A DNA stretch of 64,000 nt, from the IMG/VR virus record IMGVR_UViG_3300003320_000853; one strand, written 5' to 3'. The notes under the pieces were generated by a model that was not told where the DNA came from, made no database searches, and worked only from the letters and a program-made list of their open reading frames with translations. How positions within the stretch are numbered: the first letter of the stretch is position 1; each line of letters opens with the position of its first letter. The translations under genes were made by a program, and so were the position numbers. Origin of the DNA: a virus (taxonomy: Duplodnaviria > Caudoviricetes). Of the stretch, positions 1-64,000 are shown piece after piece.

Positions 1-1
1 C

Positions 2-532
2 TCCCTGCTCAACGGGTCGTCGCCGGGGATCCACGCTCCCTACGCCCCGTTCTACCTGCGGCGCATCCGGCTGGCGACGAACGACCCGATGGTGCCGGCG
101 CTCACGGAGGCACACGTTCCTTCCGAGCCGTGCGTCTTCGACTCCACGGGTCGCACGCTGGTCTTCGCCTTCCCCATGCGGGCGAAGCACACCCGCTTCA
201 CCGTCCAGACGGAGACGATCCAAGATCAGTTCGAGCGCCAAGCACAGGTTCAGGAGAGCTGGGCCGACAACGCTGTCTCGGCCACCCTGTCGTTCGATCC
301 TGCGACGGAGGCCGAGGCCATGCCCGATCTTCTCCGGAAGTACGTCCCCCGCTTCAAGTCGACGTCCTTCCTGCCGAAGGTTCACGGCTACAAGCAGGCG
401 CCCTACGAGGCGATCGACGAGGAGAGCTTCACCAAGCTCTACGCCGAGATCCACCACAACCACCCGCTCGTCAAGGGCGGGGAGATCCTCGACGACGCGG
501 AGTGCGCCAGCGGGGCTTGCCCCATCCGGTAG
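2..532 (+). CDS. nrdJ: Class II (adenosylcobalamin-dependent) ribonucleotide reductase, C-terminal part (5' truncated by window)
   Basis: Open frame from window start: SLLNGSSPGIHAPYAPFYLRRIR...WADNAVSAT...YKQAPYEAI; C-terminal redox tail ECASGACPIR. Confidence 0.88.
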   Translation, partial: SLLNGSSPGIHAPYAPFYLRRIRLATNDPMVPALTEAHVPSEPCVFDSTGRTLVFAFPMRAKHTRFTVQTETIQDQFERQAQVQESWADNAVSATLSFDPATEAEAMPDLLRKYVPRFKSTSFLPKVHGYKQAPYEAIDEESFTKLYAEIHHNHPLVKGGEILDDAECASGACPIR

Positions 533-592
533 GTGGAGCATCCCGTCTACCCGACGGCTTGGGAGCACCTCCTCGCCGAGGATCCGGTGTAA
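533..592 (+). CDS. Possible 19-aa micro-ORF (MEHPVYPTAWEHLLAEDPV), or TAG read-through tail of the RNR
   Basis: GTG directly after the RNR stop, same frame; last 13 aa nearly identical to the C-terminus of ORF 44720-45055. Confidence 0.4.
   Translation: MEHPVYPTAWEHLLAEDPV
585..592 (+). promoter_or_regulatory. (C/G/T)GGTGTA(G/A) upstream element, first of about 12 copies
   Basis: CGGTGTAA 9 nt before the ligase ATG; same motif at similar spacing before several other genes. Confidence 0.6.
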
Positions 593-601
593 CCCCTAGG
601 G

Positions 602-2551
602 ATGGACTTCGACGATCTCATGAACCAGGGGAACGCGGCGCGGATCACGGAGCTGGAGACCCTGATCCAGCGGGCTCGGCAGGACTACGAGAACGGAACC
701 CCAACGGTCTCGGACGACGTGTTCGACGCGTGGGTGGCTGAGCTCAAGGAACTCAAGCCAGAAAGCTCCGCCGTGACGGCCATCGGGGCCCCGCTGCCAG
801 CCGTCACCGAGTGGGCCAAGGCTGCCCACGGCTTCACCATGGGCAGCCTCGACAAGGTGAACACGCCGGCCGAGATGAGCCTCTGGCTCGCGGGCGTCGG
901 CGTGAAGGAGCCCGTCCTCGTCACGCAGAAGCTCGACGGCATCTCCATCCACCTCCGCTACGAGGACGGCGTCTTGGTCCAGGCCATCACCCGCGGGGAT
1001 GGAACGACGGGCGAGGACATCGTCCGGAATGTCTCCAGGATGAAGGGCATCCCCAAGACGGTGGTGCACTACTCGGTACTGGGGTCGAGGCAGCCCTTCA
1101 CAGGGTCTATCCGGGGTGAGATCATCCTGCTCAAGAGCGACCACAGGAAGCATTTCCCCGACTATGCGAACCCGAGGAACGCGGCCTCGGGCATCTCGAA
1201 ACGCTTCGACGGCACCGGCTCGGAGCACCTGACGGTCATGGTCTACCAGATCGTCGATGGGGACGTGTCTCCCCACACGGAGTACGATCAGTTCGGGCTG
1301 CTTCGTAGTTGGGGCTTCAAGACGCCCCACTGGAACGTCCACATCCCGGGCCAGGAAGGGTCGAAGGGTCCCAACGACTACTGGCAGCTCTACCAGGATG
1401 GGGGACGGGAGCAGCTCGACTACGATATCGACGGCCTCGTGGTACGTGTCAACGATCTCACCAAGCAGCATAGCCTGGGGGAGAAGGACGGGCGGCCCAA
1501 GGGCGCCGTCGCGTTCAAGTTCGCAGCCGAGGGCAAGCTCACGACGATCACACGGATCGACTGGCAGGTGGGTGGGCAGGGGAGGATCACGCCGGTCGCC
1601 ATTTTCGAGCCGGTCAACGTGATGGGGGCCACCATCACGAACGCGAGCGCCTACAACCTCAAGTACATCGCGGAGAAGGGCATCGGCGTCGGGGCCGAGG
1701 TCATGATCATCCGGGCGAACGATGTCATCCCTCGCGTCGCCGAGGTGACGAAGCCGCCCGTCAAGGTCGAGGAGGGCCCCAGGGCGTGCCCCGCCTGCGG
1801 TGCTGAGACGGAGATGGAGGGCGAGTATCTCATCTGCCCGGACGTCGCCGGCTGTCCCGCTCAGGCTGTGGGACGGATCAAGCGCTACCTCTCCGTGCTC
1901 GACGTCAAGGAGTGGGGAGATGTCTTCCTGGAGAAGCTCGTCGAGGGGGGCCATGCGAAGAGCGTCCTTGACCTTTACAAGCTCACGCCTGCTGTGCTCG
2001 CCACCATCGACCGCATGGGCGAGAAGAGCGCCGCCAAGGTGTACAAGACCCTCTGGGACAAGAACCACATCCCCATGGAGACCCTCCTCGGGGGCATGTC
2101 GATCCCCGGCTGCGGGTCGTCGACCATCCTCCTCGCCATGGACGCCGGCTTCGACACCCTGGACGCCATCTACGCCGCCAGGCGGGAACAGTTCGAGGCG
2201 GTACCCGGTATTGGGCCGGTGAAGGCGGATGCTCTCTTCACGTGGCTCCACGAGGCCAGCAACTGGGCCACCCTCGATGCGATGCAGACCCTCGGGGTCA
2301 AGATCCGCGGCCGGGTGAAGGGCAAGCTCACGGGCAAGAGCTTCTGCTTCACGGGTTCCAGCACAAAGCCGCGCAAGGAGCTGGAGAAGCTCGTCACGGA
2401 CAACGGTGGTGTGGTAAAGTCTTCGGCCGGGAAGGGATGCACGTACCTCGTGATGGCCGACCCGAACTCTACGAGCACGAAGGCTCAGGCGGCGAGGAAG
2501 GCCGGGGTTACGTGCATCTCCGAGACTGACTTCCTCGCCATGGCGGAGTAA
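602..2551 (+). CDS. ligA: NAD-dependent DNA ligase
   Basis: KLDG adenylation motif, TRGDG, RGE, NPRNAASG, DGLVV, AFKF, C4 zinc finger, HhH, C-terminal BRCT (GKSFCFTG). Confidence 0.97.
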   Translation: MDFDDLMNQGNAARITELETLIQRARQDYENGTPTVSDDVFDAWVAELKELKPESSAVTAIGAPLPAVTEWAKAAHGFTMGSLDKVNTPAEMSLWLAGVGVKEPVLVTQKLDGISIHLRYEDGVLVQAITRGDGTTGEDIVRNVSRMKGIPKTVVHYSVLGSRQPFTGSIRGEIILLKSDHRKHFPDYANPRNAASGISKRFDGTGSEHLTVMVYQIVDGDVSPHTEYDQFGLLRSWGFKTPHWNVHIPGQEGSKGPNDYWQLYQDGGREQLDYDIDGLVVRVNDLTKQHSLGEKDGRPKGAVAFKFAAEGKLTTITRIDWQVGGQGRITPVAIFEPVNVMGATITNASAYNLKYIAEKGIGVGAEVMIIRANDVIPRVAEVTKPPVKVEEGPRACPACGAETEMEGEYLICPDVAGCPAQAVGRIKRYLSVLDVKEWGDVFLEKLVEGGHAKSVLDLYKLTPAVLATIDRMGEKSAAKVYKTLWDKNHIPMETLLGGMSIPGCGSSTILLAMDAGFDTLDAIYAARREQFEAVPGIGPVKADALFTWLHEASNWATLDAMQTLGVKIRGRVKGKLTGKSFCFTGSSTKPRKELEKLVTDNGGVVKSSAGKGCTYLVMADPNSTSTKAQAARKAGVTCISETDFLAMAE

Positions 2552-2751
2552 TGCAGGACTACCGCGACCGTTGGTGCCAGTTCCTCTCGGCGGCCCTCAC
2601 CGGGGATCTCGCGGGGCGCACCCTGCCCCCTCTTGACGAACCCCAAGCTATCCGTCGGGCGGCTTCATTCGCCGAGCGCGAGATCGGCGAATTGCAGGCC
2701 CGGGACAAGAAACATGCCTTCGACCAGCCCGAGAAGGGCTACCGGGGCTGA
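2551..2751 (+). CDS. Hypothetical protein
   Basis: Coupled start (TAATG) filling the gap between ligase and helicase. Confidence 0.6.
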   Translation: MQDYRDRWCQFLSAALTGDLAGRTLPPLDEPQAIRRAASFAEREIGELQARDKKHAFDQPEKGYRG

Positions 2752-2753
2752 CG

Positions 2754-5036
2754 ATGCCGAAGATCAGTGGCGTGGTGCTCACGGTGCGGCACCGGGGAGA
2801 CACGGGCTTCTGGGTGTTCACGATGGTCGTGAACGAGGCCGACCCGGCGATCCCGGATACTTCGGTCACCGTCGCCGGGCGGCTCGCCGGCCTACTCCAG
2901 GTGCGCCCCGGAACGCCGGTGGGCTTCACCGGCTCTTGGAAGCAGCACCCAAAGTTCGGACGGCAGTTCGTTCCCTCCGGTTGGGCTCCGTACGTCCGAA
3001 CGGAGCAGGACATCTCGCGGTTCCTTCACGAGTGCATCGACGGTTTTACGGACCCCGATCTCGCGAAGCTCCTCGTCTCTCGGTTCGGCCTGGAGACCTA
3101 CGCCGTTCTGTCGAACGACCCTGATCGCATCCGATCTCTGGCCGGCGCTGACGACCCGTTCCGCCAGCGGCTCGACAGAGCCATCGCTGGATGGGCTCGG
3201 GCGGGGGCCATGAGCGGGCTCGGTGCCTTTCTTCAGGACTTCGACCTCCACGCGGAGGTCATCGAGCAAATCGCGAAGACTTTCGGAGTCGGGGCCCTCG
3301 ACACGATCCTACAAAACCCGTACCGCCTTCTCGAAATCGAGGGGTTCTCCTTCGCCAAGGCCGACATCTTCGCCCGTCGGATCGGGATTCCCATGAACGA
3401 TCCCCGGCGCATCGACGGGGCCGTGCTCTGGGTTCTTCGGCTCGCCCACCAAGAGGGCCATCTGTTTCTCCGAAGGGGAAACGTGCCAGGACTGATCTCC
3501 GAGAACCTGGAGACAGAGAAGGCGGATCCCCTCGACCTCTCAAACCCCAATGAGGCCGTGGCGGCTTCGCTGCAACGACTGGAAGAGCGCAAGGCCGTCG
3601 TCGTGGAAGACGGGGTGGGAGTCTATCTGCCCGATCCGTACGTCTTCGAGCGGGAGGCGGCTCGCAAGCTCGCCCGCATGTTGACGCCGGTCGACCTCTC
3701 GGTGGATCTCACTTCGTTCGTCGACAACTACGAGAGGCACCAACGGATCGAGCTTTCGGAGGCGCAGCGGGATGGCGTCCACAAGCTCGTTCAGAGCCGT
3801 GTCCTCGTCCTGACGGGTCTCCCCGGGACGGGAAAGACGACCCTCGTCCGGGCGTTCGTCCACCTCTTCAAGGCGGCGGGGCTCACGTTTCAGCTCATGG
3901 CCCCCACGGGGATCGCTGCGAAGCGTCTGGCGGCTGTGACGGGAAGCGACGCGGCCACGATCCATCGATCGCTTCGCTACGATGGGGAGCACTGGGGCTT
4001 CAACGCGTACAACAAGCTCTTCGTCGGCGCCGTCGTCGTTGACGAGATGTCCATGGTCGACCAGGAGCTCTTCTACAGACTTCTGGATGCGCTCGACCCG
4101 GGCGTCATGCTCGTCCTCGTGGGAGATGATGCGCAGCTCCCCTCGGTCGGTGCCGGCAACGTCCTCCGTGAGCTGATCTCTTGCAAGTCTCTCCCCCACG
4201 TTCGATTGACGCAGATCCATCGGCAAGCGGAAGCGAGCAAGATCGTCCTCTCGGCGCACCGGGTGAACCGGGGAGAAATGCCGATCCTCGACATGAACCC
4301 CTCAGACTTCCAGTTCGTCGCCTGCGACGAGGAGGAGACGATCGCCGACCTCATCGTCAAGATGGCGGACAAGCTCAAGGCACGGGACGCGAACTTCCAG
4401 GTGCTCTCTCCGAAGTATGCTGGGGTCATCGGGGTCGACAACCTCAACGACAAGCTCCGAGAGATGCTCAATCCGGCCGACGACCGCAAGAAGGAGTGGG
4501 GGTCGGGTTCCTTCCATGTACGTGTTGGCGACCGCTTGATGGTCACCAAGAACAACTACGACCTCGCGATCTACAACGGAGACATGGGCAAGCTTCACGA
4601 TGTGAAGCGGGACGATCTCGTGATCCGGATCCACGGGGTGGGCGCGGGCAGTGTCGACACGTACGTGGACATCCCCAAGGACAAGGCGCCTGAAATCCTG
4701 CGGCTTGCCTACGCCATCACCGTCCACAAGAGCCAGGGCTCGGAATATGGCACGGTGATCCTCCCGATCCTCCGTTCGCAGGGTCGGATGCTTCAACGAG
4801 AGCTTTTCTACACGGCCGTCACGCGTGCCAAGCAGAAGGTGTGGCTCCTCGGCTCCGAAGAGGCGGTGCGGCGGGCCGTGGGGAACGATCAGCGGATTTT
4901 CCGCAACACCGTGCTCTCGCTTTCGATCGAGAAGGCGCTCCGAGACCTCGCTTCGGCCGGTGTAGGGGCGTCGCATGGACGAGAAGAAGTCGCCGCCCTC
5001 GGGAAACCCGGGTCCTCTGGACAGCCTTCCGCCTGA
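2754..5036 (+). CDS. recD2: RecD2/TraA-like SF1B helicase
   Basis: WKQHPKFGRQF N-domain, NPYRL HhH, GLPGTGKT, APTGIAA, TIHR, VDEMSM, GDDAQLPSVG, AYAITVHKSQGSE, YTAVTRA. Confidence 0.95.
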   Translation: MPKISGVVLTVRHRGDTGFWVFTMVVNEADPAIPDTSVTVAGRLAGLLQVRPGTPVGFTGSWKQHPKFGRQFVPSGWAPYVRTEQDISRFLHECIDGFTDPDLAKLLVSRFGLETYAVLSNDPDRIRSLAGADDPFRQRLDRAIAGWARAGAMSGLGAFLQDFDLHAEVIEQIAKTFGVGALDTILQNPYRLLEIEGFSFAKADIFARRIGIPMNDPRRIDGAVLWVLRLAHQEGHLFLRRGNVPGLISENLETEKADPLDLSNPNEAVAASLQRLEERKAVVVEDGVGVYLPDPYVFEREAARKLARMLTPVDLSVDLTSFVDNYERHQRIELSEAQRDGVHKLVQSRVLVLTGLPGTGKTTLVRAFVHLFKAAGLTFQLMAPTGIAAKRLAAVTGSDAATIHRSLRYDGEHWGFNAYNKLFVGAVVVDEMSMVDQELFYRLLDALDPGVMLVLVGDDAQLPSVGAGNVLRELISCKSLPHVRLTQIHRQAEASKIVLSAHRVNRGEMPILDMNPSDFQFVACDEEETIADLIVKMADKLKARDANFQVLSPKYAGVIGVDNLNDKLREMLNPADDRKKEWGSGSFHVRVGDRLMVTKNNYDLAIYNGDMGKLHDVKRDDLVIRIHGVGAGSVDTYVDIPKDKAPEILRLAYAITVHKSQGSEYGTVILPILRSQGRMLQRELFYTAVTRAKQKVWLLGSEEAVRRAVGNDQRIFRNTVLSLSIEKALRDLASAGVGASHGREEVAALGKPGSSGQPSA

Positions 5037-5403
5037 GCAGCGGGCCCGCCTCGACACACTCCAGAGTTCGATCAGCTTCGAAAAGCTCACCGTTTCCTTC
5101 TCGATTGAGGAGAGGAGCGCAGGGGGCAAGCGGAGCGCGTTCTACTCGGTCACGGCGGGGCGGGGACACGGGGCCGAGGTCGACCAGCTCCAAGAGAGCG
5201 CCCCGAGTGCGGGGTTCGCACCGGAGGACGTGAGGATCGTCCGATGTCTGCTCTCGAAGCACGTCGTGGGCGCGACCTATGACGATGCTGCCAAGCGGGG
5301 GATTCTTTCCAAGAAACAGGCGACCGAGGAAGCCAAGGCAATCCTTCACGCTTACGATGAGTCGATCGTGCGACTCCTCTCCTCCAACGGGAACGGCAAG
5401 TGA
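4975..5403 (+). CDS. Hypothetical protein
   Basis: Preceded by CGGTGTAG (4958-4965); overlaps the next start (GTGA). Confidence 0.7.
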   Translation: MDEKKSPPSGNPGPLDSLPPEQRARLDTLQSSISFEKLTVSFSIEERSAGGKRSAFYSVTAGRGHGAEVDQLQESAPSAGFAPEDVRIVRCLLSKHVVGATYDDAAKRGILSKKQATEEAKAILHAYDESIVRLLSSNGNGK

Positions 5404-6104
5404 CGCCCACCGAGATCCGAACGATCTACGACCGGATCGGCAAGCTGACGATCACACTCCATTCGGATCCATCGTCCCTGGGTCCGAAGTACCTCCAGGA
5501 GGTGATCGCAACCTGCAACAACTACAAGAACGAGGTCTCCGGCATCCTCTCCGATCTCATGCGGAGGAAGCACATGGTGGCCCGAAACCTCCAAGCTCGG
5601 CAGGCGGCTTACCAGGTGTCGTTCGATGATCTTCTGGCCAACAACGAGTCGATCCGCCGCCTCCCCAACATCGAAGACCGCAAGGCCACAGCAAACGTGA
5701 TGCTCCGGAGCGACCGGCAAGCCATCGCGCAGCTCGAAGCCGAGCAGAAGGATCTCGAAGCGGTCGAGAAGGTCGTCCGGCACCGGCACAAGGAGCTGAG
5801 CGACACGATGGGGGCGATCAAGGTTCAGCGGAGTCTCATCCGGGACGAGCTCGACACGAAGAGCTTCTACGGGGACGAGCGCACCAACCGCGGCGATACG
5901 GGGCGCTCCACGCCCCTCGGGGATGACCTCGACGATGCGGAGCTGTCCCGTCTTCTTGACGGCGAACAGGCCGCAGTCGAGCCCCGGGCCGAGAAGTCTG
6001 CGGAGCCCGAAGAGACTTCCGACGACCAGGCCATCAAGGCGTTCCTCGCCGATGGCAAATCGTCCGCGGACGAGTCTTTCGAGGACGTATTTTCGAGCCT
6101 CTGA
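5400..6104 (+). CDS. Coiled-coil protein with acidic tail (possible recombination mediator)
   Basis: Helical coiled-coil sequence, acidic C-terminus ending FEDVFSSL; lies upstream of the SSB-like gene and recA. Confidence 0.5.
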   Translation: MTPTEIRTIYDRIGKLTITLHSDPSSLGPKYLQEVIATCNNYKNEVSGILSDLMRRKHMVARNLQARQAAYQVSFDDLLANNESIRRLPNIEDRKATANVMLRSDRQAIAQLEAEQKDLEAVEKVVRHRHKELSDTMGAIKVQRSLIRDELDTKSFYGDERTNRGDTGRSTPLGDDLDDAELSRLLDGEQAAVEPRAEKSAEPEETSDDQAIKAFLADGKSSADESFEDVFSSL

Positions 6105-6230
6105 CCGGCTGTCGGTGTAGACTTTTGCCCGACGGCTTCGGTTTTGCCCGAGCGGGTTCACCGGCCGTCGACACAACCAACTGTCTCCCAACGTTAGCCC
6201 GGAGGGTTGTAGGGCGGCTAGAGGTGCATC

Positions 6231-7130
6231 ATGAGCGATCCTTTCAACATGGATGATTACGAGAACGACGTCGGCCTCGGTGAGGAGGACAAGTCCAACT
6301 TCAACGAGCGCGAGCAATGGCTCAAGATGTCGAAGGGCCAAGTGCTCCGCGCCTCGTTCGTCTACTTTCACACGGCGGACGTGGTCGCGGTCCAGCGCGC
6401 CGTGAAGCAGGCGAAGGACAAGGGGGAGAAGCTCACCCCCGAGCAGCTCCGGGTCATCGGGCTGAAGGCGATGGAGGATCACGCGAAGACGTTCGATCCT
6501 CCGAAGAGTGTCGACCAGCTCACCGACGCGGAGAAGCTCTGCCTGACCGAGGTGAAGTTCAAGAAGCTGCCCTACCACTACCAGCCCGGTCTCGGCATGA
6601 TCCTGAGCCGACTCGGGATGGACGGTCCGGAGGGCGACGCCGTCTGGAAGCGACTGGAGGAGAAGAAGCTCAACTACTCCACGCTTCTCGTCATCTACCC
6701 GACCGATCGGAAGGGTGAGATCAACAAGTCGGCGCTCACCGACTGGAGCCGAGATCCGCAGCTCATCCCGTGGCGCTTCGGGCCCAAGGTCTTCGAGAAC
6801 ATCTGGAAGCTCAACGCCGGTCTCCGCGAGAACGGCATGGGTCTGCACACCCAGGACATCAAGCTGGAGTGCGATCCGAAGAAGGACGAGAAGTTCCAGA
6901 ACATCGACGTCTCGTTCGTCGGCCAGGCCATCTGGCGCAAGAGCCCCAAGGTGCAGGCGATCGTCCTGGAGAAGGCGCTCGCGCTCTACCCCAAGCTCGT
7001 CCCCTTCCGAGCGCTGACGACCGACCAGCTCAAGGCCAAGCTCGGCATGGGCGGGTCTGCGGCCTCGGACGTCGGGGCCGGCGGTTCGTCGAGCGGCGGC
7101 GACTTCACCGACCTCCTCGAACAGGTCTGA
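6231..7130 (+). CDS. Putative ssDNA-binding protein (gp32-like)
   Basis: Aromatic-rich core (YSTLLVIY, WRFG, DIKL), Gly/Ser linker, acidic tail DFTDLLEQV; next to ruvC/recA; high-expression codon style; SD GAGGTG. Confidence 0.6.
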   Translation: MSDPFNMDDYENDVGLGEEDKSNFNEREQWLKMSKGQVLRASFVYFHTADVVAVQRAVKQAKDKGEKLTPEQLRVIGLKAMEDHAKTFDPPKSVDQLTDAEKLCLTEVKFKKLPYHYQPGLGMILSRLGMDGPEGDAVWKRLEEKKLNYSTLLVIYPTDRKGEINKSALTDWSRDPQLIPWRFGPKVFENIWKLNAGLRENGMGLHTQDIKLECDPKKDEKFQNIDVSFVGQAIWRKSPKVQAIVLEKALALYPKLVPFRALTTDQLKAKLGMGGSAASDVGAGGSSSGGDFTDLLEQV

Positions 7131-7152
7131 TCCCCCAACTGAGGGGATTCGC

Positions 7153-7800
7153 GTGATCACGCTCGGGCTGGATCCTTCGCTCACGAATCTGGGCTGGTGT
7201 GTCCACGATTCGGCGGCAGAGGGTCCGGCTCGGGTCGTGGCCCGCGGCCTGATCTCCACCCCCGCCAAGGACATCTTCGTCACCCGCTACATGGCCCTCC
7301 GCGAGGGCGTGGGGCGCATCCTCGACGAGCATCCGCAAGTTGAGGGCATCGGTATCGAGTCACCGCCCTTCGGCGAGCTGTGGAGCGAGGGCCTCTACGG
7401 CCTCTTCCTCTACGTGAACGAGGCGATCTACCTGCGTCGGAAGGACGTGGTGTATTTCGATCCCGGCACCGTGAAGATGCTCACCAAGGGTGACCCGAAG
7501 ATCCCGGGGAAGATGTTCAAACAGGACATGGTGGACGCGGCCAAGTCTGACACGGGGATCAAGGGTCGGCTCAACCACAACGAGGCTGATGCCTATCACG
7601 TGGCTCGGTTCGCGGCGCGCTTCTGGGAATTCCTATCAGGGGAGATCCTGGAAACCGATCTCACTCCTGCGGAGCATCAAGCGTTCGCGAAGATCCACAC
7701 CTTCAAAAAGGGTGCGCGGGCCGGGCAGACGGTGTTGCAAGGTGCGGCCTTCAAGGAAGGCCGGCGGTTCTTCCGCTTCTCAGCACTACCGAAAGATTGA
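7153..7800 (+). CDS. ruvC: RuvC-like Holliday junction resolvase
   Basis: LGLDPSLTNLGW, IGIE, PGTVK, K..MV, NEADAY. Confidence 0.9.
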   Translation: MITLGLDPSLTNLGWCVHDSAAEGPARVVARGLISTPAKDIFVTRYMALREGVGRILDEHPQVEGIGIESPPFGELWSEGLYGLFLYVNEAIYLRRKDVVYFDPGTVKMLTKGDPKIPGKMFKQDMVDAAKSDTGIKGRLNHNEADAYHVARFAARFWEFLSGEILETDLTPAEHQAFAKIHTFKKGARAGQTVLQGAAFKEGRRFFRFSALPKD

Positions 7801-7809
7801 GGCTCAGGG

Positions 7810-9090
7810 ATGGCATCGAAGAAGACTTCTGGGGGATCTGGCGTCGCGGCTATGGCGCGAGCGATGATCCTCAAGACCACGAAGCAAAAGCCGGTCACGG
7901 AGCAGAAGACGACGCTCCCACACGTTCCCTCCGGGTCGATCATCATCAACACGAGCATCGGGGGATCGCGGACGGCGGACGGGAAGGGTCTCGTTTGCCC
8001 GGGCTACCCCCGCCGACGCATCACGGAAATCTATGGCCCGGAGTCGAGCGGCAAGACCACGGTCGCGCTCACGGCCATCGCCGAGATCCAGAAGCATGGG
8101 GGCACGGCGATGTTCCTCGATTTCGAGCACGCCCTCCATCACGGATACGCTCGACAGATCGGCGTGAAGTTCGACGACTCCCTCCTCCTTTACGCTCCCG
8201 ATCACATGGAGGATGGGTTCAAGATGATCCTCGTCGGCATCATGACCGGCGTGGACATCATCGTCGTCGACTCGGTCGCCAGCATGGTGCCGAAGGACGA
8301 GCTGGAGAAGAAGCTCGACGACACGGCCAAGGTCGGCGCCGTGGCGAAGAAGATGAGCGAGACGCTTCCCAAGATCGTCATGTGGCTCGCCAAGCATCCG
8401 ATGAAGGGTACGGGGGAGAGCAAGGTCTCCGATCCCGATCGGCCCGGGACGGCTCTCATCCTGCTCAACCAAGAGCGCGCCACGATCAACACGGGTGGGG
8501 GCGGGTACGGGGCGCCGGAGGCCAACACGGCCGGCGGCAAGGCGCTCAAATACTTCGCCTACGTTCGGCTGCGTCTTGCCCGCATTCTCTCGGAGAAGGT
8601 CGAGCGCCGAGATCCGATCACGGGCAAGGCGAAGAAGTATCCCTTCGGCAACCTGACGGGCCTCAAGGTCGTCAAGGCGAAGGCGGACGCGAAGCAAGGG
8701 CACGAGGCGACGATCTTCATCCGTTACGGCTATGGGATCGACGACCTCTACTCGATCATCATGGCGGCCGAGGCCAACGGTCTCGTGAAGCGAGAGGGCG
8801 CGTACTACACGTATGAGAGTGAGCGCATCCAGGGGCGAGACAAGTTCCGGGCCTACCTCCTCGCGAACCCGAAGGTCGCCGATGCGCTTCGTACGAAGGT
8901 TGTCGAAGCCATCTCGGCGTCCATTCCCACGGCCATCCCCGACGAGGATCTTTCCGAGGAGGACGCGATGGCGGCCGACTTGGAGGAGGAGCTTGGGGAA
9001 GACGGCACGACGGAAGTCACGGTCGACACCGACGACCCCGCTTCTGAGATCGAGGCTGCCGCCGCCGAGGGTGTGGAAGAGGGCGAATGA
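7810..9090 (+). CDS. recA: RecA recombinase
   Basis: ITEIYGPESSGKTT, FLDFEHAL, IVVDSVA, LNQ, GGKALKYFA, acidic C-tail. Confidence 0.96.
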   Translation: MASKKTSGGSGVAAMARAMILKTTKQKPVTEQKTTLPHVPSGSIIINTSIGGSRTADGKGLVCPGYPRRRITEIYGPESSGKTTVALTAIAEIQKHGGTAMFLDFEHALHHGYARQIGVKFDDSLLLYAPDHMEDGFKMILVGIMTGVDIIVVDSVASMVPKDELEKKLDDTAKVGAVAKKMSETLPKIVMWLAKHPMKGTGESKVSDPDRPGTALILLNQERATINTGGGGYGAPEANTAGGKALKYFAYVRLRLARILSEKVERRDPITGKAKKYPFGNLTGLKVVKAKADAKQGHEATIFIRYGYGIDDLYSIIMAAEANGLVKREGAYYTYESERIQGRDKFRAYLLANPKVADALRTKVVEAISASIPTAIPDEDLSEEDAMAADLEEELGEDGTTEVTVDTDDPASEIEAAAAEGVEEGE

Positions 9091-10298
9091 TCGCCGTCGA
9101 GATCCGAGACTTTCAATCGATCGAGCGCGTCACCTTCCAGATCGACGGCTTCACGTCTCTCGTGGGTCGCAGCAACATCGGCAAGAGCGCGCTCATCCGG
9201 GCCATCAAGTGCGCCCTCACCGGGGCCCCCGTGGCGGCATTCGTCCGCCACGGGGCCGCATGTGCCCGCAAGGTCAAGGGTCAGAAGACGTGCAAGTGCC
9301 ACGTCTCCGTGAAGTTGAAGAGCGAGGGCTTCGACCTTCTCTGGGAGAAGGGGGATGCCGTGAACCGCTACGTCTTCAACGGCGCCGCGTATCCCGCGGC
9401 CGAGCGTGGGATGCCTGACTTTCTCACGGCCCATTTCAACGAGGTCAAGGTTGGAGACAAGGACATACTCCTCCAGGTGGCCGACCAGTTCCAACCGATC
9501 TTCCTTCTCGACCAGTCTGGGACAGCCGTCGCCGATGTCCTCTCGGACATGGCCAAACTGGATCGAGTGAACGTCGCGAGCCGCATGGCCGAGAAGGATC
9601 GAAAGGATGCCGTCGCCACACGCAAGGTGCGCGAGAAGGATCTCCTCGACGCCAAGACGAAACTCGCGAGCTTCGACAGTCTCGAAACCACAGTGCGAGA
9701 CGTGCGCTCACTCCAGGAGAAGCACAGGGAGATCCAGGAACGACGGGCCAAGGTTGTGCGCCTCACAACCCTCGGTCGAACATTTGCGAACCTCGAACAG
9801 CAAGCGGATCTCCTCGGAGGTGTGTCCAACCTCCATCCTCCTGATCCCGCGACGCTCCACCAGGCGCGGAGCCGGTACACGACTCTCCAGGGGATGATCG
9901 CTCGGGCCCGCGATCAGAAGGCCGCCCTCACAACCCTCGGGGGCATCGGCAGCATCTCCGTCCCCCTGGGCCCCGTCGAGGTGAAGGCCCTGGCGGAGAC
10001 TTCGCAACGCCTGACGGCGTGGGTCAACCTTTTCATCAGCTTCCGGACCACGCTCGCTCGCTTCCAGGCCATTCCGATCCCCACCCTCCCTGCGCTTCCC
10101 TCAGCCGAGGAACATCGGCGGATCGCAGCACTGGTCGCTCGTCTGGAGACCCTGACGAAGGCCCTGTCCTCCCTGGAGGAGGACCACAGGCGAGCGGTCG
10201 ATGAAGAGAAAACTGTGAAGGCCGAATGGGAAGCGCTCGGCGTGTGTTCAACGTGTGCTCGACCTTTTCACCCCGAACCGTATCAGGTTCGGGTGTAG
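9087..10298 (+). CDS. sbcC: Rad50/SbcC-like ATPase, N-terminal half (Walker A, coiled coil, zinc hook)
   Basis: IRDFQS, GRSNIGKS Walker A, Q-loop, coiled coil ending CSTCARP; no Walker B. Confidence 0.85.
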   Translation: MIAVEIRDFQSIERVTFQIDGFTSLVGRSNIGKSALIRAIKCALTGAPVAAFVRHGAACARKVKGQKTCKCHVSVKLKSEGFDLLWEKGDAVNRYVFNGAAYPAAERGMPDFLTAHFNEVKVGDKDILLQVADQFQPIFLLDQSGTAVADVLSDMAKLDRVNVASRMAEKDRKDAVATRKVREKDLLDAKTKLASFDSLETTVRDVRSLQEKHREIQERRAKVVRLTTLGRTFANLEQQADLLGGVSNLHPPDPATLHQARSRYTTLQGMIARARDQKAALTTLGGIGSISVPLGPVEVKALAETSQRLTAWVNLFISFRTTLARFQAIPIPTLPALPSAEEHRRIAALVARLETLTKALSSLEEDHRRAVDEEKTVKAEWEALGVCSTCARPFHPEPYQVRV

Positions 10299-10310
10299 AC
10301 TTCGAACTGG

Positions 10311-11294
10311 ATGGCGCTCTCGTTCCTATTCCGTACGGATACCCATGTTGCCGACAGGAGCCCTGGTTCCTGGAAGGGCGACTACCCGGCCGAGATTTGG
10401 AGCAACCTCGACCAGATCGGGACGATGGCCAAGGAGCGCGACGTTCGGGCGGTTCTCGACGGGGGCGACTACTTCCACGTCAAGACGGCGAGCAGGAATC
10501 CGCATGCCCTCGTCGAGCGGACGGCTCGGATCCATCGGGCCTACCCGTGTCCTGTGTGGTGCGTCGAGGGGAACCACGACATCGCGTACAACAACCTCGA
10601 CACGTTGGCGAAGCAACCTCTCGGGGTGCTCTATGCAACGGGGGTCTTCGAGCACCTTCGGGATCATGTCTTCGAGGAGGGGGGACTTCGGGTGCGGGTC
10701 GTCGGCGTGCCGTACAGCCCCATCCGGACGGTGGCCGAGCTGCAACGTCTCCAGAAGCAACCGGGAGACGACGTGCTCATCGCCATCGTCCATGCGCTCG
10801 CCGCTCATGACCCTCCCCCGAGCGTGGAGGGATTCTTCGGCGAGCCGGTCTTCAAGTATGCCGACCTCGTGACTCCGGACGGCCCCGACGTCTGGTGCTT
10901 CGGCCACTGGCACAAGGATCAGGGCATCGTCACGGTCGGGGGCAAGCAGTTCGTCAACCTTGGGGCGGTGAGCCGGGGAGCCCTCGTCCGAGAGAACACG
11001 CTGCGAACGCCCCAGGTGGCCCACATCGAGGTCTCTCCCGGGAGTATCAGGGTATGGCCGATCCCGCTCATCGTCGCGCCAGCCGAGGAAGTCTTCGACT
11101 TCGAGCGCAAGCAACGCGAGGAGGCGGAAGACACGGCAATCGACCTCTTCGCCGCGAGGGTCAAGGCCGACACCATGATCGACCCGACTGCGGGCATCGA
11201 GGAGACTTTGAAAGCTCTTGACTCTGCCCGTGAAGTGCGGGATCTCGCTCAAATGTATCTGGAGCGAGCGCGTGCCTTGGAGGGCGTCGGCTGA
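10311..11294 (+). CDS. sbcD: Mre11/SbcD-like metallophosphoesterase nuclease
   Basis: TDTH, GGDYFH, GNHD, H, GHWH, NLGA motifs. Confidence 0.92.
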   Translation: MALSFLFRTDTHVADRSPGSWKGDYPAEIWSNLDQIGTMAKERDVRAVLDGGDYFHVKTASRNPHALVERTARIHRAYPCPVWCVEGNHDIAYNNLDTLAKQPLGVLYATGVFEHLRDHVFEEGGLRVRVVGVPYSPIRTVAELQRLQKQPGDDVLIAIVHALAAHDPPPSVEGFFGEPVFKYADLVTPDGPDVWCFGHWHKDQGIVTVGGKQFVNLGAVSRGALVRENTLRTPQVAHIEVSPGSIRVWPIPLIVAPAEEVFDFERKQREEAEDTAIDLFAARVKADTMIDPTAGIEETLKALDSAREVRDLAQMYLERARALEGVG

Positions 11295-12199
11295 TGTACC
11301 TGTCGTTCTCCGGGTGGAAGAAGTTTGGCACCTGTCCCAACGCGTACTGGCATAGCTACATCGGCAAGAGCGTCCTGGAGGTGCCCGAGAACCGGGTCAA
11401 CTCCCTCTACGGGTCGATGGTGGGGAGACTCTTCGAGGTCTTCTACAACGACGCGATCTGGAGGCAGTCGGGGACGGTCAACATTCTCCTGGAGAAGATC
11501 GAGCCCGAGTTGGATCAGCTCCTCATCAAGGAGGAGCGGTCGGGCCGCATCGACTGGAAGGACGAGAAGGCCAACTACCATTCGAGGGCCGAGCTGGTCG
11601 AGGATATCCGGGAGGCCGTTCCTCGGGGGCTCGAAACGATTCGCTTCCATCGACTCATTGGTCGCGACGCCAAGGCCGAGGTCAAGCTCGACATGCAGAT
11701 CGAGGGACACACAATCGGCGGTCGCGCAGACTTCGTGATGACCCGGGTCGCCCCATACGAGGATCTCGTCATCCTCGACGGCAAGGGTTCGAGGCATCGG
11801 GAGGCGTACGTCGACGACCGCCAGCTCCTCTGGTACGCGATGCTCTACCGACTTCGCTTCGGCAAGACGCCGGACAAGCTCGGGTTCGTCTTCTGGCGGA
11901 TCGAGCCGGAGAAGGCCGTCGACTGGATGTTCTTCTCGGAGAGCTCCCTCGATGAGATGCAGGAAACCGTGCTCTCGTACGTCCGGCTGATCGAGGAGGG
12001 CGTCGAGGCGCTCGCGACGGGGGATGAAGAGAAGCGACGCCTCGTGATGGCGGAGACTTTCCAGGCACAGCCGGGGGAGAAGTGCAAGCTCTGCTCTTAC
12101 ATCTCCCTGTGCCCCGCTGGACAAAGCTTCATGTCGAAGACCCATCAGATCCCAGTCTTTGCAGGCGCGGGTGTAGAGGACGTTGGTCTCGACGTCTGA
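11294..12199 (+). CDS. PD-(D/E)XK exonuclease, Cas4/AddB-like with Fe-S cysteines
   Basis: N-terminal Cys (TCP), GRAD...ILDGK, QLLWYA, C-terminal CKLCSYISLCP. Confidence 0.88.
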   Translation: MYLSFSGWKKFGTCPNAYWHSYIGKSVLEVPENRVNSLYGSMVGRLFEVFYNDAIWRQSGTVNILLEKIEPELDQLLIKEERSGRIDWKDEKANYHSRAELVEDIREAVPRGLETIRFHRLIGRDAKAEVKLDMQIEGHTIGGRADFVMTRVAPYEDLVILDGKGSRHREAYVDDRQLLWYAMLYRLRFGKTPDKLGFVFWRIEPEKAVDWMFFSESSLDEMQETVLSYVRLIEEGVEALATGDEEKRRLVMAETFQAQPGEKCKLCSYISLCPAGQSFMSKTHQIPVFAGAGVEDVGLDV

Positions 12200-12214
12200 A
12201 CGGAGAGGATCGGA

Positions 12215-12487
12215 ATGACGCCGGAAGAGATCAGGAAGAAGATCGAAGACCTCACGCGCCGAAGCGAGAACGTCGGCAAGCGGAAGGCACAGCTCGAAGG
12301 GCAGCTCCAACAGGTGAAGGAGAACCTCGCCGAGCTGATCCAGGAGATCAAGGCCGCGGGGTACGACCCCAAGACCCTCTCCGCCGAGCGGGATAAGGCG
12401 GAGGCGCAGCTCCTGGCGGAGATGGCCGACTACGAGACGAAGCTCAAGGCCGTCGAAACGGCCCTTGCCGAATACGACAAGAAGTAG
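12215..12487 (+). CDS. Small coiled-coil protein
   Basis: 90 aa heptad-rich; SD GGAGAGG. Confidence 0.8.
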   Translation: MTPEEIRKKIEDLTRRSENVGKRKAQLEGQLQQVKENLAELIQEIKAAGYDPKTLSAERDKAEAQLLAEMADYETKLKAVETALAEYDKK

Positions 12488-12504
12488 TCTCAGATGAGGA
12501 TGAA

Positions 12505-13794
12505 ATGAAGATCACGCTCAAGCTCAAGGATCTGATCGACGCGCTCGATATCGTCTCGATCGTCCCCCCGAACCCGATCACTCCCCAGGGGGGTGCGGGC
12601 TACCTATTCGTCATTCGAGAGGGATCCTCCTGCTCGATCTACTCGCGGGATGCGCTTCACGTGGCGCGGGCCACGATCGGCTGCATGATGGGGGATGGTT
12701 ACACGGGGGAGGGGTCGTTCATCTTCCCGGCGGGGTTCACGGACGGGTTCCGCTTCCTCAAGGACGAGGAGATCGAGATCGAGGCGAAGCAGGAGGCCGA
12801 CGCGTTCACGGTCTCTTGGAGCACGGGATCGGGTGCGGGTGCGGATCGGGCTTCGTACGATCCCAAGCTCATGGGCTCGTGCGACAAGGATCTCGCCGAG
12901 GCGACCGACGAGCGCAAGTTTCCCGTCGGTCTGTTCCGGGAGGCCCTTTCCCTGGCGAAGCCCTTCCTCGCGAAGGCCAACGACACGCGCGTTCCCGAGC
13001 ACTTCAAGACGATCCAGCTCTTCGACACCACGAAGCCCGAGTGGGCCAAGGGGTCGGGCAACCTCTTCGCGGCGGACGGCATCCAGGCCTTCTGGTTCTA
13101 TTCCGACGCCTTCAAGGACAAGGGGTTCTCGATCCACACGCAGCACATGGGGTTCCTGTCGAGCTTTCTCGCGAAGTCTTCGGGTGAGGTCACTTTCTGC
13201 ACCGGCAAGAACATGACCTTCGCGACGGACGCGAAGGGCAACGTCCTCGGGTGGGCGCACCATTCGGCGATGCACGCGAAGTTCTCCTACCTCGCCCTCT
13301 CCCTCGACAAGATCATCCTGGCGCTCCCCAAGACGCTCACGGTCGACGCGCTCAAGTTCATCCGCTCGGAGCTGGGGCCCAAGGAGGACAAGATCAACCT
13401 CACCATCGGCGGCTACAAGGACGTCGAGGTCGGTGACAAGACGCAGCGGCACGCGACGATGGTCTTCCGAGTCGCCGAGACCCGAGGCAAGGCGCGGAGC
13501 TTCCCCCTGACGGCCGTCCTCGTGGGGGGCACGGAGGAGCGCGAGGTCAACTTCAACGTCAACATCGATCGCCTCATCGAGCTGGTCGACGGCGTGAAGG
13601 GGATCGACGTCCAGCTCCGGATCGCGGTCATGCCGGCGAACGATCAGCGTCCGAAGGAGTCCGCGATGTTCCGCACCATCGACGAGTTCCTGATGGACGG
13701 GGACGGCAAGATCGTCGGAGACATCCGCGCCGAGACGAGGCCCGAGGGCGCTTTCGAGTGCCGCGTCACCCGCTTCATGCCGAGCAAGGACTGA
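12505..13794 (+). CDS. dnaN: DNA sliding clamp (DnaN/beta-like), divergent
   Basis: Start MKITLKLKDLIDAL, three alpha/beta domains, LFAADG, FNVNIDRLIELV; dnaX nearby. Confidence 0.65.
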   Translation: MKITLKLKDLIDALDIVSIVPPNPITPQGGAGYLFVIREGSSCSIYSRDALHVARATIGCMMGDGYTGEGSFIFPAGFTDGFRFLKDEEIEIEAKQEADAFTVSWSTGSGAGADRASYDPKLMGSCDKDLAEATDERKFPVGLFREALSLAKPFLAKANDTRVPEHFKTIQLFDTTKPEWAKGSGNLFAADGIQAFWFYSDAFKDKGFSIHTQHMGFLSSFLAKSSGEVTFCTGKNMTFATDAKGNVLGWAHHSAMHAKFSYLALSLDKIILALPKTLTVDALKFIRSELGPKEDKINLTIGGYKDVEVGDKTQRHATMVFRVAETRGKARSFPLTAVLVGGTEEREVNFNVNIDRLIELVDGVKGIDVQLRIAVMPANDQRPKESAMFRTIDEFLMDGDGKIVGDIRAETRPEGAFECRVTRFMPSKD

Positions 13795-13822
13795 CCCGGC
13801 TTCAGGAGATAGGATACCTCAC

Positions 13823-14029
13823 ATGAAAGTTCGACCCAAGATCGTCCTCGATGTCCAGCGCATCGAGACCGGAGATCAGGCTCGCCGTGTCGACATCTTC
13901 CCCAAGGAGATTCCGCCCAAGGGGTGGGACGCCTTCATCGGGGATTACCTCGTCAAGGGCCCCGTGGGAACGTTCATCGCTCCGGCGGCGACGTTCGACC
14001 AGGACTACGAGGTCATCGACCCGGTGTAG
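13823..14029 (+). CDS. Hypothetical protein
   Basis: SD AGGA; GDYLVKG..G...TF...YE pattern common in small phage proteins. Confidence 0.65.
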   Translation: MKVRPKIVLDVQRIETGDQARRVDIFPKEIPPKGWDAFIGDYLVKGPVGTFIAPAATFDQDYEVIDPV

Positions 14030-14037
14030 GGCCCGTC

Positions 14038-14691
14038 ATGGAGGACGACTGGACGAAGAGAACCGAGGCGGTCGTCCTCCAGGTCACACGACTCCAAGCG
14101 CTCCGTGACCAAGCGGCGGCTGACGTCGAGACCAAGACTGCGGAGATCGCAGCCCTCTCGACTCAAGTCGAGAGGCTGGCGAAGGTAGGGGAGCTGCTCC
14201 GCTTGCTCCTCGACCGGCTCGTAACCGATCGCGTCCGCTCCCTCGAAGACCTCGTGACCGAGGGGCTCCGGTCGATCTTCTTCGACCAGGAGTTGAGCTT
14301 CGAGGCCGAGCTCGGCCAGAGCCGGAACAAGGTCTCCGTCGACTTCTTCATCCGTCAGGGCAAGGAGACATCGGTGCGAGGGCATCCGCTCGATTCGTTC
14401 GGTGGTGGGCCGGCGACGATCGTCTCCCTCATCCTCCGAACCATCTTGCTGCTCCGTCTCAAGCGCTACCCTCTCATCCTTCTGGATGAGAGCCTCGTGG
14501 CGCCCTCGGACGAGTATGTGCCGACCATCGGCCGCTTCCTCAAGAAGCTCTCCAAGACGACCGGGATCCCGATCTTGTTCGTCACCCAGAACCGCCACTT
14601 CACGGAGCATTCCGACCACCCTCTCCTCGGGGTCGAAGAGGTCGCCGAGGACGGGAGCTGGTCGCTCGGCATCCGCCGGATCCATAGATGA
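14038..14691 (+). CDS. Rad50/SbcC-like ATPase, C-terminal half
   Basis: Short coiled coil, signature-like SFGGG, Walker B LILLDES, H-switch position FVTQ; preceded by CGGTGTAG. Confidence 0.8.
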   Translation: MEDDWTKRTEAVVLQVTRLQALRDQAAADVETKTAEIAALSTQVERLAKVGELLRLLLDRLVTDRVRSLEDLVTEGLRSIFFDQELSFEAELGQSRNKVSVDFFIRQGKETSVRGHPLDSFGGGPATIVSLILRTILLLRLKRYPLILLDESLVAPSDEYVPTIGRFLKKLSKTTGIPILFVTQNRHFTEHSDHPLLGVEEVAEDGSWSLGIRRIHR

Positions 14692-15245
14692 AGACGAAGA
14701 CAGAGATCGAAGATAGGATCCGCTTTCTTCTCGCGAAGGAATTGGAGAGGCGTGTCATGAAGGCCACCGAACGCCTTCCCCATCGCTGCATCTACAACCT
14801 CCGCCAACCCCTCGATACGAGGCGCAGGGTCGAGGACGAACCCAATCCCTACTACAATCGGATCACGCTGGGGATCGGTCCGGATGGGGTCCCCCTTCCC
14901 GTTCATCAGACGATCGGCCTCTGCATGTTCAAGGACAATGCCGAATCGGAAGGACAGCCGCTCCTCACGATCTGCGAAGACCCCATCGACGCGCAGCGCT
15001 GTCCGGTCTTCTCGCCTCGGGTTACGAAAGAAACCCTCTGGAAGGAGTTCAGCGAACAGATCCAGAATTCGGTCTGGATCCATGAGAACCTCCCCGATGT
15101 CTCCGCCCTGTACTGGGCCCTCGACACCGGCCGCACTGTGAAGGCCCCGTGGTGGCTCCGCATCCTCTACCGTTTTCTTCGGATCCGGCCCGAGCCCCTC
15201 CGTGGAAAGACCGATCTCATGAAGCTCCTGCCCCCGGCGTCCTGA
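14688..15245 (+). CDS. Hypothetical Cys-containing protein
   Basis: Overlapping stop/start at both ends; four spaced Cys. Confidence 0.7.
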   Translation: MKTKTEIEDRIRFLLAKELERRVMKATERLPHRCIYNLRQPLDTRRRVEDEPNPYYNRITLGIGPDGVPLPVHQTIGLCMFKDNAESEGQPLLTICEDPIDAQRCPVFSPRVTKETLWKEFSEQIQNSVWIHENLPDVSALYWALDTGRTVKAPWWLRILYRFLRIRPEPLRGKTDLMKLLPPAS

Positions 15246-15850
15246 TGCCTCGCTTTTCGATCCTCGAACAGATCCTCTCCGTCGAGCGCTACCGGCAGCG
15301 GGTATCGGAGAAGCGTGGCGGGTACGCTATGCCAGTTCTCGGGAAGAGGGCGATGTCTCCTGCGGAGGGTCCATTTTTGGTCACCAATGCGAGGGGTCGG
15401 TTCGCTGCCACACGGGTGTCGCGGGATGGGTTCGTGAACTTCGGGTTCTCCCCGAGCCCGCCCGACGAAAGTCAGGACGAGCTACTCCTTCGCCTCTATG
15501 AGGCGGCACGCCATTTCTCTGCATTGGAAGGATGGTCGACCCGGTGTAGTAGGGTGTCGGAGGCGATCGACCGGCTCCGCGGATCCGGACTATCTCCTCG
15601 CTCCCTCATCATCCCCATGGCGACCGTCAAGGAAGTCTGCGGGGTGGAGCTCCAAGCCTCCGAGAGCGGCTTCGTGACCAAGATCGAAGGAGACGTGAGA
15701 GTGTACGTGGCCCCACTTCCGGAAGATGCGGCCCTCGTTCTTCCCGCACCGGAGACCCTCGGTCTGTTCTCCCGTGTCGGAGACTATGTGGGGATTGTGA
15801 TGAAACATGCCAACCGTACGCTGATGGTGGTTGGCCGTGACGTGGCTTGA
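15245..15850 (+). CDS. Hypothetical protein with weak similarity to the C-terminal half of the MCP
   Basis: TGATG coupling; APETLGLF and VGIV segments align by eye with MCP EPENFGRF and VGIG. Confidence 0.6.
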   Translation: MPRFSILEQILSVERYRQRVSEKRGGYAMPVLGKRAMSPAEGPFLVTNARGRFAATRVSRDGFVNFGFSPSPPDESQDELLLRLYEAARHFSALEGWSTRCSRVSEAIDRLRGSGLSPRSLIIPMATVKEVCGVELQASESGFVTKIEGDVRVYVAPLPEDAALVLPAPETLGLFSRVGDYVGIVMKHANRTLMVVGRDVA

Positions 15851-16571
15851 GGATTTCGTCACGGTAGCGGGTAGAGACATCCCCGACCGAGCGCGGGAGA
15901 CCCTCTGGGGGAGGGGGGTCTCCGATGAGCAGATCGAAACGTTCGGGATCGGGTACGTAGGCCGAGACCTCCCGGAGGTCATGCTTCCGGAGACCTTCGT
16001 CCGATGGGCCGGGGACAAGCTCGACGACTGCTTCGTCCTCCCGATCACCAACGCCATCGGCGAGATCCGAGGTCTCCAGTTCCGGCACGTCGAGCGGGGT
16101 CGCTCCGGCTACATGGATTTCCTGTCCGAGCAGGAGGAAGCCGTTGGCTTCGGGCTCGCTCAGGCGATGGAGTCGGTGTGGACGAGGGAGGAGGTCGTCC
16201 TCGTCGAGGGCGCCTTCGATGCTCTTCCGATTCAACGCGTCATGCCAGCGGTGACCGCGACCCTGACGGCCCGTGTCACCGAACCCTTCGTGAGACTTCT
16301 GCGACGTCTTGTACGGCGTGTGTGGATCGGATATGATAACGATCCGACCGGAAACCGGGCGTATCAAAGGTTTCTGAGTCAGTACGGCCGAGACTTCGAC
16401 ATCCGGAGGCTTACCTACCCCAAGGCCCTTTCCGGTGGAAAGCCTGCAAAGGATCCCGGGGACCTCTGGGAGGCGTGGGGGGATACTCGGCTCAAGCAGT
16501 TTCTCCAGTCTTCGATGCGGCTGGACCATTTCATGGAGGACGATCATGCCGAAGGTGTACAGCGAAGCTGA
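15831..16571 (+). CDS. dnaG: DNA primase, DnaG catalytic/Toprim core without N-terminal Zn domain
   Basis: RGVS...FGIGY, FVLPI...G.QFR, LVEGAFD, YDNDPTG, KDPGD. Confidence 0.85.
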   Translation: MAVTWLEDFVTVAGRDIPDRARETLWGRGVSDEQIETFGIGYVGRDLPEVMLPETFVRWAGDKLDDCFVLPITNAIGEIRGLQFRHVERGRSGYMDFLSEQEEAVGFGLAQAMESVWTREEVVLVEGAFDALPIQRVMPAVTATLTARVTEPFVRLLRRLVRRVWIGYDNDPTGNRAYQRFLSQYGRDFDIRRLTYPKALSGGKPAKDPGDLWEAWGDTRLKQFLQSSMRLDHFMEDDHAEGVQRS

Positions 16572-17049
16572 AACGGTCGAGACCCTGGCCAAGCCGCTCA
16601 TCGCGCCGTTCCATCCGGAGCTGGCGACGGCCAGGATCAAGTACGTTTACGTGGACAAGGGGTCCATGAAGGCGGGTCGTCCGGTCTTCGTCAAGGTCAA
16701 GAAGCTCTCGGGGATCTCGGAGTTCCTCATCGGTGCAGACTTCGTGATCGAGGTCGCGCTCGATCATTGGAACGATCTGGACGAGAACCAGCGGAACGCG
16801 GCCATCGACCATGCCTTGGAGCGATGCTCCGGCGAGGAGGACGAGAGCACGGGTGAGATGGTGTGGGTCGTCAGGGAGCCCGACGTCCAGGAGTTCACCT
16901 CGATCCTCCGGCGCCATGGGGCGTGGAACGCCGATCTCACGACCTTCGCCAGCGTGGCGAAGGCGATCGACATCGAGGGGTTGGTCGAGGACGTCTCGGC
17001 GGGCAGCTTCGAGCAAGTCCTGGAGGGCGAGAGCGCGCTCGCGAACTAA
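16546..17049 (+). CDS. Phage metallopeptidase-like fold protein with degenerate metal motif
   Basis: DFVIEV...W..L......IDHALERC...PDVQEF..I.RRHGAW matches the family pattern, but HExxH is lost. Confidence 0.6.
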   Translation: MPKVYSEAETVETLAKPLIAPFHPELATARIKYVYVDKGSMKAGRPVFVKVKKLSGISEFLIGADFVIEVALDHWNDLDENQRNAAIDHALERCSGEEDESTGEMVWVVREPDVQEFTSILRRHGAWNADLTTFASVAKAIDIEGLVEDVSAGSFEQVLEGESALAN

Positions 17050-17054
17050 TCCCC

Positions 17055-18470
17055 ATGTGGGACACCAAGTACAGGCCCAAGCGATTCGCGGATGTCCTTG
17101 GTCAGCGGGGCACCGTTCAGATTCTACAGACGCGCCTTCGGGAAGGGACCGCTCTCAACAAGAGCTACATCTTCTCTGGGGGTCACGGGCAGGGCAAGAC
17201 TACGCTCGCTCGGATCGTGGCCCGAGCGATGCTCTGCATGAACCTCGACAAGGCCAATCCCGAGCCTTGCAACGAGTGCGACAACTGTCTGGAGATCCTC
17301 GCGGATTCCTCTCTCGCGTTCCAGGAGCGCGACGCGACGACTAGCGGGAACGTGGATGCCATCCGGGCCCTCGTCGAAGAGCTTCCCTTCGCAGTCTTCG
17401 GGGCTGCGAAGCGGATCCACCTCTTCGACGAGGCGCACCGGATGAGTCGCGATGCGCAAGACGTTTTGCTCAAGCCGCTGGAAGAAAAAAGGCTCGTCGG
17501 AATTTTCTGTACGACGGAGCCTGAGAAGATTCGCGGCACGATCCGCTCGCGGTGCGAGGAGTTCACGATTCGCAAGGTCACCCGGGAGGACATCCTTGTC
17601 CGGATGAAGGCGATCCTCGATGCCGAGGGGGTGGCGTACGAGGACGATGGCGTGCTCACGATCATCGACTACTCCGGCGGCCACGTGCGCGACATCCTGA
17701 ACCGGATGGAGATGGTGGCGCAGATGGGCGATGTGAATCTCGCCAACGTGCGCGAGTACCTTCAGCTATCCGTTGTCTCTACGTTCTACGAGATCCTCCT
17801 CTCCCTTGGGACGTCGCAGAAGGCGATCGAGCTCGCCGAGCAAGCATGCGAGCGGGTCTCTCCCCAGGAGGTTGCCGATGGCCTCGCTGAAGCGGCGATG
17901 AATTCCTACCGGATGGCCAACGGGATGTTCGCCGAGTTCGTCTACGTCGACCGGACGATGGGTCAGAAGGTCTTCGACGCCTTCGGCGCGAACATCCTCA
18001 AACTCGCCGAGTTTTTTCTCTCCCGCCGGCATACGACGAAGATCAACCTCTTCTGCGACATCTTGAGCCTTGCGGGAGGCGTCCCGGCACAGGCTCAGGC
18101 GCCTGTGATGATCGCCGCTCCTGTCCAGGTGATCGCCGCTCCTGCCCCGAGTCCGGCCCCAGCATCTCTGCCACCGCCTCCAACTCCCGCGGCACCGGCT
18201 CCGGACAGAGCTCCAGCCAAGGCGCCGGAGAAGAAGGCGTCCCACGGTACGCGCACGGATGGCGTTGGATCGCTTGGGTCGAGCGACCTCCTCGCTCTCA
18301 CAGAGCTGGATCACAAGGGTGTGCCCTCGCAGAAAGCACGAGGGCGGGATCAGGCACCCCTCACCGTCGCTTTTCCTCGTCGTGGAGAGGTCAACGACGA
18401 CAGTCGCCTTCTGACGCCGGACGAGTGGCGTCGGGAGTTCGAGCGGACCTGGCAGCTCGGCCGAGGGTAG
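17055..18470 (+). CDS. dnaX: DNA polymerase III gamma/tau clamp-loader subunit
   Basis: KYRPKRFADVLGQ, GGHGQGKTT, PCNECDNC, FDEAH, LLKPLEE, TIRSRC, GHVRD; Pro/Ala linker. Confidence 0.95.
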   Translation: MWDTKYRPKRFADVLGQRGTVQILQTRLREGTALNKSYIFSGGHGQGKTTLARIVARAMLCMNLDKANPEPCNECDNCLEILADSSLAFQERDATTSGNVDAIRALVEELPFAVFGAAKRIHLFDEAHRMSRDAQDVLLKPLEEKRLVGIFCTTEPEKIRGTIRSRCEEFTIRKVTREDILVRMKAILDAEGVAYEDDGVLTIIDYSGGHVRDILNRMEMVAQMGDVNLANVREYLQLSVVSTFYEILLSLGTSQKAIELAEQACERVSPQEVADGLAEAAMNSYRMANGMFAEFVYVDRTMGQKVFDAFGANILKLAEFFLSRRHTTKINLFCDILSLAGGVPAQAQAPVMIAAPVQVIAAPAPSPAPASLPPPPTPAAPAPDRAPAKAPEKKASHGTRTDGVGSLGSSDLLALTELDHKGVPSQKARGRDQAPLTVAFPRRGEVNDDSRLLTPDEWRREFERTWQLGRG

Positions 18471-18476
18471 TCGTTC

Positions 18477-20408
18477 ATGTCGAGTGACTGGGTTGTTCTT
18501 GAGCTTGGGCCCAAGGCCGAGGGTGAAGATCCCGATCTGATCCGGCAGTCGATCCGCCATTTGCTGCGGGACGCCGAGGTGTTCATCCCCGCGATGGTCA
18601 CCCAAGTCGGTGGAGATCGGGTTATTCAGTACCTCCTCGAAGGTTACGCCTTCATCCGGCGCGATCATCCCGATGATAGGTACTACCGGCTGGAGGGCTC
18701 GAAGTACGTCCAATCGATCATTACGCATACGGATCGGTCGAGGTTCCGGCCCTTGCGGCGCATCGCTCCGGTGCCCGAGGCGGAGGTCGTGAGGCTCCGC
18801 CGACAGATCGAGGATCAGGGCAACCAGGGGATCGGCGTCGGCGACACGGTGCTCATCCTCTCGGGTCCGTACCGAAACCTCCGGGCTGAAGTCATCGAAG
18901 ACCTCCCTGAGAAGGATCTCGTCCAGGTCTTCGTCAAGATGCGTTCGAAGGAAGCCATCCTCGGCTTCCCGCGGGCTGGTCTTCGACTCGTCTCGAAGGC
19001 CGAGCGGCCGACGGGGTACTTCGCGGCGGCCCGGGCAGAGATCGGCCGGTGGCTCGACATGGCCCTCCCGCTCGCCCGCTGGGCAATGTCAGACTTCGAA
19101 AGCGTCCTCGCGTTGTTTCGGATGGAGCAGCGCGTCGCCGGGTGGCTGACTGCCGGGCAGCGGTTCACCGCTCTGCTCCGGGGTGCAGCGACCCAGCCCA
19201 ACCCGGCGCCCGTCCAGGATCGATGGGCTCATTTTCGCAGACTTTCCGGGTGGATCTCCGAGGTCCAACGAGGCCTCGGGTTCCTCCGGGCGATGGGATC
19301 TCGGCTCGACGACACGCCGCTCCGGATGCAGGGGCAGAAGGTCGAACGACTTTCTGGATGGGTGGCGCGATGGAACCAGTTGTCAGACTTCGTTCGCGCG
19401 TTCTACAATCCTCCCGCCTTCGCTCCCATCGAGACCCGCTACCTGGAGTGGGTGTGGTTTCAGGATGTCCATGATCGCCTGGAGGGCATGTCCCGGCGGC
19501 TGGCAGCCATCGAGCTTGAGGTCAACAGCATTGCCACCATGCAGAACATCATCATCGACGGGAACAATCTCGCGGTGCGGTGCGGCAAGGCCCCCGGCCT
19601 CGATCAGCTCAAGGACAAGCAAGGGCAACCCACGGGGGTCATTGTTGGCTTCCTGCGGAGTTTGGCCTCACTCCGCAAGCGATATCCGGACGCCAGGATC
19701 TTCGTGTGTTGGGATGGCTCATCCCAGCGAAGGAAAGCGATCTTCCCGGGCTACAAGGAAGGGCGCACGCCCTTCGACGGCTATGCTCAGATTCTGTGGC
19801 TTCGAGATGCGCTTCCGGAGTTCGGGGTCGTTCAAATCTGGAACGAGCAGGAAGAGGCCGACGACGTCATCGCCTCTCTCATTCATCTCAGGCTCTCCGA
19901 CCAGGAGAACATCGTCTACTCCACCGACCGGGACCTCTTGCAACTCGTGTCCGGTACGACGAAGCTCCTCTACCCCAGCATCGCAGGCAAGCCCGAGAAG
20001 CTGTACGATGTCGATGCCGTTCGTCTGGAGTACGGCATCGATCCCTCGAAGATGGTGATGTTCCGTGCCTTCCTGGGAGATACGTCGGACAAGATCCCTG
20101 GCATCCCTCGTCTTCGCGAGAAGACTCTCACCGGCCTCATCCGGATGTATGGATCGCTCGACGGCATCTTTGCCTCGAACCTCCCGGAGCTGACGAAGGC
20201 CGAGCAGGGGAAGATCCGAGCGAGCGAGGGGCAAGTTCGCAAGAACGTCGTCCTCATGACTCTCGTGAACGACCTCCCGTTCACGATGACTCTCGACGCC
20301 GCTCCGAATCGCGCCGTCGCCGAAGACCGGCTTCAAAAAGCGGATGTGAAGTCCGACGCTCTCCTCGGGGTGTTCTTCCCGGAGGAGTCTGCAACCGATC
20401 TTAGCTGA
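18477..20408 (+). CDS. NusG-like (NGN+KOW) domain fused via a Trp-rich linker to a 5'-3' exonuclease/flap endonuclease
   Basis: N-term W..., LLEGYAFI, PVPEAEV, VGDTVLILSGPY; C-term from 19539 IIDGNN, WDG, YK.GR, EADD, TDRD, GDTSDKIPG. Confidence 0.85.
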   Translation: MSSDWVVLELGPKAEGEDPDLIRQSIRHLLRDAEVFIPAMVTQVGGDRVIQYLLEGYAFIRRDHPDDRYYRLEGSKYVQSIITHTDRSRFRPLRRIAPVPEAEVVRLRRQIEDQGNQGIGVGDTVLILSGPYRNLRAEVIEDLPEKDLVQVFVKMRSKEAILGFPRAGLRLVSKAERPTGYFAAARAEIGRWLDMALPLARWAMSDFESVLALFRMEQRVAGWLTAGQRFTALLRGAATQPNPAPVQDRWAHFRRLSGWISEVQRGLGFLRAMGSRLDDTPLRMQGQKVERLSGWVARWNQLSDFVRAFYNPPAFAPIETRYLEWVWFQDVHDRLEGMSRRLAAIELEVNSIATMQNIIIDGNNLAVRCGKAPGLDQLKDKQGQPTGVIVGFLRSLASLRKRYPDARIFVCWDGSSQRRKAIFPGYKEGRTPFDGYAQILWLRDALPEFGVVQIWNEQEEADDVIASLIHLRLSDQENIVYSTDRDLLQLVSGTTKLLYPSIAGKPEKLYDVDAVRLEYGIDPSKMVMFRAFLGDTSDKIPGIPRLREKTLTGLIRMYGSLDGIFASNLPELTKAEQGKIRASEGQVRKNVVLMTLVNDLPFTMTLDAAPNRAVAEDRLQKADVKSDALLGVFFPEESATDLS

Positions 20409-20419
20409 GCGGGGGACAT

Positions 20420-21118
20420 ATGTCGTCGACCGGGTACGTCATCTCTGTGGATCCTGCCAGTCTCGCCAACCGATTCTCCGTGGGAAGGGGGAACGACGAA
20501 GAGGATCTTCTGGTCGAACAGCTAGATTCTTTCCGTAGGGATCCCGAGGGGTTGAAGGAACCCCCAGAATCCGATTCCGTCGAGACCTTCCTTTCTTCGG
20601 GAACGACAGAGGAGAGCTTGGAGCCTCTCCTCGCACGCCTCCCCAAGAGGGAGGCCGATCTCATCTACCTCTACTATATCCAGAAAAAGCGCCAGGCGGA
20701 CATCGCCGAAATCTTCGAGGTCACGCAGGCCGCCATCTCCTATCGTCTCGATCGAGGACTCCAGCGCATCAAGTTCCTGCTGTCGATCCCGCAGCTCACG
20801 GAGGAGGAGATCCGGCACGACCTTCCTCTCCTCTATGTCAACGGCAAGCGGGTCTTCAAGCCCATCGACATCGAGATCCTCGTCGGCATGTGGGAGACGA
20901 CGTGTCAGAGCGAGGTTGCGAACCTCTTGGGTCTCACGCAAGGGCGCGTGCGGCACCGATTCTTCAAGGCGGTCAAGGTGCTGGGGGAGGCCTCCAAGGG
21001 AGATCGCCGGTTCGATCGGTACTACAAGGTCTTCGTCGCCATCTCCGGCAACTTCAACATGCTCCGCGAGGTCAAGCTTCCGCAGTGGGCCGACCGTGGG
21101 GGCGACGCGGTCGGCTGA
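20420..21118 (+). CDS. Sigma-70 region-4-like HTH transcription factor (two HTHs)
   Basis: LPKREADLIYLYY...QADIAEIFEVTQAAISYR and second QSEVANLLGLTQGRVR. Confidence 0.8.
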   Translation: MSSTGYVISVDPASLANRFSVGRGNDEEDLLVEQLDSFRRDPEGLKEPPESDSVETFLSSGTTEESLEPLLARLPKREADLIYLYYIQKKRQADIAEIFEVTQAAISYRLDRGLQRIKFLLSIPQLTEEEIRHDLPLLYVNGKRVFKPIDIEILVGMWETTCQSEVANLLGLTQGRVRHRFFKAVKVLGEASKGDRRFDRYYKVFVAISGNFNMLREVKLPQWADRGGDAVG

Positions 21119-21140
21119 TCGGCGCGAGATCCCTCTCGTT

Positions 21141-21149
21141 TCCTTTTAT
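21141..21149 (+). promoter_or_regulatory. Candidate late-promoter element TCCTTTTAT
   Basis: AT-rich motif recurring before structural genes (36538, 36928, 40278, 53086). Confidence 0.5.
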
Positions 21150-21175
21150 CGTGGGCGCTGGGATGAGGCCGAGCC

Positions 21176-22078
21176 TTGTCCGTTTCCGCGTCCAGCCTGT
21201 CCTTCCAGGACTACCAGTTCAAGATCCAGACCCCTGCGGGGATCTGGAGGTGGACGACCCGCGTCGATCTATCGCTCGCGAACCCTTCCTACCTCGTCCG
21301 CGACGTCATCACGCCTTTCGGGCTGCTCCGTGACATGGTTCCCATCCCGGGGACGGTTGTCCAGGAGATGGCGAACTCGATCTCCCTGCTCCAACAGCAG
21401 TTCGCGCCGAACATGTTGATCTCGCCCACGACCCTCTCCTTCACGGTCGATGAGGGTAGAGGTGTCAGCTCGGCGCAGAGCGTCCAGTTGACGAACAATG
21501 GGGTCTTCGGTTCGCTCCTCGGCGTGAGCCTGACGACGTCGGCGCCCTACATCGCGGTGACGGTACCCTCTGTGGGGGGTCTACCCTCGAATGGTTCCGG
21601 CACGTTCGGGGTGACGGTTGACTCGACTACCCTTGTCGCCGCCAGTAGTCCGTACGCGGGAACGGTGACCCTTCAGGATCCCGCGGCTCTGAACAACCCT
21701 CAGACGATCCCGGTGGCAATTGTCGTCCGGCCTCGGGCCATCATCAGTCTATCGGTGGCTGCGCTCAATTTCGCGGTCACGAAGCCTATTTCCGGTCCGT
21801 TCCCGGGAATTCCTTCGCAGACCTTCACGATCACGAATACGGGCCCGTCGGGATCCGTGCTCGATTATCAGATCGAGCGCCTCTGCGGGTGCTCGGAGTG
21901 GCTCGCGTCTTTCAACCCTCCCACCGGGACGCTGACTTCGAACGCCAGTCAGGTGACAACCGTCGTCGTCCAGCCCCCTTCGAACATGCTGACCGGAACC
22001 TATACGGAGATCCTCCGGGTGAGCGGTTACAGCCTCAACTTCTCCCAGGACGTCACGGTGACTCTCGTCATCTCGTGA
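21176..22078 (+). CDS. Virion protein with two Ig-like (BACON-type) domains
   Basis: ISPTTLSF...Q.V.LTN.G repeated as LNF...SQTFTITNTG; Ser/Thr/Val beta-rich. Confidence 0.65.
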   Translation: MSVSASSLSFQDYQFKIQTPAGIWRWTTRVDLSLANPSYLVRDVITPFGLLRDMVPIPGTVVQEMANSISLLQQQFAPNMLISPTTLSFTVDEGRGVSSAQSVQLTNNGVFGSLLGVSLTTSAPYIAVTVPSVGGLPSNGSGTFGVTVDSTTLVAASSPYAGTVTLQDPAALNNPQTIPVAIVVRPRAIISLSVAALNFAVTKPISGPFPGIPSQTFTITNTGPSGSVLDYQIERLCGCSEWLASFNPPTGTLTSNASQVTTVVVQPPSNMLTGTYTEILRVSGYSLNFSQDVTVTLVIS

Positions 22079-22084
22079 GGAGCT

Positions 22085-22351
22085 ATGCGCGATTTCGATC
22101 TCGGTCAGATCCAGGTGACGGCTTCCTCGGGCCTCGATGCGCTCTTCGAGCAGGAACCTCAGCTCGTCAGGCCGACGCGAAGCATGCGTCGGCGTGTCGC
22201 TTCGCTCCAAGACTTGGACGCGTTCTCTCGCGTCTCGGCGGACACCTTGATCCACAAGAGTGACAAGGATCTCTGGTCGATCGGCAAGGAGGCGGATGGA
22301 TCGTTTTTCATCCAACGCCTCTTCGATGACCGGGAGCCCGTGAAGGGGTGA
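22085..22351 (+). CDS. Hypothetical protein (head module)
   Basis: SD GAGGAG; LIHKSDKDLW segment. Confidence 0.75.
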   Translation: MRDFDLGQIQVTASSGLDALFEQEPQLVRPTRSMRRRVASLQDLDAFSRVSADTLIHKSDKDLWSIGKEADGSFFIQRLFDDREPVKG

Positions 22352-23874
22352 GCATGGAGGTCTACAGGAAGACCCTGGCCGCCCTCGACGAGCATGGTCG
22401 TGCTCGTCGGGCGGAGGTCTATGCTGCGTTCCCCCATCTTCGGACCGCAGCGCAGCCTCCTCCGCCCCCGCCGCCCCAGGATGGAGGCGACCCCACGGCC
22501 ATCCCCAAGATGGGCGGGTCTCCGTTCGGTGAGAACGCGAAGCGCACCATCCCGCAGGACTTCAAGTTCGACCCTCACGCGCTCAAGCCCCTTGTCCAGA
22601 CGCTGTGGGCCATGACGGTTGCCCTCGGGCATGCGCTCACGGCTCACCGGCAGTTCGCGCGGCTCAAGTCCTCGACCATCTCGCCGGATGGGATGCTAGG
22701 CGGGCGCGGCTACATCATGGGGGTCAAGGACGTCCGCCAGCGACTTTTCGAGTCGTGCGAACATCTATCGGCCATCGTCGACACGATCCATGATGAGGTG
22801 AACGCACCCCACTGGAAACCGAAGCTCGGCGAGCTGGAGAAGGGGGAGATCGAAGACCTCAAGGCGCTTCTCTCCGAGGCCGAGGAGAACCTCCAGGATC
22901 CCGAGGGGGATGCGACGGAGGAGATGGAAGCCGTCGAGCATGGCAAGGCACAGTCGTGGGACCCGGCCGGCAAGGATCGCTTCAACCACCCGGGTCCGGA
23001 TGCTTCGGGGATCCCCTCGGGGGGCGATGCGGAGACCTTCCCCCGTGGCGGACCGCATCCTGCAAACCCGCAACATCCGGGGAACAAGATGCCCGGCAAC
23101 CGGCCCGTCAAGCAGGCGTCGGCTGCCTACAACTACGACCGGCGTACGGGGAATTCATCCGTCAATCCCGACACCCTCTCCGGGCCACGTGTCGATCATC
23201 TCGACCGGGCGGACGAGGATCAGCAAGGCCCATTCGGGGCGGTCAATGACGAGCCGCTGTCGATGCACGACCCGTGGAGCCGGGAGCAGGGCATCGGGAA
23301 CAAGAACGACTACTCGCCGAGCCATCTTGCGGAGTCCGGGATCCCCGATGCGGATTCGGACAAGACTCCGACCGAAGGGTACGACTTCGGGATCGGGCGT
23401 GGGGGTGGGAACGACGCCCACGGGCAGGGTGCGGGCGGCTATGGCACCGAGAACCCCTCCTCGGGAGCCTACGGAGTCTTCGGGCCCGCCAGCGGGCTCC
23501 CGCATGATCCGGCCGGCAAGACGAAGGACACCGAGAGTGACTCGACGCCGAGGATCGAGGTCGAGACGGGCGGTGGGTCGAGCGGGATGAACGATGTGCA
23601 AGCGTCGCTCCTTCCGAACGATACGGATCGCCCCGTTGCGCGATCCGACTACTACCGGGGCCCGCGGGGGAATCTCGTAGACACCGGATCGGAGCTTCCT
23701 GGAGACGGTGCGCCGGGAGGATCGGACTCGGGACGGGACATGGAGCCCAACAAGAACGAGCGTCATGAGCAGAGCGCACCCTACACGCTCTGGGATGACA
23801 CGACGCACGAGATGCGGCCCGACTACCTCTACCAGCGGGGCCTAGAGACGGCGCCGTACACGAAGCAAGGATAA
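22348..23874 (+). CDS. Hypothetical head-module protein with long disordered Gly/Asp/Pro tail
   Basis: Coupled start; consistent coding bias. Confidence 0.75.
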   Translation: MSMEVYRKTLAALDEHGRARRAEVYAAFPHLRTAAQPPPPPPPQDGGDPTAIPKMGGSPFGENAKRTIPQDFKFDPHALKPLVQTLWAMTVALGHALTAHRQFARLKSSTISPDGMLGGRGYIMGVKDVRQRLFESCEHLSAIVDTIHDEVNAPHWKPKLGELEKGEIEDLKALLSEAEENLQDPEGDATEEMEAVEHGKAQSWDPAGKDRFNHPGPDASGIPSGGDAETFPRGGPHPANPQHPGNKMPGNRPVKQASAAYNYDRRTGNSSVNPDTLSGPRVDHLDRADEDQQGPFGAVNDEPLSMHDPWSREQGIGNKNDYSPSHLAESGIPDADSDKTPTEGYDFGIGRGGGNDAHGQGAGGYGTENPSSGAYGVFGPASGLPHDPAGKTKDTESDSTPRIEVETGGGSSGMNDVQASLLPNDTDRPVARSDYYRGPRGNLVDTGSELPGDGAPGGSDSGRDMEPNKNERHEQSAPYTLWDDTTHEMRPDYLYQRGLETAPYTKQG

Positions 23875-23877
23875 CCC

Positions 23878-26142
23878 ATGGGTGACCTCGGCAACATCGG
23901 CGCATTCTTGAAGGAGGGGGCGGTCTCGAACCTCGACTGGCTCGACGTGAACGAGCAGGACTATCGAGCGCTCGACAACCTCCCCAAGCAGAACCTCGAC
24001 ATCGCGCCGGACCTTCAGGCCATCTGGGCTCATGAGGATGGCTCTGGACCGGGGAATTTCGTCCCGAACCGGGAGGGGAAGCCCCGAACGATGGGCGACC
24101 TCTCGGAGATCCACGGCCTGCTCCGGGCGAAGCCGGAGGACATCGCCAAGGTGGCTCGTCTTGCGCTCATGCAGTCAGACGACCCGGGGCGGTTCAAGCA
24201 GGCGCTCACGAACCGTTACGACCCGGAGACGCTCCGCGAGAACCGAGATGTTGTGGCGTCTATCCTCGCCGAGCGGGGGCTCCTCGGACGCTTCTACATC
24301 GACTCGTCGGACTTCCCTGGCTGCGACAACGGTTCTCGGCGGGCTTCGGATTTCGTCCGGCGTTTCGCCAACGGCGCTCGGTTCGTCGTGGCGAAGTCTG
24401 CATGCGGTGGGTGCTGCCACAACCAGAAGGGCCCCACGGGCGCAGACACGTGCTCGGTCTTCCACAAGCAGATCCAGGTCGGGGTGCCCTACTCCGACGC
24501 GCTCGCTGCCGAGGTCGAGCAGATGCAGCGGGCCAAGGGCAAGGACGTCCAGGTCTTGGCCGGCGAGGCGCCCAAGGAGCGTATCCGGCTCGCCATGCTC
24601 GCCCCCAATGCCTCGTTCCCCGGGCCGGCAGAGGAGCCGAAGCCTCGGGAGACGGTCGACCGTCTCCTCAAGCCGGTCGTCGAGGTTCCCGAAATCCAAC
24701 CCAAGGTGAACCTTGCCTCCCTCCGGGCGACGGCGAAGGAGCTGGTCGGGCTCGCCCTCCGTAAGGGCAACCTTCCTGTCGTCGAGGCGCAGGATCTCTT
24801 CTTCGCGGTGGCCCACACGGGAGACGCCGAGCATCTCCGGACGATCATCGAGAAGACAGCGGCCATCGCGGACGTCCAGGTTCCGACGCGGGTCTACCAG
24901 GGGATGGGGGAACAGCCGGCGCCGGCCGCAGTCTCTCGGGAGGAGGCTCAGAGCCAGCTCATTGCGGCTTCGAACCTCACGAAGAAGAAGGCCGAGGACA
25001 CGCGGAAGATGCTCGCCGCAGAGAAGGCGAAGCCGATCGTGGCCACGCTTCGGCGGGAGATGCTCAAGGGGCGGAGCCCGGGCGAGCTGTCCAACACGAT
25101 GAAGCATGCCTTCCAGTCGACGGATCTCCAGGCAACGCGCGATCACTGGGGTCCGATCTACCGCGAGGCCGGACTCTACGGAGTCATCTACGCAACTCAG
25201 GACAGCTTCGACGACTGCCGGGTGGGCGCAGACTTCCTCGCGAAGCAGAACCCTGGGATCAAGGCTATCGTCCGCGGCTCGAAATGCGACGGCTGCATCT
25301 ACAACAAGATCGGGCGGTGCCTCCTCTACGGCAAGCCTCTCGTCGCGTCGGCTGACGAAGTTGTCACGTGGGAGACCGCGGAGACGACCCTCCAGAACCA
25401 CAAGGCTGCGGGTCGGATTGTCCCGTGGAGTCCGGCCGCTGTCGCATGGGGTGGGACGCCGCGTGATGCTCTCCAGAATATGCACCGGGAGGCGGCGCAG
25501 AAGGGTGGGCCGACGCAGTCCCAGACGCGCCTCGATGTCGTCCGAGCGTACCACGGGGCAACCAGCTCCTCGGTCAAAACGAGCGACATCACGAAGCGCG
25601 AGATCGCCAAGACGGCTTCACGCTTCATGAACGAGGGCCTCTATGGTCGCGAGCTCCTCGCTGCGCTCAAGGCTCGGTTCGACTCTCGCGATCTCGTCGC
25701 GGCAAAGGACGACCTCAAGCCCGTCATCGCGGAGCAGGGTCTCCAGGGGATCTATTTCGTCGATCCGAGCATCTACGACGACTACGGCAAGGGGTGCGAC
25801 GAGGCTAGCCGTCTTCACCGGGCCCGGCTCATCGAATACGTCAAGGCGGGCGACCGCTGCGGATCGTGCGTTCTCCAGACGCGGCCGGGCTTCTGCTCGA
25901 AGCTCAACAAGGCGCTCGTCGACGAGCCCCCCTACTACGACAAGGCCGCGCAGCAGCGTGAGATCCTGGCTTCCGGTCCCTCGACGGACGTCCCCTTCGC
26001 GAGCCTCATGAACAACGGCCTGTCGATGATGGCTGAGTACGACCTCCAGAACAACCCGATGAGCGTCGAGGTCGACGCGGCAAAGACGGAGATGGACATC
26101 GCCATCGAGTTCGGGGTGGGGGGCCAAGGAGTCCGTCTGTGA
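23878..26142 (+). CDS. Protein with three repeated Cys-rich domains
   Basis: Three copies of E.GL.G..Y/F....F/Y..C ... CxxC ... C....K. Confidence 0.8.
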   Translation: MGDLGNIGAFLKEGAVSNLDWLDVNEQDYRALDNLPKQNLDIAPDLQAIWAHEDGSGPGNFVPNREGKPRTMGDLSEIHGLLRAKPEDIAKVARLALMQSDDPGRFKQALTNRYDPETLRENRDVVASILAERGLLGRFYIDSSDFPGCDNGSRRASDFVRRFANGARFVVAKSACGGCCHNQKGPTGADTCSVFHKQIQVGVPYSDALAAEVEQMQRAKGKDVQVLAGEAPKERIRLAMLAPNASFPGPAEEPKPRETVDRLLKPVVEVPEIQPKVNLASLRATAKELVGLALRKGNLPVVEAQDLFFAVAHTGDAEHLRTIIEKTAAIADVQVPTRVYQGMGEQPAPAAVSREEAQSQLIAASNLTKKKAEDTRKMLAAEKAKPIVATLRREMLKGRSPGELSNTMKHAFQSTDLQATRDHWGPIYREAGLYGVIYATQDSFDDCRVGADFLAKQNPGIKAIVRGSKCDGCIYNKIGRCLLYGKPLVASADEVVTWETAETTLQNHKAAGRIVPWSPAAVAWGGTPRDALQNMHREAAQKGGPTQSQTRLDVVRAYHGATSSSVKTSDITKREIAKTASRFMNEGLYGRELLAALKARFDSRDLVAAKDDLKPVIAEQGLQGIYFVDPSIYDDYGKGCDEASRLHRARLIEYVKAGDRCGSCVLQTRPGFCSKLNKALVDEPPYYDKAAQQREILASGPSTDVPFASLMNNGLSMMAEYDLQNNPMSVEVDAAKTEMDIAIEFGVGGQGVRL

Positions 26143-26600
26143 GCGACCTTTCTCGCCGCGTCCTCGCCCGCTACCTCGCTCGTCGAGAAGCTGCCCTCCG
26201 TGGGAGGACGCACGTGATGGCCTTCCTCGACGACAGCAACTACTTCCGGACGGCCGACGCGGCACCGGGACAGAGGAAGAACGACCAGAAGCTCACGCAG
26301 CCGATCAACAAGCCGAAGGGGATCAACCGCGAGATCGTGAAGGACAACGCCCGCACGGAGGACGAGCATATCGAGGAGACGGCGACGCCCGATCGGAAGG
26401 ACGTTCAGCCGAAGGACGTCTTCGCTCCGACCCCCAGGCATATGAATGTCTTGAACTTCGCCGAGACGGGCAAGGATCAAGATCAGGTGCTCCGAGACTC
26501 TGTCCCGAAGGACAAGGGATGGGACACCGTGAAGAACCTCTCTCAGTACCTTGTCCGAACGGAGGGCGGTGGGGGCACGCCGCCGGTCGGGAAGAAGTAG
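26139..26600 (+). CDS. Hypothetical protein with N-terminal LxxRVxxRY motif
   Basis: MSDLSRRVLARY; SD AAGGAG. Confidence 0.75.
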   Translation: MSDLSRRVLARYLARREAALRGRTHVMAFLDDSNYFRTADAAPGQRKNDQKLTQPINKPKGINREIVKDNARTEDEHIEETATPDRKDVQPKDVFAPTPRHMNVLNFAETGKDQDQVLRDSVPKDKGWDTVKNLSQYLVRTEGGGGTPPVGKK

Positions 26601-26608
26601 GAGGCGCT

Positions 26609-27268
26609 ATGTCGGCCGCCAAGGAAGAGATCGTGAAGGACAACGAAGACAGGGCAACCGATGAGACCGACCCGGGTGCAGACCCCGTGGAGGACATCTC
26701 CATCGAAACCCCCAGCAACGTGCATCGGCTCCCGCTGCACACCATCGCGGATGCCAAGGGTAACATCTCGGTGAAGCGCGCCCGGGGACGGCCGAAGACC
26801 GTATCCCGGAAGCCGGACATCTCCGACCTCGAATATCACGCGGAGATGAGCGAGGAGAAGCGGAAGTTCGTCGATAACGACCCCGTCGTGATCGCGACCT
26901 CGAAGCCGCATCACGAGGCGCTCCCCATGCTCCGGGTCATCGCTTCGGAGATTGCTCGGGAGCAGGCCGCTCTCGCTTTTCAGCGGATCGAGAACGAGAA
27001 GCTCGGCAAGGATACCGCTCAGGTGTCCAGCCGGCGCGTCGAGGCGCTCACGAAGATCGCCAACATCGAGCTGGAGATGAAGAAGCTCGGGACGGACATC
27101 ATCGACTTCCGTAGTGAGAAGTTTGCCAAGGTCTTCCAGATGTGGGTCGAATCTATCCGCGAGGTCGCGGAGGAGGTCATGCCCGCCGAACTGATCGACT
27201 TGTTCTTCAACCGTCTCTCGACGAAGCTCGAAGGGTGGGAGGACAAGGCCGCGGATCTCACGAGGTAG
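26609..27268 (+). CDS. Probable terminase small subunit
   Basis: Directly upstream of TerL; AT-hook-like RARGRP; helical; SD AGGAGG. Confidence 0.5.
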   Translation: MSAAKEEIVKDNEDRATDETDPGADPVEDISIETPSNVHRLPLHTIADAKGNISVKRARGRPKTVSRKPDISDLEYHAEMSEEKRKFVDNDPVVIATSKPHHEALPMLRVIASEIAREQAALAFQRIENEKLGKDTAQVSSRRVEALTKIANIELEMKKLGTDIIDFRSEKFAKVFQMWVESIREVAEEVMPAELIDLFFNRLSTKLEGWEDKAADLTR

Positions 27269-27271
27269 TCT

Positions 27272-29290
27272 GTGCCGGCCCCCAGAACACGCAATACAAC
27301 CACAGCCCCTAGCCTCTCGACTCTCCTGCGACAGGCGGGCAAGAACGCCAAGTCGAACGTCGAGATCCAAGAGAGGGCTCAAGCGTCGGACGGGATCACC
27401 GTTCCGACCCCCCGCGCCAATACGCCGAGGATCTTCAACATCCTCGACTACATCGAGCAGGGGTGGGGTCTCGGGATGCGCCTCTATCCCGTGCAGAGGT
27501 TCATCGTCAAGCTCTACTACCACATCCCGCTCGACGACAAGAACAAGTCCATCGAGATCACGGACATGTTCAACTCGGCGGTGATGTACCGATTCACGGA
27601 GACGGAGTACCTGCGATTCCTCTTCGAGAACGGGCGGTGCAACATCGGCGAGCAGGATCATGAGCGACGGGAGTTGCTTCTCGCCATCGGTCGGCGCGCC
27701 GGCAAGAGCACCCTGAGCGGCATCTTCGCGAGCTACGAGGTCTATCGTCTCCTGAACCTCCAGAACCCCCAGGGGTACTACGGGCTCCCGCCCGGTAACC
27801 GGATCCAGATCACCTCGATCGGGACGGACAAGGATCAGGCCGGCATTCTCTTCAACGAGGTGACGAGCCACCTCTCCCGTTGCGAATACTTCTCGCCGTT
27901 CATCGCGAACAACACCCAGAGCTACATTCAATTCCGAACGCCAGCGGACATCGAGAAGTACGGCGAAACGAAGCGTCAGGAGAACGGCAAGTTCGTTTCG
28001 TTCAACGGCAAGGCGACGCTCAGGGTCACATTCAAGTCCTGCATCGCCAAAGGGCTCCGCGGCTTCGGCAACGTCGTGATCATCCTCGACGAGATGGCCC
28101 ACTTCAAGGACAACGGCCAGTCGAGCGCGAAGGACATCTACGACGCCATCACCCCCTCGACCGCTGCCTTCTCGCCCAAGGATCCCAACGACTCGACCCA
28201 CCCGGTTGGACCCGTCGAGAGCCGGATCATCTGCATTTCCTCGCCGCTCAACAAGCAGGGGAAGTTCTACGAGCTGTACCACCTGGCCATGGGTCGGGGG
28301 CCCGGCTCGGAGAACATGCTGGCGATCCAGGCACCTACCTGGGAGGTCAACCCCACGATCGAGCCGGGCTACTACCGGCAGAAGTACCATGCGGATCCCG
28401 CGGTCTTCATGACCGAGCATGGGGCGCAATTCTCCGACCGTGTTCGCGGCTGGATCGAGCGTGAGGTCGACCTTCTGGACTGCATCGACCCGAATCTTCG
28501 TCCGAAGGATCGGGGCATGCCTCGGGCGCCCCATCAGATGGGGATCGACATCGGTCTTGTGGGTGACGGGTCGAGCATTTTCATCACCCATGTCGAGAAC
28601 GATCAGATCGTCGTCGACTACCATGAAACGTGGTACGCAGGCGTTCCTTGGGAGGAGACGAACCCTCATCTGGCCGGAGCGTACTCGACTCCCTACGCTC
28701 GAATCTTGCAGAAGGTCGAGCGTCTCGACTTCGACGAGATCGCGGAATGGATCGCCTCGCTCACCAAGCGCTTCTATATCACGGATGGCATCTTCGATCG
28801 TTGGAACGGCCTTCCCCTGGAGCAGGCGCTCTCGAAGAAGGGTCTTCGGCAATTCAAGGCGGAGTTCTTCCGTCGCGATCTGTCAAGCCAAATCTACCAG
28901 AACGCCAAGCTCATGATGTTCGACAAGCGGCTCCGGCTCTACGACTGGCCGAGACCGAAGGAGAGCTTCAAGCATTCGGACTTCATCGCGGAGTTGCTAT
29001 CTCTCCAGGCGCAGCAAATCTCGCGGAACCTGGTCGTCGTTGCAGCTCCCGAGACTGTGGGTTCGCACGACGACATGAGTGATGCCTTCGTCCGCGCCGT
29101 TTGGCTCTCGTCCCAAAAGATGTCGTCCACGAAACTCGCCCTCGGACCCTCTGAGACCCGAGGGACGGCTGGCGCCGGGATGTCCGTGGCCCGCTACCAG
29201 ATCAACCGGGCACGGGCCCATGGTGGCTTCACGGAGCGCATGTCCCCCAGGCGTGGTGCGGCCCTTGGCCGGCTGAGGCGCGGACGATGA
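27272..29290 (+). CDS. terL: Terminase large subunit
   Basis: LYPVQ, GRRAGKS Walker A, IILDE Walker B, ISSP, GID nuclease motif, HDDMSDA. Confidence 0.93.
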   Translation: MPAPRTRNTTTAPSLSTLLRQAGKNAKSNVEIQERAQASDGITVPTPRANTPRIFNILDYIEQGWGLGMRLYPVQRFIVKLYYHIPLDDKNKSIEITDMFNSAVMYRFTETEYLRFLFENGRCNIGEQDHERRELLLAIGRRAGKSTLSGIFASYEVYRLLNLQNPQGYYGLPPGNRIQITSIGTDKDQAGILFNEVTSHLSRCEYFSPFIANNTQSYIQFRTPADIEKYGETKRQENGKFVSFNGKATLRVTFKSCIAKGLRGFGNVVIILDEMAHFKDNGQSSAKDIYDAITPSTAAFSPKDPNDSTHPVGPVESRIICISSPLNKQGKFYELYHLAMGRGPGSENMLAIQAPTWEVNPTIEPGYYRQKYHADPAVFMTEHGAQFSDRVRGWIEREVDLLDCIDPNLRPKDRGMPRAPHQMGIDIGLVGDGSSIFITHVENDQIVVDYHETWYAGVPWEETNPHLAGAYSTPYARILQKVERLDFDEIAEWIASLTKRFYITDGIFDRWNGLPLEQALSKKGLRQFKAEFFRRDLSSQIYQNAKLMMFDKRLRLYDWPRPKESFKHSDFIAELLSLQAQQISRNLVVVAAPETVGSHDDMSDAFVRAVWLSSQKMSSTKLALGPSETRGTAGAGMSVARYQINRARAHGGFTERMSPRRGAALGRLRRGR

Positions 29291-29541
29291 ACGACAGCCC
29301 CGATCCCCCGCGCATCTTCGCGAATCGGGTTATCCGGCAATTGATCGATCACTCGTTCGGCGAGGATCTGATCGTCGATCCGGACGACTTCCTCACGATG
29401 CGGACAGCGTTCCGATCGTCCGGCGGATCGTGGGTCAGCATCGGGGATGGGGACACCTCTCATCTGGACAAGCTCAAGAACATCGTCACGGCGTGGGGGC
29501 AGATGCCCGGCCGGAAAAAGCACTCCGACAGGATCGTCTGA
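29287..29541 (+). CDS. Hypothetical protein
   Basis: Coupled at both ends. Confidence 0.7.
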   Translation: MNDSPDPPRIFANRVIRQLIDHSFGEDLIVDPDDFLTMRTAFRSSGGSWVSIGDGDTSHLDKLKNIVTAWGQMPGRKKHSDRIV

Positions 29542-30062
29542 TGCCCGAGCTACCTCGCGATCGAGACTGCTACGTCCTCTTCAAGGGGGATACCATCACG
29601 GTCAACGTCACCGATGCGATGGCCCTCGGTGGTTGGCAGGGAGGACAGGGCGTCCAGTATGCCCCCTCAACCCTCGACGAGATTCTCGTCGACTACTCCA
29701 CGGGTCTCTACGCCGGGTTCATGATCTGGGGATCGGACGAAATCTCCGACAAGTTCACGGCCATGACCCGGCAACAGCCGGTCTACAAGTACACGGTCAT
29801 CGGGGCCGGGGGCTGGATCATCATGACGACCGCGTTCGAGAAGTTCACGTATGCCAGCCGAATCGGCGGAGGGCCGCTCGTCCCCATCGACTACCATGCG
29901 AGCGATCGTCTGGTCTTCTCGCTTCGGGGTTTCTGGACGAAGGAGGACGAGTGGACGCTCTCCGGGGATCCCCGAGCCCCGAACAACTATTTCATCGGGT
30001 TCGTCGTCCAGCGTCCAACACCCGCCCGCAACAACTACATGACCATTCAGGTTTCGATCTGA
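29541..30062 (+). CDS. Decoration/cement-like virion protein, paralog 1
   Basis: Shares RD, GW.GGQ, YxGF..WGS.E..D.FTA.T, EKFTYASRI, SLRGFWT.EDE with the next two genes. Confidence 0.7.
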   Translation: MPELPRDRDCYVLFKGDTITVNVTDAMALGGWQGGQGVQYAPSTLDEILVDYSTGLYAGFMIWGSDEISDKFTAMTRQQPVYKYTVIGAGGWIIMTTAFEKFTYASRIGGGPLVPIDYHASDRLVFSLRGFWTKEDEWTLSGDPRAPNNYFIGFVVQRPTPARNNYMTIQVSI

Positions 30063-30068
30063 GGTGCC

Positions 30069-30587
30069 ATGGAGATCGAACGTACCCGAGATGTCGTTGT
30101 TCTCGTTGCCGCCACGGCGAATCCCGTCGTTGTGAGCGACAGGATGGCGGCCCAGGGATGGCCTGGGGGTCAGGCCGTCACGTGGATCGACAGCGTTGAC
30201 GACACCTTCCTCGTAGACTTCTCGGACGGCACCTACGGAGGATTCCTCCTCTGGGGGTCGAACGAATCGTCAGATCAATTCACGGCGATGACCGGCCAAC
30301 AGACGGTCTACAAGTACGCCCTGATGTGCTCTGGGGCCTGGATCATGATGACCCAGACCTACGAGAAGTTCACCTACGCCAGCCGCATTGGCCCGGGCCC
30401 CCTCGTTGAGAACGTCTTCACAGTAGGTGCCAGGCTTACCTTCTCGCTTCGGGGTTTCTGGACACCCGAAGACGAATGGACGCTCTCGGGAGATCCCAGG
30501 GCTCCAAACAACTTCTTCATTGGTTACATCGCACAAGCTCCGAGTGCTCTCACCAACAACTACCTGACCATCCAAACGTCAATCTGA
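30069..30587 (+). CDS. Decoration/cement-like virion protein, paralog 2
   Basis: Same motifs as paralog 1; SD GAGGTG. Confidence 0.7.
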   Translation: MEIERTRDVVVLVAATANPVVVSDRMAAQGWPGGQAVTWIDSVDDTFLVDFSDGTYGGFLLWGSNESSDQFTAMTGQQTVYKYALMCSGAWIMMTQTYEKFTYASRIGPGPLVENVFTVGARLTFSLRGFWTPEDEWTLSGDPRAPNNFFIGYIAQAPSALTNNYLTIQTSI

Positions 30588-30589
30588 CC

Positions 30590-31126
30590 ATGGACATCGA
30601 CTTCAAGGGGTTGGACCTCATCCGGGGCCGGGACTGTACGATCTTCATCAAGGGCGACGCCCATGTGGTGACCATCGGACCCGAGATGCTCGCGAACGGC
30701 TGGATCGGAGGTCAGGGCGCTCAGTGGGAGGACTCCGATACGGATGACCGCGTCGTGACGTACTCCCTCGGTCTTTATGGGGGGTTCATGATCTGGGGGT
30801 CGGACGAAATGGCCGACCAATACACGGCCCTCACGAAGAATCAGCTCGTCTATGGGACGGGCGTCATGATGGCCGGGAGAGCTCTCATCTCGACCCTGGC
30901 GTACGAGAAGTTCACGTATGCCAGCCGAATCGGTGGCGGCGCTCTGGTTGCTCTCCAGTACCGGCCCCACGACATTCTTTTCCTGTCTCTTCGCGGTCTT
31001 TGGACGAAAGAGGACGAGCTGACTCTTTCGGGGAACCCTCTCGCGCCGGCTTTCTTCACCGGCTTCGTCTGCCAGGTGCCCAAGGCCAACAACCAATTCC
31101 AGCTCGGGATCCAGACAAGCATGTAG
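30590..31126 (+). CDS. Decoration/cement-like virion protein, paralog 3
   Basis: Same motifs as paralog 1. Confidence 0.7.
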   Translation: MDIDFKGLDLIRGRDCTIFIKGDAHVVTIGPEMLANGWIGGQGAQWEDSDTDDRVVTYSLGLYGGFMIWGSDEMADQYTALTKNQLVYGTGVMMAGRALISTLAYEKFTYASRIGGGALVALQYRPHDILFLSLRGLWTKEDELTLSGNPLAPAFFTGFVCQVPKANNQFQLGIQTSM

Positions 31127-31133
31127 GAGGCCC

Positions 31134-31568
31134 ATGCCTCAGCAACAGAATCCGGCTCGGATGTCTGCCGACGAGATCATTCAGGAGATCCGATCCATTC
31201 GGCAGGAGATCGAGCAGCGCACGACCCGTCTCTCCGAGCTCGCCCTCTCGTTGTACACGAGGGCGCGGCATCGTCGTCTCGCCCTACCCGGAGAGGATGA
31301 ACCGGAAGACCACACCCCCTACCTCATCTTTGCCAATGGGTGGGCGCGGATGGCTGCCTCCCTCCGACAGGGGGTTCAGCGGATGAGCCGGACCGATCGG
31401 GTCATCATCCCTCGTTCCGCGGAGCCGGAGAGGGAGGAGGAGGCCATCACGGTACCGGAGCTTCCCTCTCCGATCCCTCCTCCCCCGCCCCCTCATCATG
31501 ACGAGGCGATGGAAGAACTTGTAACTCTCTACGGTGGGGAGATCGTCCACGATGCCCTCACCCGGTAG
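31134..31568 (+). CDS. Hypothetical protein
   Basis: SD AGGAGG. Confidence 0.65.
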   Translation: MPQQQNPARMSADEIIQEIRSIRQEIEQRTTRLSELALSLYTRARHRRLALPGEDEPEDHTPYLIFANGWARMAASLRQGVQRMSRTDRVIIPRSAEPEREEEAITVPELPSPIPPPPPPHHDEAMEELVTLYGGEIVHDALTR

Positions 31569-33363
31569 GATTTCGAATACTTCGACCCGTTTCACACCCC
31601 CGACCAACGGCATTCGGGGGGCGACGCCCCATGTATCCCAAGGGAACGGCGCTCGCAATCTTACGCCGAACGAGCGAGAGGCTAGACGTCAACATCGGAT
31701 GCTCCGGCGAGCGTCCGATGGGTTCGCGGTGGATCCCATCGGCGGAGCGAACACGCTCATGGCCGGAGCCCAGCAGTTCTTCTCCCCGCAGCTCTCGACC
31801 GACTTCCTGGAGTTGCCGCAGTCGATCCGCGAAAAGCGCGAGATTTACCGGCACTTCTACAACACCGACCCCATCGTGGGGCAGGCCATCGACCTCCACA
31901 CGGAGCTCCCGCTCTCGAAGGTGCGGCTCGCGGCGCCGAAGCCGCAGACGTGTCCGAAGCGGTTCAAGAGCCCCGACGACTACGGCAAGTACATCCTCTC
32001 GAAGTTCGAGAAGATGTGCAAGCGGATGAAGCTCTTCCAGAGGCTCATCACGGGCGTCCATCACTACTGGCTCGACGGGACGTGCTGCATCTTCGCGGAG
32101 GATTCAGAAGTCCAGGTGCCGGCTGAGGTGGGGTACGACCGGCAATCGGTGACCCGCAGCATCCTGGACGATGACGGCAATGCCCGAGAGGTGCAGGAGG
32201 AGGCGTGGATCGAGCGTCCCGACCGAGAGGAGCAGGAGCTCGCCTACTACCAACAGCACTACCGTGGGTGGGAGCGGCTCATCATCGTCCCGATTGACCA
32301 GGTCCAGATCACCTCGTGGTCGTTCAGCGACAAGGTCCGCATCGAGCTGATCCCTTCGGACAGGGACAGGGCCATCATCGAGCAGGCGCGGATGGGCGAT
32401 CCCGAGGCCGAGGAGATGGCCAACGAGATCCCCGAAGAGGTACGGGCGCATATCGAGGAGGGCAGGCTCATCCCGCTTGGCACCGATCCGGACGAGGGGT
32501 CTTTCGCCTACCTGCTCTGTGGCCGGAAGGGTGCCGGGGAGGAGCTGGGGCAGAGCATCCTCGATCGCTGCCTTCGGACGCTCTACTACCGGGAGAAGCT
32601 TCGTCAGGCGCAGACGCAGATCGCCAGCCGGGCGATGACTCCGAAGCGTGTCGTGTGGGCCGAGGACATCTCGGAAGCCGACGTCGAGGATCTGCGCGAA
32701 CAGGTGGACCTCTCGCTCGTCGACCCTGATTACTCGATCGTCGCAAACTACGAGATCCATTGGGAAGAGATGGGGTCGAAGGATCGCCTCCTCGACCTAT
32801 CGGCGGAGTACGAGGTGACCGATCGCCAGCTTCATGCGGGGCTCGGGGTGACGGAGAGCCTCCTCTCTGGGGAGTCCCTCTACTCGGGCGACCGCCTCAA
32901 GCTTGAGGTGATCAACACGCGCTACCTCTTCCTCCGGGAGATCCTCCAGGAGTACGTCGAGGAGGAGCTCTTCAAGCCCGTCGCCCGACGCATGGGCTTC
33001 ATCGAGAAGGACGAGTGGGGGGACGAGATCGTGCTCTACCCCAGGCTTTCGTTCACGCGGCTTCCGCTCCGGGACAGCCAGGACACGTTCGACGCGATGT
33101 TCAACCTCTACACGAAGGGATCGCTCCCGGTGGAGGCCATCCTGGAGCTTCTCAACCTCGACGCCAACGACATCAAGGCGAAGCTAGAGCGGGACTTCGG
33201 CACGATGAACGACGCCGTGTTCAACGAGCTGACCCGCGGGATGTACACGGGCATTGCCGAGAAGCTGGCGGGGGAGACGGACTTCGCCGAGAAGATCGCC
33301 AAGTACCTCGGCCTCAAGCTCAAGCCGAAGCCCGCCGAAGAGGGCGAGGACAGGTTTGGCTAG
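31552..33363 (+). CDS. Portal protein
   Basis: YRHFYNTDPIVGQAIDLHTELP, GQSILDRC...KLRQAQ, GLGVTESLLSG; lies between TerL and protease. Confidence 0.85.
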   Translation: MPSPGRISNTSTRFTPPTNGIRGATPHVSQGNGARNLTPNEREARRQHRMLRRASDGFAVDPIGGANTLMAGAQQFFSPQLSTDFLELPQSIREKREIYRHFYNTDPIVGQAIDLHTELPLSKVRLAAPKPQTCPKRFKSPDDYGKYILSKFEKMCKRMKLFQRLITGVHHYWLDGTCCIFAEDSEVQVPAEVGYDRQSVTRSILDDDGNAREVQEEAWIERPDREEQELAYYQQHYRGWERLIIVPIDQVQITSWSFSDKVRIELIPSDRDRAIIEQARMGDPEAEEMANEIPEEVRAHIEEGRLIPLGTDPDEGSFAYLLCGRKGAGEELGQSILDRCLRTLYYREKLRQAQTQIASRAMTPKRVVWAEDISEADVEDLREQVDLSLVDPDYSIVANYEIHWEEMGSKDRLLDLSAEYEVTDRQLHAGLGVTESLLSGESLYSGDRLKLEVINTRYLFLREILQEYVEEELFKPVARRMGFIEKDEWGDEIVLYPRLSFTRLPLRDSQDTFDAMFNLYTKGSLPVEAILELLNLDANDIKAKLERDFGTMNDAVFNELTRGMYTGIAEKLAGETDFAEKIAKYLGLKLKPKPAEEGEDRFG

Positions 33364-33366
33364 CGA

Positions 33367-34101
33367 TCAGGGGGTGGTGATCGCGACCATGGCGGTCACG
33401 GCCTGGGCCGCAGCGGCAGTCACCGTCGGCCCCACCGCCTGGAAGGCGATGTTCAGCGCATCCTGAGCCGAGGTGCTCCCGGCCTTCGCGCCGAGGATGC
33501 CGGTGGTCTCGAAGCCACACCGGAACGCAGCGTCCGTACCGTACCAGTCGCCCGGCAAGCCCGGCACGTTCCCCATGATGGCCGCATGGGTGGTCGCTCC
33601 GATCGTGTCGAGGTCGGCGTCCCAGGTCTGCGGACCCAGCGCAATACGCGCATCCCGGATCAGCCAGAAGGCCCGCTCCGACTCGAAGCTCACCTGTTCC
33701 GGCGTGAGCTCGGTGGCCGGCAACGTGTCCTTCCAGGAAGCGGCAGGAATGCCGGCGGCGTCGACCCACGCGCTGACGTAGGTACGGACGAGGTTGTCCG
33801 CCGCGAAATGGGCCCGCTTGGTCTCGACCGCATCGCTCGCGGCCGTACCAGCGATCTCGGTGGAGAACCCGGCAAGAGTCATCTGATAGGTCGCCCCCTC
33901 CGTGGGATCGGCCGCGCGAGCAATGCGAACCACCTCCGCGTAGATCACGGGGGAGACCCCCGCCGGGACGCCATTGCTGCCATCCATGCCCGTCGAGGTG
34001 CTCGGGCAACCGCCACCCGTGCCCTCGTTCGTATCGGCGCACCCGAAGCTGCCAACGACGGTCGTGAAAGCCAGCAAGGCGAGCGAAAGAGTCGTTTTCA
34101 T
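33367..34101 (-). CDS. Secreted lipoprotein (moron)
   Basis: SD AAGGAG; MKTTLSLALLAFTTVVGSFG|C lipobox, Gly/Thr/Ser linker; opposite strand inside the head module. Confidence 0.7.
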   Translation of the reverse strand: MKTTLSLALLAFTTVVGSFGCADTNEGTGGGCPSTSTGMDGSNGVPAGVSPVIYAEVVRIARAADPTEGATYQMTLAGFSTEIAGTAASDAVETKRAHFAADNLVRTYVSAWVDAAGIPAASWKDTLPATELTPEQVSFESERAFWLIRDARIALGPQTWDADLDTIGATTHAAIMGNVPGLPGDWYGTDAAFRCGFETTGILGAKAGSTSAQDALNIAFQAVGPTVTAAAAQAVTAMVAITTP

Positions 34102-34347
34102 GTGGATCATCTCCTTGGTGTCGACAGTCGACGCCGAGGCTCCAAGCAGATGCCGTGCCGGGCCGTAGATGCGCCAGGGTTGGCCTGACGTGTCCGGTAT
34201 CGCGCACACGGTTGGAAGCGCTTCCGGTTGGATACGATAGACAGACCGTGAAAACCGCGTGAAATAGGCGGATTCCAGTTTTGAGGACACAGCGCCGATG
34301 GTTTTCCTCGATCCCGGACAGGTTAGTCCTTCTTTGGGCACCGCTTT

Positions 34348-37323
34348 GTGATGCTCCGGTCGGCGACCAAGGACACCTACGAGCGCGAGAACGATGAGGC
34401 CGAGCGCCTTGTTCGACCCTCGCCCAAGGTCAAGCCCCCCCGTCGCGACAAGCGCCGGGAGCGCATCGACTCGGATCCCGAGGAGGAGAGGGACAAGGAT
34501 CTGTCCCTCAACTACAAGGACGTCGGAGGCGCTGTCCTCCGACGCTTCCTCGCGGAGAAGAGCAAGGGGAAAGTCAAGGTCATCAAGAAGGACACGGGCG
34601 AGACGACCTACATCAAGCCCGAGACCCTCAAGGATCGTCCGGAGGATTACGTCCTTCCCGAGGCCGGAGAGGCCGCCGAGTGGTCGCCGGAAGACCTGGC
34701 GGCACATGGGAAGGGCAAGGCGCTTTGGGAGCAAGCCCAGGGCGACCCGGAGCTTCAATCCATCTTCCGGGATCTGGTCAACCCGAAGTCTCAAGGCGCG
34801 GGCTATCTCGCTCGGAGCACCCCTGGCTTCCCGGCGGGGCCGATGATGCGTGGTCGGGCCCTGCCCGACGGAGTCGAGAACCTGGGGCAGCTCCTCAAGG
34901 TCTTGGAGCAGGGGCAGAAAACACCTCCGAAGCCCAAGGACGAGCCCAAGCCTGAGACTCCTTCAGCCGAAGAGACGGCTCCCAGCACTTCCGCCGGAGA
35001 CGAGCCTGTGGCCGAAGCTCCGCCTGAGAAGGGCGAAGAGGAGAAGGCGGAACCGGAGCCGGAGAAAAACGCACCCGAGGATCAGCCGGAGAAGCCCAAG
35101 GAGGAGAAGGGCAAGAAGCCCTCCGGTGAGAAGAAGCCGGGGAAGGTGCCCGAACCGGAGCGACGCAAGCCCGAGGATTGGGAGCTGATGGCTTCGCGGT
35201 CGGCCATTTTGGAGACGCTTCCCAAGGGGGAGATGCGCGATCGTCTCATCGACGCCCGGCTTCATCCCGACGATGTGAGCGAGATCCTCGCGACGTACCA
35301 CACGGCGAAGTCTGCGGATCTCGGTCAGAAGGGCGCTGAAAAGCTCATCGACCACGCTCGGAACTGGTTCGAGCCGGACCCTTCGAAGATCGGGACGCCG
35401 AAATTCGGCAAGGATCGGGCCGGCAACGAGAAGCCATTCGAGGAGCTGAACCCCGAGGAGAAGGCCGAGGCGACAGTCCATCACCGGAACCGGACGGTGG
35501 CGTTGAGCCTCGCGGCACACGACCAGGTGACCCGTTCGCTCACGAAGAACCTCGGAGCTCCGCCCGCGCTCGCTGATTTCCTCTCTGCCTTCATGCTGGG
35601 GCAGAAGCCTCCGAAGGAAGGGGCACCTCCTCCCGACCCGGCGGAGGTGGACGCGAAGTCGCGGGCGCTCTCGAAAAAGGTCTTCGAGAAGGTGCTCGCG
35701 GGAGGTCAGGACGAGACAGTTTCGCCGAACGCGATCAAGAACGTCATCGACTTCACGAAGGACGACCCCACGGCGCAACGTGCGGCAGTGGCTTACTTCC
35801 AGGCTCGGGACTACCAGGCGGCCCGCGAGAAGTGGCTGAACCCGTCGTCTCCGAACGCCATCTCGGAGCACCAGGGGCCCACGGATATCTCCCGCGGGCT
35901 CGTCGAGGGTAGCCGGTACCTTGTGGATCGCTCGCGGCTGTACCCTGCCGTATCGGTCACCCAGGATCCTGCCGGTGCATTCCGAAACCGTGTTCTCCAG
36001 CACATCAAGACGCTCGTCCCGGAGAAGTACCCCTTCGTCCGCAAGCACGTCGATGTCTATGAGCACCAGCTCTACGACTCCGAGGTCAAGCGCCACGAGA
36101 AGATCGTCAACCGGGTGATGGATCGGTACCAGAAGGACGTCCGGCGGGTGCTCGACAAGCACGACCGCGCCGTGGAGAAGATCCGGGGCAAGCACGAACA
36201 GACGATCGACACCTACAAGGACGAGGCCAAGGCGTACGACAAGGAGTACCGGAAGTACGTCAAGGAGAAGATCCGGCACCAGAAGCTCGTCCAGGAGGCC
36301 CTCCAGAAGGACAAGGGCGAGGACTACCGGGAGTCTCCGACCGAGGGGTTGCCAGAGCCGCCCAAGGCTCCGACGCCTCCGAAGCCCCCGCCGGACATCA
36401 ATCTGCCGGACGTCCCTCCGTTGCCGCCCGAGCCGCTTCTCCCGGAGGCTCCGGCGAAGCCGGTGAGATACGGGCTTGCCGACGACGATCTCGACGAGGA
36501 ACGCGAACGGTTGTGGGAGGAGCAGAAGCGTCAAGCATCCTCTTATCCGTCGCGAAAGGCAATGGGACTGCCGAACCGAGAAGCCGTCTACTGGGGGGTC
36601 GATCCGTACCCTCCGGAGAGCGAAGCCCACGGCGCGTACCCCGAATGGTCTCAGGCACACGCCCGGGATCTCGGCGAGAAAGACTTCTCGGGGCTGCTCA
36701 AGTCGGCTCGCGAGTGGCTCCGCACGCCCATCCTTTCAAAGGCCGTCGAGGGCATCGAGAAGGACACGCAGCTCCGTGCGGCACTCGATCTGGCCATCCG
36801 ATCTCACGAGGGAGGCCGGTACTCGGTCGGTCTCCACCCGCAACTCTACAACCAGCTCCTCGCCAGGTTGGCGGGCAAATCCGAGGATGAGACCCTGACC
36901 ACGGTTCGCGCGGCAATCACACGCGATTCCGTTTATGTCGTCGCAGGAGACAAGACCATGAGCGCATCGGCCCAAGTCCGCAAGTTCGCCACCTCCATCG
37001 CCGCGTCGAACCCCGACGTCGCCTACGATCTCGTGGGCCTCGCCGATCACCTCGCTCAGGAGGAGCAGCAACAGGCCAAGGAACAGCAGGCTCAGCAGAA
37101 GCAGGGCGGCGAGGTTCCTCCTCAGTTCTTGGAGCACCAGAAGAAGAAGGAAGAGGAGAAGGGCCAGGATCATGGGCAGGGTCAGCAGAGCGAACAGCAG
37201 AAGCAGGCTGGTGCCCTCGCCTACCGCACCCTCAAGGCGTCGGTTCTGAACGCGGCGAAGCTGAACCCGGCCATCCGGAACGCTCTCCACCCGGTGCTCC
37301 AGACGATCAAGCAGCTCGGCTGA
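34348..37323 (+). CDS. Large head-module protein (991 aa) with probable internal starts at 36562 and 36958
   Basis: Charged/Pro-rich segments; AGGAG SD before ATG 36958; Q-rich C-terminus. Confidence 0.75.
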   Translation: MMLRSATKDTYERENDEAERLVRPSPKVKPPRRDKRRERIDSDPEEERDKDLSLNYKDVGGAVLRRFLAEKSKGKVKVIKKDTGETTYIKPETLKDRPEDYVLPEAGEAAEWSPEDLAAHGKGKALWEQAQGDPELQSIFRDLVNPKSQGAGYLARSTPGFPAGPMMRGRALPDGVENLGQLLKVLEQGQKTPPKPKDEPKPETPSAEETAPSTSAGDEPVAEAPPEKGEEEKAEPEPEKNAPEDQPEKPKEEKGKKPSGEKKPGKVPEPERRKPEDWELMASRSAILETLPKGEMRDRLIDARLHPDDVSEILATYHTAKSADLGQKGAEKLIDHARNWFEPDPSKIGTPKFGKDRAGNEKPFEELNPEEKAEATVHHRNRTVALSLAAHDQVTRSLTKNLGAPPALADFLSAFMLGQKPPKEGAPPPDPAEVDAKSRALSKKVFEKVLAGGQDETVSPNAIKNVIDFTKDDPTAQRAAVAYFQARDYQAAREKWLNPSSPNAISEHQGPTDISRGLVEGSRYLVDRSRLYPAVSVTQDPAGAFRNRVLQHIKTLVPEKYPFVRKHVDVYEHQLYDSEVKRHEKIVNRVMDRYQKDVRRVLDKHDRAVEKIRGKHEQTIDTYKDEAKAYDKEYRKYVKEKIRHQKLVQEALQKDKGEDYRESPTEGLPEPPKAPTPPKPPPDINLPDVPPLPPEPLLPEAPAKPVRYGLADDDLDEERERLWEEQKRQASSYPSRKAMGLPNREAVYWGVDPYPPESEAHGAYPEWSQAHARDLGEKDFSGLLKSAREWLRTPILSKAVEGIEKDTQLRAALDLAIRSHEGGRYSVGLHPQLYNQLLARLAGKSEDETLTTVRAAITRDSVYVVAGDKTMSASAQVRKFATSIAASNPDVAYDLVGLADHLAQEEQQQAKEQQAQQKQGGEVPPQFLEHQKKKEEEKGQDHGQGQQSEQQKQAGALAYRTLKASVLNAAKLNPAIRNALHPVLQTIKQLG

Positions 37324-37353
37324 GACGCCCAGCGCGGAGACGGAGACACGACC

Positions 37354-37740
37354 ATGAGCAAGAACGAGCTGACGCCGGCCCAGAAGGAGGCCAACTCCAT
37401 CCTCAACCGCTTCGATCGGATCGCCAGTGTGATCCAGTCGAAGTTCGCCCAGATGGGGCTCGAACAGCCCGAGGCGAAGGAGATGGTCAACGCCCTCGAT
37501 GCGGTCTCGGACAAGATCGAGATTTCGGCCTTCGGCAAGGAGTCCTTCGAGCGCCGCCGCGCCGAGGTGATCCAGAAGGAGACCGACGAGCCGTACATGA
37601 ACACCTTCAAGAACCCGATGGCGCCCGTCCAGACGGAGAGCGACGAGCCGTACATGCGGGCTTACTCCGACGACCAGTCCTCGGCTGTGATCCACGGCAA
37701 GGCGGAGAACGGTCGGGCTCTGGCCCCGGGCCACACCTGA
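37354..37740 (+). CDS. Hypothetical head protein with duplicated E(T/S)DEPYM motif
   Basis: QKETDEPYM / QTESDEPYM; high-expression codon style. Confidence 0.8.
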   Translation: MSKNELTPAQKEANSILNRFDRIASVIQSKFAQMGLEQPEAKEMVNALDAVSDKIEISAFGKESFERRRAEVIQKETDEPYMNTFKNPMAPVQTESDEPYMRAYSDDQSSAVIHGKAENGRALAPGHT

Positions 37741-37754
37741 TCGGGTGACCCGAA

Positions 37755-38477
37755 GTGGCGATCGACTACTGGCGCCTCGCAAATGACTTCGAGGTAGGAG
37801 GGACCGTCCAGCGGTTCGTTCCCGGCCTCGGGGGTCTTTCTCTGTCCCCGTTCCTTGGTCGTGTGACGGCCGTCCACAAGGGGCTCGGGGTGGTCGACGT
37901 CCAGTGGCCGTACGGCAACGAGCGGATGTTCCCGGATGATGTCGTTCGCGTCGACCCTCGGCTTGGGGTCTATCTCCCGCCGACGCTCGATCAGATGTAC
38001 TCCTCCTACGACACACAGAAGCAGGCCAAGACGGCAAACCGGGGCCAGTGGCGGACCATCGAGGTGCCGCCCGAGTTCCACCGGGAGCTGGCGCGTCTTT
38101 ACGCCAAGAAGGCGTCGGACGTGCTCGCCTACGACGAGTTGTGGAAGCGGTACGCCTCGACGGTCTCCGACGACATCCTCCGGGCCGAAGTGAAGCGGTT
38201 CTACAAGGTGGCCTCGAACCTGGTCGAGCTCCGGGTCCAACAGCACGCAGCGAAGACGGCGGCCTATTGGGTCGCGCAGAACCGGCAGTACCGGGTCACG
38301 GCGGAGGAGCATCAGAGCAAGAAGCCCTTCTGCCCTCGATGCGGCAAGGTGATGCGGAAGACGACCTACAAGATGGACAAGGGGGCGAAGCATCGTCTCT
38401 TCGCCTGTCCCAAGGATCTCTTCCTCATTCAACAGGAGCACCTTCTCGGTCCGGGCGGCGAGCCCGTGGAGTGGTGA
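37755..38477 (+). CDS. Hypothetical protein with C-terminal zinc ribbon
   Basis: CPRC...CPKD. Confidence 0.75.
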   Translation: MAIDYWRLANDFEVGGTVQRFVPGLGGLSLSPFLGRVTAVHKGLGVVDVQWPYGNERMFPDDVVRVDPRLGVYLPPTLDQMYSSYDTQKQAKTANRGQWRTIEVPPEFHRELARLYAKKASDVLAYDELWKRYASTVSDDILRAEVKRFYKVASNLVELRVQQHAAKTAAYWVAQNRQYRVTAEEHQSKKPFCPRCGKVMRKTTYKMDKGAKHRLFACPKDLFLIQQEHLLGPGGEPVEW

Positions 38478-38480
38478 GCC

Positions 38481-38819
38481 ATGGATCTCGTTGCTCGCGT
38501 TGTTGCCCGATATCAGGGAGTCAAGGTTGCGGGGAAGTACCATTCCGTGATGGTCGACCTGGTATCGCGGATCGATGACTTGAGAGATCCTGACAAGATC
38601 AAGCAAGATCGAGAGCGTGTTCTCAAGCTCGGGGAGATGATTTCCGCCGATGAGGAATGGCACGCGTCCCCGGCGGCACAGGGATTGGCAGCGCATGCTG
38701 TCGTTCAGAGGACGGAGGATCTGGCCGAGGCGCTCTATGAGCTGGCGTTCGTAACCCGGCGGGTGCAAGAATCGTACGACGACATGAATGAAACCTTCCT
38801 CCGGCTCGGGTTGAAGTAA
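38481..38819 (+). CDS. Hypothetical protein with N-terminal LxxRVxxRY motif
   Basis: MDLVARVVARY. Confidence 0.7.
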   Translation: MDLVARVVARYQGVKVAGKYHSVMVDLVSRIDDLRDPDKIKQDRERVLKLGEMISADEEWHASPAAQGLAAHAVVQRTEDLAEALYELAFVTRRVQESYDDMNETFLRLGLK

Positions 38820-38821
38820 TC

Positions 38822-40276
38822 ATGGCCTTTCTCCGGTACGCTTACGCGAAGACCATTCAGCCGGATATCAAGGTCGCCGGGTGGGAAGAGATCCGCCGTG
38901 CGGGCAACCCTTTCGTGGAACGGGCGGCTGCCAAGGTCGTCTTCACGGAATTCAGCCCGAACGACTACATGCTCTCGCACTGCACGATCATCGCGTCGGT
39001 CGACGCGGAGCCGGGCAATGCGCCCCTTGGAAAGAGCGTCGTCGACGGCTTCCAGATCAACCGGAAGTACCCCGATTGGCTCGTCACCCAGAAGACGGCC
39101 AAGTACATCAACAACAACAACGACGCCTGGGAGAGGAAGCTCCTCCTCTCGTGCTTCCGCACTTTCATCGGTGGCGAGAACTACGTCGAGCACATTCAGA
39201 TCCCAGAATTCAGCCGTGGGAAGATCATCGACGCGGCGGCTCGGGACATCGGGGACTCGATCTACGTCGACATCCTCGTGGCGACCCATCGGAAGCATCA
39301 GCCCCTCATCGCGTCGATCACGAGCGGAGCCCTACAGACTCTCTCGATGGGCTGCCAGGTCGAATTCACGATCTGCACGAAGTGTGGGAACGTCGCCTAC
39401 GACGAGACGCAGCTCTGCCCCCACGTGCGGTTCGCCAAGGGCACCCCGTGGAAAGATGCGGCCGGCAATGAGCGCATCGTCGCCGAGCTATGCGGCCACA
39501 TCGAGGAGGAGCCCGGGAGCGTCAAGTTCATCGAGGCGTCGTGGGTGGGCAACCCCGCTTTCACGGGAGCGGTTCTTCGCAACATCCTGAACCCCCGGGA
39601 GGCGGCGATCCACGAGGCCAAGCTCAAGAGCGCTCTCGCCGAGATGCCTCGCGTTCCGAATCTCGACCTCTTCCAGAAGGCGGCCTACCAGCTCAAGATC
39701 AGCCAGTACGGGGATCAGGGGGATCAGGGGAGCGATCCCGCGCCGAAGAAGAAGCCGGAGAAGAGTCCCTTCGATTCGGCCGTCGACGATCTCGCGGATC
39801 ATCTCCGAGAGAAGGCGGTCGAGAAGGTTCGGGGGGAGATCCACAAGGACGAGTCCCCGCTTCGAGACGAGAACCAGAACGACACCCTGATCAAGTCCGC
39901 GCTCCGAAATCCCGTCTGGAGGGAGATGGCCCGAGCTGTCATCGCGACCGTGGGTACGGGCAAGCCGGCGCGCAAGACACTTCTGGGGCTCATCCTCCTC
40001 AAGACTGGGGGATGGGAGGCCGTGCGATCCGCGAAACTCCTCACGGGGCGCGAGATCCTCGCTCTTTCCCGCATGATCGACCTCGCCCACAAGCGCACGA
40101 TCATGGCCGGAGAAGGGCGCATTTATCGAACTATTGTCGCGGTTGGCGGGACGTCCCCATACCGCGACGAAGCGCACTACATGGCGGCGTGCCGTCGTGT
40201 CTTGGGTAGGGATCCTACTCAAGACGAGAAGAGGGTCCTCCTCGTCAAGGGGCAGCTCTTCTCGTTCGGTGCATGA
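38822..40276 (+). CDS. Prohead (capsid maturation) protease, HK97/herpes-like fold with Cys insert
   Basis: NNNDAW, YVEH, GKIIDA, LSMGC, CTKC..CPH, FIEASWVGNPAF; upstream of scaffold and MCP. Confidence 0.8.
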   Translation: MAFLRYAYAKTIQPDIKVAGWEEIRRAGNPFVERAAAKVVFTEFSPNDYMLSHCTIIASVDAEPGNAPLGKSVVDGFQINRKYPDWLVTQKTAKYINNNNDAWERKLLLSCFRTFIGGENYVEHIQIPEFSRGKIIDAAARDIGDSIYVDILVATHRKHQPLIASITSGALQTLSMGCQVEFTICTKCGNVAYDETQLCPHVRFAKGTPWKDAAGNERIVAELCGHIEEEPGSVKFIEASWVGNPAFTGAVLRNILNPREAAIHEAKLKSALAEMPRVPNLDLFQKAAYQLKISQYGDQGDQGSDPAPKKKPEKSPFDSAVDDLADHLREKAVEKVRGEIHKDESPLRDENQNDTLIKSALRNPVWREMARAVIATVGTGKPARKTLLGLILLKTGGWEAVRSAKLLTGREILALSRMIDLAHKRTIMAGEGRIYRTIVAVGGTSPYRDEAHYMAACRRVLGRDPTQDEKRVLLVKGQLFSFGA

Positions 40277-40351
40277 TTCTGTTTATATTCCGTCAGCCTA
40301 CGTAAATCGACGTCATCACGTCGATCGGAGGCTGCCCGAGAGGGGTCGAAC

Positions 40352-41722
40352 ATGCGCGCACGCACCACTTGGAACCGCGAGCAGATCAGGCAGGCTTCGG
40401 CGGGCAGGACCGCCGAGGATCCTCGGGCTATGAACCAGGATCACCTTTCGCAGCAACCGCGGGCGGATGCGTATGTGAACGGTGATCCTTCGTCCTGGGC
40501 CGAGGACGTCCGCAAGCCGAACACGTGGGACGTCGAGTACAGCGGCGGCGCCACCAAGCGTGACGAGATCGGCATGCCGGAGAAGCGCCCCGAGACCTAC
40601 AACCACCCGGAGAAGACGGCTGCCATGGAGGAGATGCGACTGTCCAAGAAGGCCGAGTTCACGTGCAAGCTCGCCAAGCTCATGCTCGGTTCGGGCGCCA
40701 CGGAGACCGCGGTCGAGGATCAGGCCGTGTCCCTCATGCACATGCCGGACGAGGCCCTCATCACGACGTACAACACCCTGAGCGAGAAGCTCGCCGATCA
40801 GTCGCAGTTCCCCGGGGGTCAGTACCCGACCGCGGAGCAGCAACAGCAGTCGGCTCAGCAGCAAGTCGCCATGTACCAGCAACAGGCGCAGCAAGCGCTT
40901 CAGTCTGGTGACTTCGAGCAGGCCAAGCAGGCCCTCGAACAGTGCATGGCGGCTCAGCAGGGTCAGCAGGGCCAGGGTCAGCAACAGGTGATGGCCGGGC
41001 AGAAGAGGGCCGATGGGACAGTGGCTCCGGCCCCCGCGACTCCGGCTCCGGCTCCGGCAGCTTCCACTTCGGCGCCCGCGGCTCCGGCCGTGGCGGCCCC
41101 CGCTCCGTCGACGACTCCCGACATCAACGCGATCGTCCAGACGGCGGTCCAGGCGGCCCTCAAGCAGGCCGGGGTGCTTCGGGCCGACGATCAGCAGCAA
41201 CAGCAGGGGCAGCAGCAGCAGGGGCAGGGCCAGGGTCAGCAGCAACAGGCCAGCCAGCAACAGGGGCAGCCGCAGGGTCAGGGCCAGATGCAGCAGCAGA
41301 GCCAGCAACAGGCTCAGATGCAGCAGCAGGCCGACGATGCCCTCCTCGACGAGCTGATGATGGGCCAGGGCCAGGGCGGGATGTCGGAGGCCGACATCGA
41401 GCTGGAGGCTCCCCCGATGGACACCGGCGAGGTCGTGCTCGGTCCGGAGGACGACGTCCTCCAGACGCTCTTCGCCAACGAGGAGACCCAGGCCGCCGAG
41501 CAGGCTCAGCAGGGCCAGGGCGACCAGGGCCAGAAGCAGGCGGGCATGGGTCGCACGGCTTCGACCCGTACCGTGGGCACGCGTCCCACGGGTGGTGTCG
41601 CGAAGGTCGGCGGTGCCTCCGGGGCCGCGGGCCAGCCCACCCGCGGTGGCAGTGACATCGACAAGCTCGCGGCCCTCTGGCCTTCGGCTCCCGATGTCCG
41701 CGGTGCCTTCAATATGACCTAG
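40352..41722 (+). CDS. Probable scaffolding protein (Gln/Ala-rich)
   Basis: Low-complexity poly-Q/PA tracts, located between protease and capsid genes. Confidence 0.6.
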   Translation: MRARTTWNREQIRQASAGRTAEDPRAMNQDHLSQQPRADAYVNGDPSSWAEDVRKPNTWDVEYSGGATKRDEIGMPEKRPETYNHPEKTAAMEEMRLSKKAEFTCKLAKLMLGSGATETAVEDQAVSLMHMPDEALITTYNTLSEKLADQSQFPGGQYPTAEQQQQSAQQQVAMYQQQAQQALQSGDFEQAKQALEQCMAAQQGQQGQGQQQVMAGQKRADGTVAPAPATPAPAPAASTSAPAAPAVAAPAPSTTPDINAIVQTAVQAALKQAGVLRADDQQQQQGQQQQGQGQGQQQQASQQQGQPQGQGQMQQQSQQQAQMQQQADDALLDELMMGQGQGGMSEADIELEAPPMDTGEVVLGPEDDVLQTLFANEETQAAEQAQQGQGDQGQKQAGMGRTASTRTVGTRPTGGVAKVGGASGAAGQPTRGGSDIDKLAALWPSAPDVRGAFNMT

Positions 41723-41807
41723 TCCCTCCGGGACATGCGCCTTTCGAGGCGGGATCGAATCGCATCAAACACCCGAACCAAACCAACGTGCCCAGGAGCA
41801 AACATAG

Positions 41808-42443
41808 ATGACTTCCTACGCCATTGGTGGACAGAGCTCGGGTGACTTCAAGGAGACCTCTGCGCGCGTCCAGCTTCTCAACGTCGTCACCCGGAATTCC
41901 CAGGGTGTCCTGACGCCGGACGCGTTCTCGCAGGCGAATCCCCCCGTCGTCACCGGCCAGAAGTCCTCCACCCTGAACGCCATCGGCGGCAAGCTCGGCG
42001 TCCTCGGGGGCAGCATCGCCTTCACCCGATACGACTTCGGCAACGGCTTCCATGGGGGGCCGCTCAAGGTCGGTGGCAACTACGACGCTCGGGTGAAGCC
42101 TCTCGGCTTCTTCCTGAACGACTCGCTCGGGAACGCCTTCGAGAACACCCCCGGTGTCGCTTCGACGCGCGGTCCGTACGTGTGCGGCGTGGGTTCCACC
42201 GTCGGCCTCTCGATCTACGAGACGAAGAAGCAGGTCGCGACGAATCCCGGTGACGCGATCACCTGGACGGCGGGCGATCCGGTCTACGCCTCGGTCAACG
42301 GCTACGCCACGAACGTCGTCGGTGACGCTTACGAGTTCAACGTCTCGGGGCAGAACGACGTGAAGTTCGTGACCCTCATGGGCATCGTGAAGGTCGCCCC
42401 CGACGCCAATTCGTCGCTCCTCGTGATCGACACCCGGATCTGA
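41808..42443 (+). CDS. Head decoration/cement protein
   Basis: Immediately upstream of MCP; KPLGFF, GDPVYASVNGY, GIVKVAP; SD AGGAG. Confidence 0.65.
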   Translation: MTSYAIGGQSSGDFKETSARVQLLNVVTRNSQGVLTPDAFSQANPPVVTGQKSSTLNAIGGKLGVLGGSIAFTRYDFGNGFHGGPLKVGGNYDARVKPLGFFLNDSLGNAFENTPGVASTRGPYVCGVGSTVGLSIYETKKQVATNPGDAITWTAGDPVYASVNGYATNVVGDAYEFNVSGQNDVKFVTLMGIVKVAPDANSSLLVIDTRI

Positions 42444-42462
42444 GAGAGGAGCAGAGGACACC

Positions 42463-43344
42463 ATGAATCAGCAGGTTTCCAACGAGCTGAAGCAGCAAAT
42501 CATCAGCGAGTACATCAAGACGGCTTCCGGCCGAGCGAAGCTCGCTGCGTCGATGATCCAGCCGCTCCGGCTGCGTCGCGACTACACCGCGGTGGGTCGC
42601 AAGACCTTCCTCGTGGAGCAGCTCCCGGACGGCGCGCTCCCGATCTACGACAAGGATCCGGACGTCACGGCATTCGTCGTCGGCGAGGAGGGCCAGAACA
42701 TCCTCGCGATCCAGAAGCCGCGCCGCGTGATCTTCCCCCTGTTCGAGATCGCCTCGAACCCGGAAATCCCGCTCACTCAGATCAAGGAGCGTCGCTTCGA
42801 TCTCATCGAGCGCGCTCAGGATCTCGCCAAGGCGCAGATCCAGGCTGCGGAGGACGAGCGGGTCTTCACCGTCCTCGACTCGATCGCCGTCTCGGGCTTC
42901 GACACCCTCCCCGGGCAGACGAACCCCGACGTCGCCGTGGTCGCCCCGATCTCGCCGGCCGTCCTCGCGGACGCCTTCGCGGAGATCGAGCGCCACGACC
43001 TCCGGGTCGCGCGCATCTACATGAACGCCGTGGACTATGCGGACATCCGCAAGTTCGGGCGTGACATCCTGGACATCGAGAGCCAGGCGACCCTCCTCAA
43101 GACCGGCCTCCAGGCCGTTCTGTGGGGTGCGCAGATCATCACGAGCCGCCTCGTCCCCGTCGGCTTCGTCTACATCTGCGCCGAGCCCGAGAACTTCGGC
43201 CGCTTCCCGGTCCGCACCGAGCTCACGGTGCTCTCGGCCGACGACCCGAAGGCCCGCACCATCGGCTTCTCGTGCTTCCAAAATGTCGGCATTGGGGCAT
43301 TCAACCCCAAGGCGCTGACGAGGGTCGTGGTTCAGCGCTTCTAG
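42463..43344 (+). CDS. Major capsid protein (HK97 fold)
   Basis: LAASMIQPLR..RDY...RK...VEQLPDG, AQIQAAED, IYMN, LWGAQII, VGIGAFNP; strongest codon bias; followed by a terminator. Confidence 0.88.
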   Translation: MNQQVSNELKQQIISEYIKTASGRAKLAASMIQPLRLRRDYTAVGRKTFLVEQLPDGALPIYDKDPDVTAFVVGEEGQNILAIQKPRRVIFPLFEIASNPEIPLTQIKERRFDLIERAQDLAKAQIQAAEDERVFTVLDSIAVSGFDTLPGQTNPDVAVVAPISPAVLADAFAEIERHDLRVARIYMNAVDYADIRKFGRDILDIESQATLLKTGLQAVLWGAQIITSRLVPVGFVYICAEPENFGRFPVRTELTVLSADDPKARTIGFSCFQNVGIGAFNPKALTRVVVQRF

Positions 43345-43380
43345 CCTGAATCCGGCCTGAAATCAGGCCCAAAGGCGATG

Positions 43381-43420
43381 GAGGCCCTGCTCGGGAAACC
43401 GGGTGGGGCCTCTCGTTTTT
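43381..43420 (+). terminator. Rho-independent terminator after MCP
   Basis: GAGGCCCTGCTCGG-GAAA-CCGGGTGGGGCCTC followed by TCGTTTTT. Confidence 0.85.
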
Positions 43421-43504
43421 AGTGCTTGTAAAGAAGATGGGCCGTCCCGCCATGGCGAGACGGTGTAGATGACGGTAGCTGATAGTCTTTGCATCGGAGA
43501 ATGT

Positions 43505-43699
43505 ATGGGTGAGATCACGATCGGATCGAAGGTCAGATTGAAGAGTGGGATCGGGCCAACGATGATCGCAGACGGAGAGTCTGCTGGGGGCCCGGGCGAA
43601 GCCATCTCCTTGATGGCTTGCTACTGGTTCACGTCGGACATGACGTACCAGAGGGCGGACTTCCGGCTCGACCATCTGGAGAAAGATCCCAACCCCTGA
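43505..43699 (+). CDS. YodC/DUF2158-like small protein
   Basis: IGSKVRLKSG.GPTM...CYWF. Confidence 0.7.
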   Translation: MGEITIGSKVRLKSGIGPTMIADGESAGGPGEAISLMACYWFTSDMTYQRADFRLDHLEKDPNP

Positions 43700-43717
43700 C
43701 CAGGGGTTCTGAACGGC

Positions 43718-43757
43718 AAGGGGCCGTCTCCGAGAGGGGTCGGCCCCTTCGCTTTTT
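43718..43757 (+). terminator. Rho-independent terminator
   Basis: AAGGGGCCG...CGGCCCCTT stem followed by CGCTTTTT. Confidence 0.8.
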
Positions 43758-43802
43758 GTCTGTTTGACCCCCACATGTGTGGATGAGCCGGTAGACTTCC
43801 TC

Positions 43803-44699
43803 ATGAAGTGGGCACGCTTCCCTTCGCTTCCGAGAATGTTTCACGTGCCCGAGAGCGTGAGGGATACCAAGCCGCTCACTCCTCCTGGCACCGACCTATC
43901 CATCTGGCAATGGGATGATGAGCGGGGGCGTCCGACCGCCATCGTCTTCCAGGGGGATTCAAACAAGCCTTTGTGGAAGTACACCTTCGGAAACGAGGCC
44001 CAGCGTCATCATGAGATCGTCGAGGCCGCTCGGATCCGCAAAGAGCAGCTCAAGGAGGAAACGATGACCCTCAACGATCGGGTCTTGGCGCGGTTCAAGC
44101 AGTCTCTCGACCTTGGGAAGACGTTCTTCACCGAGAGCCTCAAGTTCCACCACTGGCGCGGGCACCTCACCATCACGGACATCACGAACGCCGGGAAGCG
44201 GGGGAAGAAGGTTCGCGAGCTGGTGGTGACGCCGAACACACGGGGTGGGGACGCCCGAGCCGAGGAGGTGATCAAGCACCTCGTTCCGACGCTCACGCAC
44301 ATGAACTACGACCAGGCGAAGGGCAAGATGGAAGACCTTCAGGAGGAACTCGACGACAACGGCAAGCCCGTCGTCGAGCTCTTCGAGAGGATCCTCCGTG
44401 GGGTCGACGTCGAGCCTCCCGGCACGAAGATCGAGCTGACCAACAAGTTCGAGAATGGGACCATCCTGCGCATCGAGTCGAGCCCCCACGACTTCCATCT
44501 CACGAACAGCGCTCTGTTCGGCGCCGCTGGGGAGAAGCCGTCCTTCCGTCAGGACACCGGCTACTGGCCTCGGTCGAAGAAGGACGGCATCCTGTTCTAT
44601 GCCTGGCTCAAGGAAAACATGGCCAAGGCGTCCAAAATGACGATCCAGGACTTCCAGAAGGTCTGGGATCAGCTCGGCGTCACGTACAACCAGCACTGA
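43803..44699 (+). CDS. Hypothetical protein; strong internal start at 44064 (MTLNDRVLARF)
   Basis: AAGGAGG SD before 44064. Confidence 0.7.
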   Translation: MKWARFPSLPRMFHVPESVRDTKPLTPPGTDLSIWQWDDERGRPTAIVFQGDSNKPLWKYTFGNEAQRHHEIVEAARIRKEQLKEETMTLNDRVLARFKQSLDLGKTFFTESLKFHHWRGHLTITDITNAGKRGKKVRELVVTPNTRGGDARAEEVIKHLVPTLTHMNYDQAKGKMEDLQEELDDNGKPVVELFERILRGVDVEPPGTKIELTNKFENGTILRIESSPHDFHLTNSALFGAAGEKPSFRQDTGYWPRSKKDGILFYAWLKENMAKASKMTIQDFQKVWDQLGVTYNQH

Positions 44700-44719
44700 C
44701 GTCGGTGTAGACTTCGGGC

Positions 44720-45055
44720 ATGCCCCTGACCGAAGAAGCTCAAGCGCTGATCGAGCGATCCCTCCAAACCCGAGAGGGTCAGGTTGCACTCATGGTTGCC
44801 ATGGGGGACGCGATCCAACGGTTTGTGGACTGGGGGAACGTAATGCCCGGGACGCGGCGGGATCTAGAAATCACCCGCGCCCGCCTTGAGGCCCGTCGTG
44901 TCGATGTGATGGGCTTCGGGGTGTGGCGCCACGGGCGCACCCTCGGCCAGCTTTTCGAGGCCATGAGACTTTTGAAGGCGCCGCCGATCGGACCCTGCTT
45001 CATCGAGCCCGCGCCGACCGCCTGGGAACATCTCCTGGCAGATGACCCGGTTTGA
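44720..45055 (+). CDS. Small protein resembling the MCP N-terminus, with PTAWEHLLADDPV tail
   Basis: Preceded by CGGTGTAG; by-eye alignment to MCP residues 7-41. Confidence 0.65.
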   Translation: MPLTEEAQALIERSLQTREGQVALMVAMGDAIQRFVDWGNVMPGTRRDLEITRARLEARRVDVMGFGVWRHGRTLGQLFEAMRLLKAPPIGPCFIEPAPTAWEHLLADDPV

Positions 45056-45457
45056 CTATCGGAACATCCCGGGCGGCGTCCGGATCCCGGCCTTCCGCAG
45101 GATCTCTTCGCACCATGTGAGCGCCTCGGAGCGCTGGTCGAACGCCTTCACGTTCGTCGGCATCGGCGCCACCATGAGGAGCGTGGAGAGCACGAAGCGT
45201 ACGACGGCGCCGTCGACTACGACGGCGTTTCCGAGCCACGTGTTCCGCAACTCCGGCATCATCTTGATCCCATCAGAAAAGGGGGCGACGATTGCCCGAG
45301 GGGATGCCTTCAGCCGCGACGCATCCGTGAGCACCACGAAGACTCCCGACCGAGATGCCTGCCTGAACCCCTCGAAGAGAGGAGGGAGGTCGACGGGGCC
45401 GATCTCCTCGGGGAGATCCAGGGTCATAAGTGGGTGAGTGAGGGTGATTGTAATCAT
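45056..45457 (-). CDS. STAS/SEC14-like small protein of the type abundant in myxobacteria
   Basis: VVLTDAS...AVVVDGAVVRFVLS.L....P......F....EAL.W pattern; ATGA-coupled to the terpene synthase. Confidence 0.7.
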   Translation of the reverse strand: MITITLTHPLMTLDLPEEIGPVDLPPLFEGFRQASRSGVFVVLTDASRLKASPRAIVAPFSDGIKMMPELRNTWLGNAVVVDGAVVRFVLSTLLMVAPMPTNVKAFDQRSEALTWCEEILRKAGIRTPPGMFR

Positions 45458-46494
45458 GTCCTGTCCGTGAACCTAGGTTCGATGACGCGGTTGTTCACGA
45501 CCACCTTGTAGGCCGTGTATCGCGGGGATTGCGCCTCCCAGAGGGAGAACCCAAGGGACGCGTAACGGACATCCTGCAACCACCGGGCGATGAAAGGATC
45601 GTCGCGCTCCGACCAGGATCCCAAGGATCCGGCGAGGCGATCGAATTCCAGGAGCGTGGTGTTGTGGGTGAGGATAAGGTACTCGAAGGCATCCTCCACG
45701 CTCATCGCACGTTCGTGCATGAGCGTGGAGGTCAGGTTGAGGTGGCCCTCGGTGAAGTCCTTGCCAAAGCTCAGAAGATCGTTGCCGATCCCGACGATCT
45801 TGTTGGACAGAGTCTTGAGCCGCATGACCGTAGGGTGGAGGTGGAAGGAACGCGGAAGCTCGAAGTCATACACGTCTTCGAGCAAGTAGACGGTTGCGTA
45901 CATCCCGATGGTCGCGATCCTGAGATCCATCTGCCGCGTGAAGCTCGGGAACACCTTGTTCTCCTGAGCATTCCTCACCGCGAGGGCTTCCTGACGTGCG
46001 GCCGTGCTCCACGTCTCCATGCACTGGCAGACGGCCCGAAGCCACAGCTCGCTCCTCCCCCCAGAGAACTCCTTGAGGAGCTGCCACCAACCGAGATCGA
46101 AACGAGACATGTCCTTCGGAGGCTCGGCCTTGAGGATATCGCTGGGGTCGATCCTCCAACGATTGTCCCGGCTTTCTACCTCAACGTCGTCCCACAGGAG
46201 CCACAGGGTGAGATGTTTTGCGACCCGGATGGTCTTGTCGAGAGGCAGTGTGGGGAACGGAAAGCCTACATAGCCCTCGATGTCGAACCGACGGGCACGG
46301 GTCAGTTCCTCGGGTGTACACCCGAGGGTCTCCAACCACTGGAGCACGTGACGCCTCGCCTGGATGGCGAGGGGATTCTTCGGGATCGGCGATCTCCAGT
46401 GCGGTGGCACACGGAACACGAACTTCTCGCCCGTATTTGTAGGGTAGCCCCTAGCGGCGTCCGCGGAGACGACAAGGAAATCGCTTTCGGTCAT
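45454..46494 (-). CDS. Class I (bacterial-type) terpene synthase/cyclase
   Basis: Asp-rich WDDVEVE, pyrophosphate-sensor R in LRIATIG, NSE-like NDLLSFGKD, HLN, WEAQSPRY; SD GGAGG. Confidence 0.88.
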   Translation of the reverse strand: MTESDFLVVSADAARGYPTNTGEKFVFRVPPHWRSPIPKNPLAIQARRHVLQWLETLGCTPEELTRARRFDIEGYVGFPFPTLPLDKTIRVAKHLTLWLLWDDVEVESRDNRWRIDPSDILKAEPPKDMSRFDLGWWQLLKEFSGGRSELWLRAVCQCMETWSTAARQEALAVRNAQENKVFPSFTRQMDLRIATIGMYATVYLLEDVYDFELPRSFHLHPTVMRLKTLSNKIVGIGNDLLSFGKDFTEGHLNLTSTLMHERAMSVEDAFEYLILTHNTTLLEFDRLAGSLGSWSERDDPFIARWLQDVRYASLGFSLWEAQSPRYTAYKVVVNNRVIEPRFTDRT

Positions 46495-46524
46495 GACCCC
46501 TCCATCCTGGTGTAGGAACACCAG

Positions 46525-47190
46525 ATGCACGCCTCATGGAAGAGGGTCCTCCAAGATGAATTTCGATCCCCATCCTTCCAGGATCTCATCAAGTTCGTCG
46601 AGAGAGAGCGTTCCACCTACACGGTTTTTCCTCCTGTGGGTGAGGTCTTCACCGCGTTCGACCTAACGCCATTCGAGGATGTCAAGGTCGTCATCCTCGG
46701 TCAGGACCCCTATCATGGGGTCGGGCAGGCGCATGGTCTGAGCTTCTCCGTCAAGCCCGGCGTCTTGCTACCGCCCTCCCTCGTCAACATCTTCACGGAG
46801 GCCCGGTCTGATGGGGTTCTGACCGGCACGCCTGGGGGATGCCTCAAGCCGTGGGCTGAGCAGGGGGTCTTCCTCCTGAACTCGGTGCTCACGGTTCGAT
46901 CAGGGGTGGCGGGATCCCATCAGTACCGTGGGTGGGAGGCGTTCACGAACGCCGTCATCCGGAAGCTCTCCGAGCGGGAGAAGCCGATGGTCTTCATCCT
47001 GTGGGGGAGCTATGCGAGGGACAAGAAGCCTCTCATCGATCTCGACCGGCACACGGTCATCGAGTCGGCTCACCCGTCCCCTATGTCGGCCGACCGGGGA
47101 TTCTTCGAGAGCAGGCCATTCTCCAGGGCCAATGCAGCCTTGGTCGCCGCGGGACAGACGCCGATCGACTGGCAGCTCCCTCTGGTCTAA
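46525..47190 (+). CDS. ung: Uracil-DNA glycosylase family 1
   Basis: VVILGQDPYHG, AHGLSFS, PPSL.NI, LLNSVLTV, HPSP. Confidence 0.97.
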   Translation: MHASWKRVLQDEFRSPSFQDLIKFVERERSTYTVFPPVGEVFTAFDLTPFEDVKVVILGQDPYHGVGQAHGLSFSVKPGVLLPPSLVNIFTEARSDGVLTGTPGGCLKPWAEQGVFLLNSVLTVRSGVAGSHQYRGWEAFTNAVIRKLSEREKPMVFILWGSYARDKKPLIDLDRHTVIESAHPSPMSADRGFFESRPFSRANAALVAAGQTPIDWQLPLV

Positions 47191-47465
47191 TCGAGACCGA
47201 AGGAGAGCTGCTCATCCTCTTCCACGGCGGGCTCGCCCTTCTTCCCCTTGCCCTTCTTGAACTTGGGCGCCTTCCGGCGTTGTTCCTCGAAGAATGCTTG
47301 GAAGAGGGTCTTCCACTGGTCGCGGGGGATCCCGACCTTGACCACAGCGAAGACCGAGATCCGCCAGGCGCGGGGAACGGCGCGGGCGACCTCCCGGCCG
47401 AGCTCGGCTGGATCGGTCACCCCGTCGTCGATCTTCTTCTGGAGGAGGGTGGGGAGGTTGTCCAC
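47187..47465 (-). CDS. Small basic protein with C-terminal clamp-binding-like motif
   Basis: Lys-rich patch then EQLSFGLD. Confidence 0.6.
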   Translation of the reverse strand: MDNLPTLLQKKIDDGVTDPAELGREVARAVPRAWRISVFAVVKVGIPRDQWKTLFQAFFEEQRRKAPKFKKGKGKKGEPAVEEDEQLSFGLD

Positions 47466-47467
47466 GA

Positions 47468-47665
47468 TCAGTACCCAGTGCGACGCCAGATGTGGCCGCC
47501 ACGAACCGTGGCAACGAGGAGCTCGCCGACGTAGACGTTGACCTGATCCCAGTCGTCCGAAGCGCGGACCGCGTTGACGATCGCCTGGTCGATGTTCTGC
47601 GGGGTGTGGTCGAAGTTGTAGGAGCGGTTGCCGAGGAGGCCGGTGGTCCAGATCGTCGTGCTCAT
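47468..47665 (-). CDS. Hypothetical protein
   Basis: SD AGGAGGAG. Confidence 0.7.
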   Translation of the reverse strand: MSTTIWTTGLLGNRSYNFDHTPQNIDQAIVNAVRASDDWDQVNVYVGELLVATVRGGHIWRRTGY

Positions 47666-47682
47666 GCTCCTCCTACAGAGGA

Positions 47683-47716
47683 GAGGGCCGAGCGATCAAC
47701 TCGGCCCTCCGTTTTT
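47683..47716 (+). terminator. Hairpin with plus-strand U-tract between minus-strand genes
   Basis: GAGGGCCGAG-CGATCAA-CTCGGCCCTC-CGTTTTT. Confidence 0.6.
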
Positions 47717-48052
47717 CTAGCGGCCGGTGATCTTCTCGAACCCGTTGGCGCTTTTCATGGCGAGGGCGAGCGCCTGAGCGTAGGCCGCGAGCTTGGCCAC
47801 GACCTCGTCATGACGGCGGAGGACGCGCGACCAGTCCTCACGGCATTCCGCCGATGCCTCGTAGATGCCAGGGTTGTCCTGGCGGGAGAAGCGCTGGAAG
47901 TGCGCCGTCTTGTCGTCGGTGGCGGCGGCCAGCTCCAAGAGAAGAGCCATCGCCTCGTCGTGCGTCCATGGCACCGAATTGAGCGAACGGACCTCGCCAC
48001 CGAGGCGATCGAGAAGGATGCGGATATCGGACAGGGTCTTCTGGGGATCCAT
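47717..48052 (-). CDS. Hypothetical protein
   Basis: Preceded on the minus strand by CCGTGTAG and AAGGA. Confidence 0.7.
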   Translation of the reverse strand: MDPQKTLSDIRILLDRLGGEVRSLNSVPWTHDEAMALLLELAAATDDKTAHFQRFSRQDNPGIYEASAECREDWSRVLRRHDEVVAKLAAYAQALALAMKSANGFEKITGR

Positions 48053-48146
48053 GGGTCCTTCTACACGGAACCCGGCACCTTGATCAACCTAACTCACTTA
48101 TCCGTTTGCTCTCTGTGGAGACCTTTGTCCCGCGCAGGAGCAGACG

Positions 48147-49406
48147 ATGCCTCAGCAAGATCAGATCCGATACCAGCACGGCCAGCCCATCCACTTCATC
48201 ACGACCAGGAACTTCACGTTCGGCAACACGCCGAACGGCCAGCCTCTCGCTCTGTCGAAGGGCACCGATGTCTTCTTCGACGGGACCACGGCGGAGGTTG
48301 CCGGGGCGCGGTACGCGATCCCGCAGCTCCGGGGGGCCATTCGCACGGGGTGGCTCGTCCAGGCACAGCGGTACGACGAGAACGACACCTCGGCGGAGCG
48401 GCCGAGGGCGGCGGGCATCGAGGTTCGGCATGCGGCGGAGGGAGGCAATCCTCTCCGGCCGAACCGGGTTCGATTCGAGCGTGCGACGGAGGAGGACATC
48501 GACGAGCGTGAGGTGGGCAACGTCGACAGCCATGCGGCGTCGACGAGGGCTCGGAACACCCGGTGGCGGCCCGGCCAGCGTCCGCCCGCGGATGTGGAGC
48601 CCGGGCGTCGCTTCACCGGCTCCGTGTGGGAGGTCGAGGCCCAGGATGGGGTCGAGGTGCGGCGGGGCTTCGCCACGGCGCGTTCGGCGGGTGAGGATGC
48701 TCGGAGCATCCCGACTACGCAGCTCAGCCGGGCGGGTGAGGCCATCGCTCGGGCGAACAACGTTCAGATCGAGCCGGGGGAAGGCATCACCGAGGAGGAG
48801 ATGCTGGAGAGGATGCACCCGGAGGATCGCGAGCTGTACCTCGCCGACAAGGAGGCGTACCGTTCTCGGTACGCCGACGTGGCCCCGGCTCCTCGGGTGA
48901 TGCGAGCCGATCCTTCGGCGAACCGCGTCATCGCTCGGGTCGCAAACCACGGGGCCGAGACCCGGGAGGGGATGACGAGCCGGGTCACGACGGGTGGGGG
49001 GACAGAGGTCTTCGACGTTTCGGGGCTTGATTCGGCGCCGGCTCGGCAGGACACCATCAGCCAGGAGGGTCTCACCTTCCGGACCACGAACGGTCCGCAG
49101 CGGGCATTCGAGAAGCCTTCCAGCCCCGACGACAAGAGGGTCGCTCCGGCCGAGGTCGTCCGCACCGTGGGGCAGTCTGTCACCATGCGTGAGGCTCCGG
49201 CCGAGATCCGCAAGATGGTCGCCAAGACCGTGTGCGCGGACTTCCCCGACAACTATGATTTCTCGGGCTCTGTGCGGAAGCGGCTCGCCCGTCTCCAGGC
49301 GGACTTCGAGGATCGCCACGACGTTCTCCGTGCCGTCTTCGCGGCTGAGGGCGACGAGATGAAGTCGCTCCTCGTCGCCGAGTTCCCGCAAGCTTTCGCG
49401 CAGTGA
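48147..49406 (+). CDS. Hypothetical protein (late region)
   Basis: SD AGGAG; long ORF with coding bias. Confidence 0.75.
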   Translation: MPQQDQIRYQHGQPIHFITTRNFTFGNTPNGQPLALSKGTDVFFDGTTAEVAGARYAIPQLRGAIRTGWLVQAQRYDENDTSAERPRAAGIEVRHAAEGGNPLRPNRVRFERATEEDIDEREVGNVDSHAASTRARNTRWRPGQRPPADVEPGRRFTGSVWEVEAQDGVEVRRGFATARSAGEDARSIPTTQLSRAGEAIARANNVQIEPGEGITEEEMLERMHPEDRELYLADKEAYRSRYADVAPAPRVMRADPSANRVIARVANHGAETREGMTSRVTTGGGTEVFDVSGLDSAPARQDTISQEGLTFRTTNGPQRAFEKPSSPDDKRVAPAEVVRTVGQSVTMREAPAEIRKMVAKTVCADFPDNYDFSGSVRKRLARLQADFEDRHDVLRAVFAAEGDEMKSLLVAEFPQAFAQ

Positions 49407-49452
49407 ATCTCGCCCCATAGCTGAGGATCTCCTTTTGCTGGCCCTTCCGGTG

Positions 49453-50589
49453 ATGGGCGAGACGGAGATCGGCGATGGGTGCGTGCGAGCTTCCCAACAG
49501 GAGAAGCAAGCCTCCGGCATCGTCGTGTACCTCATGGAGGAGCTGGGGGACGCCCGCCTCCGGACAGCCCAGCTCAAGAAGTACATTCAAGAAGCTCTCG
49601 ATCTCGTCGAGAAGTCTCCGGAGCGGGACAGGATCTTCGAGATCGCTGGCCACCTCCTCCACGGCATTCCCGACACCGCCTTCAAGCTCGACAAGGCTCT
49701 CGACGCGGCGGCGATGGCGGCGGCTCGTCTCGACTACGAGGAGATCAAGCAGAACCTCAAGCCCGAGAAGGCCGACGAACTTGAGGACGTCTTGAATGAC
49801 GTCCGGCTCAACATTCTCAAGAGGCGTTCGAACATGGAATCTACGGTCACAGCCGAGCATCGGTCAGGCAAGGTCGCTGCGCTTCTCAAGCTTGCCTTCC
49901 TCATGGGGCAACATGAGAGCAAGTCTCCACCCTCGAAGCACGTTACTTCGGACGACTTGCAGGGATTCGCGGAAGAATCCTGCCAGGTCGTTGCCCAGAA
50001 ACTTCAGTTGTTGGCGGGCATGATCAAGAGGGGGTCCCCAAACATCGAGGGTCTTCTCGGAGACATTGGGGGACACCTTGAGACGGGCCTGTGGTTCTAC
50101 GGCCAATCCTTGGCGGAGAAGCCTACGGGATCCATGACAGCGGAACAGCACAGAGGAACGACCATGAAGAGCGCGAAGGAAGCTGCGGCGGAGTTGGTTC
50201 AGCTTGCCGAGATCACGGAGGCCACGGGGCAGGTTCCGCTCGTCCGTCTCGCCAAGCTCATCCGGGCCCTGGAGGGGCCCCAGGCCCGCACGGCTTCGGA
50301 CGTCCCGAAGAACGCGGCTTCCTTCTTCCGGAACGTCGCGACGGCGATCCAGAAGGAGGCCAACCCGAGCCGTCTCCGGCTCGCGAACGTCCTCCGCAAG
50401 GTCTTCGCAGACGGGATGCAGATGGACGCTGGCACCATGCTCGCGGCCATCTACGCCCAGGCGAACTCGCGCGAGGACGTCATCAAGGGGTTCATGAGCG
50501 CCAATCCCAGCATGTCGAAGGAGGACGCCGAGAAGGCGGCCGACATGTGGGAGAAGCACAAGGACGTCGTCAAGGACAAGCACCAGTAG
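49453..50589 (+). CDS. Hypothetical helical protein; possible internal start at 50164
   Basis: Coding bias; AGAGGA before MKSAKEAA. Confidence 0.7.
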   Translation: MGETEIGDGCVRASQQEKQASGIVVYLMEELGDARLRTAQLKKYIQEALDLVEKSPERDRIFEIAGHLLHGIPDTAFKLDKALDAAAMAAARLDYEEIKQNLKPEKADELEDVLNDVRLNILKRRSNMESTVTAEHRSGKVAALLKLAFLMGQHESKSPPSKHVTSDDLQGFAEESCQVVAQKLQLLAGMIKRGSPNIEGLLGDIGGHLETGLWFYGQSLAEKPTGSMTAEQHRGTTMKSAKEAAAELVQLAEITEATGQVPLVRLAKLIRALEGPQARTASDVPKNAASFFRNVATAIQKEANPSRLRLANVLRKVFADGMQMDAGTMLAAIYAQANSREDVIKGFMSANPSMSKEDAEKAADMWEKHKDVVKDKHQ

Positions 50590-50595
50590 GGCACC

Positions 50596-50853
50596 ATGGC
50601 TACAACACTTGTCGATCGAGTTGTCCGTCGATTTCTTCAGGGGAATACGTCGAAGGTCAGTCGTATGACCCTCCCCCAGGTCTACAACAACCTGAAGATC
50701 ATCTACGACTACGAAGAGGGCAAGACCAAATCTCGGCCGGGGGCTGAGCAACTCGTCAACGACGCCATCAAGCGTCTGGAAGATGAGGGGATCGACGTCT
50801 CGGGAGCCCTTCGGACCATGACCAAGGGGCCTCGGGGATGGATCGACATGTGA
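50596..50853 (+). CDS. Hypothetical protein with LxxRVxxRF motif
   Basis: MATTLVDRVVRRF. Confidence 0.7.
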   Translation: MATTLVDRVVRRFLQGNTSKVSRMTLPQVYNNLKIIYDYEEGKTKSRPGAEQLVNDAIKRLEDEGIDVSGALRTMTKGPRGWIDM

Positions 50854-51191
50854 ATCTCGCCGACCGCGTCCTCCACAGGTACAAAAGCGCGGCGAACAAG
50901 GCGCTCACGGATGCGGAGTATCAAAAGACCGCCACCGACGTGCTCGCGGCGATCAAGCGGATCGGAGAGGACACCAGTACGGTTCGGGAGGGTGTCGTCA
51001 ACATGGCGCTCACGCTCAAAGATCGAGGTCACTTCCGTGATGCCTCGACTTTGATGGAGATGGCTCCGGACATGAGCGGCGTGCCCGAGCATCTATCGGC
51101 CATGGTCGAGCGTCTCAAGAAGGTCCCCGCCGACATGCGCAAGTCCCCGAAGCCCGGGCCGAAACCGAACCCCTGGACGAAGCCCCTCTAG
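50850..51191 (+). CDS. Hypothetical protein with LxxRVxxRY motif
   Basis: GTGA coupling; (M)NLADRVLHRY. Confidence 0.7.
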   Translation: MNLADRVLHRYKSAANKALTDAEYQKTATDVLAAIKRIGEDTSTVREGVVNMALTLKDRGHFRDASTLMEMAPDMSGVPEHLSAMVERLKKVPADMRKSPKPGPKPNPWTKPL

Positions 51192-51195
51192 CGCC

Positions 51196-52017
51196 GTGAT
51201 TCAGCCTCTCGTGAGTCGACCTCCCTACGGACAAGGGCATCCCGCCATGCCCACAGGAGAGGCCAAGCTCCCTTCCGGAGACCCGGCGAAGCGGGGCCTT
51301 CCGCTCGACAATTCTATCCCCGGCGACTCGACGTACAACAAGCCGGAGCAGGATGAGCGGAACCCGGACAAGGGGCATGACGAGTCCATCTACCGGGTCG
51401 ACGACGCGGACGATCTACAGAAGACCGATCAGGGGGGCAAGGACAACCGGGAGGAGAATTCGGACAAGCATGACGGGCTCGGTTGGAGCGGCGGTGGGAA
51501 GCAAGATGCTTCCCCGAAAACGCCCTACCCCTATCGGGACGGCGTTCCCAACGCCCACAACGCCGCGCATGTGGTGGGACTCTTCCTCCTCGCGTCCTCG
51601 CCCGAACGGATCCTGACGGCGGCTCGGATTGGGGAGATCGAGAAGAACCTATCGAAGATCACCCAGGATCGGGCCCGTCGGTGCAAGGTCACCCTGAAGC
51701 GAGCCGACATCGGCAACCTCCGATGGATCTTCGCGGTGGACAGTGGGAGCGGCCCGAAGCTCGTCCGACTCAAGGCGGCGCGGCCGAGCCGGGTGGTCAA
51801 GCTGACGAAGATGGACCTCCGGTTCTCCTGCTCTTGTCCTGCATGGCGTTGGCAGGGCCCCGAATTCCACGCGAAGCAAGACGGCTTTCTCGATGGTTCG
51901 CCTCGCGGGACGGCATCTACGCCAGACATCACCGACCCGGGACGCGAGAACCGGGTCTGCAAGCACGTCGCCGCAGTTCTCGACTTCGTTCGCGGGTGGG
52001 AAGTACCCGCGGCATGA
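51196..52017 (+). CDS. SWIM zinc-finger protein
   Basis: FSCSCPAW...VCKHVAAV. Confidence 0.75.
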   Translation: MIQPLVSRPPYGQGHPAMPTGEAKLPSGDPAKRGLPLDNSIPGDSTYNKPEQDERNPDKGHDESIYRVDDADDLQKTDQGGKDNREENSDKHDGLGWSGGGKQDASPKTPYPYRDGVPNAHNAAHVVGLFLLASSPERILTAARIGEIEKNLSKITQDRARRCKVTLKRADIGNLRWIFAVDSGSGPKLVRLKAARPSRVVKLTKMDLRFSCSCPAWRWQGPEFHAKQDGFLDGSPRGTASTPDITDPGRENRVCKHVAAVLDFVRGWEVPAA

Positions 52018-52036
52018 CATAGGAGATCGAATTCAA

Positions 52037-52447
52037 ATGCCTACGTACACGACCCTTTGCCAGGGATGCCAAACCGAGAGCACCGTTCGTCTTTCTTTCG
52101 CCGACTACGACAGCGTGAGGCTCGGCGCGAAGATCCTCGAATGCGGCACGTGCCAGGCGGGCGTCAAGATCGTCTTCAATCCTGGGGACATCAACTTCGT
52201 CCTCAAGGATGGGGAGAGCGGCGGGTGGGCCGGCAAGGCCATCAAGGAGAACAAGCTCCGCGCTCGCCGGAGGGAGATCCTCGCGAAGAGGGAGCGCGAC
52301 CACGTGTTCAAGAACAAGCTCCAACCCAACGTCGCGGGGATGGAGACCGGCACGTGGAAGGAGGCTCAGGCGTTCGTCAAGTCGGAGGTCGGAGAGGCGG
52401 CGGCGAAGACGTATGAACCCCTTGTGGCCCAGGAGAAGACAGGATGA
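52037..52447 (+). CDS. FmdB-like zinc-ribbon protein
   Basis: MPTY...CQGC...CGTC...FVLK.G..GW; SD AGGAG. Confidence 0.7.
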   Translation: MPTYTTLCQGCQTESTVRLSFADYDSVRLGAKILECGTCQAGVKIVFNPGDINFVLKDGESGGWAGKAIKENKLRARRREILAKRERDHVFKNKLQPNVAGMETGTWKEAQAFVKSEVGEAAAKTYEPLVAQEKTG

Positions 52448-53085
52448 AGCGCACGTTCTCCGTCATTCGTCGGCGGCCACACCTGGTCGATGTGATCATG
52501 CCCCTCACCTCTGGGGTGCAGACCTATCGGCTCAAGTGGGCGGCCAACTTCGACGCCGGGAGCTACACGCAATTCCTCGACTCGGGGAACCAGGGGTACC
52601 TCGATCCCTCGATCGACCCTGGGGTTGTGGGTGCGCAGCCGACATCTTCCCGCCAGGTGCGGGTCGTCTTCGATCCCACGACCTTCAGCATTCCGGACAC
52701 GTCGCCGTTTTGGCTCCAATTCTGGACGGTTCCGTTCGGTGGGAGCGAGGCGCAGCAATCGGCCGGCGGCCTCATCCTTCCCGATTCCGACAACCACGGC
52801 ACGGGGATCATCACGATCCATGGCAACGCGCCGAACGCGGCGAGCGTGGCGGGTTCCCTCCAGATCGATCTCCCTCGGATGATGCAGGACATCCGGGTCC
52901 ACAACGAAGACAGCACGAATTCTCTCTTCGTCGCCACGGACGAGGGGGGAGCTGAGTCCAAACTCCCCCCCGACACATTCCCGCAGTTCGCGAATCTCCA
53001 GGGCACGCACGCGAGTCTGTGGGTTCGGGGGGGTGGGGGAGCCGTTGCCTTCTCGGCGACCTTTACGCAGTCGTTCCCTCGGTAG
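52444..53085 (+). CDS. Hypothetical beta-rich virion protein
   Basis: Coupled start; composition. Confidence 0.65.
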   Translation: MKRTFSVIRRRPHLVDVIMPLTSGVQTYRLKWAANFDAGSYTQFLDSGNQGYLDPSIDPGVVGAQPTSSRQVRVVFDPTTFSIPDTSPFWLQFWTVPFGGSEAQQSAGGLILPDSDNHGTGIITIHGNAPNAASVAGSLQIDLPRMMQDIRVHNEDSTNSLFVATDEGGAESKLPPDTFPQFANLQGTHASLWVRGGGGAVAFSATFTQSFPR

Positions 53086-53121
53086 CTCTTTTATCGCCAT
53101 GGAGAGCCAGGAGCCCATCGC

Positions 53122-54084
53122 ATGCTTCGTCTCATTCACAATCAGACGGTTCTCGGAGCCATCCTCGTCGACGACATCGACGACGGATTGCCCAACAAGC
53201 AGGTTCACCGTCTCGGGAGCACGGCCGACCCGAAGGCATACAAGCGGGACGGCTATGCGAACGAGCCGAAACAGCCCTGCTACGTGCCCTACACGGTCAT
53301 CGGGAACGCTGCCGTGGCGGGGTACATCGACCTCAACGAGACGCAACGCGTGCTCCTCTCCGAGGGGAAGGGGAAAATCTCGAAGCTCGTCCAGGCTGGG
53401 CTTCTCTCGAAGCTCAACTTCGCGGCGGGTGCGACCGCTGCCCCTGCCATCACGAACGCTCAGTCCAACACCCCGAGCTTGGGGGCGGTTACCCTCACGG
53501 GCACCGGCTTCACCTCGACGTCGCCGAACGTCTCTTCGGTGAAGCTCACGGGCACGGGGGCGGTGACTCTCACGCAATCCCAGATCACGGGGGCTGGCGG
53601 AACGTTCTCGTCGACGTCGATCGTCATCCCGTCCTCGCTCATCCCGAATGTCGTGGCGGCGACCGGCACGATCACGGCGGTGTCCGGAGCGAACCTCAAC
53701 GATGGGGAGACGTTCACCCTCAATGACGGGGTGAACTCCGCGACGGTCTTCGAGTTCGACTCTGGCGGCGGTGTCACCGGCGGCCACGTCGCGGTGCCTT
53801 TCACCAGCGGGGACTCTGCGGCGACTGTCGCAGCCTCGATCATCACGGCGATCAACGGGGTTGCTGGGAGTCTTGCCATCACGGCTTCCCCGGGGACCGG
53901 AGCCGTGGTCAACCTCACGAACGACGCGCTCGGCTCGGCTGGCGACCACGCGATCACGAAGACGGTCGCGAACTCCGGCTTCATCGTCACGGGCATGTCC
54001 GGTGGTGGGGGCGCCGTGGCGACGGCGACGAGTGCTCAGGTCATCGCCAACGCTCAGACCTCGAACGTCTTCGCCTTGGTCTGA
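53122..54084 (+). CDS. Virion surface protein with IPT/Ig-like domain and inserted module
   Basis: PAIT...VTLTGTGF...TSIVIP...SN; Thr/Gly/Ala-rich; SD AGGAG. Confidence 0.65.
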   Translation: MLRLIHNQTVLGAILVDDIDDGLPNKQVHRLGSTADPKAYKRDGYANEPKQPCYVPYTVIGNAAVAGYIDLNETQRVLLSEGKGKISKLVQAGLLSKLNFAAGATAAPAITNAQSNTPSLGAVTLTGTGFTSTSPNVSSVKLTGTGAVTLTQSQITGAGGTFSSTSIVIPSSLIPNVVAATGTITAVSGANLNDGETFTLNDGVNSATVFEFDSGGGVTGGHVAVPFTSGDSAATVAASIITAINGVAGSLAITASPGTGAVVNLTNDALGSAGDHAITKTVANSGFIVTGMSGGGGAVATATSAQVIANAQTSNVFALV

Positions 54085-54091
54085 TCGTGAC

Positions 54092-54469
54092 GTGCGTTAC
54101 CGGCTCCTCCGCTGGATCCTCGATCAGGAAGGGACGTCCTTCCAGCGGGTCGACCGTCGCTGGCGACCAACGGATCTCCTCTACCTGCAACAGGTGCGAG
54201 CCCTGCTCAAGGACATCCAGAACCGCTACGACGCCCTCGCGGCAGCCGAGGAGGAGCTTCGGACGCTCGATCGTGCAGACCTCTACATTCGGGCGCTTCG
54301 ACAGATGCGTGTCTACGCCCGGGCAGCGGCCTTCACATGGAAGGCCGACCAGCTCTCGTTCATCCGGTCGGTTTCCGGTTTCTACGAGAACTACGGCACT
54401 GTCCTCCGTCTCCTCAAGATCGACGAGGCGCGAGGACGGTTCACCGTCGAGACGACAGCCTTGGGGTAG
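54092..54469 (+). CDS. Hypothetical protein
   Basis: GTG start filling the gap; helical. Confidence 0.5.
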   Translation: MRYRLLRWILDQEGTSFQRVDRRWRPTDLLYLQQVRALLKDIQNRYDALAAAEEELRTLDRADLYIRALRQMRVYARAAAFTWKADQLSFIRSVSGFYENYGTVLRLLKIDEARGRFTVETTALG

Positions 54470-54492
54470 TGACCCCAGATCAGGAGCCTGAG

Positions 54493-55596
54493 ATGCGTGT
54501 TGGAGTCATTCGTGGGGATCTCCCCGGGCCGGTCTTTCTCGGAGACCTCGAACCGACCTCGCAGCTCGACTTCTCGATCGAGCAGGTGGGGCAGACGCGG
54601 TACGTCTCGTACCCGAACCTGACGGCGTTCGGAACCGTGCTGGCGACAATCCCGGCAACCATCGCCTCGACGGGAGCCATCACGTTCCCGCTCACGGTGA
54701 GCGGCTCGAACGACACGCTCAGGCTTCGTGCGGCGGCGTCGGGTGCGTTCACCGTGGCGACCATCGCCCACGCGTCTTACTCGACCCTCACGACGCTCCT
54801 CGCGGCCGTGAACGCGGCCCTGGCGACCGCGGGTCTCGCGATCACCGCTCAGGCGGCCACCACGGCGAACGAGATGGCCTTCGCGACGACGGCCTCTTTC
54901 GGGCCCGGTGCGGCGATCAGCCTCGACACGAACGGCAACGGTTCGAACGCGGATGCGAGCCTCGGGTTCTCGACGAGCGGTGCCACGTTCACGATGCCGG
55001 CGGCGGCGACCATCCTGAACGCGTTGCTCCCGGTGGGCGGCCCGCTCGACGTTTCTCAGGCCACGATCTTCACGAACGTTGGCGCCGGCCTCACGACGGC
55101 CCAGGTGAAGAAGGTCGCCGACGCCATCGCGCCGCAGTTCGTCGAGAGCAACGTGGCGATCCAGAGCTTCAAGGCGGGCAACCTCCACGGCCTGCTTTCG
55201 TCGAGCTTCAACCCCGATCCGAACCGGCGTCCGGCTCTCAACTCGGGGGCGGCGATCACCGTCGTGCAGGACGACGGGCACACGGTCTTCTCGGTCGGTC
55301 TGCCCCACATCTCGTCGGCGGCCAGCAACACCCCGAACGCGGGCGATGTGACCATCACGGGCACCGATCTCGGCAACACCGAGCAGGATCTCGACACGAT
55401 CAAATTCACGGGTGCCGTCGCGAAGTCGATCAGCCAGAAGCTCCTGACGCACACGAACACCGGGGGCACCCAGGGTTCGGTCTCGGCGACCTCGATCGTC
55501 ATCCCGGCCTCGCTCATTCCGGGCGCGGTGGCGGCGACTTCCAGCGTCCAGGTGAAGTACGGCTCGTTCGCCTCGAACGTCGTCGCGCTCTCCTGA
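54493..55596 (+). CDS. Virion protein with C-terminal IPT/Ig-like domain paralogous to 53122-54084
   Basis: SNTP..G.VTITGT...TSIVIPASLIP...SNVVAL. Confidence 0.65.
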   Translation: MRVGVIRGDLPGPVFLGDLEPTSQLDFSIEQVGQTRYVSYPNLTAFGTVLATIPATIASTGAITFPLTVSGSNDTLRLRAAASGAFTVATIAHASYSTLTTLLAAVNAALATAGLAITAQAATTANEMAFATTASFGPGAAISLDTNGNGSNADASLGFSTSGATFTMPAAATILNALLPVGGPLDVSQATIFTNVGAGLTTAQVKKVADAIAPQFVESNVAIQSFKAGNLHGLLSSSFNPDPNRRPALNSGAAITVVQDDGHTVFSVGLPHISSAASNTPNAGDVTITGTDLGNTEQDLDTIKFTGAVAKSISQKLLTHTNTGGTQGSVSATSIVIPASLIPGAVAATSSVQVKYGSFASNVVALS

Positions 55597-55624
55597 CCGA
55601 TTCACACATGAGATGAGGATGACA

Positions 55625-55879
55625 ATGCCAGTGCAGAATGGGATCTCCCCGGAGTTCAAAACGAGCGACCTCTACTTCGCCGCATACCTCAAGACGGCGG
55701 GCGCTTCCATGAAGCGCACGGAGCGATCCGAGGGGGGCAAGGTGATGTTCGTGTTCGACACGAGCATCGTGAACATCGAGGAGTTGACTCAGGGGTGGGT
55801 CAACGATACCGGCAAGGTGTCGGCCAACTCCTTCTCGTTCAACATCAAGTCGTTGAAATCGGTCTGTCATATGAAATAG
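55625..55879 (+). CDS. Small phage protein (DUF5659-like)
   Basis: FKTSDLYFAAYL...KVMFVF. Confidence 0.55.
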   Translation: MPVQNGISPEFKTSDLYFAAYLKTAGASMKRTERSEGGKVMFVFDTSIVNIEELTQGWVNDTGKVSANSFSFNIKSLKSVCHMK

Positions 55880-55900
55880 TTTTGGTGTAGGCGCTGTCAT

Positions 55901-56425
55901 ATGAAGCGCTGCTCCAAGTGCGGGATTGACAAGGACGAGAAGACCGGCTTCCACATGGATTCCCGCACTGGGAAACCTCGTGGGTGGTGCAAGGTCTGCA
56001 TCAACGCTGACAACATTGCCCGAGCGGCGGCGAATCCTGAGAAGAACAACGCTCGCTCGAAGGCATGGCGTGATGCCAATCCGGAACGGTTCTCGGCTCG
56101 TACAAAAAAGTGGCGGGACGAGAACCCCGAGCGTCTCCGGCAGACCATCTACCGGAACAAATACCACGTCGATCGCGAAGCGCTCTGGAAGGCTCAGGAG
56201 GGCAAGTGCGCCCTCTGCGGGGACGAGATGCTTCCGACTGGCCGTGAGAAGTCTTCGGCTGTGGTCGACCACGACCGGACTTGCTGTCCTGGATCTGGAT
56301 CTTGCGGGAAGTGCGTTCGGGGTCTGATCCACTGGGGGTGCAACTTGATGCTCGGCTACGCCAAGGACGACCCGAGGATCCTCCGATGCGCGGCCGAGTA
56401 CGTGGAGAGGAGCGTGCAACCGTGA
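55901..56425 (+). CDS. Endonuclease VII-family HNH (probable free-standing homing endonuclease)
   Basis: KRCSKC...CKVC, Q.GKCALC, VDHD, VRGL..W.CN.MLG...D. Confidence 0.85.
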   Translation: MKRCSKCGIDKDEKTGFHMDSRTGKPRGWCKVCINADNIARAAANPEKNNARSKAWRDANPERFSARTKKWRDENPERLRQTIYRNKYHVDREALWKAQEGKCALCGDEMLPTGREKSSAVVDHDRTCCPGSGSCGKCVRGLIHWGCNLMLGYAKDDPRILRCAAEYVERSVQP

Positions 56426-56799
56426 TCCTCAAGCAACGCCTCGTCCCCAACAACCAAACACTCTTCGATCTGGTCGACATCTTCCAGAACGATGGCATCA
56501 CTCGGGTGACGGGGCTGCCGCCCTTGCAGGCACAGGTATTCCTGAACAACGTCTCCCAGCCCTGGGGAACGGTCTCGGGTGCGATGGTTTCGGACGCCCA
56601 AGTGGTCTCCGGAACCATCTACTGGAACGAGGTCGCGCCCGGTGCGGGTCTCTACGGCGTCCGATGGCGACCGAATGCCGTTGGGTTCTGGAGGCTGGCT
56701 TTCACTTATACGCCAGTTCCGCAAAACGTCACGCTCGACTACGATGTGATCGCGAGCGCCCCCTCTTCTGGGGGATTGCAATTTTCATTTATCTCTTAG
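56422..56799 (+). CDS. Hypothetical virion protein (Ig-like)
   Basis: GTGA coupling; E...GLY.VRW.P...G.W pattern. Confidence 0.6.
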   Translation: MILKQRLVPNNQTLFDLVDIFQNDGITRVTGLPPLQAQVFLNNVSQPWGTVSGAMVSDAQVVSGTIYWNEVAPGAGLYGVRWRPNAVGFWRLAFTYTPVPQNVTLDYDVIASAPSSGGLQFSFIS

Positions 56800-56818
56800 G
56801 TGCATCGACGGACGTTCG

Positions 56819-57202
56819 ATGCCCAAGAGCACCTATCAAGCCACCAATGTGTTGGAAGCGACGCTGAGGCAGGTGCCTTTCGTTGCACCGTCCGCGATCT
56901 TTGTGGCGCTCTACACGGGTGCCCCGGGAATCTCTGGAGGGGGTACCGAGGTCTCGGGTGTGAATTACGCCCGACAACAGGTTGTCTTCGTTCCGTCGTC
57001 GGGGGGTCAGACGACGAACGAATTCGATGTTCTTTTCCCGATCGCCTCGACGGATTGGGGGGTCGTGGTGGCCTACGGCCTCTTGGACGCCATTACCAGT
57101 GGGAATCTCTTGTACTTCTCCAACCTGAGCAACCCCAGGACCATACTCACCAATGATCAACTCAAGTTCACAGCAGGGCAAATTGCTGTGGTTGAGTCGT
57201 AG
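56819..57202 (+). CDS. Tail/fiber-associated virion protein, paralog 1
   Basis: FVALYT..P...GTEVSG..YARQ...WG.....L.DA.TSGNLL. Confidence 0.7.
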   Translation: MPKSTYQATNVLEATLRQVPFVAPSAIFVALYTGAPGISGGGTEVSGVNYARQQVVFVPSSGGQTTNEFDVLFPIASTDWGVVVAYGLLDAITSGNLLYFSNLSNPRTILTNDQLKFTAGQIAVVES

Positions 57203-57210
57203 GAGTCCCC

Positions 57211-57597
57211 ATGGCTGGCAAGAAGCAGGCGTTGGAAGTTCAGATCCTCAACGCGATCCTCCGGAACACCACGTACACGAGCCCCACGACGGTCTACGCC
57301 GGGCTCTTCACCACGGCGCCCACGGACACGACAGCCGGAACCGAGTGTTCGGACTCGGGGTACGCTCGGCTGGCGGTGACCTTCGGCGCGCCGAGCGGGT
57401 CGCCCTCTCAGACGGCCAACACCAACCAGCTCGACTTCGGGATCGCGGTCGCGTCTTACACCGTGGTGGCGTTCGCCATCTTCGACGCGGTGTCGTCCGG
57501 GAACCAGCTCTACTGGAACACGGTCACCAACAAGACGATCGCCATCGGGGACCGTTACCAGGTGCCGATCGGCAACCTGACGATCTCCGAGGACTGA
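57211..57597 (+). CDS. Tail/fiber-associated virion protein, paralog 2
   Basis: YAGLFT..P....GTE....YAR...IFDA.SSGN.LY. Confidence 0.7.
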   Translation: MAGKKQALEVQILNAILRNTTYTSPTTVYAGLFTTAPTDTTAGTECSDSGYARLAVTFGAPSGSPSQTANTNQLDFGIAVASYTVVAFAIFDAVSSGNQLYWNTVTNKTIAIGDRYQVPIGNLTISED

Positions 57598-57602
57598 TCG
57601 GC

Positions 57603-57950
57603 ATGCCCTTCGCCAACAAGGTCAAGGAAACCACGACCACGACGGGTACGGGGACGATCACGCTCAACGGCGCCGTCTCCGATGCCAGGTCGTTCGGGTC
57701 CGTCTTCCCGGACGGGACGACGATCACGTTTCAGATCGATGACGGCGCGGGGAACTGGGAGATTTCCACTGGGAGCATCGGGGGGAGCGGAACAACCCTG
57801 ACGAGAGACATCGTCGAGGACTCCAGCAATTCCGGGGCGTTGGTCAGCTTCGGTTCTGGGGGCAAGGTCGTTTTTCTACCTTTGTCCGCAGGGAAGGTGA
57901 TCGAGAGCGGATCCGCTCTCGCGATGTCTCTGGGCATGAACCTTCCGTGA
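57603..57950 (+). CDS. Virion protein
   Basis: KVKETTTTTGTGTITL, WEI..G, TLTR..SSNSG..V.F..G.K.VF. Confidence 0.7.
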   Translation: MPFANKVKETTTTTGTGTITLNGAVSDARSFGSVFPDGTTITFQIDDGAGNWEISTGSIGGSGTTLTRDIVEDSSNSGALVSFGSGGKVVFLPLSAGKVIESGSALAMSLGMNLP

Positions 57951-57960
57951 GGAGGCTAAA

Positions 57961-58185
57961 ATGATCGCTGGCACAGTGTCTGGTTACTGGTGGTACCTGA
58001 CGGCCTTCGGTATCGTGATGAGCGGGTCGCAGATCGACAACGACCTCTACCAGCTCGTCGCTGGTGGCGAGGCGAATGCCTCGGTCACCCTGGGCATCCA
58101 GGACGCGAAGGCGACGAACCCCGCCCTCAAGTCGTTCGCCGACTATCAGACGGCCATCACGGCTCTCGCCATCCCGTCCTCCTGA
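57961..58185 (+). CDS. Hypothetical protein
   Basis: SD GAGGAGG. Confidence 0.65.
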   Translation: MIAGTVSGYWWYLTAFGIVMSGSQIDNDLYQLVAGGEANASVTLGIQDAKATNPALKSFADYQTAITALAIPSS

Positions 58186-58233
58186 ACTCCGAGCATGGGC
58201 TCGGCACGGGTCGAGCCCGAGGCCACATAGCCC

Positions 58234-58641
58234 ATGACCGCGAACACCTCCCCCATCTACACGAAGACCCCGAACCACGGGTTCGGGGTCGTTGCTACCG
58301 CCAACACGGCGATGGACGGGACCGGGACCGTCGTGACGGTCTTCACGGCCGGCGCGTCGGGTTCCTACGTCAGTGAGATCGTGTTCAAGTTCGCTGGGAG
58401 CTCGGTCGCGACCGTTGCCCGCATCTTCGAGAACAACGGATCCTCTACCAGCGTTGCGGCGAACAACTCGCTCGTCATGGAGCAACAGCTACCCAACGTC
58501 ACCGCCAGCAACAGCACGCCGCAGCCGGACATCGTCGTGCCGGTGAACCGGACCCTTCCTGCGGGATACAAGTTGACCGTAGCCATTGGCACCACGGTGG
58601 CGTCAAACATCGCCATCACGGTTCTCGGAGGCGACTACTGA
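58234..58641 (+). CDS. Small beta-sandwich virion protein
   Basis: MTANTSPIY..P, DGTG, FTAG..GS, VARIF, ends GGDY. Confidence 0.7.
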   Translation: MTANTSPIYTKTPNHGFGVVATANTAMDGTGTVVTVFTAGASGSYVSEIVFKFAGSSVATVARIFENNGSSTSVAANNSLVMEQQLPNVTASNSTPQPDIVVPVNRTLPAGYKLTVAIGTTVASNIAITVLGGDY

Positions 58642-58940
58642 TGAAATACTACCGCCTCGAAGTGAAGGAATTCGCTCCGTACGCGAAGCGTCTCCCGCAT
58701 CCGGATCGTCCTCCGAAGCTGGTCCCCTCGACGGCGGATCGGCCCGGTCACCACGTGTACGAGGGGGAAATGCTGAACGACCCCATCCGTACGTTCTACG
58801 TCCTCCAGGAGATCGACTCCCGGGGAGCTCTCTGTCGGCACTGCGACCCAGACACGGGGGCGACGGTCGATCTCCCGAAGATCCACGAGGCGCAAGTCAT
58901 CGACGACGATCATCCTACGCCTCCATGGGCAGCTCGATAG
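58641..58940 (+). CDS. Hypothetical protein
   Basis: TGATG coupling. Confidence 0.6.
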   Translation: MKYYRLEVKEFAPYAKRLPHPDRPPKLVPSTADRPGHHVYEGEMLNDPIRTFYVLQEIDSRGALCRHCDPDTGATVDLPKIHEAQVIDDDHPTPPWAAR

Positions 58941-58943
58941 CCC

Positions 58944-59831
58944 ATGTTGGACCACCTGGCATGGCCTGATCGGAACGTCCTCAAGCGCACGTTCTTTTCT
59001 CCTGCGGGGTCGGGGAATCGCCACTGGCACAAGCAACGTGGTGCCAGGCTCTGTTATATCGAGATCGTGGGCGGTGCCGGGGGTGGTGGGGGCGGCTTCA
59101 CCCGGGCGGTTAGTGCTCAAGGTGGCGGTGGTGGTGGCGGCGGTGTCTCCGGAATCGCTCGCCTTATCATCCCTGCGCAATTCCTCCCGGATGTTCTTTG
59201 GATCATCCCGGGATTTGGGGGCGCGGGGTCTACCGGGAGCGGTGTTGCTGGAACGGCGGGTACAGCGTCGACCATCTTCGCCTACGAAGGCTATACCCAG
59301 ATCATGTCAGTCGCTGGCGGCGGCGGCGGCGGAGCTGGGACCGGCAGTGCTGCCGGCGGCGCGGGAGCGGCTGGAACCACACCCTCCAACGGGTCGAACT
59401 TCCTGCCGTACCAAACCGCGTCGACCTTTCTGGCGGGCGTCGCTGGGGTTGCAGGATCTGCCTCCGGCACAGGTCTGAACTCGTCCTTTACGCCCTTCTC
59501 TGGGGGAGCCGGTGGGGCCGGGGTCAACTCCAGCAACACGGTGGCGACCGGGGGCAATGTCTTCGTGAACGCCCTCACGAGCTGGCCTCCCACCTTGGGG
59601 GGTGCGGGGGGTGCTTCTGGCGGGACAGCGGGGGATGGTGGCCAGACGATCATTCGGAGGATGATCCTCGGGACGGGCGGGGGTGGAGGGGGTAGCTCGG
59701 GGACATCTGGAACGGGTGGCGCGGGCGGTCCTGGGGGCATTGCTTGCGGCGGCGGCGGTGGAGGAGCAGGCGTGACCGGAGGTCCGGGCGGTAGGGGTGG
59801 GAACGGGTACGTACTGATCATTGAATTCTAA
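58944..59831 (+). CDS. Glycine-rich fiber/tail accessory protein
   Basis: W.K..GA...IEIVGGAGGGGGG ... GG.GGNGYVLI. Confidence 0.75.
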   Translation: MLDHLAWPDRNVLKRTFFSPAGSGNRHWHKQRGARLCYIEIVGGAGGGGGGFTRAVSAQGGGGGGGGVSGIARLIIPAQFLPDVLWIIPGFGGAGSTGSGVAGTAGTASTIFAYEGYTQIMSVAGGGGGGAGTGSAAGGAGAAGTTPSNGSNFLPYQTASTFLAGVAGVAGSASGTGLNSSFTPFSGGAGGAGVNSSNTVATGGNVFVNALTSWPPTLGGAGGASGGTAGDGGQTIIRRMILGTGGGGGGSSGTSGTGGAGGPGGIACGGGGGGAGVTGGPGGRGGNGYVLIIEF

Positions 59832-59840
59832 GGGGTAGGC

Positions 59841-62600
59841 GTGGGTATCGGCTTTACCCCTCTATCCGAAGGCCCGATCGGGAACTTTCCCAACGATGAG
59901 ATCCTCATCGGGATCTCGGGTCTTGGGACGCTTACTTCTACAGGCGTCGATGTCCACGTAGGGAGCGGATCTTCGACGGGCGCCGCGGTCCTTTCTTGTA
60001 CGGGCGTTGATGCCCACGTTGGAACGTGCTCCTCCTCTGGCGCTGCAACGGCAACGTGTGCCGGCGTTGTAACGGGGACCACGATCACAATTGCAGGCGT
60101 TGGGACCCTCTCCTGCGTTGGCGTCGATGTTCACGTTGGATCCGCTGCTATCTCTGGGGTGGGAGCCCTCACCTCGGGCGGGATCGACGCTCACATTGGG
60201 TCGGGATCCTCCGCGGGCGTCGGATCGGATGCTGCGGTTGGCGTCGATGTTCACGTCGGGTCCGGTACCAGCGCTGGCGTAGGTACGGCATCCGGATCCG
60301 GCGTCGATGCCCATCCCGGAACGGGATCGAGTGCGGGCGTCGGTGCAGCTTCTGCATCCGGTATTGATGCCCATGTCGGCACCCTTGCCAGCTCGGGTCT
60401 CGGGACCGAGACGACCTCCGGCATCAATGTCCACGTTGGGTCCCCCTCTATCTCCGGGCAGGGGACAGCAACGGCGACGGGGGTCGATGAACACCTCGCG
60501 ACTGTCTCGATCACGGGCGTCGGCACCCTTTCATGTACCGGCGTCGATGCTCGCATTGCCACACAGACGAGTGCTGGATCTGGTACAGCTTCGGCGTCTG
60601 GTGTCGACGCCCATCCGGGAACGGCAGCCATCTCGGGCGTCGGAGCTCTCTCTTGTGGGGGCGTGGACGTTCATGTTGGGGCGGCGACCATCGCTGGCCT
60701 TGGAACGGAGACTTGCAGCGGGGTCGACGTTCACATCGCGTCCGTATCGAGTTCGGGGCAGGGATCCCTATCTTGCTCGTCGGTCGATGCCCATCCCGCT
60801 ACCGCATCGAGCTCGGGGACGTCGTCCCTCTCTTGCTCCGCCATCGAAGCCGTTCCTGCCACTTGGAACTCGGCGGGTCTCGGAACTGCGTCGTGCGTTG
60901 GGGTTCTCGTCGATGCGGCCCTCGTCCAGATCGCGGGAACGGCGACCCTCACCAGCGCGGGCGTGGACGTTCATGTTGGGACGAACGCAAGTTCGGGCAC
61001 TGGCGTCGCTTCGGGTTCCGGGATTCAGGCGGTTCCAGGCACGGCATCGATCTCGGGGACGGCTACAGCTTCATGCACCGCGGTCGATGCTCATCCGGGA
61101 ACGGGCACGTCCGCGGGACATGGCACCCTGTCCTGCTCGGCGATCCTCGCCCGCACGGGGGTTCTCAGCTCGGCCGGAACTGGGACGGCGGCGTGTGATG
61201 GGCAAGTCGAAAACCCGACCGGCGTCGAAGCGGATGGGATCGGGGTTCTCACCTGTGCTGGCATTGATGCCCATGTCGGGGCTCCCGCTGCCTCTGGGGT
61301 GGGATTCGCGATCTCGGTCGGGGTCGATGCCCACCTCGGAGCCTTGTCTTCCGCGGGCGTCGGAACCCTCTCCGCAACCGGCGTCGATGCCCGGGTATCG
61401 AGCGCGTCCCTCTCCGGAGCAGCGACGGCGACGGCGGCAGGAATTCAGGCGGTCCCTGGCACGGCGTCCGCACATGGGGCAGGGTCTCTTGCCTGCTCGG
61501 CCCTGCAAGCGGTCCCAGGTGTTCTGGCTGCGCATGGTGCGGCCACGGCTTCCTGCTCGGCTCTACAAGCCGACGTGGGGCTATGCCAGGCCTCGGGCCT
61601 CGCGACCACAAGTTGTGCAGGGGTTCGTACTCACGTCGGCATTCTCTCGGCGGCGGGAAGTGCGTCCGCTTCTGTGTCAGGTGGGCAGACCATCATCGGG
61701 ATCGCAGCGGCGCAGGGGTCTGCCGTTGTCTCGATCACGGGAGTCCATACGCATGTCGCGGCCCAAGCCGCCAACGGTTCGGCCTCCGCAGTTTGTGATG
61801 GCAATGTCATTCAGCCCGAGCACCTTGAATCACAAGGGGAGGCGGTCCTTGGAGTCCAGGGCGTTCATGTCGTAACGCTGCCCGTCAGCATCCTCGGACA
61901 GGGGACTCTCCTGTGTGCTGGGGTTCGCGTTGAAACCAACACGGAACACAGCTCGGGCATCGCCGTCGTTATTCCCGTCGGGCATCTGCTCGCCGTGGGG
62001 AATTTGCTGGCCCATGGCGCCAGTGTGTTGGTGTGTATTGGGGTCAACCACCCGCCGGTCGCCGGGCAGGTCCCGTTCCTTGGGTTTGGAGATACGCATG
62101 CCAGTGTGATCCGTATCGACTACCTGACGGCGGCGTTTTTGGGCGATGGGGCTGTGTTTCTCATCGGGTACCCAGAAGCTATGGTGGGGGTCGGGTACCT
62201 CACCGCGGTCCTGAACATCACGAACCTCCCGCCCATCAATGTCCCGCGTCCGCCGACTTTCCCCTTGGGCCATGTCTTCACCAGCGGGGACTTGACCTTC
62301 CAGGTCAAGGATGCGGCGGGCAATCCTCTCTCGCCGTTCGTGCTCACCTACGCGATCTTCCAGGTAAGGGCGGGGAACGTCCTCTTGCCCTTTGGCGACC
62401 CCAAGAGGCGGCCGGTGATGGGCATGGACGGACAGTTCTACCCGAGCTTCCTGGCCGACGACTTGGGGCAGCCGGGAGACTTCCTCCTCCGGTGGACCTA
62501 TCAAGAAAGTTTTTCTTCGCCCCCCGTTGTGAAGGACATCCCGTTCCGGATCAATGGGACCAGAGCGAATGGCACGCGAACACAGCGAGGGTGGTTCTGA
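59841..62600 (+). CDS. Long fiber-like protein of 20-aa repeats with a C-terminal Ig-like domain
   Basis: Tandem G(V/I)D(V/A)H(V/P)G..S..G.G..S repeats. Confidence 0.8.
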   Translation: MGIGFTPLSEGPIGNFPNDEILIGISGLGTLTSTGVDVHVGSGSSTGAAVLSCTGVDAHVGTCSSSGAATATCAGVVTGTTITIAGVGTLSCVGVDVHVGSAAISGVGALTSGGIDAHIGSGSSAGVGSDAAVGVDVHVGSGTSAGVGTASGSGVDAHPGTGSSAGVGAASASGIDAHVGTLASSGLGTETTSGINVHVGSPSISGQGTATATGVDEHLATVSITGVGTLSCTGVDARIATQTSAGSGTASASGVDAHPGTAAISGVGALSCGGVDVHVGAATIAGLGTETCSGVDVHIASVSSSGQGSLSCSSVDAHPATASSSGTSSLSCSAIEAVPATWNSAGLGTASCVGVLVDAALVQIAGTATLTSAGVDVHVGTNASSGTGVASGSGIQAVPGTASISGTATASCTAVDAHPGTGTSAGHGTLSCSAILARTGVLSSAGTGTAACDGQVENPTGVEADGIGVLTCAGIDAHVGAPAASGVGFAISVGVDAHLGALSSAGVGTLSATGVDARVSSASLSGAATATAAGIQAVPGTASAHGAGSLACSALQAVPGVLAAHGAATASCSALQADVGLCQASGLATTSCAGVRTHVGILSAAGSASASVSGGQTIIGIAAAQGSAVVSITGVHTHVAAQAANGSASAVCDGNVIQPEHLESQGEAVLGVQGVHVVTLPVSILGQGTLLCAGVRVETNTEHSSGIAVVIPVGHLLAVGNLLAHGASVLVCIGVNHPPVAGQVPFLGFGDTHASVIRIDYLTAAFLGDGAVFLIGYPEAMVGVGYLTAVLNITNLPPINVPRPPTFPLGHVFTSGDLTFQVKDAAGNPLSPFVLTYAIFQVRAGNVLLPFGDPKRRPVMGMDGQFYPSFLADDLGQPGDFLLRWTYQESFSSPPVVKDIPFRINGTRANGTRTQRGWF
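59920..62050 (+). repeat. Degenerate 60-bp coding tandem repeat
   Basis: GGCGTCGATG(C/T)(C/T)CA(C/T) recurs at about 60-nt spacing. Confidence 0.8.
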
Positions 62601-62985
62601 CATTGCGGTGCGCGTTGCCCGCCGGTACTCCGGGTCAAAGCAGGTAGCCTTGAACCAGGACTTCTGGTTGACGCCTTCCGACATCGCCGAGGTCTGCCCG
62701 CCCTGTGCAACACGGATGGCGAGCCTCGGGATTCGCCGGATCCGGGCATCGGTGATCTTCGGGCAGGACATGCTCCGGCTGGCTTCGTCTGCGCACACAG
62801 CCGAGGCGTGGAAGAACCTGCCCGAGGGCTGGACGGACGACTCTCGGCGGAAGTTCTGGGAGTCCATCGGGGGATCTCTCCAGAAGTGCATGGCGAAGGT
62901 CGAGGGCCACGTGACCGACCCTGGAGCATTCGCCACCGCGCTCCGGGATCGGATCGAGCAATCCGGTTGGAAGGGACCTACATGA
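62569..62985 (+). CDS. Hypothetical protein with IxxRVxxRY motif
   Basis: DIAVRVARRY; CPPC; WKNLPEGW; start uncertain. Confidence 0.6.
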   Translation: MAREHSEGGSDIAVRVARRYSGSKQVALNQDFWLTPSDIAEVCPPCATRMASLGIRRIRASVIFGQDMLRLASSAHTAEAWKNLPEGWTDDSRRKFWESIGGSLQKCMAKVEGHVTDPGAFATALRDRIEQSGWKGPT

Positions 62986-63623
62986 GCACGTTGACGCAGC
63001 GGGTGATTAGGCGGTTCAAGAGAGCGTCTACCCGCACAGCGTCGAAGTTCGTTCCCCTGGGGGATGAACTAGACGACTTGAAGCGCTTCCCCAAGAAGCT
63101 CGCCGGCTATGTGGCGGACTTCGAGCAGGCTCTACAGATTCTAGGAAAGATCCAGGAGGTCTTGGAAAGCAAGCGCCTCGGAGAAGTTCTCCGTTCCGAT
63201 ATGGAGAATCTTGCCGAAGTCCGAGGTCTTGCCAAGAAGACGGAGGAATATCTCCGTGATGCCCTGACGGTCAGCGCCTACTATGTCGCCGAGTACACGA
63301 AGGGGGTCGCCTATTTGAAAGCGCACCCTGACAGTGAATTCAACATGGACGATCACCCCCATGATCACCATCTGCCCGCGCAGATGCGCGCCCTCAATGA
63401 GGGCTTGGGAAAAGCCTTCGCGGGGATCAAATCGCTCGACCTCGTCGATGACCTTCAAGATCATCTGGGAAGCAAACCCCTTGCCTCGGTAAAGAAGCTG
63501 CTTGTAGACATTCCGACGACGCCGCACGAGACTTCTGCGGAGTTCGGCTTCCTCGATACACTCGCCGACTCGATCGACAACGCCTACGACTTCACCATCG
63601 AGACCATCTCGGAGGACGCGTGA
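62982..63623 (+). CDS. Helical protein with LxxRVxxRF motif
   Basis: ATGA coupling; MSTLTQRVIRRF. Confidence 0.7.
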   Translation: MSTLTQRVIRRFKRASTRTASKFVPLGDELDDLKRFPKKLAGYVADFEQALQILGKIQEVLESKRLGEVLRSDMENLAEVRGLAKKTEEYLRDALTVSAYYVAEYTKGVAYLKAHPDSEFNMDDHPHDHHLPAQMRALNEGLGKAFAGIKSLDLVDDLQDHLGSKPLASVKKLLVDIPTTPHETSAEFGFLDTLADSIDNAYDFTIETISEDA

Positions 63624-64000
63624 CCATCAGCCTTGCCCGACGTGTGCTCCGTCGATACCAGCGTCAGGTCCGAGGGTCCTCGAATGATTGGTACTTGTTC
63701 GAGGATGCGTGGACAGAGATCGAGGCATACCCCGGGAAGATCAAAGCCTATGCGGGGGAGTACGCAAAGGTGATCGCTGCCACGGAGAAGGTCCAGGAAC
63801 TCTTGAAGAGTCCGCCAATTGCCCGGGCCATCAAGGCAGACAAGTCTTTTCTTGCGGGGGTGCAGGAACTCGCGAAGGATGCAGACAGTCTCATCGAGGA
63901 TCTGCGCAAGTTCGACAAAGCCTACTACAAGACCGTTGAGGAGGCGCGGGTTTTCCTGAAGGAAAACCCCAAGGGCAAGTTCGAATTCAAGTCTCTTCGG
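63620..64000 (+). CDS. Paralog of the preceding gene, 3' truncated by window (absent from ORF track)
   Basis: GTG start, SD GGAGG; (M)TISLARRVLRRY...YPGKIKAY...EKVQELLKS...FLKENP aligns with FPKKLAGY...GKIQEVLES...YLKAHP. Confidence 0.7.
   Translation, partial: MTISLARRVLRRYQRQVRGSSNDWYLFEDAWTEIEAYPGKIKAYAGEYAKVIAATEKVQELLKSPPIARAIKADKSFLAGVQELAKDADSLIEDLRKFDKAYYKTVEEARVFLKENPKGKFEFKSLR

What the first reader, a model, noticed from the sequence alone, without database searches (positions are those of the whole stretch)
18477..20408. NusG/Spt5-like factor fused to an intact 5'-3' nuclease
Seen: one uninterrupted 643-aa ORF with NGN+KOW at the N-terminus, a linker with about three Trp repeats (RVAGWL, RRLSGWI, ERLSGWV), and a PolA-type 5' nuclease that keeps its acidic catalytic motifs. 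It sits just before the sigma-like gene at the early/late boundary. Known: NusG paralogs (RfaH, TaA) ride RNA polymerase, and FEN-family enzymes remove RNA primers and flaps. Inference: an RNAP-tethered nuclease for R-loop or conflict removal, torpedo-like termination of host transcripts, or coupling of late transcription to replication.
Basis: partly seen in the sequence, partly recalled or inferred. Interest (0 to 1): 0.75.

Follow-up and report, generated by a model that had tools for sequence, protein, structure and literature searches.

The report
NusG-like factor fused to flap nuclease
A ~377-kb uncultured phage joins an RNA-polymerase-riding factor (NusG-like) to what is probably its only DNA-replication flap nuclease in one protein, a fusion kept by well over a hundred related huge phages and not found in the papers searched, which points to a physical link between phage transcription and replication.

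Summary
Window 18477-20408 (+) is one open 643-aa gene with four parts:
- NGN and KOW domains (residues 1-175);
- a helical spacer of about 180 residues with four (not three) RLxxW repeats;
- a complete Pol I-type 5' nuclease with every catalytic carboxylate;
- a hydrophobic LLGVFF motif near the C-terminus.

The gene lies between a DnaX-like clamp loader and a sigma-region-4 protein, with gaps of 6 and 11 nt.

The fusion is phage-specific and old.
- All but two of the 120 best database relatives are full length.
- 49 of 69 classified loci are fused.
- It is the only FEN in five relatives' genomes. Their PolA lacks a 5' nuclease, and no RNA polymerase gene was found.

Sister clades keep the same gene order with NusG-like and FEN as separate genes, or with no FEN. 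Inside the fused clade the gene was split again at least three times, always near the spacer/FEN border. One relative also fuses the sigma-like protein. A methionine is strongly enriched at that border, so a FEN-only product is plausible.

My best reading is a tether that couples host-RNAP elongation to the phage's replication machinery. This is inferred and untested.

The scan found the same fusion before in two other genomes. I found no paper on it.

The parts
18477..20408 (+). Whole NusG-like/FEN fusion gene (643 aa plus stop). A GAGGG Shine-Dalgarno-like motif lies 9 nt before the ATG.
   Evidence: 100% self-hit on a 376,986-bp contig
18477..18821 (+). NGN domain (residues 1-115), with the invariant strand motif G56-Y57-A58-F59 that aligns to NusG 'PGYVLV'
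18822..19001 (+). KOW domain (residues 116-175). It is the best-conserved part of the protein (majority-residue fraction 0.74).
19002..19538 (+). Helical spacer (residues 176-354). Five long helices carry four RLxxW repeats (nt 19038-19361). Sequence is poorly conserved (24% identity), but length is constrained: 180-199 aa in 93 of 112 relatives.
19539..19541 (+). Internal Met355, six residues before the catalytic Asp. This is the position of the start codon in stand-alone and split FEN genes. No Shine-Dalgarno motif precedes it in this window.
19539..20360 (+). Pol I-type 5' nuclease (FEN). It has the resolvase-like N domain and the H3TH domain. All catalytic carboxylates and the Y426/K427/R430 arch motif are present.
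20361..20378 (+). Hydrophobic motif LLGVFF (residues 629-634) near the C-terminus; family consensus [IL]LxAFF. It is a candidate sliding-clamp-binding peptide (inference only).
   Evidence: clamp-binding consensus QL[SD]LF from PMC12867686
16863..18470 (+). DnaX-like clamp loader. It is the upstream neighbour in all gene-order states and ends 6 nt before the fusion gene.
20420..21118 (+). Sigma-like partner (232 aa). It has one clear sigma region-4 domain (about residues 60-122), a second HTH (148-194) and no sigma region 2. It is the downstream neighbour in every locus where it was detected, and it is fused to the FEN in L001.
21124..21149 (+). Terminator-like hairpin plus T-rich tail, 6 nt after the sigma-like stop codon; a possible operon end. 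The number of such hits in this region is at chance level.
15831..16571 (+). Toprim (primase-like) gene, a conserved upstream member of the same gene block

Best explanation
The gene makes a two-headed protein of a huge phage that has no RNA polymerase gene I could detect.

Head 1 (NGN+KOW) is a divergent, phage-specific member of the NusG/Spt5 family. By homology it should dock on the clamp of the host RNA polymerase during elongation. Head 2 is probably the phage's only flap endonuclease, the enzyme that removes RNA primers and flaps during lagging-strand synthesis alongside the phage PolA and NAD ligase. A helical spacer of about 180 residues and constrained length joins them. A hydrophobic motif near the C-terminus looks like a sliding-clamp-binding peptide.

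Most likely mechanism (inferred): the FEN end works at nicks, flaps and clamps on replicating phage DNA. This concentrates the NusG-like end on that DNA. The NusG-like end then loads onto host RNAP there, in place of host NusG, and keeps transcription of long phage operons processive. Transcription of the phage genome would thereby be tied to its replication. This is the same logic as clamp-activated late transcription in T4 and Mu, built from different parts. The adjacent sigma-region-4 protein would belong to the same RNAP-reprogramming unit. An internal start at the spacer/FEN border probably also yields free FEN for bulk Okazaki-fragment processing.

Shown: domain content, intact catalytic residues, conservation and age of the fusion, gene order, sole-FEN status in relatives, repeated fission, and Met enrichment at the border.

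Inferred: RNAP binding, clamp binding, the direction of recruitment, and dual products.
For: - Both heads are intact and at least equally conserved. Identity to the window protein is NGN 57%, KOW 61%, FEN 52% and spacer 24%.
- The fusion persists down to about 35% identity. All but two of the 120 best relatives are full length. 49 of 69 classified loci are fused.
- An exhaustive search of 1.84 billion representatives finds only 266 relatives of the NGN-KOW part. The strongest 60 are mostly 540-690 aa.
- Gene order is constant: Toprim, clamp loader, NusG-like, [FEN], sigma-r4. It holds in clades where the FEN is absent (A), separate (B) or fused (C). Each clade has 97-100% support.
- L001 additionally fuses the sigma-like protein in frame.
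- The fused FEN is the only PF02739 hit in 5 of 5 relatives' genomes, three of them at least 90% complete.
- PolA is about 940-1070 aa and sits elsewhere, without a 5' nuclease.
- No RNAP beta or beta' was found.
- The FEN tail motif [ILVM]xxFF occurs in 73 of 119 family members. Stand-alone FENs of clade B end in YSLFD, which matches the [SD]LF of the beta-clamp consensus QL[SD]LF.
- Precedent exists for clamp-coupled phage late transcription: T4 (PMC2988020) and Mu (PMC12867686).
- 61% of 152 fused proteins have a Met within 11 residues before the catalytic Asp, against a mean of 15% in control windows. Met frequency is 31% at position -7, which is within the range of the start-codon position (6-8 residues before the Asp) in stand-alone FENs.
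Against: - No binding or activity was tested.
- No sliding-clamp gene was found in the relatives with the Pfam DnaN models, or in the window with PHROGs. The clamp partner is therefore hypothetical and could be the host beta clamp.
- The tail motif is short and degenerate, and it is missing from about a third of family members.
- At least three independent fissions, plus clades A and B, show that covalent coupling is dispensable.
- The NGN-KOW scores are far below every curated NusG-family cut-off, so RNAP binding rests on fold and distant homology.
- No Shine-Dalgarno enrichment precedes the internal Met.
- The direction of recruitment (FEN brings NusG, or NusG brings FEN) cannot be told from sequence.
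Confidence: 0.4

Rival explanations
1. RNAP-tethered nuclease. The NusG-like head rides host RNAP and carries the FEN as cargo. The FEN then trims RNA-DNA hybrids (R-loops), or mRNA used as a primer after replisome-RNAP collisions, right where they form.
For: This reading draws on the same structural facts: an intact NGN-KOW and FEN, a long spacer of constrained length, and a conserved fusion. Pol I-type 5' nucleases remove the RNA of RNA-DNA hybrids (family knowledge). The phage lacks its own RNAP, so host RNAP and the phage replisome share the template. A free-FEN isoform from the internal Met would leave the full-length form free for a specialised job.
Against: The FEN is the only one in relatives' genomes, so its primary task is most simply replication. 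Clade A keeps the NusG-like/sigma pair without any FEN. Split forms are viable. Nothing in the sequence shows R-loop specificity.
Confidence: 0.25
2. No mechanistic coupling. Two neighbouring genes of one operon lost the stop codon between them. The NusG-like part acts as an ordinary phage antiterminator and the FEN as an ordinary primer-removal nuclease. The fusion only fixes co-expression.
For: The two genes are adjacent but separate in clade B, and the FEN is absent in clade A. At least three fissions occurred in the fused clade. A read-through fusion to the next gene also occurs, in L001, so stop-codon loss happens in this operon. The Met retained at the junction fits two functional units.
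Against: The fused clade gained a helical domain of about 180 residues that clades A and B lack. Its length is held at 180-199 aa in 93 of 112 members despite 24% identity. The fusion has lasted to about 35% identity in most lineages. In four of the five split lineages the spacer stays attached to the NusG part and the genes overlap, which suggests a retained complex.
Confidence: 0.2
3. Torpedo-like terminator. The RNAP-bound protein degrades nascent or host RNA 5'-to-3' and dislodges RNAP.
For: Only the architecture: a 5'-3' nuclease tethered to an RNAP-binding module.
Against: Known torpedo nucleases (Xrn2/Rat1, RNase J) belong to other folds. Pol I/FEN-type enzymes need a DNA duplex junction and are not single-stranded-RNA exonucleases (family knowledge). 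The closest structures are DNA flap endonucleases.
Confidence: 0.03

Closest known systems
NusG and its specialised paralogues (RfaH, LoaP, UpxY, ActX)
   Same: Two-domain NGN+KOW architecture. The hallmark NGN strand motif is present (GYAF versus PGYV). The fold matches NusG chains in RNAP complexes. Like the paralogues, it is encoded next to the genes it presumably serves.
   Different: Scores lie far below all curated cut-offs: nusG 26 versus 136 bits, LoaP 21 versus 125, UpxY 13.5 versus 100. It belongs to a small phage-only clade of 266 representatives in 1.84 billion proteins. It carries a 180-aa helical domain and a nuclease after the KOW domain. I found no description of any NusG-family protein fused to a nuclease.
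Pol I 5' nuclease domain and stand-alone bacterial or phage FENs (M. smegmatis FenA, E. coli ExoIX, T5 D15, T4 RNase H)
   Same: Same fold (TM 0.79 to FenA), the same two Pfam domains, and all metal-binding carboxylates and the arch Y/K/R motif. As in T5 and T4, the nuclease is separate from the polymerase.
   Different: It is attached to a transcription-factor module instead of a polymerase. It ends in an [IL]LxAFF motif near the C-terminus.
T4 late transcription (gp55 + gp33 + sliding clamp gp45, loaded by gp44/62)
   Same: The phage uses host RNAP. Small RNAP-binding factors are encoded beside replication genes. C-terminal hydrophobic peptides tether RNAP factors to a replication protein. 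Replication is coupled to late transcription (PMC2988020; PMC7892883).
   Different: There is no homology to gp33, gp55 or gp45. The RNAP-binding part here is an elongation-factor fold (NGN), not a sigma mimic. The replication partner would be a FEN. Clamp binding is only a motif-level guess.
Phage Mu MuC/Mor with the host beta clamp
   Same: A phage transcription factor carries clamp-binding motifs (consensus QL[SD]LF) and needs the clamp for late transcription (PMC12867686). Clade-B FENs here end in YSLFD.
   Different: MuC is a DNA-binding activator with no nuclease and no NGN domain. The motif in the window protein (LLGVFF) is further from the consensus.

Membership tests
NusG/Spt5 superfamily | NGN fold followed by a KOW domain | tested here: met
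   The AlphaFold model has NGN at 1-115 and KOW at 120-173 with pLDDT about 88-95. Foldseek hits NusG chains 9a56_B at 8e-9 and 6gov_G at 3e-8. phmmer to NusG 8syi_G gives 5e-5 over residues 51-155.
NusG/Spt5 superfamily | Pfam NusG (PF02357) and KOW (PF00467) above their gathering scores | tested here: not met
   KOW scores 21.0 bits against a cut-off of 22.3. NusG scores 12.3 bits against 22.2. This is a distant member by sequence.
NusG/Spt5 superfamily | Binds the beta' clamp helices and beta gate loop of a multisubunit RNAP | not testable with these tools
   No complex prediction or assay was available. Only the conserved NGN strand motif G56-Y57-A58-F59 was seen.
Housekeeping NusG or the RfaH, LoaP and UpxY subfamilies | Score above the NCBIfam curated cut-off | tested here: not met
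   nusG 26.3 versus 135.7 bits; LoaP 21.1 versus 125; UpxY 13.5 versus 100. RfaH was not hit for the window protein.
Pol I-type 5'-3' exonuclease / FEN (PF02739 + PF01367) | Both Pfam domains above their gathering scores | tested here: met
   98.5 bits against 34.3, and 52.8 bits against 40.
Pol I-type 5'-3' exonuclease / FEN (PF02739 + PF01367) | Complete set of metal-binding carboxylates and the arch Y/K/R motif | tested here: met
   D361, D413, E460, D462, D463, D484, D486, D535, D538, Y426, K427 and R430 are invariant in A1 and align with the Taq and M. smegmatis Pol I motifs.
Pol I-type 5'-3' exonuclease / FEN (PF02739 + PF01367) | Flap or 5' exonuclease activity | not testable with these tools
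   This needs an enzyme assay.
Clamp-coupled phage late transcription (T4 and Mu type) | The RNAP-bound factor carries a peptide that binds the sliding clamp | tested here: inconclusive
   The window protein has LLGVFF at 629-634. [ILVM]xxFF occurs in 73 of 119 relatives. Clade-B FENs end in YSLFD. This is motif resemblance only.
Clamp-coupled phage late transcription (T4 and Mu type) | A clamp and a clamp loader are available to the phage | tested here: inconclusive
   A DnaX-like clamp loader is adjacent (dnaX_nterm 214 bits). No DnaN-type clamp was found by Pfam in five relatives or by PHROGs in the window. The host clamp remains possible.
Clamp-coupled phage late transcription (T4 and Mu type) | Homology to gp33/gp55 or to Mor/MuC | not tested
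   No dedicated search was made. The Pfam, PHROG and NCBIfam hits of the neighbour are sigma-70 region 4 only.

The most novel reading that the evidence does not exclude
Huge phages of this clade have independently invented a third way, after T4 and Mu, to make late or long-operon transcription depend on replication. A NusG-family elongation factor would be delivered to host RNA polymerase by the replisome's flap endonuclease and sliding clamp, working with a double-HTH sigma-4 protein. The full-length and FEN-only isoforms would divide the labour.
Probability: 0.3. Interest if true: 0.85.

Novelty: new variant of a known kind. Interest (0 to 1): 0.66.

Why it matters
NusG/Spt5 is the only transcription factor conserved in all domains of life. 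Its known variants recruit ribosomes, Rho or RNA-processing factors, never a DNA-replication nuclease.

A conserved NusG-FEN protein in a large clade of huge phages would be a natural, ready-made handle on two questions:
- how replication and transcription are coordinated on one template;
- how a virus without its own RNA polymerase takes over elongation by the host enzyme.

The natural series is a built-in set of genetic controls for testing what the tether does. It runs from no FEN, to separate genes, to fused, to re-split, to triple-fused with the sigma-like protein.

Tried and rejected
- Cultured phages: tblastn matched only the FEN part (no hit covered at least 80% of the query), and megablast of 9 kb around the gene found nothing. 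No isolated phage is available as a model.
- Phage RNA polymerase: Pfam searches for RNAP beta and beta' in five relatives found nothing. The T7-type RNAP search was also negative, but its control was silent, so it is uninformative.
- Replicase and clamp: there were no hits for Pol III alpha, PolB, or the DnaN N and C domains. PHROGs on the unassigned window ORFs gave no clamp. The clamp partner stays unidentified.
- Spacer identity: the ESM Atlas structural neighbours are generic helical bundles such as PhoU-like proteins, and are not informative.
- Shine-Dalgarno motif before the internal start: 14 of 41 genes have an SD-like motif before a junction start codon. The background is 15% per codon. 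With about two candidate codons per gene, this is not significant.
- Internal promoter: one sigma-70-like match lies at 19380-19409, but one match equals the chance expectation.
- Literature: six targeted full-text searches on NusG with flap endonuclease, exonuclease, jumbo or huge phage, or phage-encoded paralogues, plus a broader KOW/NGN/exonuclease search, found no description of the fusion. JGI's automatic names do show both domains.
- Torpedo reading: rejected on family knowledge and on the closest structures.
- GTDB genomes: the full-length fusion appears only on a few MAG contigs (L087, L088, L090, L091), which are probably mis-binned phage. Every other hit was a Pol I FEN domain. This gave no host clue.
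Full report
**What is there.** Window 18477-20408 (+) is one uninterrupted 643-aa ORF. A GAGGG motif lies 9 nt before its ATG, and the upstream gene ends only 6 nt earlier.

Pfam finds both halves of a Pol I-type 5' nuclease well above threshold. Residues 358-520 score 98.5 bits and residues 522-611 score 52.8 bits. A KOW motif falls just under threshold.

Other methods place a NusG-like NGN+KOW at residues 1-175:
- PDB sequence search, NusG 8syi_G: 5e-5
- NCBIfam nusG: 5.6e-6, with weaker LoaP and UpxY hits
- PHROG 'transcription antiterminator': 3e-5

An AlphaFold model built on 39 homologues (pLDDT 84.5) gives NGN at 1-115, KOW at 120-173, five long helices at 181-350 and a FEN at 357-633. 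Foldseek matches the FEN to M. smegmatis FenA (E 2e-17, TM 0.79). It matches the N-terminus to NusG chains from RNAP complexes (8e-9 and 3e-8).

All FEN carboxylates are invariant in the family, as is the arch Y426/K427/R430 motif. The carboxylates are D361, D413, E460, D462, D463, D484, D486, D535 and D538. They align with the Taq and M. smegmatis Pol I motifs.

The linker holds four RLxxW repeats, not three, at residues 188-192, 219-223, 255-259 and 291-295.

**Where it sits.** The window is part of a 376,986-bp contig. Earlier notes of this scan describe it as an uncultured huge phage.

Upstream lies a replication and recombination block:
- NAD ligase
- RecD2
- a RuvC-like resolvase
- RecA
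- SbcCD-like proteins
- a PD-(D/E)XK nuclease
- a Toprim protein
- a DnaX-like clamp loader

Eleven nt downstream is a 232-aa protein with a sigma region-4 domain. Its model (pLDDT 85) shows a sigma-4 fold at about residues 60-122, a second HTH at 148-194 and no region 2. A terminator-like hairpin follows that gene, but such hits occur at chance frequency here. TerL is at 27272-29290.

**Is the fusion kept?** Yes, in most relatives.
- All but two of the best 120 hits among 5.8 billion protein clusters are full length (595-690 aa, 39-58% identity). They lie on contigs of up to 620 kb. JGI's automatic name is '5'-3' exonuclease/transcription antitermination factor NusG'.
- An exhaustive search of 1.84 billion representatives with residues 1-178 finds only 266 relatives, 60 of them at E of 1e-30 or better. 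The strongest hits are mostly 540-690 aa. The weaker ones are stand-alone proteins of 165-215 aa. This is a small, phage-specific NusG-like clade.
- No cultured phage has the fusion.
- In 185,579 species genomes the full-length form appears only on a few MAG contigs. Everything else is the FEN domain of Pol I.

**An evolutionary series.** I scanned 83 fetched loci with the window's own proteins. The gene order is constant: Toprim, clamp loader, NusG-like, [FEN], sigma-r4 protein, then a conserved 300-aa protein. A metallopeptidase sits between Toprim and the clamp loader in the loci with gene calls. Four or five states occur within this order:

| State | Arrangement | Loci |
|---|---|---|
| A | NusG-like alone (183-225 aa), no FEN | 8 |
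| B | NusG-like (173-193 aa) and FEN (307-319 aa) as separate neighbours, no helical spacer | 4-6 |
| C | fused | 49 |
| split | two genes cut near the spacer/FEN border | L003=L004=L053, L052, L006; later L084, L085, L086 |
| D | triple fusion that reads on into the sigma-like protein | L001 |

A clamp-loader tree gives A, B and C(+split) as clades with 100, 99 and 97% support. A concatenated clamp-loader, NGN-KOW and sigma tree gives matching clades. The split forms fall in three separate places inside the fused clade:
- (L084, L003) with fused L012: support 0.999
- L006 with fused L013/L014: support 1.0
- (L085, L052): support 1.0

These are secondary fissions. In L003 the stop and start codons overlap as ATGA, exactly at the domain border. 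In four of the five split lineages the spacer stays with the NusG part; in L006 it goes with the FEN.

The fusion is favoured but not obligatory.

**What the FEN is for.** In five relatives' genomes, three of them at least 90% complete, the fused gene is the only PF02739 hit. Their family-A polymerase (about 940-1070 aa) lies elsewhere and has no 5' nuclease. No RNAP beta or beta' was found. A 92%-complete clade-A genome has no FEN at all.

The FEN is therefore most simply the phage's primer and flap nuclease, and transcription must use host RNAP. The whole genome of this window's phage was not available. These statements rest on the relatives.

**Selection on the parts.** NGN and KOW are at least as conserved as the FEN (57%, 61% and 52% identity to the window protein). 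The spacer is only 24% identical. Its length, however, is 180-199 aa in 93 of 112 relatives. It behaves like a fold-constrained or length-constrained domain. Its structural neighbours are uninformative helical bundles.

**Tail motif.** The protein carries ...ALLGVFFPEESATDLS at its C-terminus. [ILVM]xxFF lies within the last 40 residues in 73 of 119 family members. Stand-alone clade-B FENs end in YSLFD. This matches the [SD]LF core of the bacterial clamp-binding consensus QL[SD]LF, quoted in PMC12867686. No other ORF of at least 150 aa in the window has such an ending. Together with the adjacent clamp loader, this suggests clamp binding. I could not find a clamp gene, so this remains an inference.

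**Internal start.** Met355 (19539) lies six residues before the catalytic Asp. Stand-alone and split FENs begin 6-9 residues before that Asp.

Across 152 fused proteins, 61% have a Met in the 11 residues before the Asp. The mean for 51 control windows is 15%. Met frequency at position -7 is 31%, against 1.7% overall. At DNA level, 39 of 41 unique fused genes have an ATG, GTG or TTG there. Shine-Dalgarno motifs are not enriched, and the window has none.

A FEN-only isoform is therefore plausible family-wide but unproven. A relic of the ancestral start codon is the alternative.

**Mechanism.** My best reading (confidence 0.4) is a tether between replication and transcription elongation.
1. The FEN end works at nicks, flaps and clamps on replicating phage DNA.
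2. This concentrates the NusG-like end there.
3. The NusG-like end loads on host RNAP instead of host NusG and keeps phage transcription processive.

The logic parallels clamp-activated late transcription in T4 (PMC2988020, PMC7892883) and Mu (PMC12867686), with unrelated parts.

The mirror image, in which RNAP carries the FEN to RNA-DNA hybrids, cannot be excluded (0.25). Simple co-expression without coupling is also possible (0.2). That rival is favoured by the fissions and by clades A and B. It is disfavoured by the gain and length conservation of the spacer and by the persistence of the fusion. A torpedo role is unlikely for this nuclease family (0.03).

**Novelty.** Seven full-text searches found no paper on a NusG-nuclease fusion. 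Only automatic annotations show both domains.

This scan met the same fusion earlier in two other genomes. One earlier follow-up reached a similar reading. My conclusions rest on the tests run here. I class the protein as a new variant of a known kind: a NusG-family paralogue with an undescribed cargo. Interest is moderately high.

Noticed in passing
L013:3275-6001, L014:3297-6001, L026:3221-5959: In these relatives the clamp-loader reading frame is about 700-913 aa. The homologous parts are split (about residues 4-55 and 484-907) around an insertion of about 430 aa, which looks intein-like. In L014 the frame is also interrupted.
   Followed up: no
L085:4120-4165 and L052:3660-3705: In one split lineage, the N-part and FEN frames overlap by about 25 nt. 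The FEN is in the +1 frame, and an A6-A7 run sits just before the FEN ATG. This could be a slippage site that still yields some fused product, or a homopolymer assembly error.
   Followed up: partly
window 20420-21118 and its homologues (alignment A2): The sigma-r4 protein has two very conserved end peptides of unknown role: an N-terminal GYVIPVDPxELANRF and a C-terminal FNILREVKLPQWxxRGGD. The C-terminal one is also recognisable in clades A and B (LNLLREVQR, LHEVxLPHF).
   Followed up: partly
L075:5962-6591, L077:5953-6582, L080:5959-6591 (clade A): Stand-alone NusG-like proteins of the FEN-less clade carry an acidic, hydrophobic C-terminal tail after the KOW domain (for example SLEELLEGGSWL, LSLDELMESGEWT). 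It might be a docking peptide that replaces the FEN tail.
   Followed up: no
window 44711-45052 (+): This small ORF ends in PTAWEHLLADDPV. That is the shared C-terminal tag which earlier notes of this scan describe on many proteins of this phage.
   Followed up: no
window 19380-19409 (+): A sigma-70-like promoter match (TTGTCA, 18 nt, TACAAT; 10 of 12 positions) lies inside the spacer-coding region, 130 nt before Met355. One match equals the chance expectation for this region.
   Followed up: partly
L086:1400-4711: This locus looks decayed. The clamp-loader homology is broken into three short frames, and the FEN gene after the 385-aa NusG-spacer gene is only 188 aa long.
   Followed up: no
G001-G005 (relatives' whole records): These 350-530 kb phages have a family-A DNA polymerase of about 940-1070 aa together with a DnaX-like clamp loader. 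They have no detectable Pol III alpha, PolB or DnaN. This replisome make-up is unusual.
   Followed up: partly

Follow-up and report, generated by a model that had tools for sequence, protein, structure and literature searches.

A modular N-terminal peptide on late, head-linked proteins of an uncultured huge phage as a candidate capsid-loading signal

The window analyzed here is a 64-kb stretch of the genome of an uncultured phage (~377 kb). Its head module, marked by the portal protein gene (31534..33363, phrog_16240), and the large terminase subunit gene (27272..29290, phrog_2) lie on the plus strand, as do the protease, presumed scaffold, capsid and tag-bearing genes described below. A low-complexity protein of 991 aa (34348..37323) is encoded ~1 kb downstream of the portal gene, followed by a prohead protease of 484 aa (38822..40276), a Gln-rich low-complexity protein of 456 aa (40352..41722) that is situated between the protease and capsid genes and is presumed to be the scaffold, and the major capsid protein of 293 aa (42463..43344, phrog_2522), which falls in one family with those of phage G and mycobacteriophages such as Myrna. 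The protease comprises a protease domain (approximately residues 1-265) with four invariant Cys, a linker and an all-alpha C-terminal domain (residues ~310-484). Neither Tunturi_5 nor phage G has this additional domain in its protease (287 and 300 aa, respectively), and the domain exhibits no recognisable peptide-binding fold.

Eight small late proteins of the window carry a common short peptide, the tag, close to their N-termini. Carrier 1 (26139..26600, tag at 26148-26174, SDLSRRVLARYLAR) is a basic, low-complexity protein of 153 aa whose GTG start overlaps the stop codon of an upstream 754-aa gene and which is directly followed by the terminase genes. Carrier 2 (38481..38819, 112 aa, predicted helical, tag at 38487-38513, MDLVARVVARYQGV) begins 4 nt past a conserved gene of the head module (37755-38477), and 3 nt separate its end from the prohead protease gene. 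The gene for carrier 3 (44064..44699, 211 aa, tag at 44070-44096, MTLNDRVLARFKQS), for which the caller on record has a longer start, lies 0.7 kb downstream of the major capsid gene. Carrier 4 (50596..50853, 85 aa, tag at 50608-50634, MATTLVDRVVRRFLQG) starts 7 nt past another conserved gene (49435-50589), and its stop codon is overlapped by carrier 5 (50838..51191, 113-117 aa, tag at 50856-50882, NLADRVLHRYKSA), which begins at ATG 50838 or GTG 50850. Carrier 6 (62554..62985, 128-143 aa, tag at 62602-62628, SDIAVRVARRYSGS) could start at ATG 62554 or 62569 or at ATT 62602, the last of which directly follows the stop of a 919-aa gene; judged from the flanking residues only, SDLTSRVAHRYSGSKK in relative L003 likely belongs to its ortholog. 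Carrier 7 (62982..63623, 213 aa, acidic, tag at 62991-63017, MSTLTQRVIRRFKRA) is a paralog of carrier 8 (63620..64000, tag at 63632-63658, TISLARRVLRRYQRQ), which has at least 126 aa and runs past the end of the window. The start codon is thus ambiguous in three carriers, with the tag remaining within the first 25 residues for any choice. Overall, there is translational coupling of the carriers to conserved genes of the head region: starts either overlap the upstream stop or follow it by 4-7 nt. Carriers 2 and 7 were orphans in a search of 5.8 billion proteins.

The strict motif [LIVM]xxR[VIL]xxR[YF] matched ten times on the plus strand and not once on the minus strand of the window. Eight of these matches are positioned no more than 12 residues from a start codon, with the tags beginning 0-12 residues into the protein, and open eight genes that are all located in the late half of the window, while the remaining two are internal to the 991-aa protein (36103) and in a non-coding frame (3020), respectively. 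All eight N-terminal copies listed by the initial annotation were recovered in place, and so was the partial AVLRRF it had seen in the gene at 34348 (34531-34548). The enrichment at N-termini that it had proposed to check is pronounced: shuffling of each of the 64 called proteins led to an average expectation of 0.017 N-terminal tags vs. 8 observed, and of 0.25 tags anywhere in the proteins vs. 9 observed. Tag-bearing genes made up 8/41 of the late and 0/23 of the early genes, the latter being those called in 1-23.9 kb; the initial annotation had not seen the tag in the replication block either. With a tag profile whose training set consisted in part of the window's own copies, the eight copies scored 14.5-18.2 bits, whereas no other six-frame match exceeded 6.9 bits. 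A weak look-alike at 20945 is situated 180 residues inside a protein, and we take its LGLTQGRVRHRF, by comparison with sigma region 4.2, to be a helix-turn-helix.

Could the tag be an artefact of chance, paralogy or a nucleotide-level initiation or promoter signal that is translated by accident? Each copy is located at a translation start, and carriers 7 and 8 do form a paralogous pair (62982 and 63620, E 8e-15 in an all-against-all BLASTP comparison). In the same comparison, however, the peptide was the sole similarity shared by the other six carriers, in agreement with the earlier description of the carriers as mostly unrelated. Synonymous codon variation is present at each conserved residue of the tag, with Arg encoded by CGC, CGG, CGA, CGT or AGG, Val by GTC, GTT or GTG, and Leu by CTT, CTC or TTG. 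Since codons differ between the copies, as had been noted before, the tag is conserved at the protein level. Together with the expectation of 0.017 for the eight copies, the existence of internal and tandem copies away from start codons and the retention of the tag across homologs down to ~30% identity, these results refute this explanation, the probability of which we regard as negligible. The tag is real, conserved at the protein level, modular and located at N-termini or at the heads of protein modules, and in the window it is concentrated in late, head-linked genes.

The consensus of the tag spans ~13 residues (x-[LT]-A-x-R-V-[AVL]-[AH]-R-[YF]-[LK]-[QA]-A). In the AlphaFold2 model of carrier 3, residues 3-12 form a separate, lower-confidence helix that corresponds to the tag and precedes a confidently modelled alpha/beta body; the body had no match to known folds. 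The hydrophobic moment reached 0.79-0.85 in three of the eight tags, corresponding to the top ~1% of shuffles, while the other five were not significantly amphipathic. The amphipathic helix suggested by the initial annotation is thus reflected in the separate predicted helix, but a moment clearly above that of shuffles applies to only three of the eight tags. These high moments and the Arg-rich nature of the peptide would be compatible with a generic amphipathic helix whose target is membrane or nucleic acid and which has no specific protein reader. We consider this very unlikely, since five tags lack significant amphipathicity, the strict conservation at fixed positions exceeds what lipid or DNA binding needs, the whole tag is swapped between lineages, and the carriers are hydrophilic (GRAVY -0.3 to -1.0) with no hydrophobic segment. 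A Tat signal peptide was rejected as well: some tags contain RRF or RRY, but none is followed by a hydrophobic stretch.

The residues behind the tag were analyzed in 55 non-redundant tags selected by their location no more than 12 codons from a possible start. No conserved Glu, as in a T4-like L/I-x-E site, was present after the tag, and beyond position +4 nothing was conserved. The pattern [LVI]-x-A at +1 to +3 occurred in 17/55 of these tags vs. a background of 1.7% (p = 3e-17) and in one register only; combined with Ser/Thr at +4 (P1') it was found in 4/55. In the window, Ala occupies +3 in two or three of the eight tags. Because Ala at +3 also lies on the hydrophobic helix face, the [LVI]-x-A signal may be part of a docking surface or helix face rather than a cleavage site.

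The 991-aa protein contains the degenerate tag AVLRRF directly after a conserved DLSLNYKDVGG and a second, internal motif, IVNRVMDRY, at 36103-36129. Its orthologs in nine relatives exhibit a full or variant tag after a conserved DLSLNYKxVGGS, with two tags in tandem in the ortholog of L054, and this portal-adjacent low-complexity protein of ~1000 aa is the only conserved tag carrier. The tag is absent from the protease, the scaffold, a decoration-like protein and the capsid protein as well as from the proteins encoded at 37354, 37755, 48147 and 49435, and no untagged conserved protein stands out as its reader. The latter would be expected if tags bound one another or the tagged ~1000-aa protein as a helical oligomerisation motif that needs no separate receptor, thereby gathering the carriers into an inner-body-like mass or condensate that possibly ends up in the head. 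A stripe of small Ala residues (position 6 and +3) beside the L, V and Y/F face would suit helix-helix packing, tandem copies occur, and the conserved ~1000-aa protein has one to two tags. With 9-13 residues, however, the helix is on the short side for a stable coiled coil, and mutual repulsion of the two conserved Arg would be expected in a parallel homo-oligomer, so we regard self-binding as distinctly improbable.

The tag recurs at no fewer than 55 distinct N-termini in ~1.2 Mb of related huge-phage DNA, with some copies internal or in tandem, away from start codons. Each of eight related records contained 7-17 profile matches, while LR745208 had a single weak one and Bacillus phage G and Tunturiibacter phage Tunturi_5 had none; the tag is specific to one clade, of which no member is in culture. 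Among the head proteins of this clade, conservation is highest for the capsid protein, with an identity of at least 90% across the tag-bearing members, 82% in LR745208, 48% in Tunturi_5 and 39% in phage G. The slot of carrier 2 is variable: in relatives it is either empty or filled with other small genes, which include a different tagged small gene (MVTGARVLQRF) in L001 and, in further relatives, unrelated small genes. Genes neighbouring this slot are 38-79% identical among relatives, compared with at least 90% for the capsid protein.

With regard to gene location, 13/45 tag matches were situated within 20 kb of the capsid gene vs. 5.2 expected (2.5-fold, p = 0.0013), and ~70% of the matches in related genomes were more than 20 kb away from it; one tagged homolog has tRNA-synthetase, Pth2 and DnaJ-like genes as neighbours. 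The scattering of tagged genes across whole genomes, often among non-structural genes, is in line with a label read elsewhere than in the capsid, for instance by an AAA+ unfoldase (ClpX) or a chaperone (DnaK with a J-protein), through which accessory proteins would be turned over, remodelled or localised. With a short hydrophobic run between basic residues, the core R-V-[LVA]-x-R-[YF] resembles generic DnaK and ClpX recognition motifs. Phage G, moreover, is reported to encode ClpX and ClpP (PMC12484599). On the other hand, tag matches are enriched near the capsid gene, a degradation tag is hard to rationalise on a clade-conserved ~1000-aa head-operon protein and on head-coupled genes, and the constant spacing of the invariant R, V and R and of the aromatic residue suggests a single dedicated partner, not a chaperone site of the generic kind. 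We regard such a reader as rather unlikely.

The modularity of the tag is most apparent in the family of carrier 3 (44064), which includes at least 62 proteins. The body is kept throughout, while the tag is single, in tandem or absent and the linker varies in length, with only ~4-8 residues from the tag to the folded body. In LR745208 another, lineage-specific peptide, also present on two head-module proteins of this phage, stands ahead of the body. Similarly, a tagged 445-aa protein can be aligned with its homologs in Atu_ph07 and SCTP-2 only from its residue 19 onward, past the tag, and as annotated the Atu_ph07 homolog has just 7 residues ahead of the aligned part. An analogous shared N-terminus, [KST]-R-[LI]-[KI]-[KS], was observed on seven head-module genes of phage G, the cultured relative; the analogous tagged proteins are not mentioned in the phage G proteomics paper (PMC12484599).

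Because of this modularity, the tandem copies, the tag-less homologs and the lineage-specific swap on a conserved body, it is well supported that the peptide is a portable sorting signal on diverse cargo. The initial annotation had gone further and proposed sorting into the head for injection. Here, the portable signal stands and the case for the capsid as its destination is circumstantial: the carriers in the head operon, the clade-wide tagged ~1000-aa protein and the 13/45 vs. 5.2 matches near the capsid gene speak for it, but most tagged genes in related genomes are far off. Capsid loading nevertheless is the best fit for the tag, and we give it about an even chance of being correct. The tag would then act as a portable N-terminal address, a short predicted helix followed by a variable linker, that docks accessory proteins, together with the single conserved internal protein of ~1000 aa, onto a part of the prohead during its assembly. 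Once docked, these proteins would become enclosed in the head, from which they could exit with the DNA. Candidate docking partners and tag readers are the presumed scaffold core (40352..41722), the extra C-terminal domain of the prohead protease, which is also a candidate for the enzyme that removes the tag, and the inner surface of the major capsid protein. We infer, rather than observe, the capsid destination, the identity of the reader and any removal of the tag by the protease. As the most conserved head protein, the capsid protein fits the expectation for a shared receptor; contrary to this, LR745208 uses another tag even though its capsid protein is 82% identical.

The closest functional parallel may be the capsid-targeting sequence of the phage T4 internal proteins. 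In T4, ~10 N-terminal residues (MKTYQEFIAE) are present on IPI, IPII, IPIII and Alt and are removed by the gp21 prohead protease, and the internal-protein genes of T-even phages are likewise variable. In both cases a short N-terminal peptide, here predicted to be helical, is common to otherwise unrelated, fast-evolving accessory proteins encoded in variable slots and is separable from the body, and a prohead protease plus a separate scaffold (presumed in this phage) are common to the two phages. In contrast to the acidic T4 sequence ending in Glu, the tag is basic with two invariant Arg, and the consensus LAxRVAARYLQA shares no residues in register with the T4 sequence. A conserved L/I-x-E cleavage site does not follow the tag, which additionally occurs in tandem, at the head of internal modules and on a ~1000-aa protein, and carriers are far more numerous in each genome (7-17 profile matches).

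Propeptides of phiKZ-like head and ejection proteins are cut by the prohead protease after Glu at S/A/G-x-E sites and are not known to share one short motif. PhiKZ, 201phi2-1 and SPN3US (PMC10052503, PMC7411985) are likewise giant phages, in which many different proteins enter the head and undergo processing by a prohead protease; the head genes of the phage studied here, however, are unrelated to those of the phiKZ lineage. Encapsulin cargo-loading peptides and the C-terminal tail of the HK97 protease are also short and portable, docking cargo inside an HK97-fold shell or onto its delta domain. These peptides are C-terminal and extended, whereas the tag is N-terminal and predicted to be helical, and an encapsulin-type cargo-loading peptide was therefore rejected. 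Phage prohead proteases have the assemblin fold, and the release and maturation sites of herpesvirus assemblins follow (V/L/I)-x-A|S, for example YLQA|S in HSV-1. The tag continues in a similar manner as R-[YF]-L-[QA]-A-[SKT], but approximately one third of the tags fit the assemblin motif and only the 4/55 mentioned above have Ser/Thr at P1'. Finally, SspB-type ClpX-binding tails and N-terminal ClpX degrons resemble the tag as short terminal basic-hydrophobic peptides by which many substrates reach one reader, but the head-operon context and the conserved portal-adjacent tagged protein fit assembly better than degradation.

The initial annotation had placed a short N-terminal peptide (referred to here as the tag) on proteins starting at 26139, 38481, 44064, 50596, 50850, about 62600, 62982 and 63620, and every copy that it listed was found in place. 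In the window, the strict motif [LIVM]xxR[VIL]xxR[YF] had ten matches on the + strand compared to none on the - strand. Of the ten, eight are found 0-12 residues past a start codon, one falls inside a 991-aa protein and another is out of frame. The suspected N-terminal enrichment was borne out by shuffling of the 64 called proteins of the window, which yielded a mean of 0.017 N-terminal matches compared to the eight observed. A tag profile scored the eight copies at 14.5-18.2 bits versus at most 6.9 bits for all other six-frame sequence, and codon-position G+C was of the coding type in all carriers. As annotated, the tag is absent from the replication block (0/23 early genes versus 8/41 late genes), is conserved at the protein level with codons varying at every conserved position, and resides on mostly unrelated carriers that have the peptide alone in common, except for the pair starting at 62982 and 63620 (E 8e-15). 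The partial copy AVLRRF of the 991-aa protein was likewise confirmed, at 34531-34548 directly after DLSLNYKDVGG; the same site holds the tag or a variant (DLSLNYKxVGGS-xx-RVxxRF) in the loci of nine relatives, and two copies in tandem in the related locus L054. A nucleotide-level signal was rejected because synonymous codons vary, paralogy was rejected for all carriers but the above pair, and a Tat signal was rejected because no hydrophobic region follows the tag. With chance, paralogy and nucleotide-level signals excluded, the tag is a real, protein-level and portable address label that is specific to one clade.

The window, which has a G+C content of 63% and almost all of its genes on the + strand, is part of a 376,986-bp contig according to the protein database record. 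Replication and recombination proteins (NAD-dependent ligase, exonuclease V/Dda-like helicase, UvsX-like recombinase, SbcCD-like nucleases, clamp loader and exonuclease) occupy 0.6-20.4 kb, and the head module extends from about 26 kb onward. The latter includes, all on the + strand, the large terminase (27272-29290), the portal (31534-33363), the low-complexity 991-aa protein (34348-37323), the prohead protease (38822-40276), a Gln-rich presumed scaffold of 456 aa (40352-41722) and the major capsid protein (42463-43344), with a decoration-like protein of 211 aa listed between the last two. The 991-aa protein had no family match and the ESM Atlas returned nothing usable for it. In the best 80 of 558 IMG/VR relatives (contigs up to 529 kb), identity of the capsid protein is 90% or higher; it is 82% to the uncultured phage LR745208, 48% to Tunturiibacter phage Tunturi_5 and 39% to Bacillus phage G. 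Judged from these identities, the source is a huge phage, so far uncultured, that belongs to the phage G-like lineage; no GenBank phage was matched by megablast of the late region. The sole clear minus-strand genes of the window (45056-46530 and 47717-48052) are inserted just downstream of the capsid region. The capsid protein itself ends in ALTRVVVQRF (43315-43344), a near-match to the tag with one extra residue between both Arg that is probably a coincidence.

Alignment of 55 non-redundant N-terminal copies, drawn from the window plus about 1.2 Mb of related DNA, gave the consensus x-[LT]-A-x-R-V-[AVL]-[AH]-R-[YF]-[LK]-[QA]-A-[SKT], beyond which no conservation was observed. In an AlphaFold2 model of the family of the 211-aa carrier encoded at 44064-44699 (37 sequences, mean pLDDT 92), the tag is predicted as a separate helix of lower confidence (residues 3-12), followed by a loop and a confident alpha/beta body. 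The model is two-lobed, and its body found no PDB match by Foldseek, with VIA-align Z below 5. An invariant AGKRGK motif is located inside the conserved TDLTNAGKRGKKV stretch of this family, and the carriers had no family match in Pfam or PHROGs. The amphipathic character originally attributed to the helix held for three window tags with a high hydrophobic moment, while that of the other five was unremarkable. Rather than strongly amphipathic, the tag is more aptly called a helix that combines an L-V-Y/F face with an Ala stripe and two fixed Arg. Of the three alternatives to capsid loading considered here, the weakest holds the peptide to be a generic helix that binds membrane or DNA.

The family of the 44064 protein comprises at least 62 members, most of which carry RVAARF, RVVARY or RVASRH at residues 6-7. 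A tandem pair of tags or a preceding Cys-rich extension occurs in several, distant members are untagged or show a Lys/Ile version, and the linker between tag and body varies in length. In LR745208, where RVxxR[YF] tags are almost entirely lacking, the same type of body is preceded by SLRGRVIRLAHENPALRPHLLPLLKQAG, and two head-module proteins of this phage begin with the same peptide as its 44064 homolog. Across the three proteins of LR745208.1 (L090 10710-11114, L090 18337-19392 and L091) the common stretch spans about 30 residues, (MTT)LRSKLIRLAHENPALRPxLLPLLKEAG; the third copy is that of the 44064 homolog, where the peptide stands at the head of the body within a 594-aa open frame, and the other two are in the head module. 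One further family member, P0062, has a tag of this second type. Since the whole tag changes between lineages while the cargo body is kept, the sequences would imply a lineage-specific reader, i.e. a putative partner recognizing the tag.

Portability was also apparent outside this family. Homologs of a tagged 445-aa protein of a related record in Agrobacterium phage Atu_ph07 and Salicola phage SCTP-2 align only from residue 19, past the tag, and the Atu_ph07 homolog has, by its annotation, just 7 residues ahead of the aligned part. A 455-aa protein of the related locus L086 (9665-11032) begins with the Lys variant RVLAKY (MSTSQSLRVLAKYKAKKK). Besides the catalytic core of a type IB topoisomerase (PF01028, E 8e-27), this protein has a second tag, ERVIARFLSQ, ahead of a 165-aa C-terminal module. 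One tagged protein in the relatives contains an HExxH sequence. The carriers evolve fast, with three of the four tested having no homolog in 80 capsid-linked loci in which neighboring proteins are 38-79% identical, and a search of 5.8 billion proteins left those starting at 62982 and 38481 as orphans.

Each of eight related records (235-529 kb) contained 7-17 profile matches, while Tunturi_5 and phage G had none. Among 45 matches with E ≤ 0.01, 13 were within 20 kb of the capsid gene versus 5.2 expected (p = 0.0013); the majority were located more than 20 kb away, and one tagged homolog was found among translation-related genes. Such scattered positions are compatible with the main alternative, a ClpX or chaperone recognition tag. 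On sequence grounds, capsid loading is the most likely function and has, in our estimation, about an even chance of being correct. In this best-supported reading the tag would target its carriers to the prohead, as suggested by the variable slots of the head operon, the conserved carrier next to the portal gene, the shared N-termini of sister lineages and the lineage-wise change of the tag. Carriers are found in variable head-operon slots, with starts that overlap, or lie a few bases past, the stops of conserved head genes. Many relatives have nothing in the slot between the gene at 37755-38477 and the protease gene, and others have different small genes there, some of them tagged. The sole conserved carrier is the large low-complexity protein adjoining the portal gene, and in LR745208 as well as in the cultured phage G, shared N-termini of each phage's own type cluster in the head module.

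In phage G (L081, NC_023719 3295-44134), gp5, gp9, gp10, gp13, gp17, gp20 and gp38 begin with [KST]-R-[LI]-[KI]-[KS], gp13 reading MKRLISKTAARY. Within 40 kb this pattern has ten matches, of which seven coincide with gene starts, and the opposite strand has none. A cultivable relative therefore has an analogous tag; the text of the phage G virion proteomics paper (PMC12484599) does not mention the tagged proteins. Small genes in the slot upstream of the protease gene in five related loci (L006 5608, L032 6304, L033 6273, L058 2113 and L068 6234) share an M-x-Y-[ST]-Y-[DA]-R-[RT] N-terminus, which could be a further tag or simply reflect one gene family.

The tag is absent from core head proteins. 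With regard to the reader, no head protein other than the capsid protein shows sufficient conservation across the clade to account for one constant tag; however, the LR745208 tag differs despite the 82% capsid identity. Further candidate readers are the 456-aa presumed scaffold, the C-terminal domain of the protease (residues 310-484), the portal and two conserved head-module proteins (37354-37740 and 37755-38477), with host DnaK as a rival. Divergence between the window and LR745208 did not single out a reader, since all but the capsid and portal proteins are strongly diverged. As another alternative, the tags might bind one another instead of a receptor.

Cleavage of the tag by the prohead protease was considered as well. 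The protease had no sequence match in Pfam or PDB, either singly or as a profile. Four invariant Cys within its protease domain (C178, C185, C188 and C199) may form a zinc ribbon, and the protease has an extra all-alpha domain (about 170 residues) at its C-terminus, which its counterparts in Tunturi_5 and phage G lack. This domain was rejected as a recognizable peptide-binding fold, the eight-helix all-alpha model having no PDB match. Relatives have a conserved KIQVAFS segment after the protease domain, where the window protease reads KLKSALAE. No T4-like Glu site follows the tag. The residues that extend it, L-[QA]-A-[SKT], are similar to the assemblin site (V/L/I)-x-A|S. The pattern [LVI]-x-A is enriched in exactly the assemblin-like register (17/55 tags versus 1.7% background); only one third of the tags fit, and the Ala three positions after the Y/F is also on the helix face. 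Assemblin-like cleavage after the tag is a lead from sequence rather than a finding.

A second type of label was observed on the 111-aa protein encoded at 44720-45055 (+ strand), which ends in ...PAPTAWEHLLADDPV-stop, a C-terminal PTAWEHLL-acidic tag, so that the late region contains both types of tag. The 5'-open ORF at 2-592 (+ strand) stops at a TAG (530-532) that is followed by 19 in-frame codons, VEHPVYPTAWEHLLAEDPV, and a TAA (590-592), so that its C-terminal tag is cut off from the body by the in-frame TAG. Possible causes are programmed read-through that yields the protein with and without the tag, a nonsense mutation of recent origin, or recoding of the stop. We consider it rather unlikely, albeit worth stating, that the clade uses a genuine code for sorting proteins inside the cell, in which two or more orthogonal labels (the N-terminal RVxxR[YF] helix and the C-terminal PTAWEHLL-acidic tail) mark dozens of fast-evolving accessory proteins, each label having its own phage-encoded receptor co-evolving lineage by lineage, and with the N-terminal tag defining the injected proteome of the clade from sequence. 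The tag swap in LR745208, where the cargo body is retained, suggests such co-evolution of label and receptor.

Literature searches found no description of this kind of tag in huge phages. If the tag loads the head, the proteins that a clade of uncultivated phages (230-530 kb) from soil and water delivers into hosts could be read from sequence alone; a type IB topoisomerase would be among them, together with many orphans whose fold is unknown. Tag and reader would then change together between sister lineages, and a portable tag of 13 residues would be a practical handle for packaging foreign proteins in very large capsids. If the reader is not the capsid, the tag would mark an undescribed sorting system in huge phages. 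Should capsid loading be correct, T4-style capsid targeting would either have had a separate origin in the phage G-like lineage or have diverged there until it was no longer recognizable.

Follow-up and report, generated by a model that had tools for sequence, protein, structure and literature searches.

A huge tailed phage was found to carry a complete two-gene unit, predicted to encode a class I terpene cyclase (TS) and a small partner protein with a SpoIIAA/STAS fold. Judging from sequence comparisons, the best-supported origin of the pair is a conserved Myxococcota operon, present in Minicystis, Byssovorax and their relatives, that was taken by the phage as a unit. We consider it probable that the phage has retained this complete operon under purifying selection as a functional cyclase module that diverts host prenyl diphosphate. 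The DNA analyzed, referred to in the following as the window, was a stretch of 64,000 nucleotides from IMG/VR record IMGVR_UViG_3300003320_000853; the phage contig is 376,986 bp (≈377 kb) long. Both minus-strand ORFs and their ATGA overlap lie where the original prediction, made from the sequence without database searches, had placed them (Table 1).

Table 1. Positions in the window of the cyclase–partner unit, its motifs and its neighbors.
Feature	Position	Strand	Remarks
Major head protein gene (MCP)	42463..43344	+	phrog_2522, 177 bits; anchors the phage context
Hypervariable accessory-gene slot	43345..48146	.	Between the head-protein gene and a conserved gene at 48147
Convergent neighbor gene, 111 aa	44720..45055	+	C-terminus PTAWEHLLADDPV; abuts the partner stop with zero gap
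Partner, 133 aa (P0103), predicted SpoIIAA/STAS fold	45056..45457	-	AF2 and Foldseek
ATGA stop/start overlap, 4 bases	45454..45457	-	TS TGA overlaps partner ATG; junction reads GACAGGACATGATTACA
Predicted class I terpene cyclase (TS), 346 aa (P0001)	45454..46494	-	ATG 46494-46492; TGA 45454-45456
C-terminal RY motif W319-x5-R325-Y326	45517..45540	-	W319 invariant; R325, Y326 at least 90% conserved
NSE-type triad N238-D-L-L-S242-F-G-K245-D246	45757..45783	-	N238, K245, D246 invariant; D239, S242 at least 90% conserved
R192, putative diphosphate-sensor Arg	45919..45921	-	Invariant in the family; 46 residues upstream of N238
Asp-rich metal-binding motif W101-D102-D103-V-E-V-E107 (DDxxxE form)	46174..46191 (D102-E107)	-	D102, D103, E107 invariant in a 16-sequence family alignment
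Shine-Dalgarno GGAGGGG ahead of the TS ATG	46497..46503	-	GGAGG at 46503-46499; seen in the sequence
Imperfect 18-bp palindrome CTGGTGTAGGAACACCAG	46507..46524	.	Perfect 7-bp arms, 4-base center
Divergent neighbor, uracil-DNA glycosylase (UDG)	46525..47190	+	PF03167 54 bits; phrog_12143 190 bits

The TS protein matched Pfam family PF19086 (Terpene_syn_C_2) with 78.9 bits against a curated cut-off of 23.7, and the match is therefore far beyond chance. Its AlphaFold (AF2) model, with a pLDDT of 92.4 and a pTM of 0.91, has the all-alpha fold of class I terpenoid cyclases. When the model was searched with Foldseek, the top matches were 1-epi-cubenol, 10-epi-cubebol and T-muurolol synthases (E 3e-12, TM 0.7–0.8), and a PDB profile search returned sesquiterpene cyclases at E 1e-19. 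The single alpha-domain fold of ≈340 aa is shared with the bacterial sesquiterpene cyclases NcECS (9hqb), ScCubS from Sorangium (7zrn) and the T-muurolol synthase TmS (9hqd), with the Asp-rich motif, NSE-type triad, sensor Arg and C-terminal RY all in register. TS differs from these enzymes in its DDxxxE first motif, a triad ending in Asp, extra short beta-strands at both termini of the model, a dedicated STAS-fold partner, and its being encoded by a phage; catalysis and chain length are judged here from such distant relatives, at ≈20% identity. HMM, fold and motifs together support the assignment of the first gene as a class I terpene cyclase. No characterized member of this cyclase subfamily was present in any library searched.

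All of the class I motifs named in the original prediction (WDDVEVE, sensor Arg, NDLLSFGKD and WxxxxxRY) were present. The DDxxxE motif lines up with DDVCE in 7zrn, an active 10-epi-cubebol synthase, and activity is found in other enzymes with DDxx(x)D/E variants. The triad aligned to NDIYSLRKE of the same enzyme; its last ligand is Asp, not Glu, in every family member, and D246 is plausibly still a Mg2+ ligand. R192, the putative sensor Arg, has the 46-residue spacing to the triad that is the rule for bacterial terpene synthases, and the C-terminal PRY is in line with PRY of 7zrn; both the sensor Arg and the RY pair are in place. The first Asp-rich motif and the end of the triad had been described as variants of the canonical DDxxD and terminal Glu. 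These forms were indeed seen, but they are not peculiarities of the phage, being invariant across the cellular family. Compared with 74 cellular homologues, TS retains 36 of 36 invariant columns and 74 of the 75 that are at least 95% conserved, at ≈38% divergence from its nearest relative. Because every one of the 36 residues invariant in the cellular homologues has been retained, the gene is not decaying.

By analogy with the family, D102, D103 and E107 together with N238, S242 and D246 would hold the Mg2+ cluster and ionize a prenyl diphosphate that the mevalonate pathway of the host supplies. R192 and R325/Y326 would grip the departing diphosphate, and the carbocation would cyclize in the alpha-helical pocket to yield a cyclic terpene. 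The enzyme most likely uses farnesyl diphosphate, which would give a C15 sesquiterpene; in infected cells, the module would channel prenyl diphosphate of the host into a terpenoid specified by the phage. Alternatively, the product might be irrelevant: by burning host farnesyl or geranylgeranyl diphosphate, the cyclase would starve undecaprenyl-phosphate-dependent envelope synthesis or other prenyl-dependent functions of the host, and would in this way assist takeover or lysis, or block superinfection. This draining of prenyl pools, proposed at the outset, is still speculation, and we consider it unlikely. The apparently intact catalytic apparatus would serve it well, and the Pro/Ser/Arg-rich tail (FFPP...PPSSRR repeats) found at the C-terminus of most cellular members has been lost from the phage TS, which could mean that a cellular localization or regulatory feature is gone. 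The sequence does not separate such a role from a product-based one, but an intact partner that is apparently translationally coupled to the enzyme would be unneeded for mere substrate destruction.

The preferred reading, a retained Myxococcota module, is built on the cellular relatives of the unit. All 24 close genomic relatives of TS were from Myxococcota, and in a tree with Myxococcota enzymes the phage TS branched inside their radiation, where it was placed no finer, on a long branch of 0.59 substitutions per site. Orthologues of the partner (46–56% identity) are encoded immediately downstream of TS homologues in six cellular loci (L002, L005, L007, L008, L011 and L018), and the ATGA junction is kept in five of the six cellular operons examined (L002, L005, L007, L011 and L018). 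The operons of Minicystis rosea (CP016211.1, ≈1.136–1.138 Mb), a Byssovorax MAG and Phaselicystis flava (A0A3S5GYH8 / A0A3S7V0B...) share with the phage unit the two genes, their order, the junction and the invariant residues. The phage unit belongs to this family, although its copies are 38–50% diverged and lower in GC. Minicystis has a single partner orthologue, located at the cyclase, and none was found anywhere in four genomes whose cyclase has no adjacent partner; the partner would be an accessory dedicated to a single subclade of the cyclase family. In-frame fusions of the cyclase to HMG-CoA reductase occur in sister clades (L009, L010 and L012), and we counted them in favor of a link between the cyclase family and isoprenoid metabolism.

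Most likely, the phage acquired the two-gene operon from a Myxococcota lineage and purifying selection has since kept it. The original prediction had allowed for a recently captured host operon. Capture is borne out by the shared Myxococcota operon with its ATGA junction, but it is not recent, because the best identities to cellular homologues are 62% and 56% and the GC content matches the phage. TS has a GC of 0.60 and a GC3 of 0.79, compared to 0.635 and 0.84 for phage genes and 0.62–0.70 and 0.72–0.96 for the cellular homologues; its GC fits the phage and not the donors. When window positions 27001–47000 were searched at the DNA level against 401 Myxococcota genomes, the matches listed were gene-level (Minicystis cyclase 67%, UDG ≈70%) and included no spacer-like exact match, providing no host link. 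The same search also matched a repetitive stretch near 41.0–41.3 kb of the window. We infer a Myxococcota host from the gene origin and GC only.

PHROGs and profile searches identified terminase, portal, protease and a phage-G-type major head protein in the window, along with an NAD-ligase, a RecD-like helicase and a UvsX-like recombinase. The major head protein is 82% identical in amino acid sequence to that of the uncultured phage LR745208.1 (485 kb), 48% to that of Tunturiibacter phage Tunturi_5 and 39% to that of Bacillus phage G, and 558 huge-phage relatives were found in IMG/VR. The cyclase–partner unit is embedded in phage genes that extend 45 kb to one side and 17 kb to the other on a single contig, and a Logan contig of SRR1926113 was identical to window positions 39622–56494 (16.9 kb), spanning both junctions of the unit. 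As a metabolic gene whose nearest relatives are cellular, with phage genes on either side and reproduced junctions, TS qualifies as a phage auxiliary (host-derived) metabolic gene. A distance of 1.7 kb separates the unit from the major head protein gene, which lies upstream of it, and genes that are conserved beside the head-protein gene in related phages follow downstream. The placement of the unit inside the virion gene region, as originally described, is correct with respect to the head-protein gene, with the qualification that the slot itself is hypervariable. This slot also houses the uracil-DNA glycosylase gene. In related huge-phage loci showing both boundary genes, the spacing from the head-protein gene to the gene at 48147 ranged from ≈0.2 to 7.4 kb, with varied content. 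Because neither cyclase nor partner was present in any of the 81 related phage loci, the unit is lineage-specific accessory cargo, encoded on the strand opposite to the head-protein gene.

Cargo of this kind might be a neutral passenger, picked up in a recombination hotspot and with no part in infection. The content of the slot differs among nearly all relatives, none of which has the unit, and a scan of IMG/VR with patterns of this cyclase family only gave nothing beyond two distant giant-virus-like loci. Nevertheless, a neutral history is quite unlikely: GC and GC3 have moved to phage values, neither reading frame is broken, the coupling junction has been preserved, and the family-invariant residues have survived without exception on the long branch leading to the phage TS, a pattern not expected of a neutral gene.

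The second gene of the selected module scored 18.1 bits against PF11964 (SpoIIAA-like), under the cut-off of 25, and also showed weak similarity to DUF7793; some of its orthologues have a precomputed PF11964 match. Its AF2 model (pLDDT 86.8) has a SpoIIAA-type alpha/beta fold, and Foldseek matched it to 2q3l (DUF3478, SpoIIAA-like), 8ih8, 4xs5, 6jhk, STAS anti-sigma antagonists and RsbS (TM 0.55–0.67, probability 1.0). The small-protein group to which it belongs is commonest in Myxococcota, in agreement with the original description of a STAS-type protein of a myxobacterial group. The fold is that of 2q3l, SpoIIAA, RsbV and RsbS; unlike these proteins, the partner falls under the Pfam cut-off and has no kinase or anti-sigma factor nearby, and its orthologues occur only beside the cyclase in the genomes examined. 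An anti-sigma-antagonist partner switch or phosphorylation switch was considered and dropped, there being neither an adjacent kinase nor a clear conserved Ser register. We propose that the ATGA overlap reflects translational coupling, by which the partner would be made in step with the cyclase. A prediction of the cyclase–partner complex, run without controls, scored 0.00, which speaks neither for nor against binding. Our best guess is that the partner is not an anti-sigma-type switch but a protein that binds either the cyclase itself or the hydrophobic substrate or product of the cyclase. It retains 33 of 41 family-invariant residues, fewer than TS. Many cyclases of the family work without a partner, and the protein may therefore contribute little.

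According to the original prediction, the pair would make and sense a terpenoid: the cyclase would produce a volatile and the STAS-fold partner would sense it, controlling phage or host decisions. STAS/SpoIIAA-like domains do serve as small sensor or switch modules, and a possible lead is an Atlas cluster of Myxococcota AraC-type regulators that structurally matches the partner model and in which 11% of the members have PF11964. We nevertheless find this distinctly improbable, and nothing supports sensing of the product by the partner. An output domain is missing from the partner, genes for a kinase, phosphatase, anti-sigma factor or DNA-binding protein do not adjoin the pair in the phage window or in the cellular locus L002, and the apparent translational coupling is in the style of an enzyme subunit. 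A search for longer or fused forms of the partner also found none, which is weak evidence in the same direction.

It is barely credible that the pair is not a phage feature at all, but either a family 2 encapsulin operon (an HK97-fold shell with cyclase cargo) or a host–phage misassembly. In its favor, the best NCBIfam match of TS was the family 2 encapsulin terpene-cyclase cargo model NF041167, and an HK97-fold protein is encoded 1.7 kb away. Against it, this match reached 51.4 bits where the cut-off is 400 and covered the generic C-terminal half only, the HK97-fold protein is the phage major head protein of a full packaging module with terminase, portal and protease upstream, and a chimeric assembly was rejected by the second assembly, which has no differences over 16.9 kb, and by the phage-like composition.

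The original prediction had also held that terpene cyclases are very rare in phages, and we found none in 50,697 GenBank phage genomes searched with three diverse queries, in PHROGs or among the phage proteins of BFVD. The sole significant BFVD match to TS was the terpenoid synthase of Orpheovirus IHUMI-LCC2 (E 9.5e-5, TM 0.54–0.65, 16% identity). This protein is likewise virus-encoded and has the same general fold; it differs from the phage unit in belonging to another virus realm and host domain, in having no STAS partner, and in not being a recognizable transfer from its host's own operon. Terpene synthases have been described from giant viruses of eukaryotes (Jung et al. JACS 2023; Park et al. 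Biochemistry 2025; both as cited in PMC13524828), the only viruses from which they have so far been reported. A literature search on phage terpene synthases, a link between STAS proteins and terpene synthases, and myxobacterial HMG-CoA reductase–cyclase fusions found nothing relevant. Apart from the phage, myxobacteria were the sole source of the combination of cyclase and STAS-fold protein in the collections searched.

With an intact, selected cyclase in a huge phage, the reach of phage auxiliary metabolism would widen to include terpenoid natural products. The finding also flags an uncharacterized Myxococcota cyclase subfamily with a dedicated STAS-fold partner and with HMG-CoA reductase fusions in its sister clades. 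The signals, toxins and volatiles made by terpene synthases have a formative influence on soil ecology. It is conceivable, though unlikely, that an infected and probably myxobacterial host is made to emit a terpenoid that is specified by the phage and active beyond the infected cell. Possible roles of such a compound would be to signal from one infected cell to another, to suppress sporulation or social development of the host or, as a volatile, to alter the way in which infected colonies are treated by soil animals or predators; the STAS-fold partner would then hand off or present the lipid. If true, a phage-encoded terpene cyclase would for the first time be credited with a small-molecule natural product; phage signaling and control of host development, both part of the original prediction, are at present speculation.

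No promoter-like site was found upstream of the cyclase–partner unit. The palindrome in this region is the sole exact GGTGT-N4-ACACC in the window, where the motif is not repeated, and its 18 bp occupy most of the 30-bp gap that separates the divergent TS and UDG starts.

The two minus-strand ORFs with an ATGA overlap that the original prediction described are both present, and their codon use is GC3-rich, as in the real genes of the window. The first was claimed to encode a class I terpene cyclase, and this held. Pfam family PF19086 matched it at 78.9 bits (cut-off 23.7), the profile of its family matched solved sesquiterpene cyclases (E ~1e-19), and all of the catalytic landmarks are in place. 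The AlphaFold2 model (pLDDT 92.4, pTM 0.91) has the cyclase fold and superposes at TM 0.7–0.8 on 1-epi-cubenol, 10-epi-cubebol and T-muurolol synthases and many others; all of the near structural neighbours are FPP cyclases, with a few diterpene synthases lower in the list. The predicted departures from DDxxD and from a terminal Glu are real, but they are not specific to the phage: D102, D103, E107 and D246 are invariant in all members of the family in the alignment, so the DDxxxE motif and the terminal Asp of the triad are family traits rather than phage decay. The best NCBIfam equivalogs reached ≈50 bits against cut-offs of 400–680, and since no characterised enzyme is close, substrate and product can be inferred only loosely. 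Gene 1 is a known kind of enzyme; its subfamily is uncharacterised and has a dedicated partner.

Locations of the features discussed in the text
Feature	Location	Strand	Details
NAD-dependent DNA ligase, RecD-like helicase, UvsX-like recombinase	window
Large terminase	27272-29290
Portal	31534-33363
Head maturation protease	38822-40276
Major head protein	42463-43344		phrog_2522, 177 bits
111-aa ORF adjoining the partner	44720-45055		ends in PTAWEHLLADDPV
Partner ORF, 133 aa	45056-45457	-	start overlaps cyclase stop as ATGA
Cyclase ORF, 346 aa	45454-46494	-	ATG at 46494, GGAGG upstream of ATG
Imperfect 18-bp palindrome CTGGTGTAGGAACACCAG	46507-46524		perfect 7-bp arms, 4-base centre
Asp-rich motif (DDxxxE)	phage cyclase		D102-D103-x3-E107
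Arg	phage cyclase		R192, 46 residues ahead of triad
Triad	phage cyclase		N238-D-x2-S242-x2-K-D246, terminal Asp
C-terminal motif	phage cyclase		W319-x5-R325-Y326
HMG-CoA reductase–cyclase fusions	L009:1744-4071, L010:1273-4083, L012:1810-4071		PF00368, 342-356 bits
Distant viral cyclase-like loci	L003:9833-11470, L004:10001-11398		both from one sample

Most partner-bearing cellular cyclases have a low-complexity C-terminal tail rich in Pro, Ser and Arg (SFFPP..., then 1–4 PPSSRR-like repeats; columns 428–495 of the family alignment A1; loci L002, L005, L007 and L018). The phage cyclase ends three residues past the catalytic domain without this tail, and the Vitiosangium clade is also tail-less.

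For gene 2, predicted to be a STAS/SEC14-type protein, the assignment stood at the level of the fold: the model (pLDDT 86.8) matched the DUF3478 protein 2q3l, STAS anti-sigma antagonists and RsbS (TM ~0.6, Foldseek probability 1.0), and the ESM Atlas grouped the protein with small proteins commonest in Myxococcota. It did not extend to strict Pfam membership, as PF11964 and DUF7793 gave only below-threshold matches. An exhaustive profile search found only six 50%-identity clusters of relatives at E<1e-30, surrounded by a wide halo of small proteins with weak similarity.

The best relative of the cyclase is 62% identical, and all 24 of its close genomic relatives are from Myxococcota (Minicystis, Vitiosangium, Byssovorax, Enhygromyxa, Polyangium, Archangiaceae and Myxococcaceae), the sole others being distant Dyella sequences. 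The suggested phylogeny against Myxococcota enzymes, a maximum-likelihood tree rooted on Dyella, placed the phage enzyme inside the Myxococcota radiation on a branch of 0.59, with no resolved sister. Relatives of the partner (46–56% identity) lie directly downstream of the cyclase in six cellular loci (L002, L005 from Minicystis, L007 from Byssovorax, L008, L011 and L018), with the ATGA overlap at five of the six junctions; for several of the relatives, the length of the longest contig equals that recorded for a cyclase homologue. The same gene pair and junction thus occur in Myxococcota, in agreement with the captured host operon that had been offered as an alternative, and sequence comparison indicates that the phage took the cyclase–partner operon as a unit. 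The phage may plausibly infect Myxococcota. In Minicystis, the single partner orthologue (197 bits) is located at the cyclase, and none was found anywhere in four genomes with a cyclase but no adjacent partner; the partner is thus a dedicated accessory of one cyclase subclade. It is dispensable for the cyclase family as a whole. The groundwater Myxococcota MAG JACRCW010000065.1 carries two tandem cyclase–partner operons (L008 and L011) ≈7 kb apart, one with the ATGA junction and the other with a 41-nt gap.

In a sister clade from Myxococcaceae/Archangiaceae (L009, L010 and L012), the cyclase and a complete HMG-CoA reductase are fused in one reading frame; in L009 the fusion is a 775-aa ORF with zero internal stops. 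Judged from sequence, these are natural fusions of a mevalonate-pathway enzyme to a terpene cyclase, which lends independent support to a role of the family in isoprenoid metabolism. A literature search found no paper on such a fusion.

During infection, the cyclase would use a Mg2+ cluster to ionise a prenyl diphosphate made by the host, FPP being the likeliest, and release a cyclic terpene. The translationally coupled STAS-fold partner would help by binding the enzyme or the lipid. The phage could gain from the product as a signal, toxin or membrane agent. It could also gain from depletion of the substrate; the sequence does not discriminate between these benefits. The observation behind the original prediction was confirmed, and its interpretation partly supported.

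The cyclase had also been expected to be very rare in phages. A tblastn search of 50,697 GenBank phage records returned no match to this cyclase, to a cyclase from Dyella or to a distant cyclase-like protein of viral origin; no PHROGs family matched the cyclase, and the sole significant structural match in BFVD was a terpenoid synthase of Orpheovirus, a giant virus. A pattern scan of IMG/VR yielded only two distant loci (24–26% identity to the phage cyclase), on contigs of 314 and 847 kb. One of these, L003 (≈40% GC), encodes a 545-aa ORF matching PF19086 at 45.5 bits. The 314-kb record (CheckV completeness 30%) had no match to the phage head protein, and both contigs are probably from giant viruses, not phages. 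Terpene genes are reported in giant viruses (PMC13524828). Our literature search found no report of them in phages, and we found no precedent for a terpene cyclase in a bacteriophage setting.

Nearly all other genes of the window are on the plus strand. The head protein shares 82% identity with its counterpart in the 485-kb uncultured phage LR745208.1, 48% with that of Tunturiibacter phage Tunturi_5 and 39% with that of Bacillus phage G. It is encoded in 558 IMG/VR stretches, of which the 80 retained are 90–98% identical and lie on contigs of up to 529 kb; the contig that carries the cyclase measures 376,986 bp in a protein database record. From these relatives and the contig size, the window is part of a huge phage belonging to a large clade of mostly uncultured phages. 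No tRNA or tmRNA gene was detected by ARAGORN in the 64 kb. Many short 70–90% DNA matches to Myxococcota genomes, some repeated, fall at 41000–41340, inside ORF 40352–41722; this segment looks like repeat-coding sequence rather than homology. An encapsulin locus was rejected, as the family 2 encapsulin cargo model scored only 51 bits against the cyclase (cut-off 400).

A chimeric assembly of host DNA is contradicted by a 19.6-kb Logan contig from run SRR1926113, which crosses both junctions of the unit and whose 16,873 fetched bases are identical to window 39622–56494. For the cyclase gene, GC is 0.60 and GC3 is 0.79, compared with means of 0.635 ± 0.021 and 0.84 ± 0.04 for phage genes and ranges of 0.62–0.70 and 0.72–0.96 for cellular homologues. 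The cyclase retains all 36 columns invariant among 74 cellular homologues and 74 of the 75 conserved at ≥95%, and the partner 33 of 41 and 44 of 54, respectively, most changes being conservative. Among 81 loci of related phages (head protein 82–98% identical; ≤10 kb downstream flank), none contains either gene, a synteny check showing that the unit, which is real and retained, is lineage-specific.

Relatives differ in how far the head gene lies from the next conserved gene (48147), from ≈0.2 to 7.4 kb, which marks the slot that holds the unit as a cargo hotspot; in this phage (43345–48146) the slot also contains a uracil-DNA glycosylase gene and small ORFs. Directly 3' of the head gene is a strong terminator-like hairpin (43380–43413; 15 pairs, then a T-run), which would keep late transcription from reading through into the cargo slot. 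The C-terminal PTAWEHLLADDPV tag is borne only by ORF 44720–45055 within the window; cyclase and partner have neither this tag nor an N-terminal RVxxRF tag. No promoter-like site was found for the unit. The start codons of the divergent cyclase and glycosylase genes are separated by a 30-bp gap, most of which is taken up by the palindrome. No other exact GGTGT-N4-ACACC match occurs in the window, and the palindrome may be regulatory, as an operator or 5'-UTR hairpin. In some relatives (among L033–L113), the glycosylase occurs in either orientation and at differing positions.
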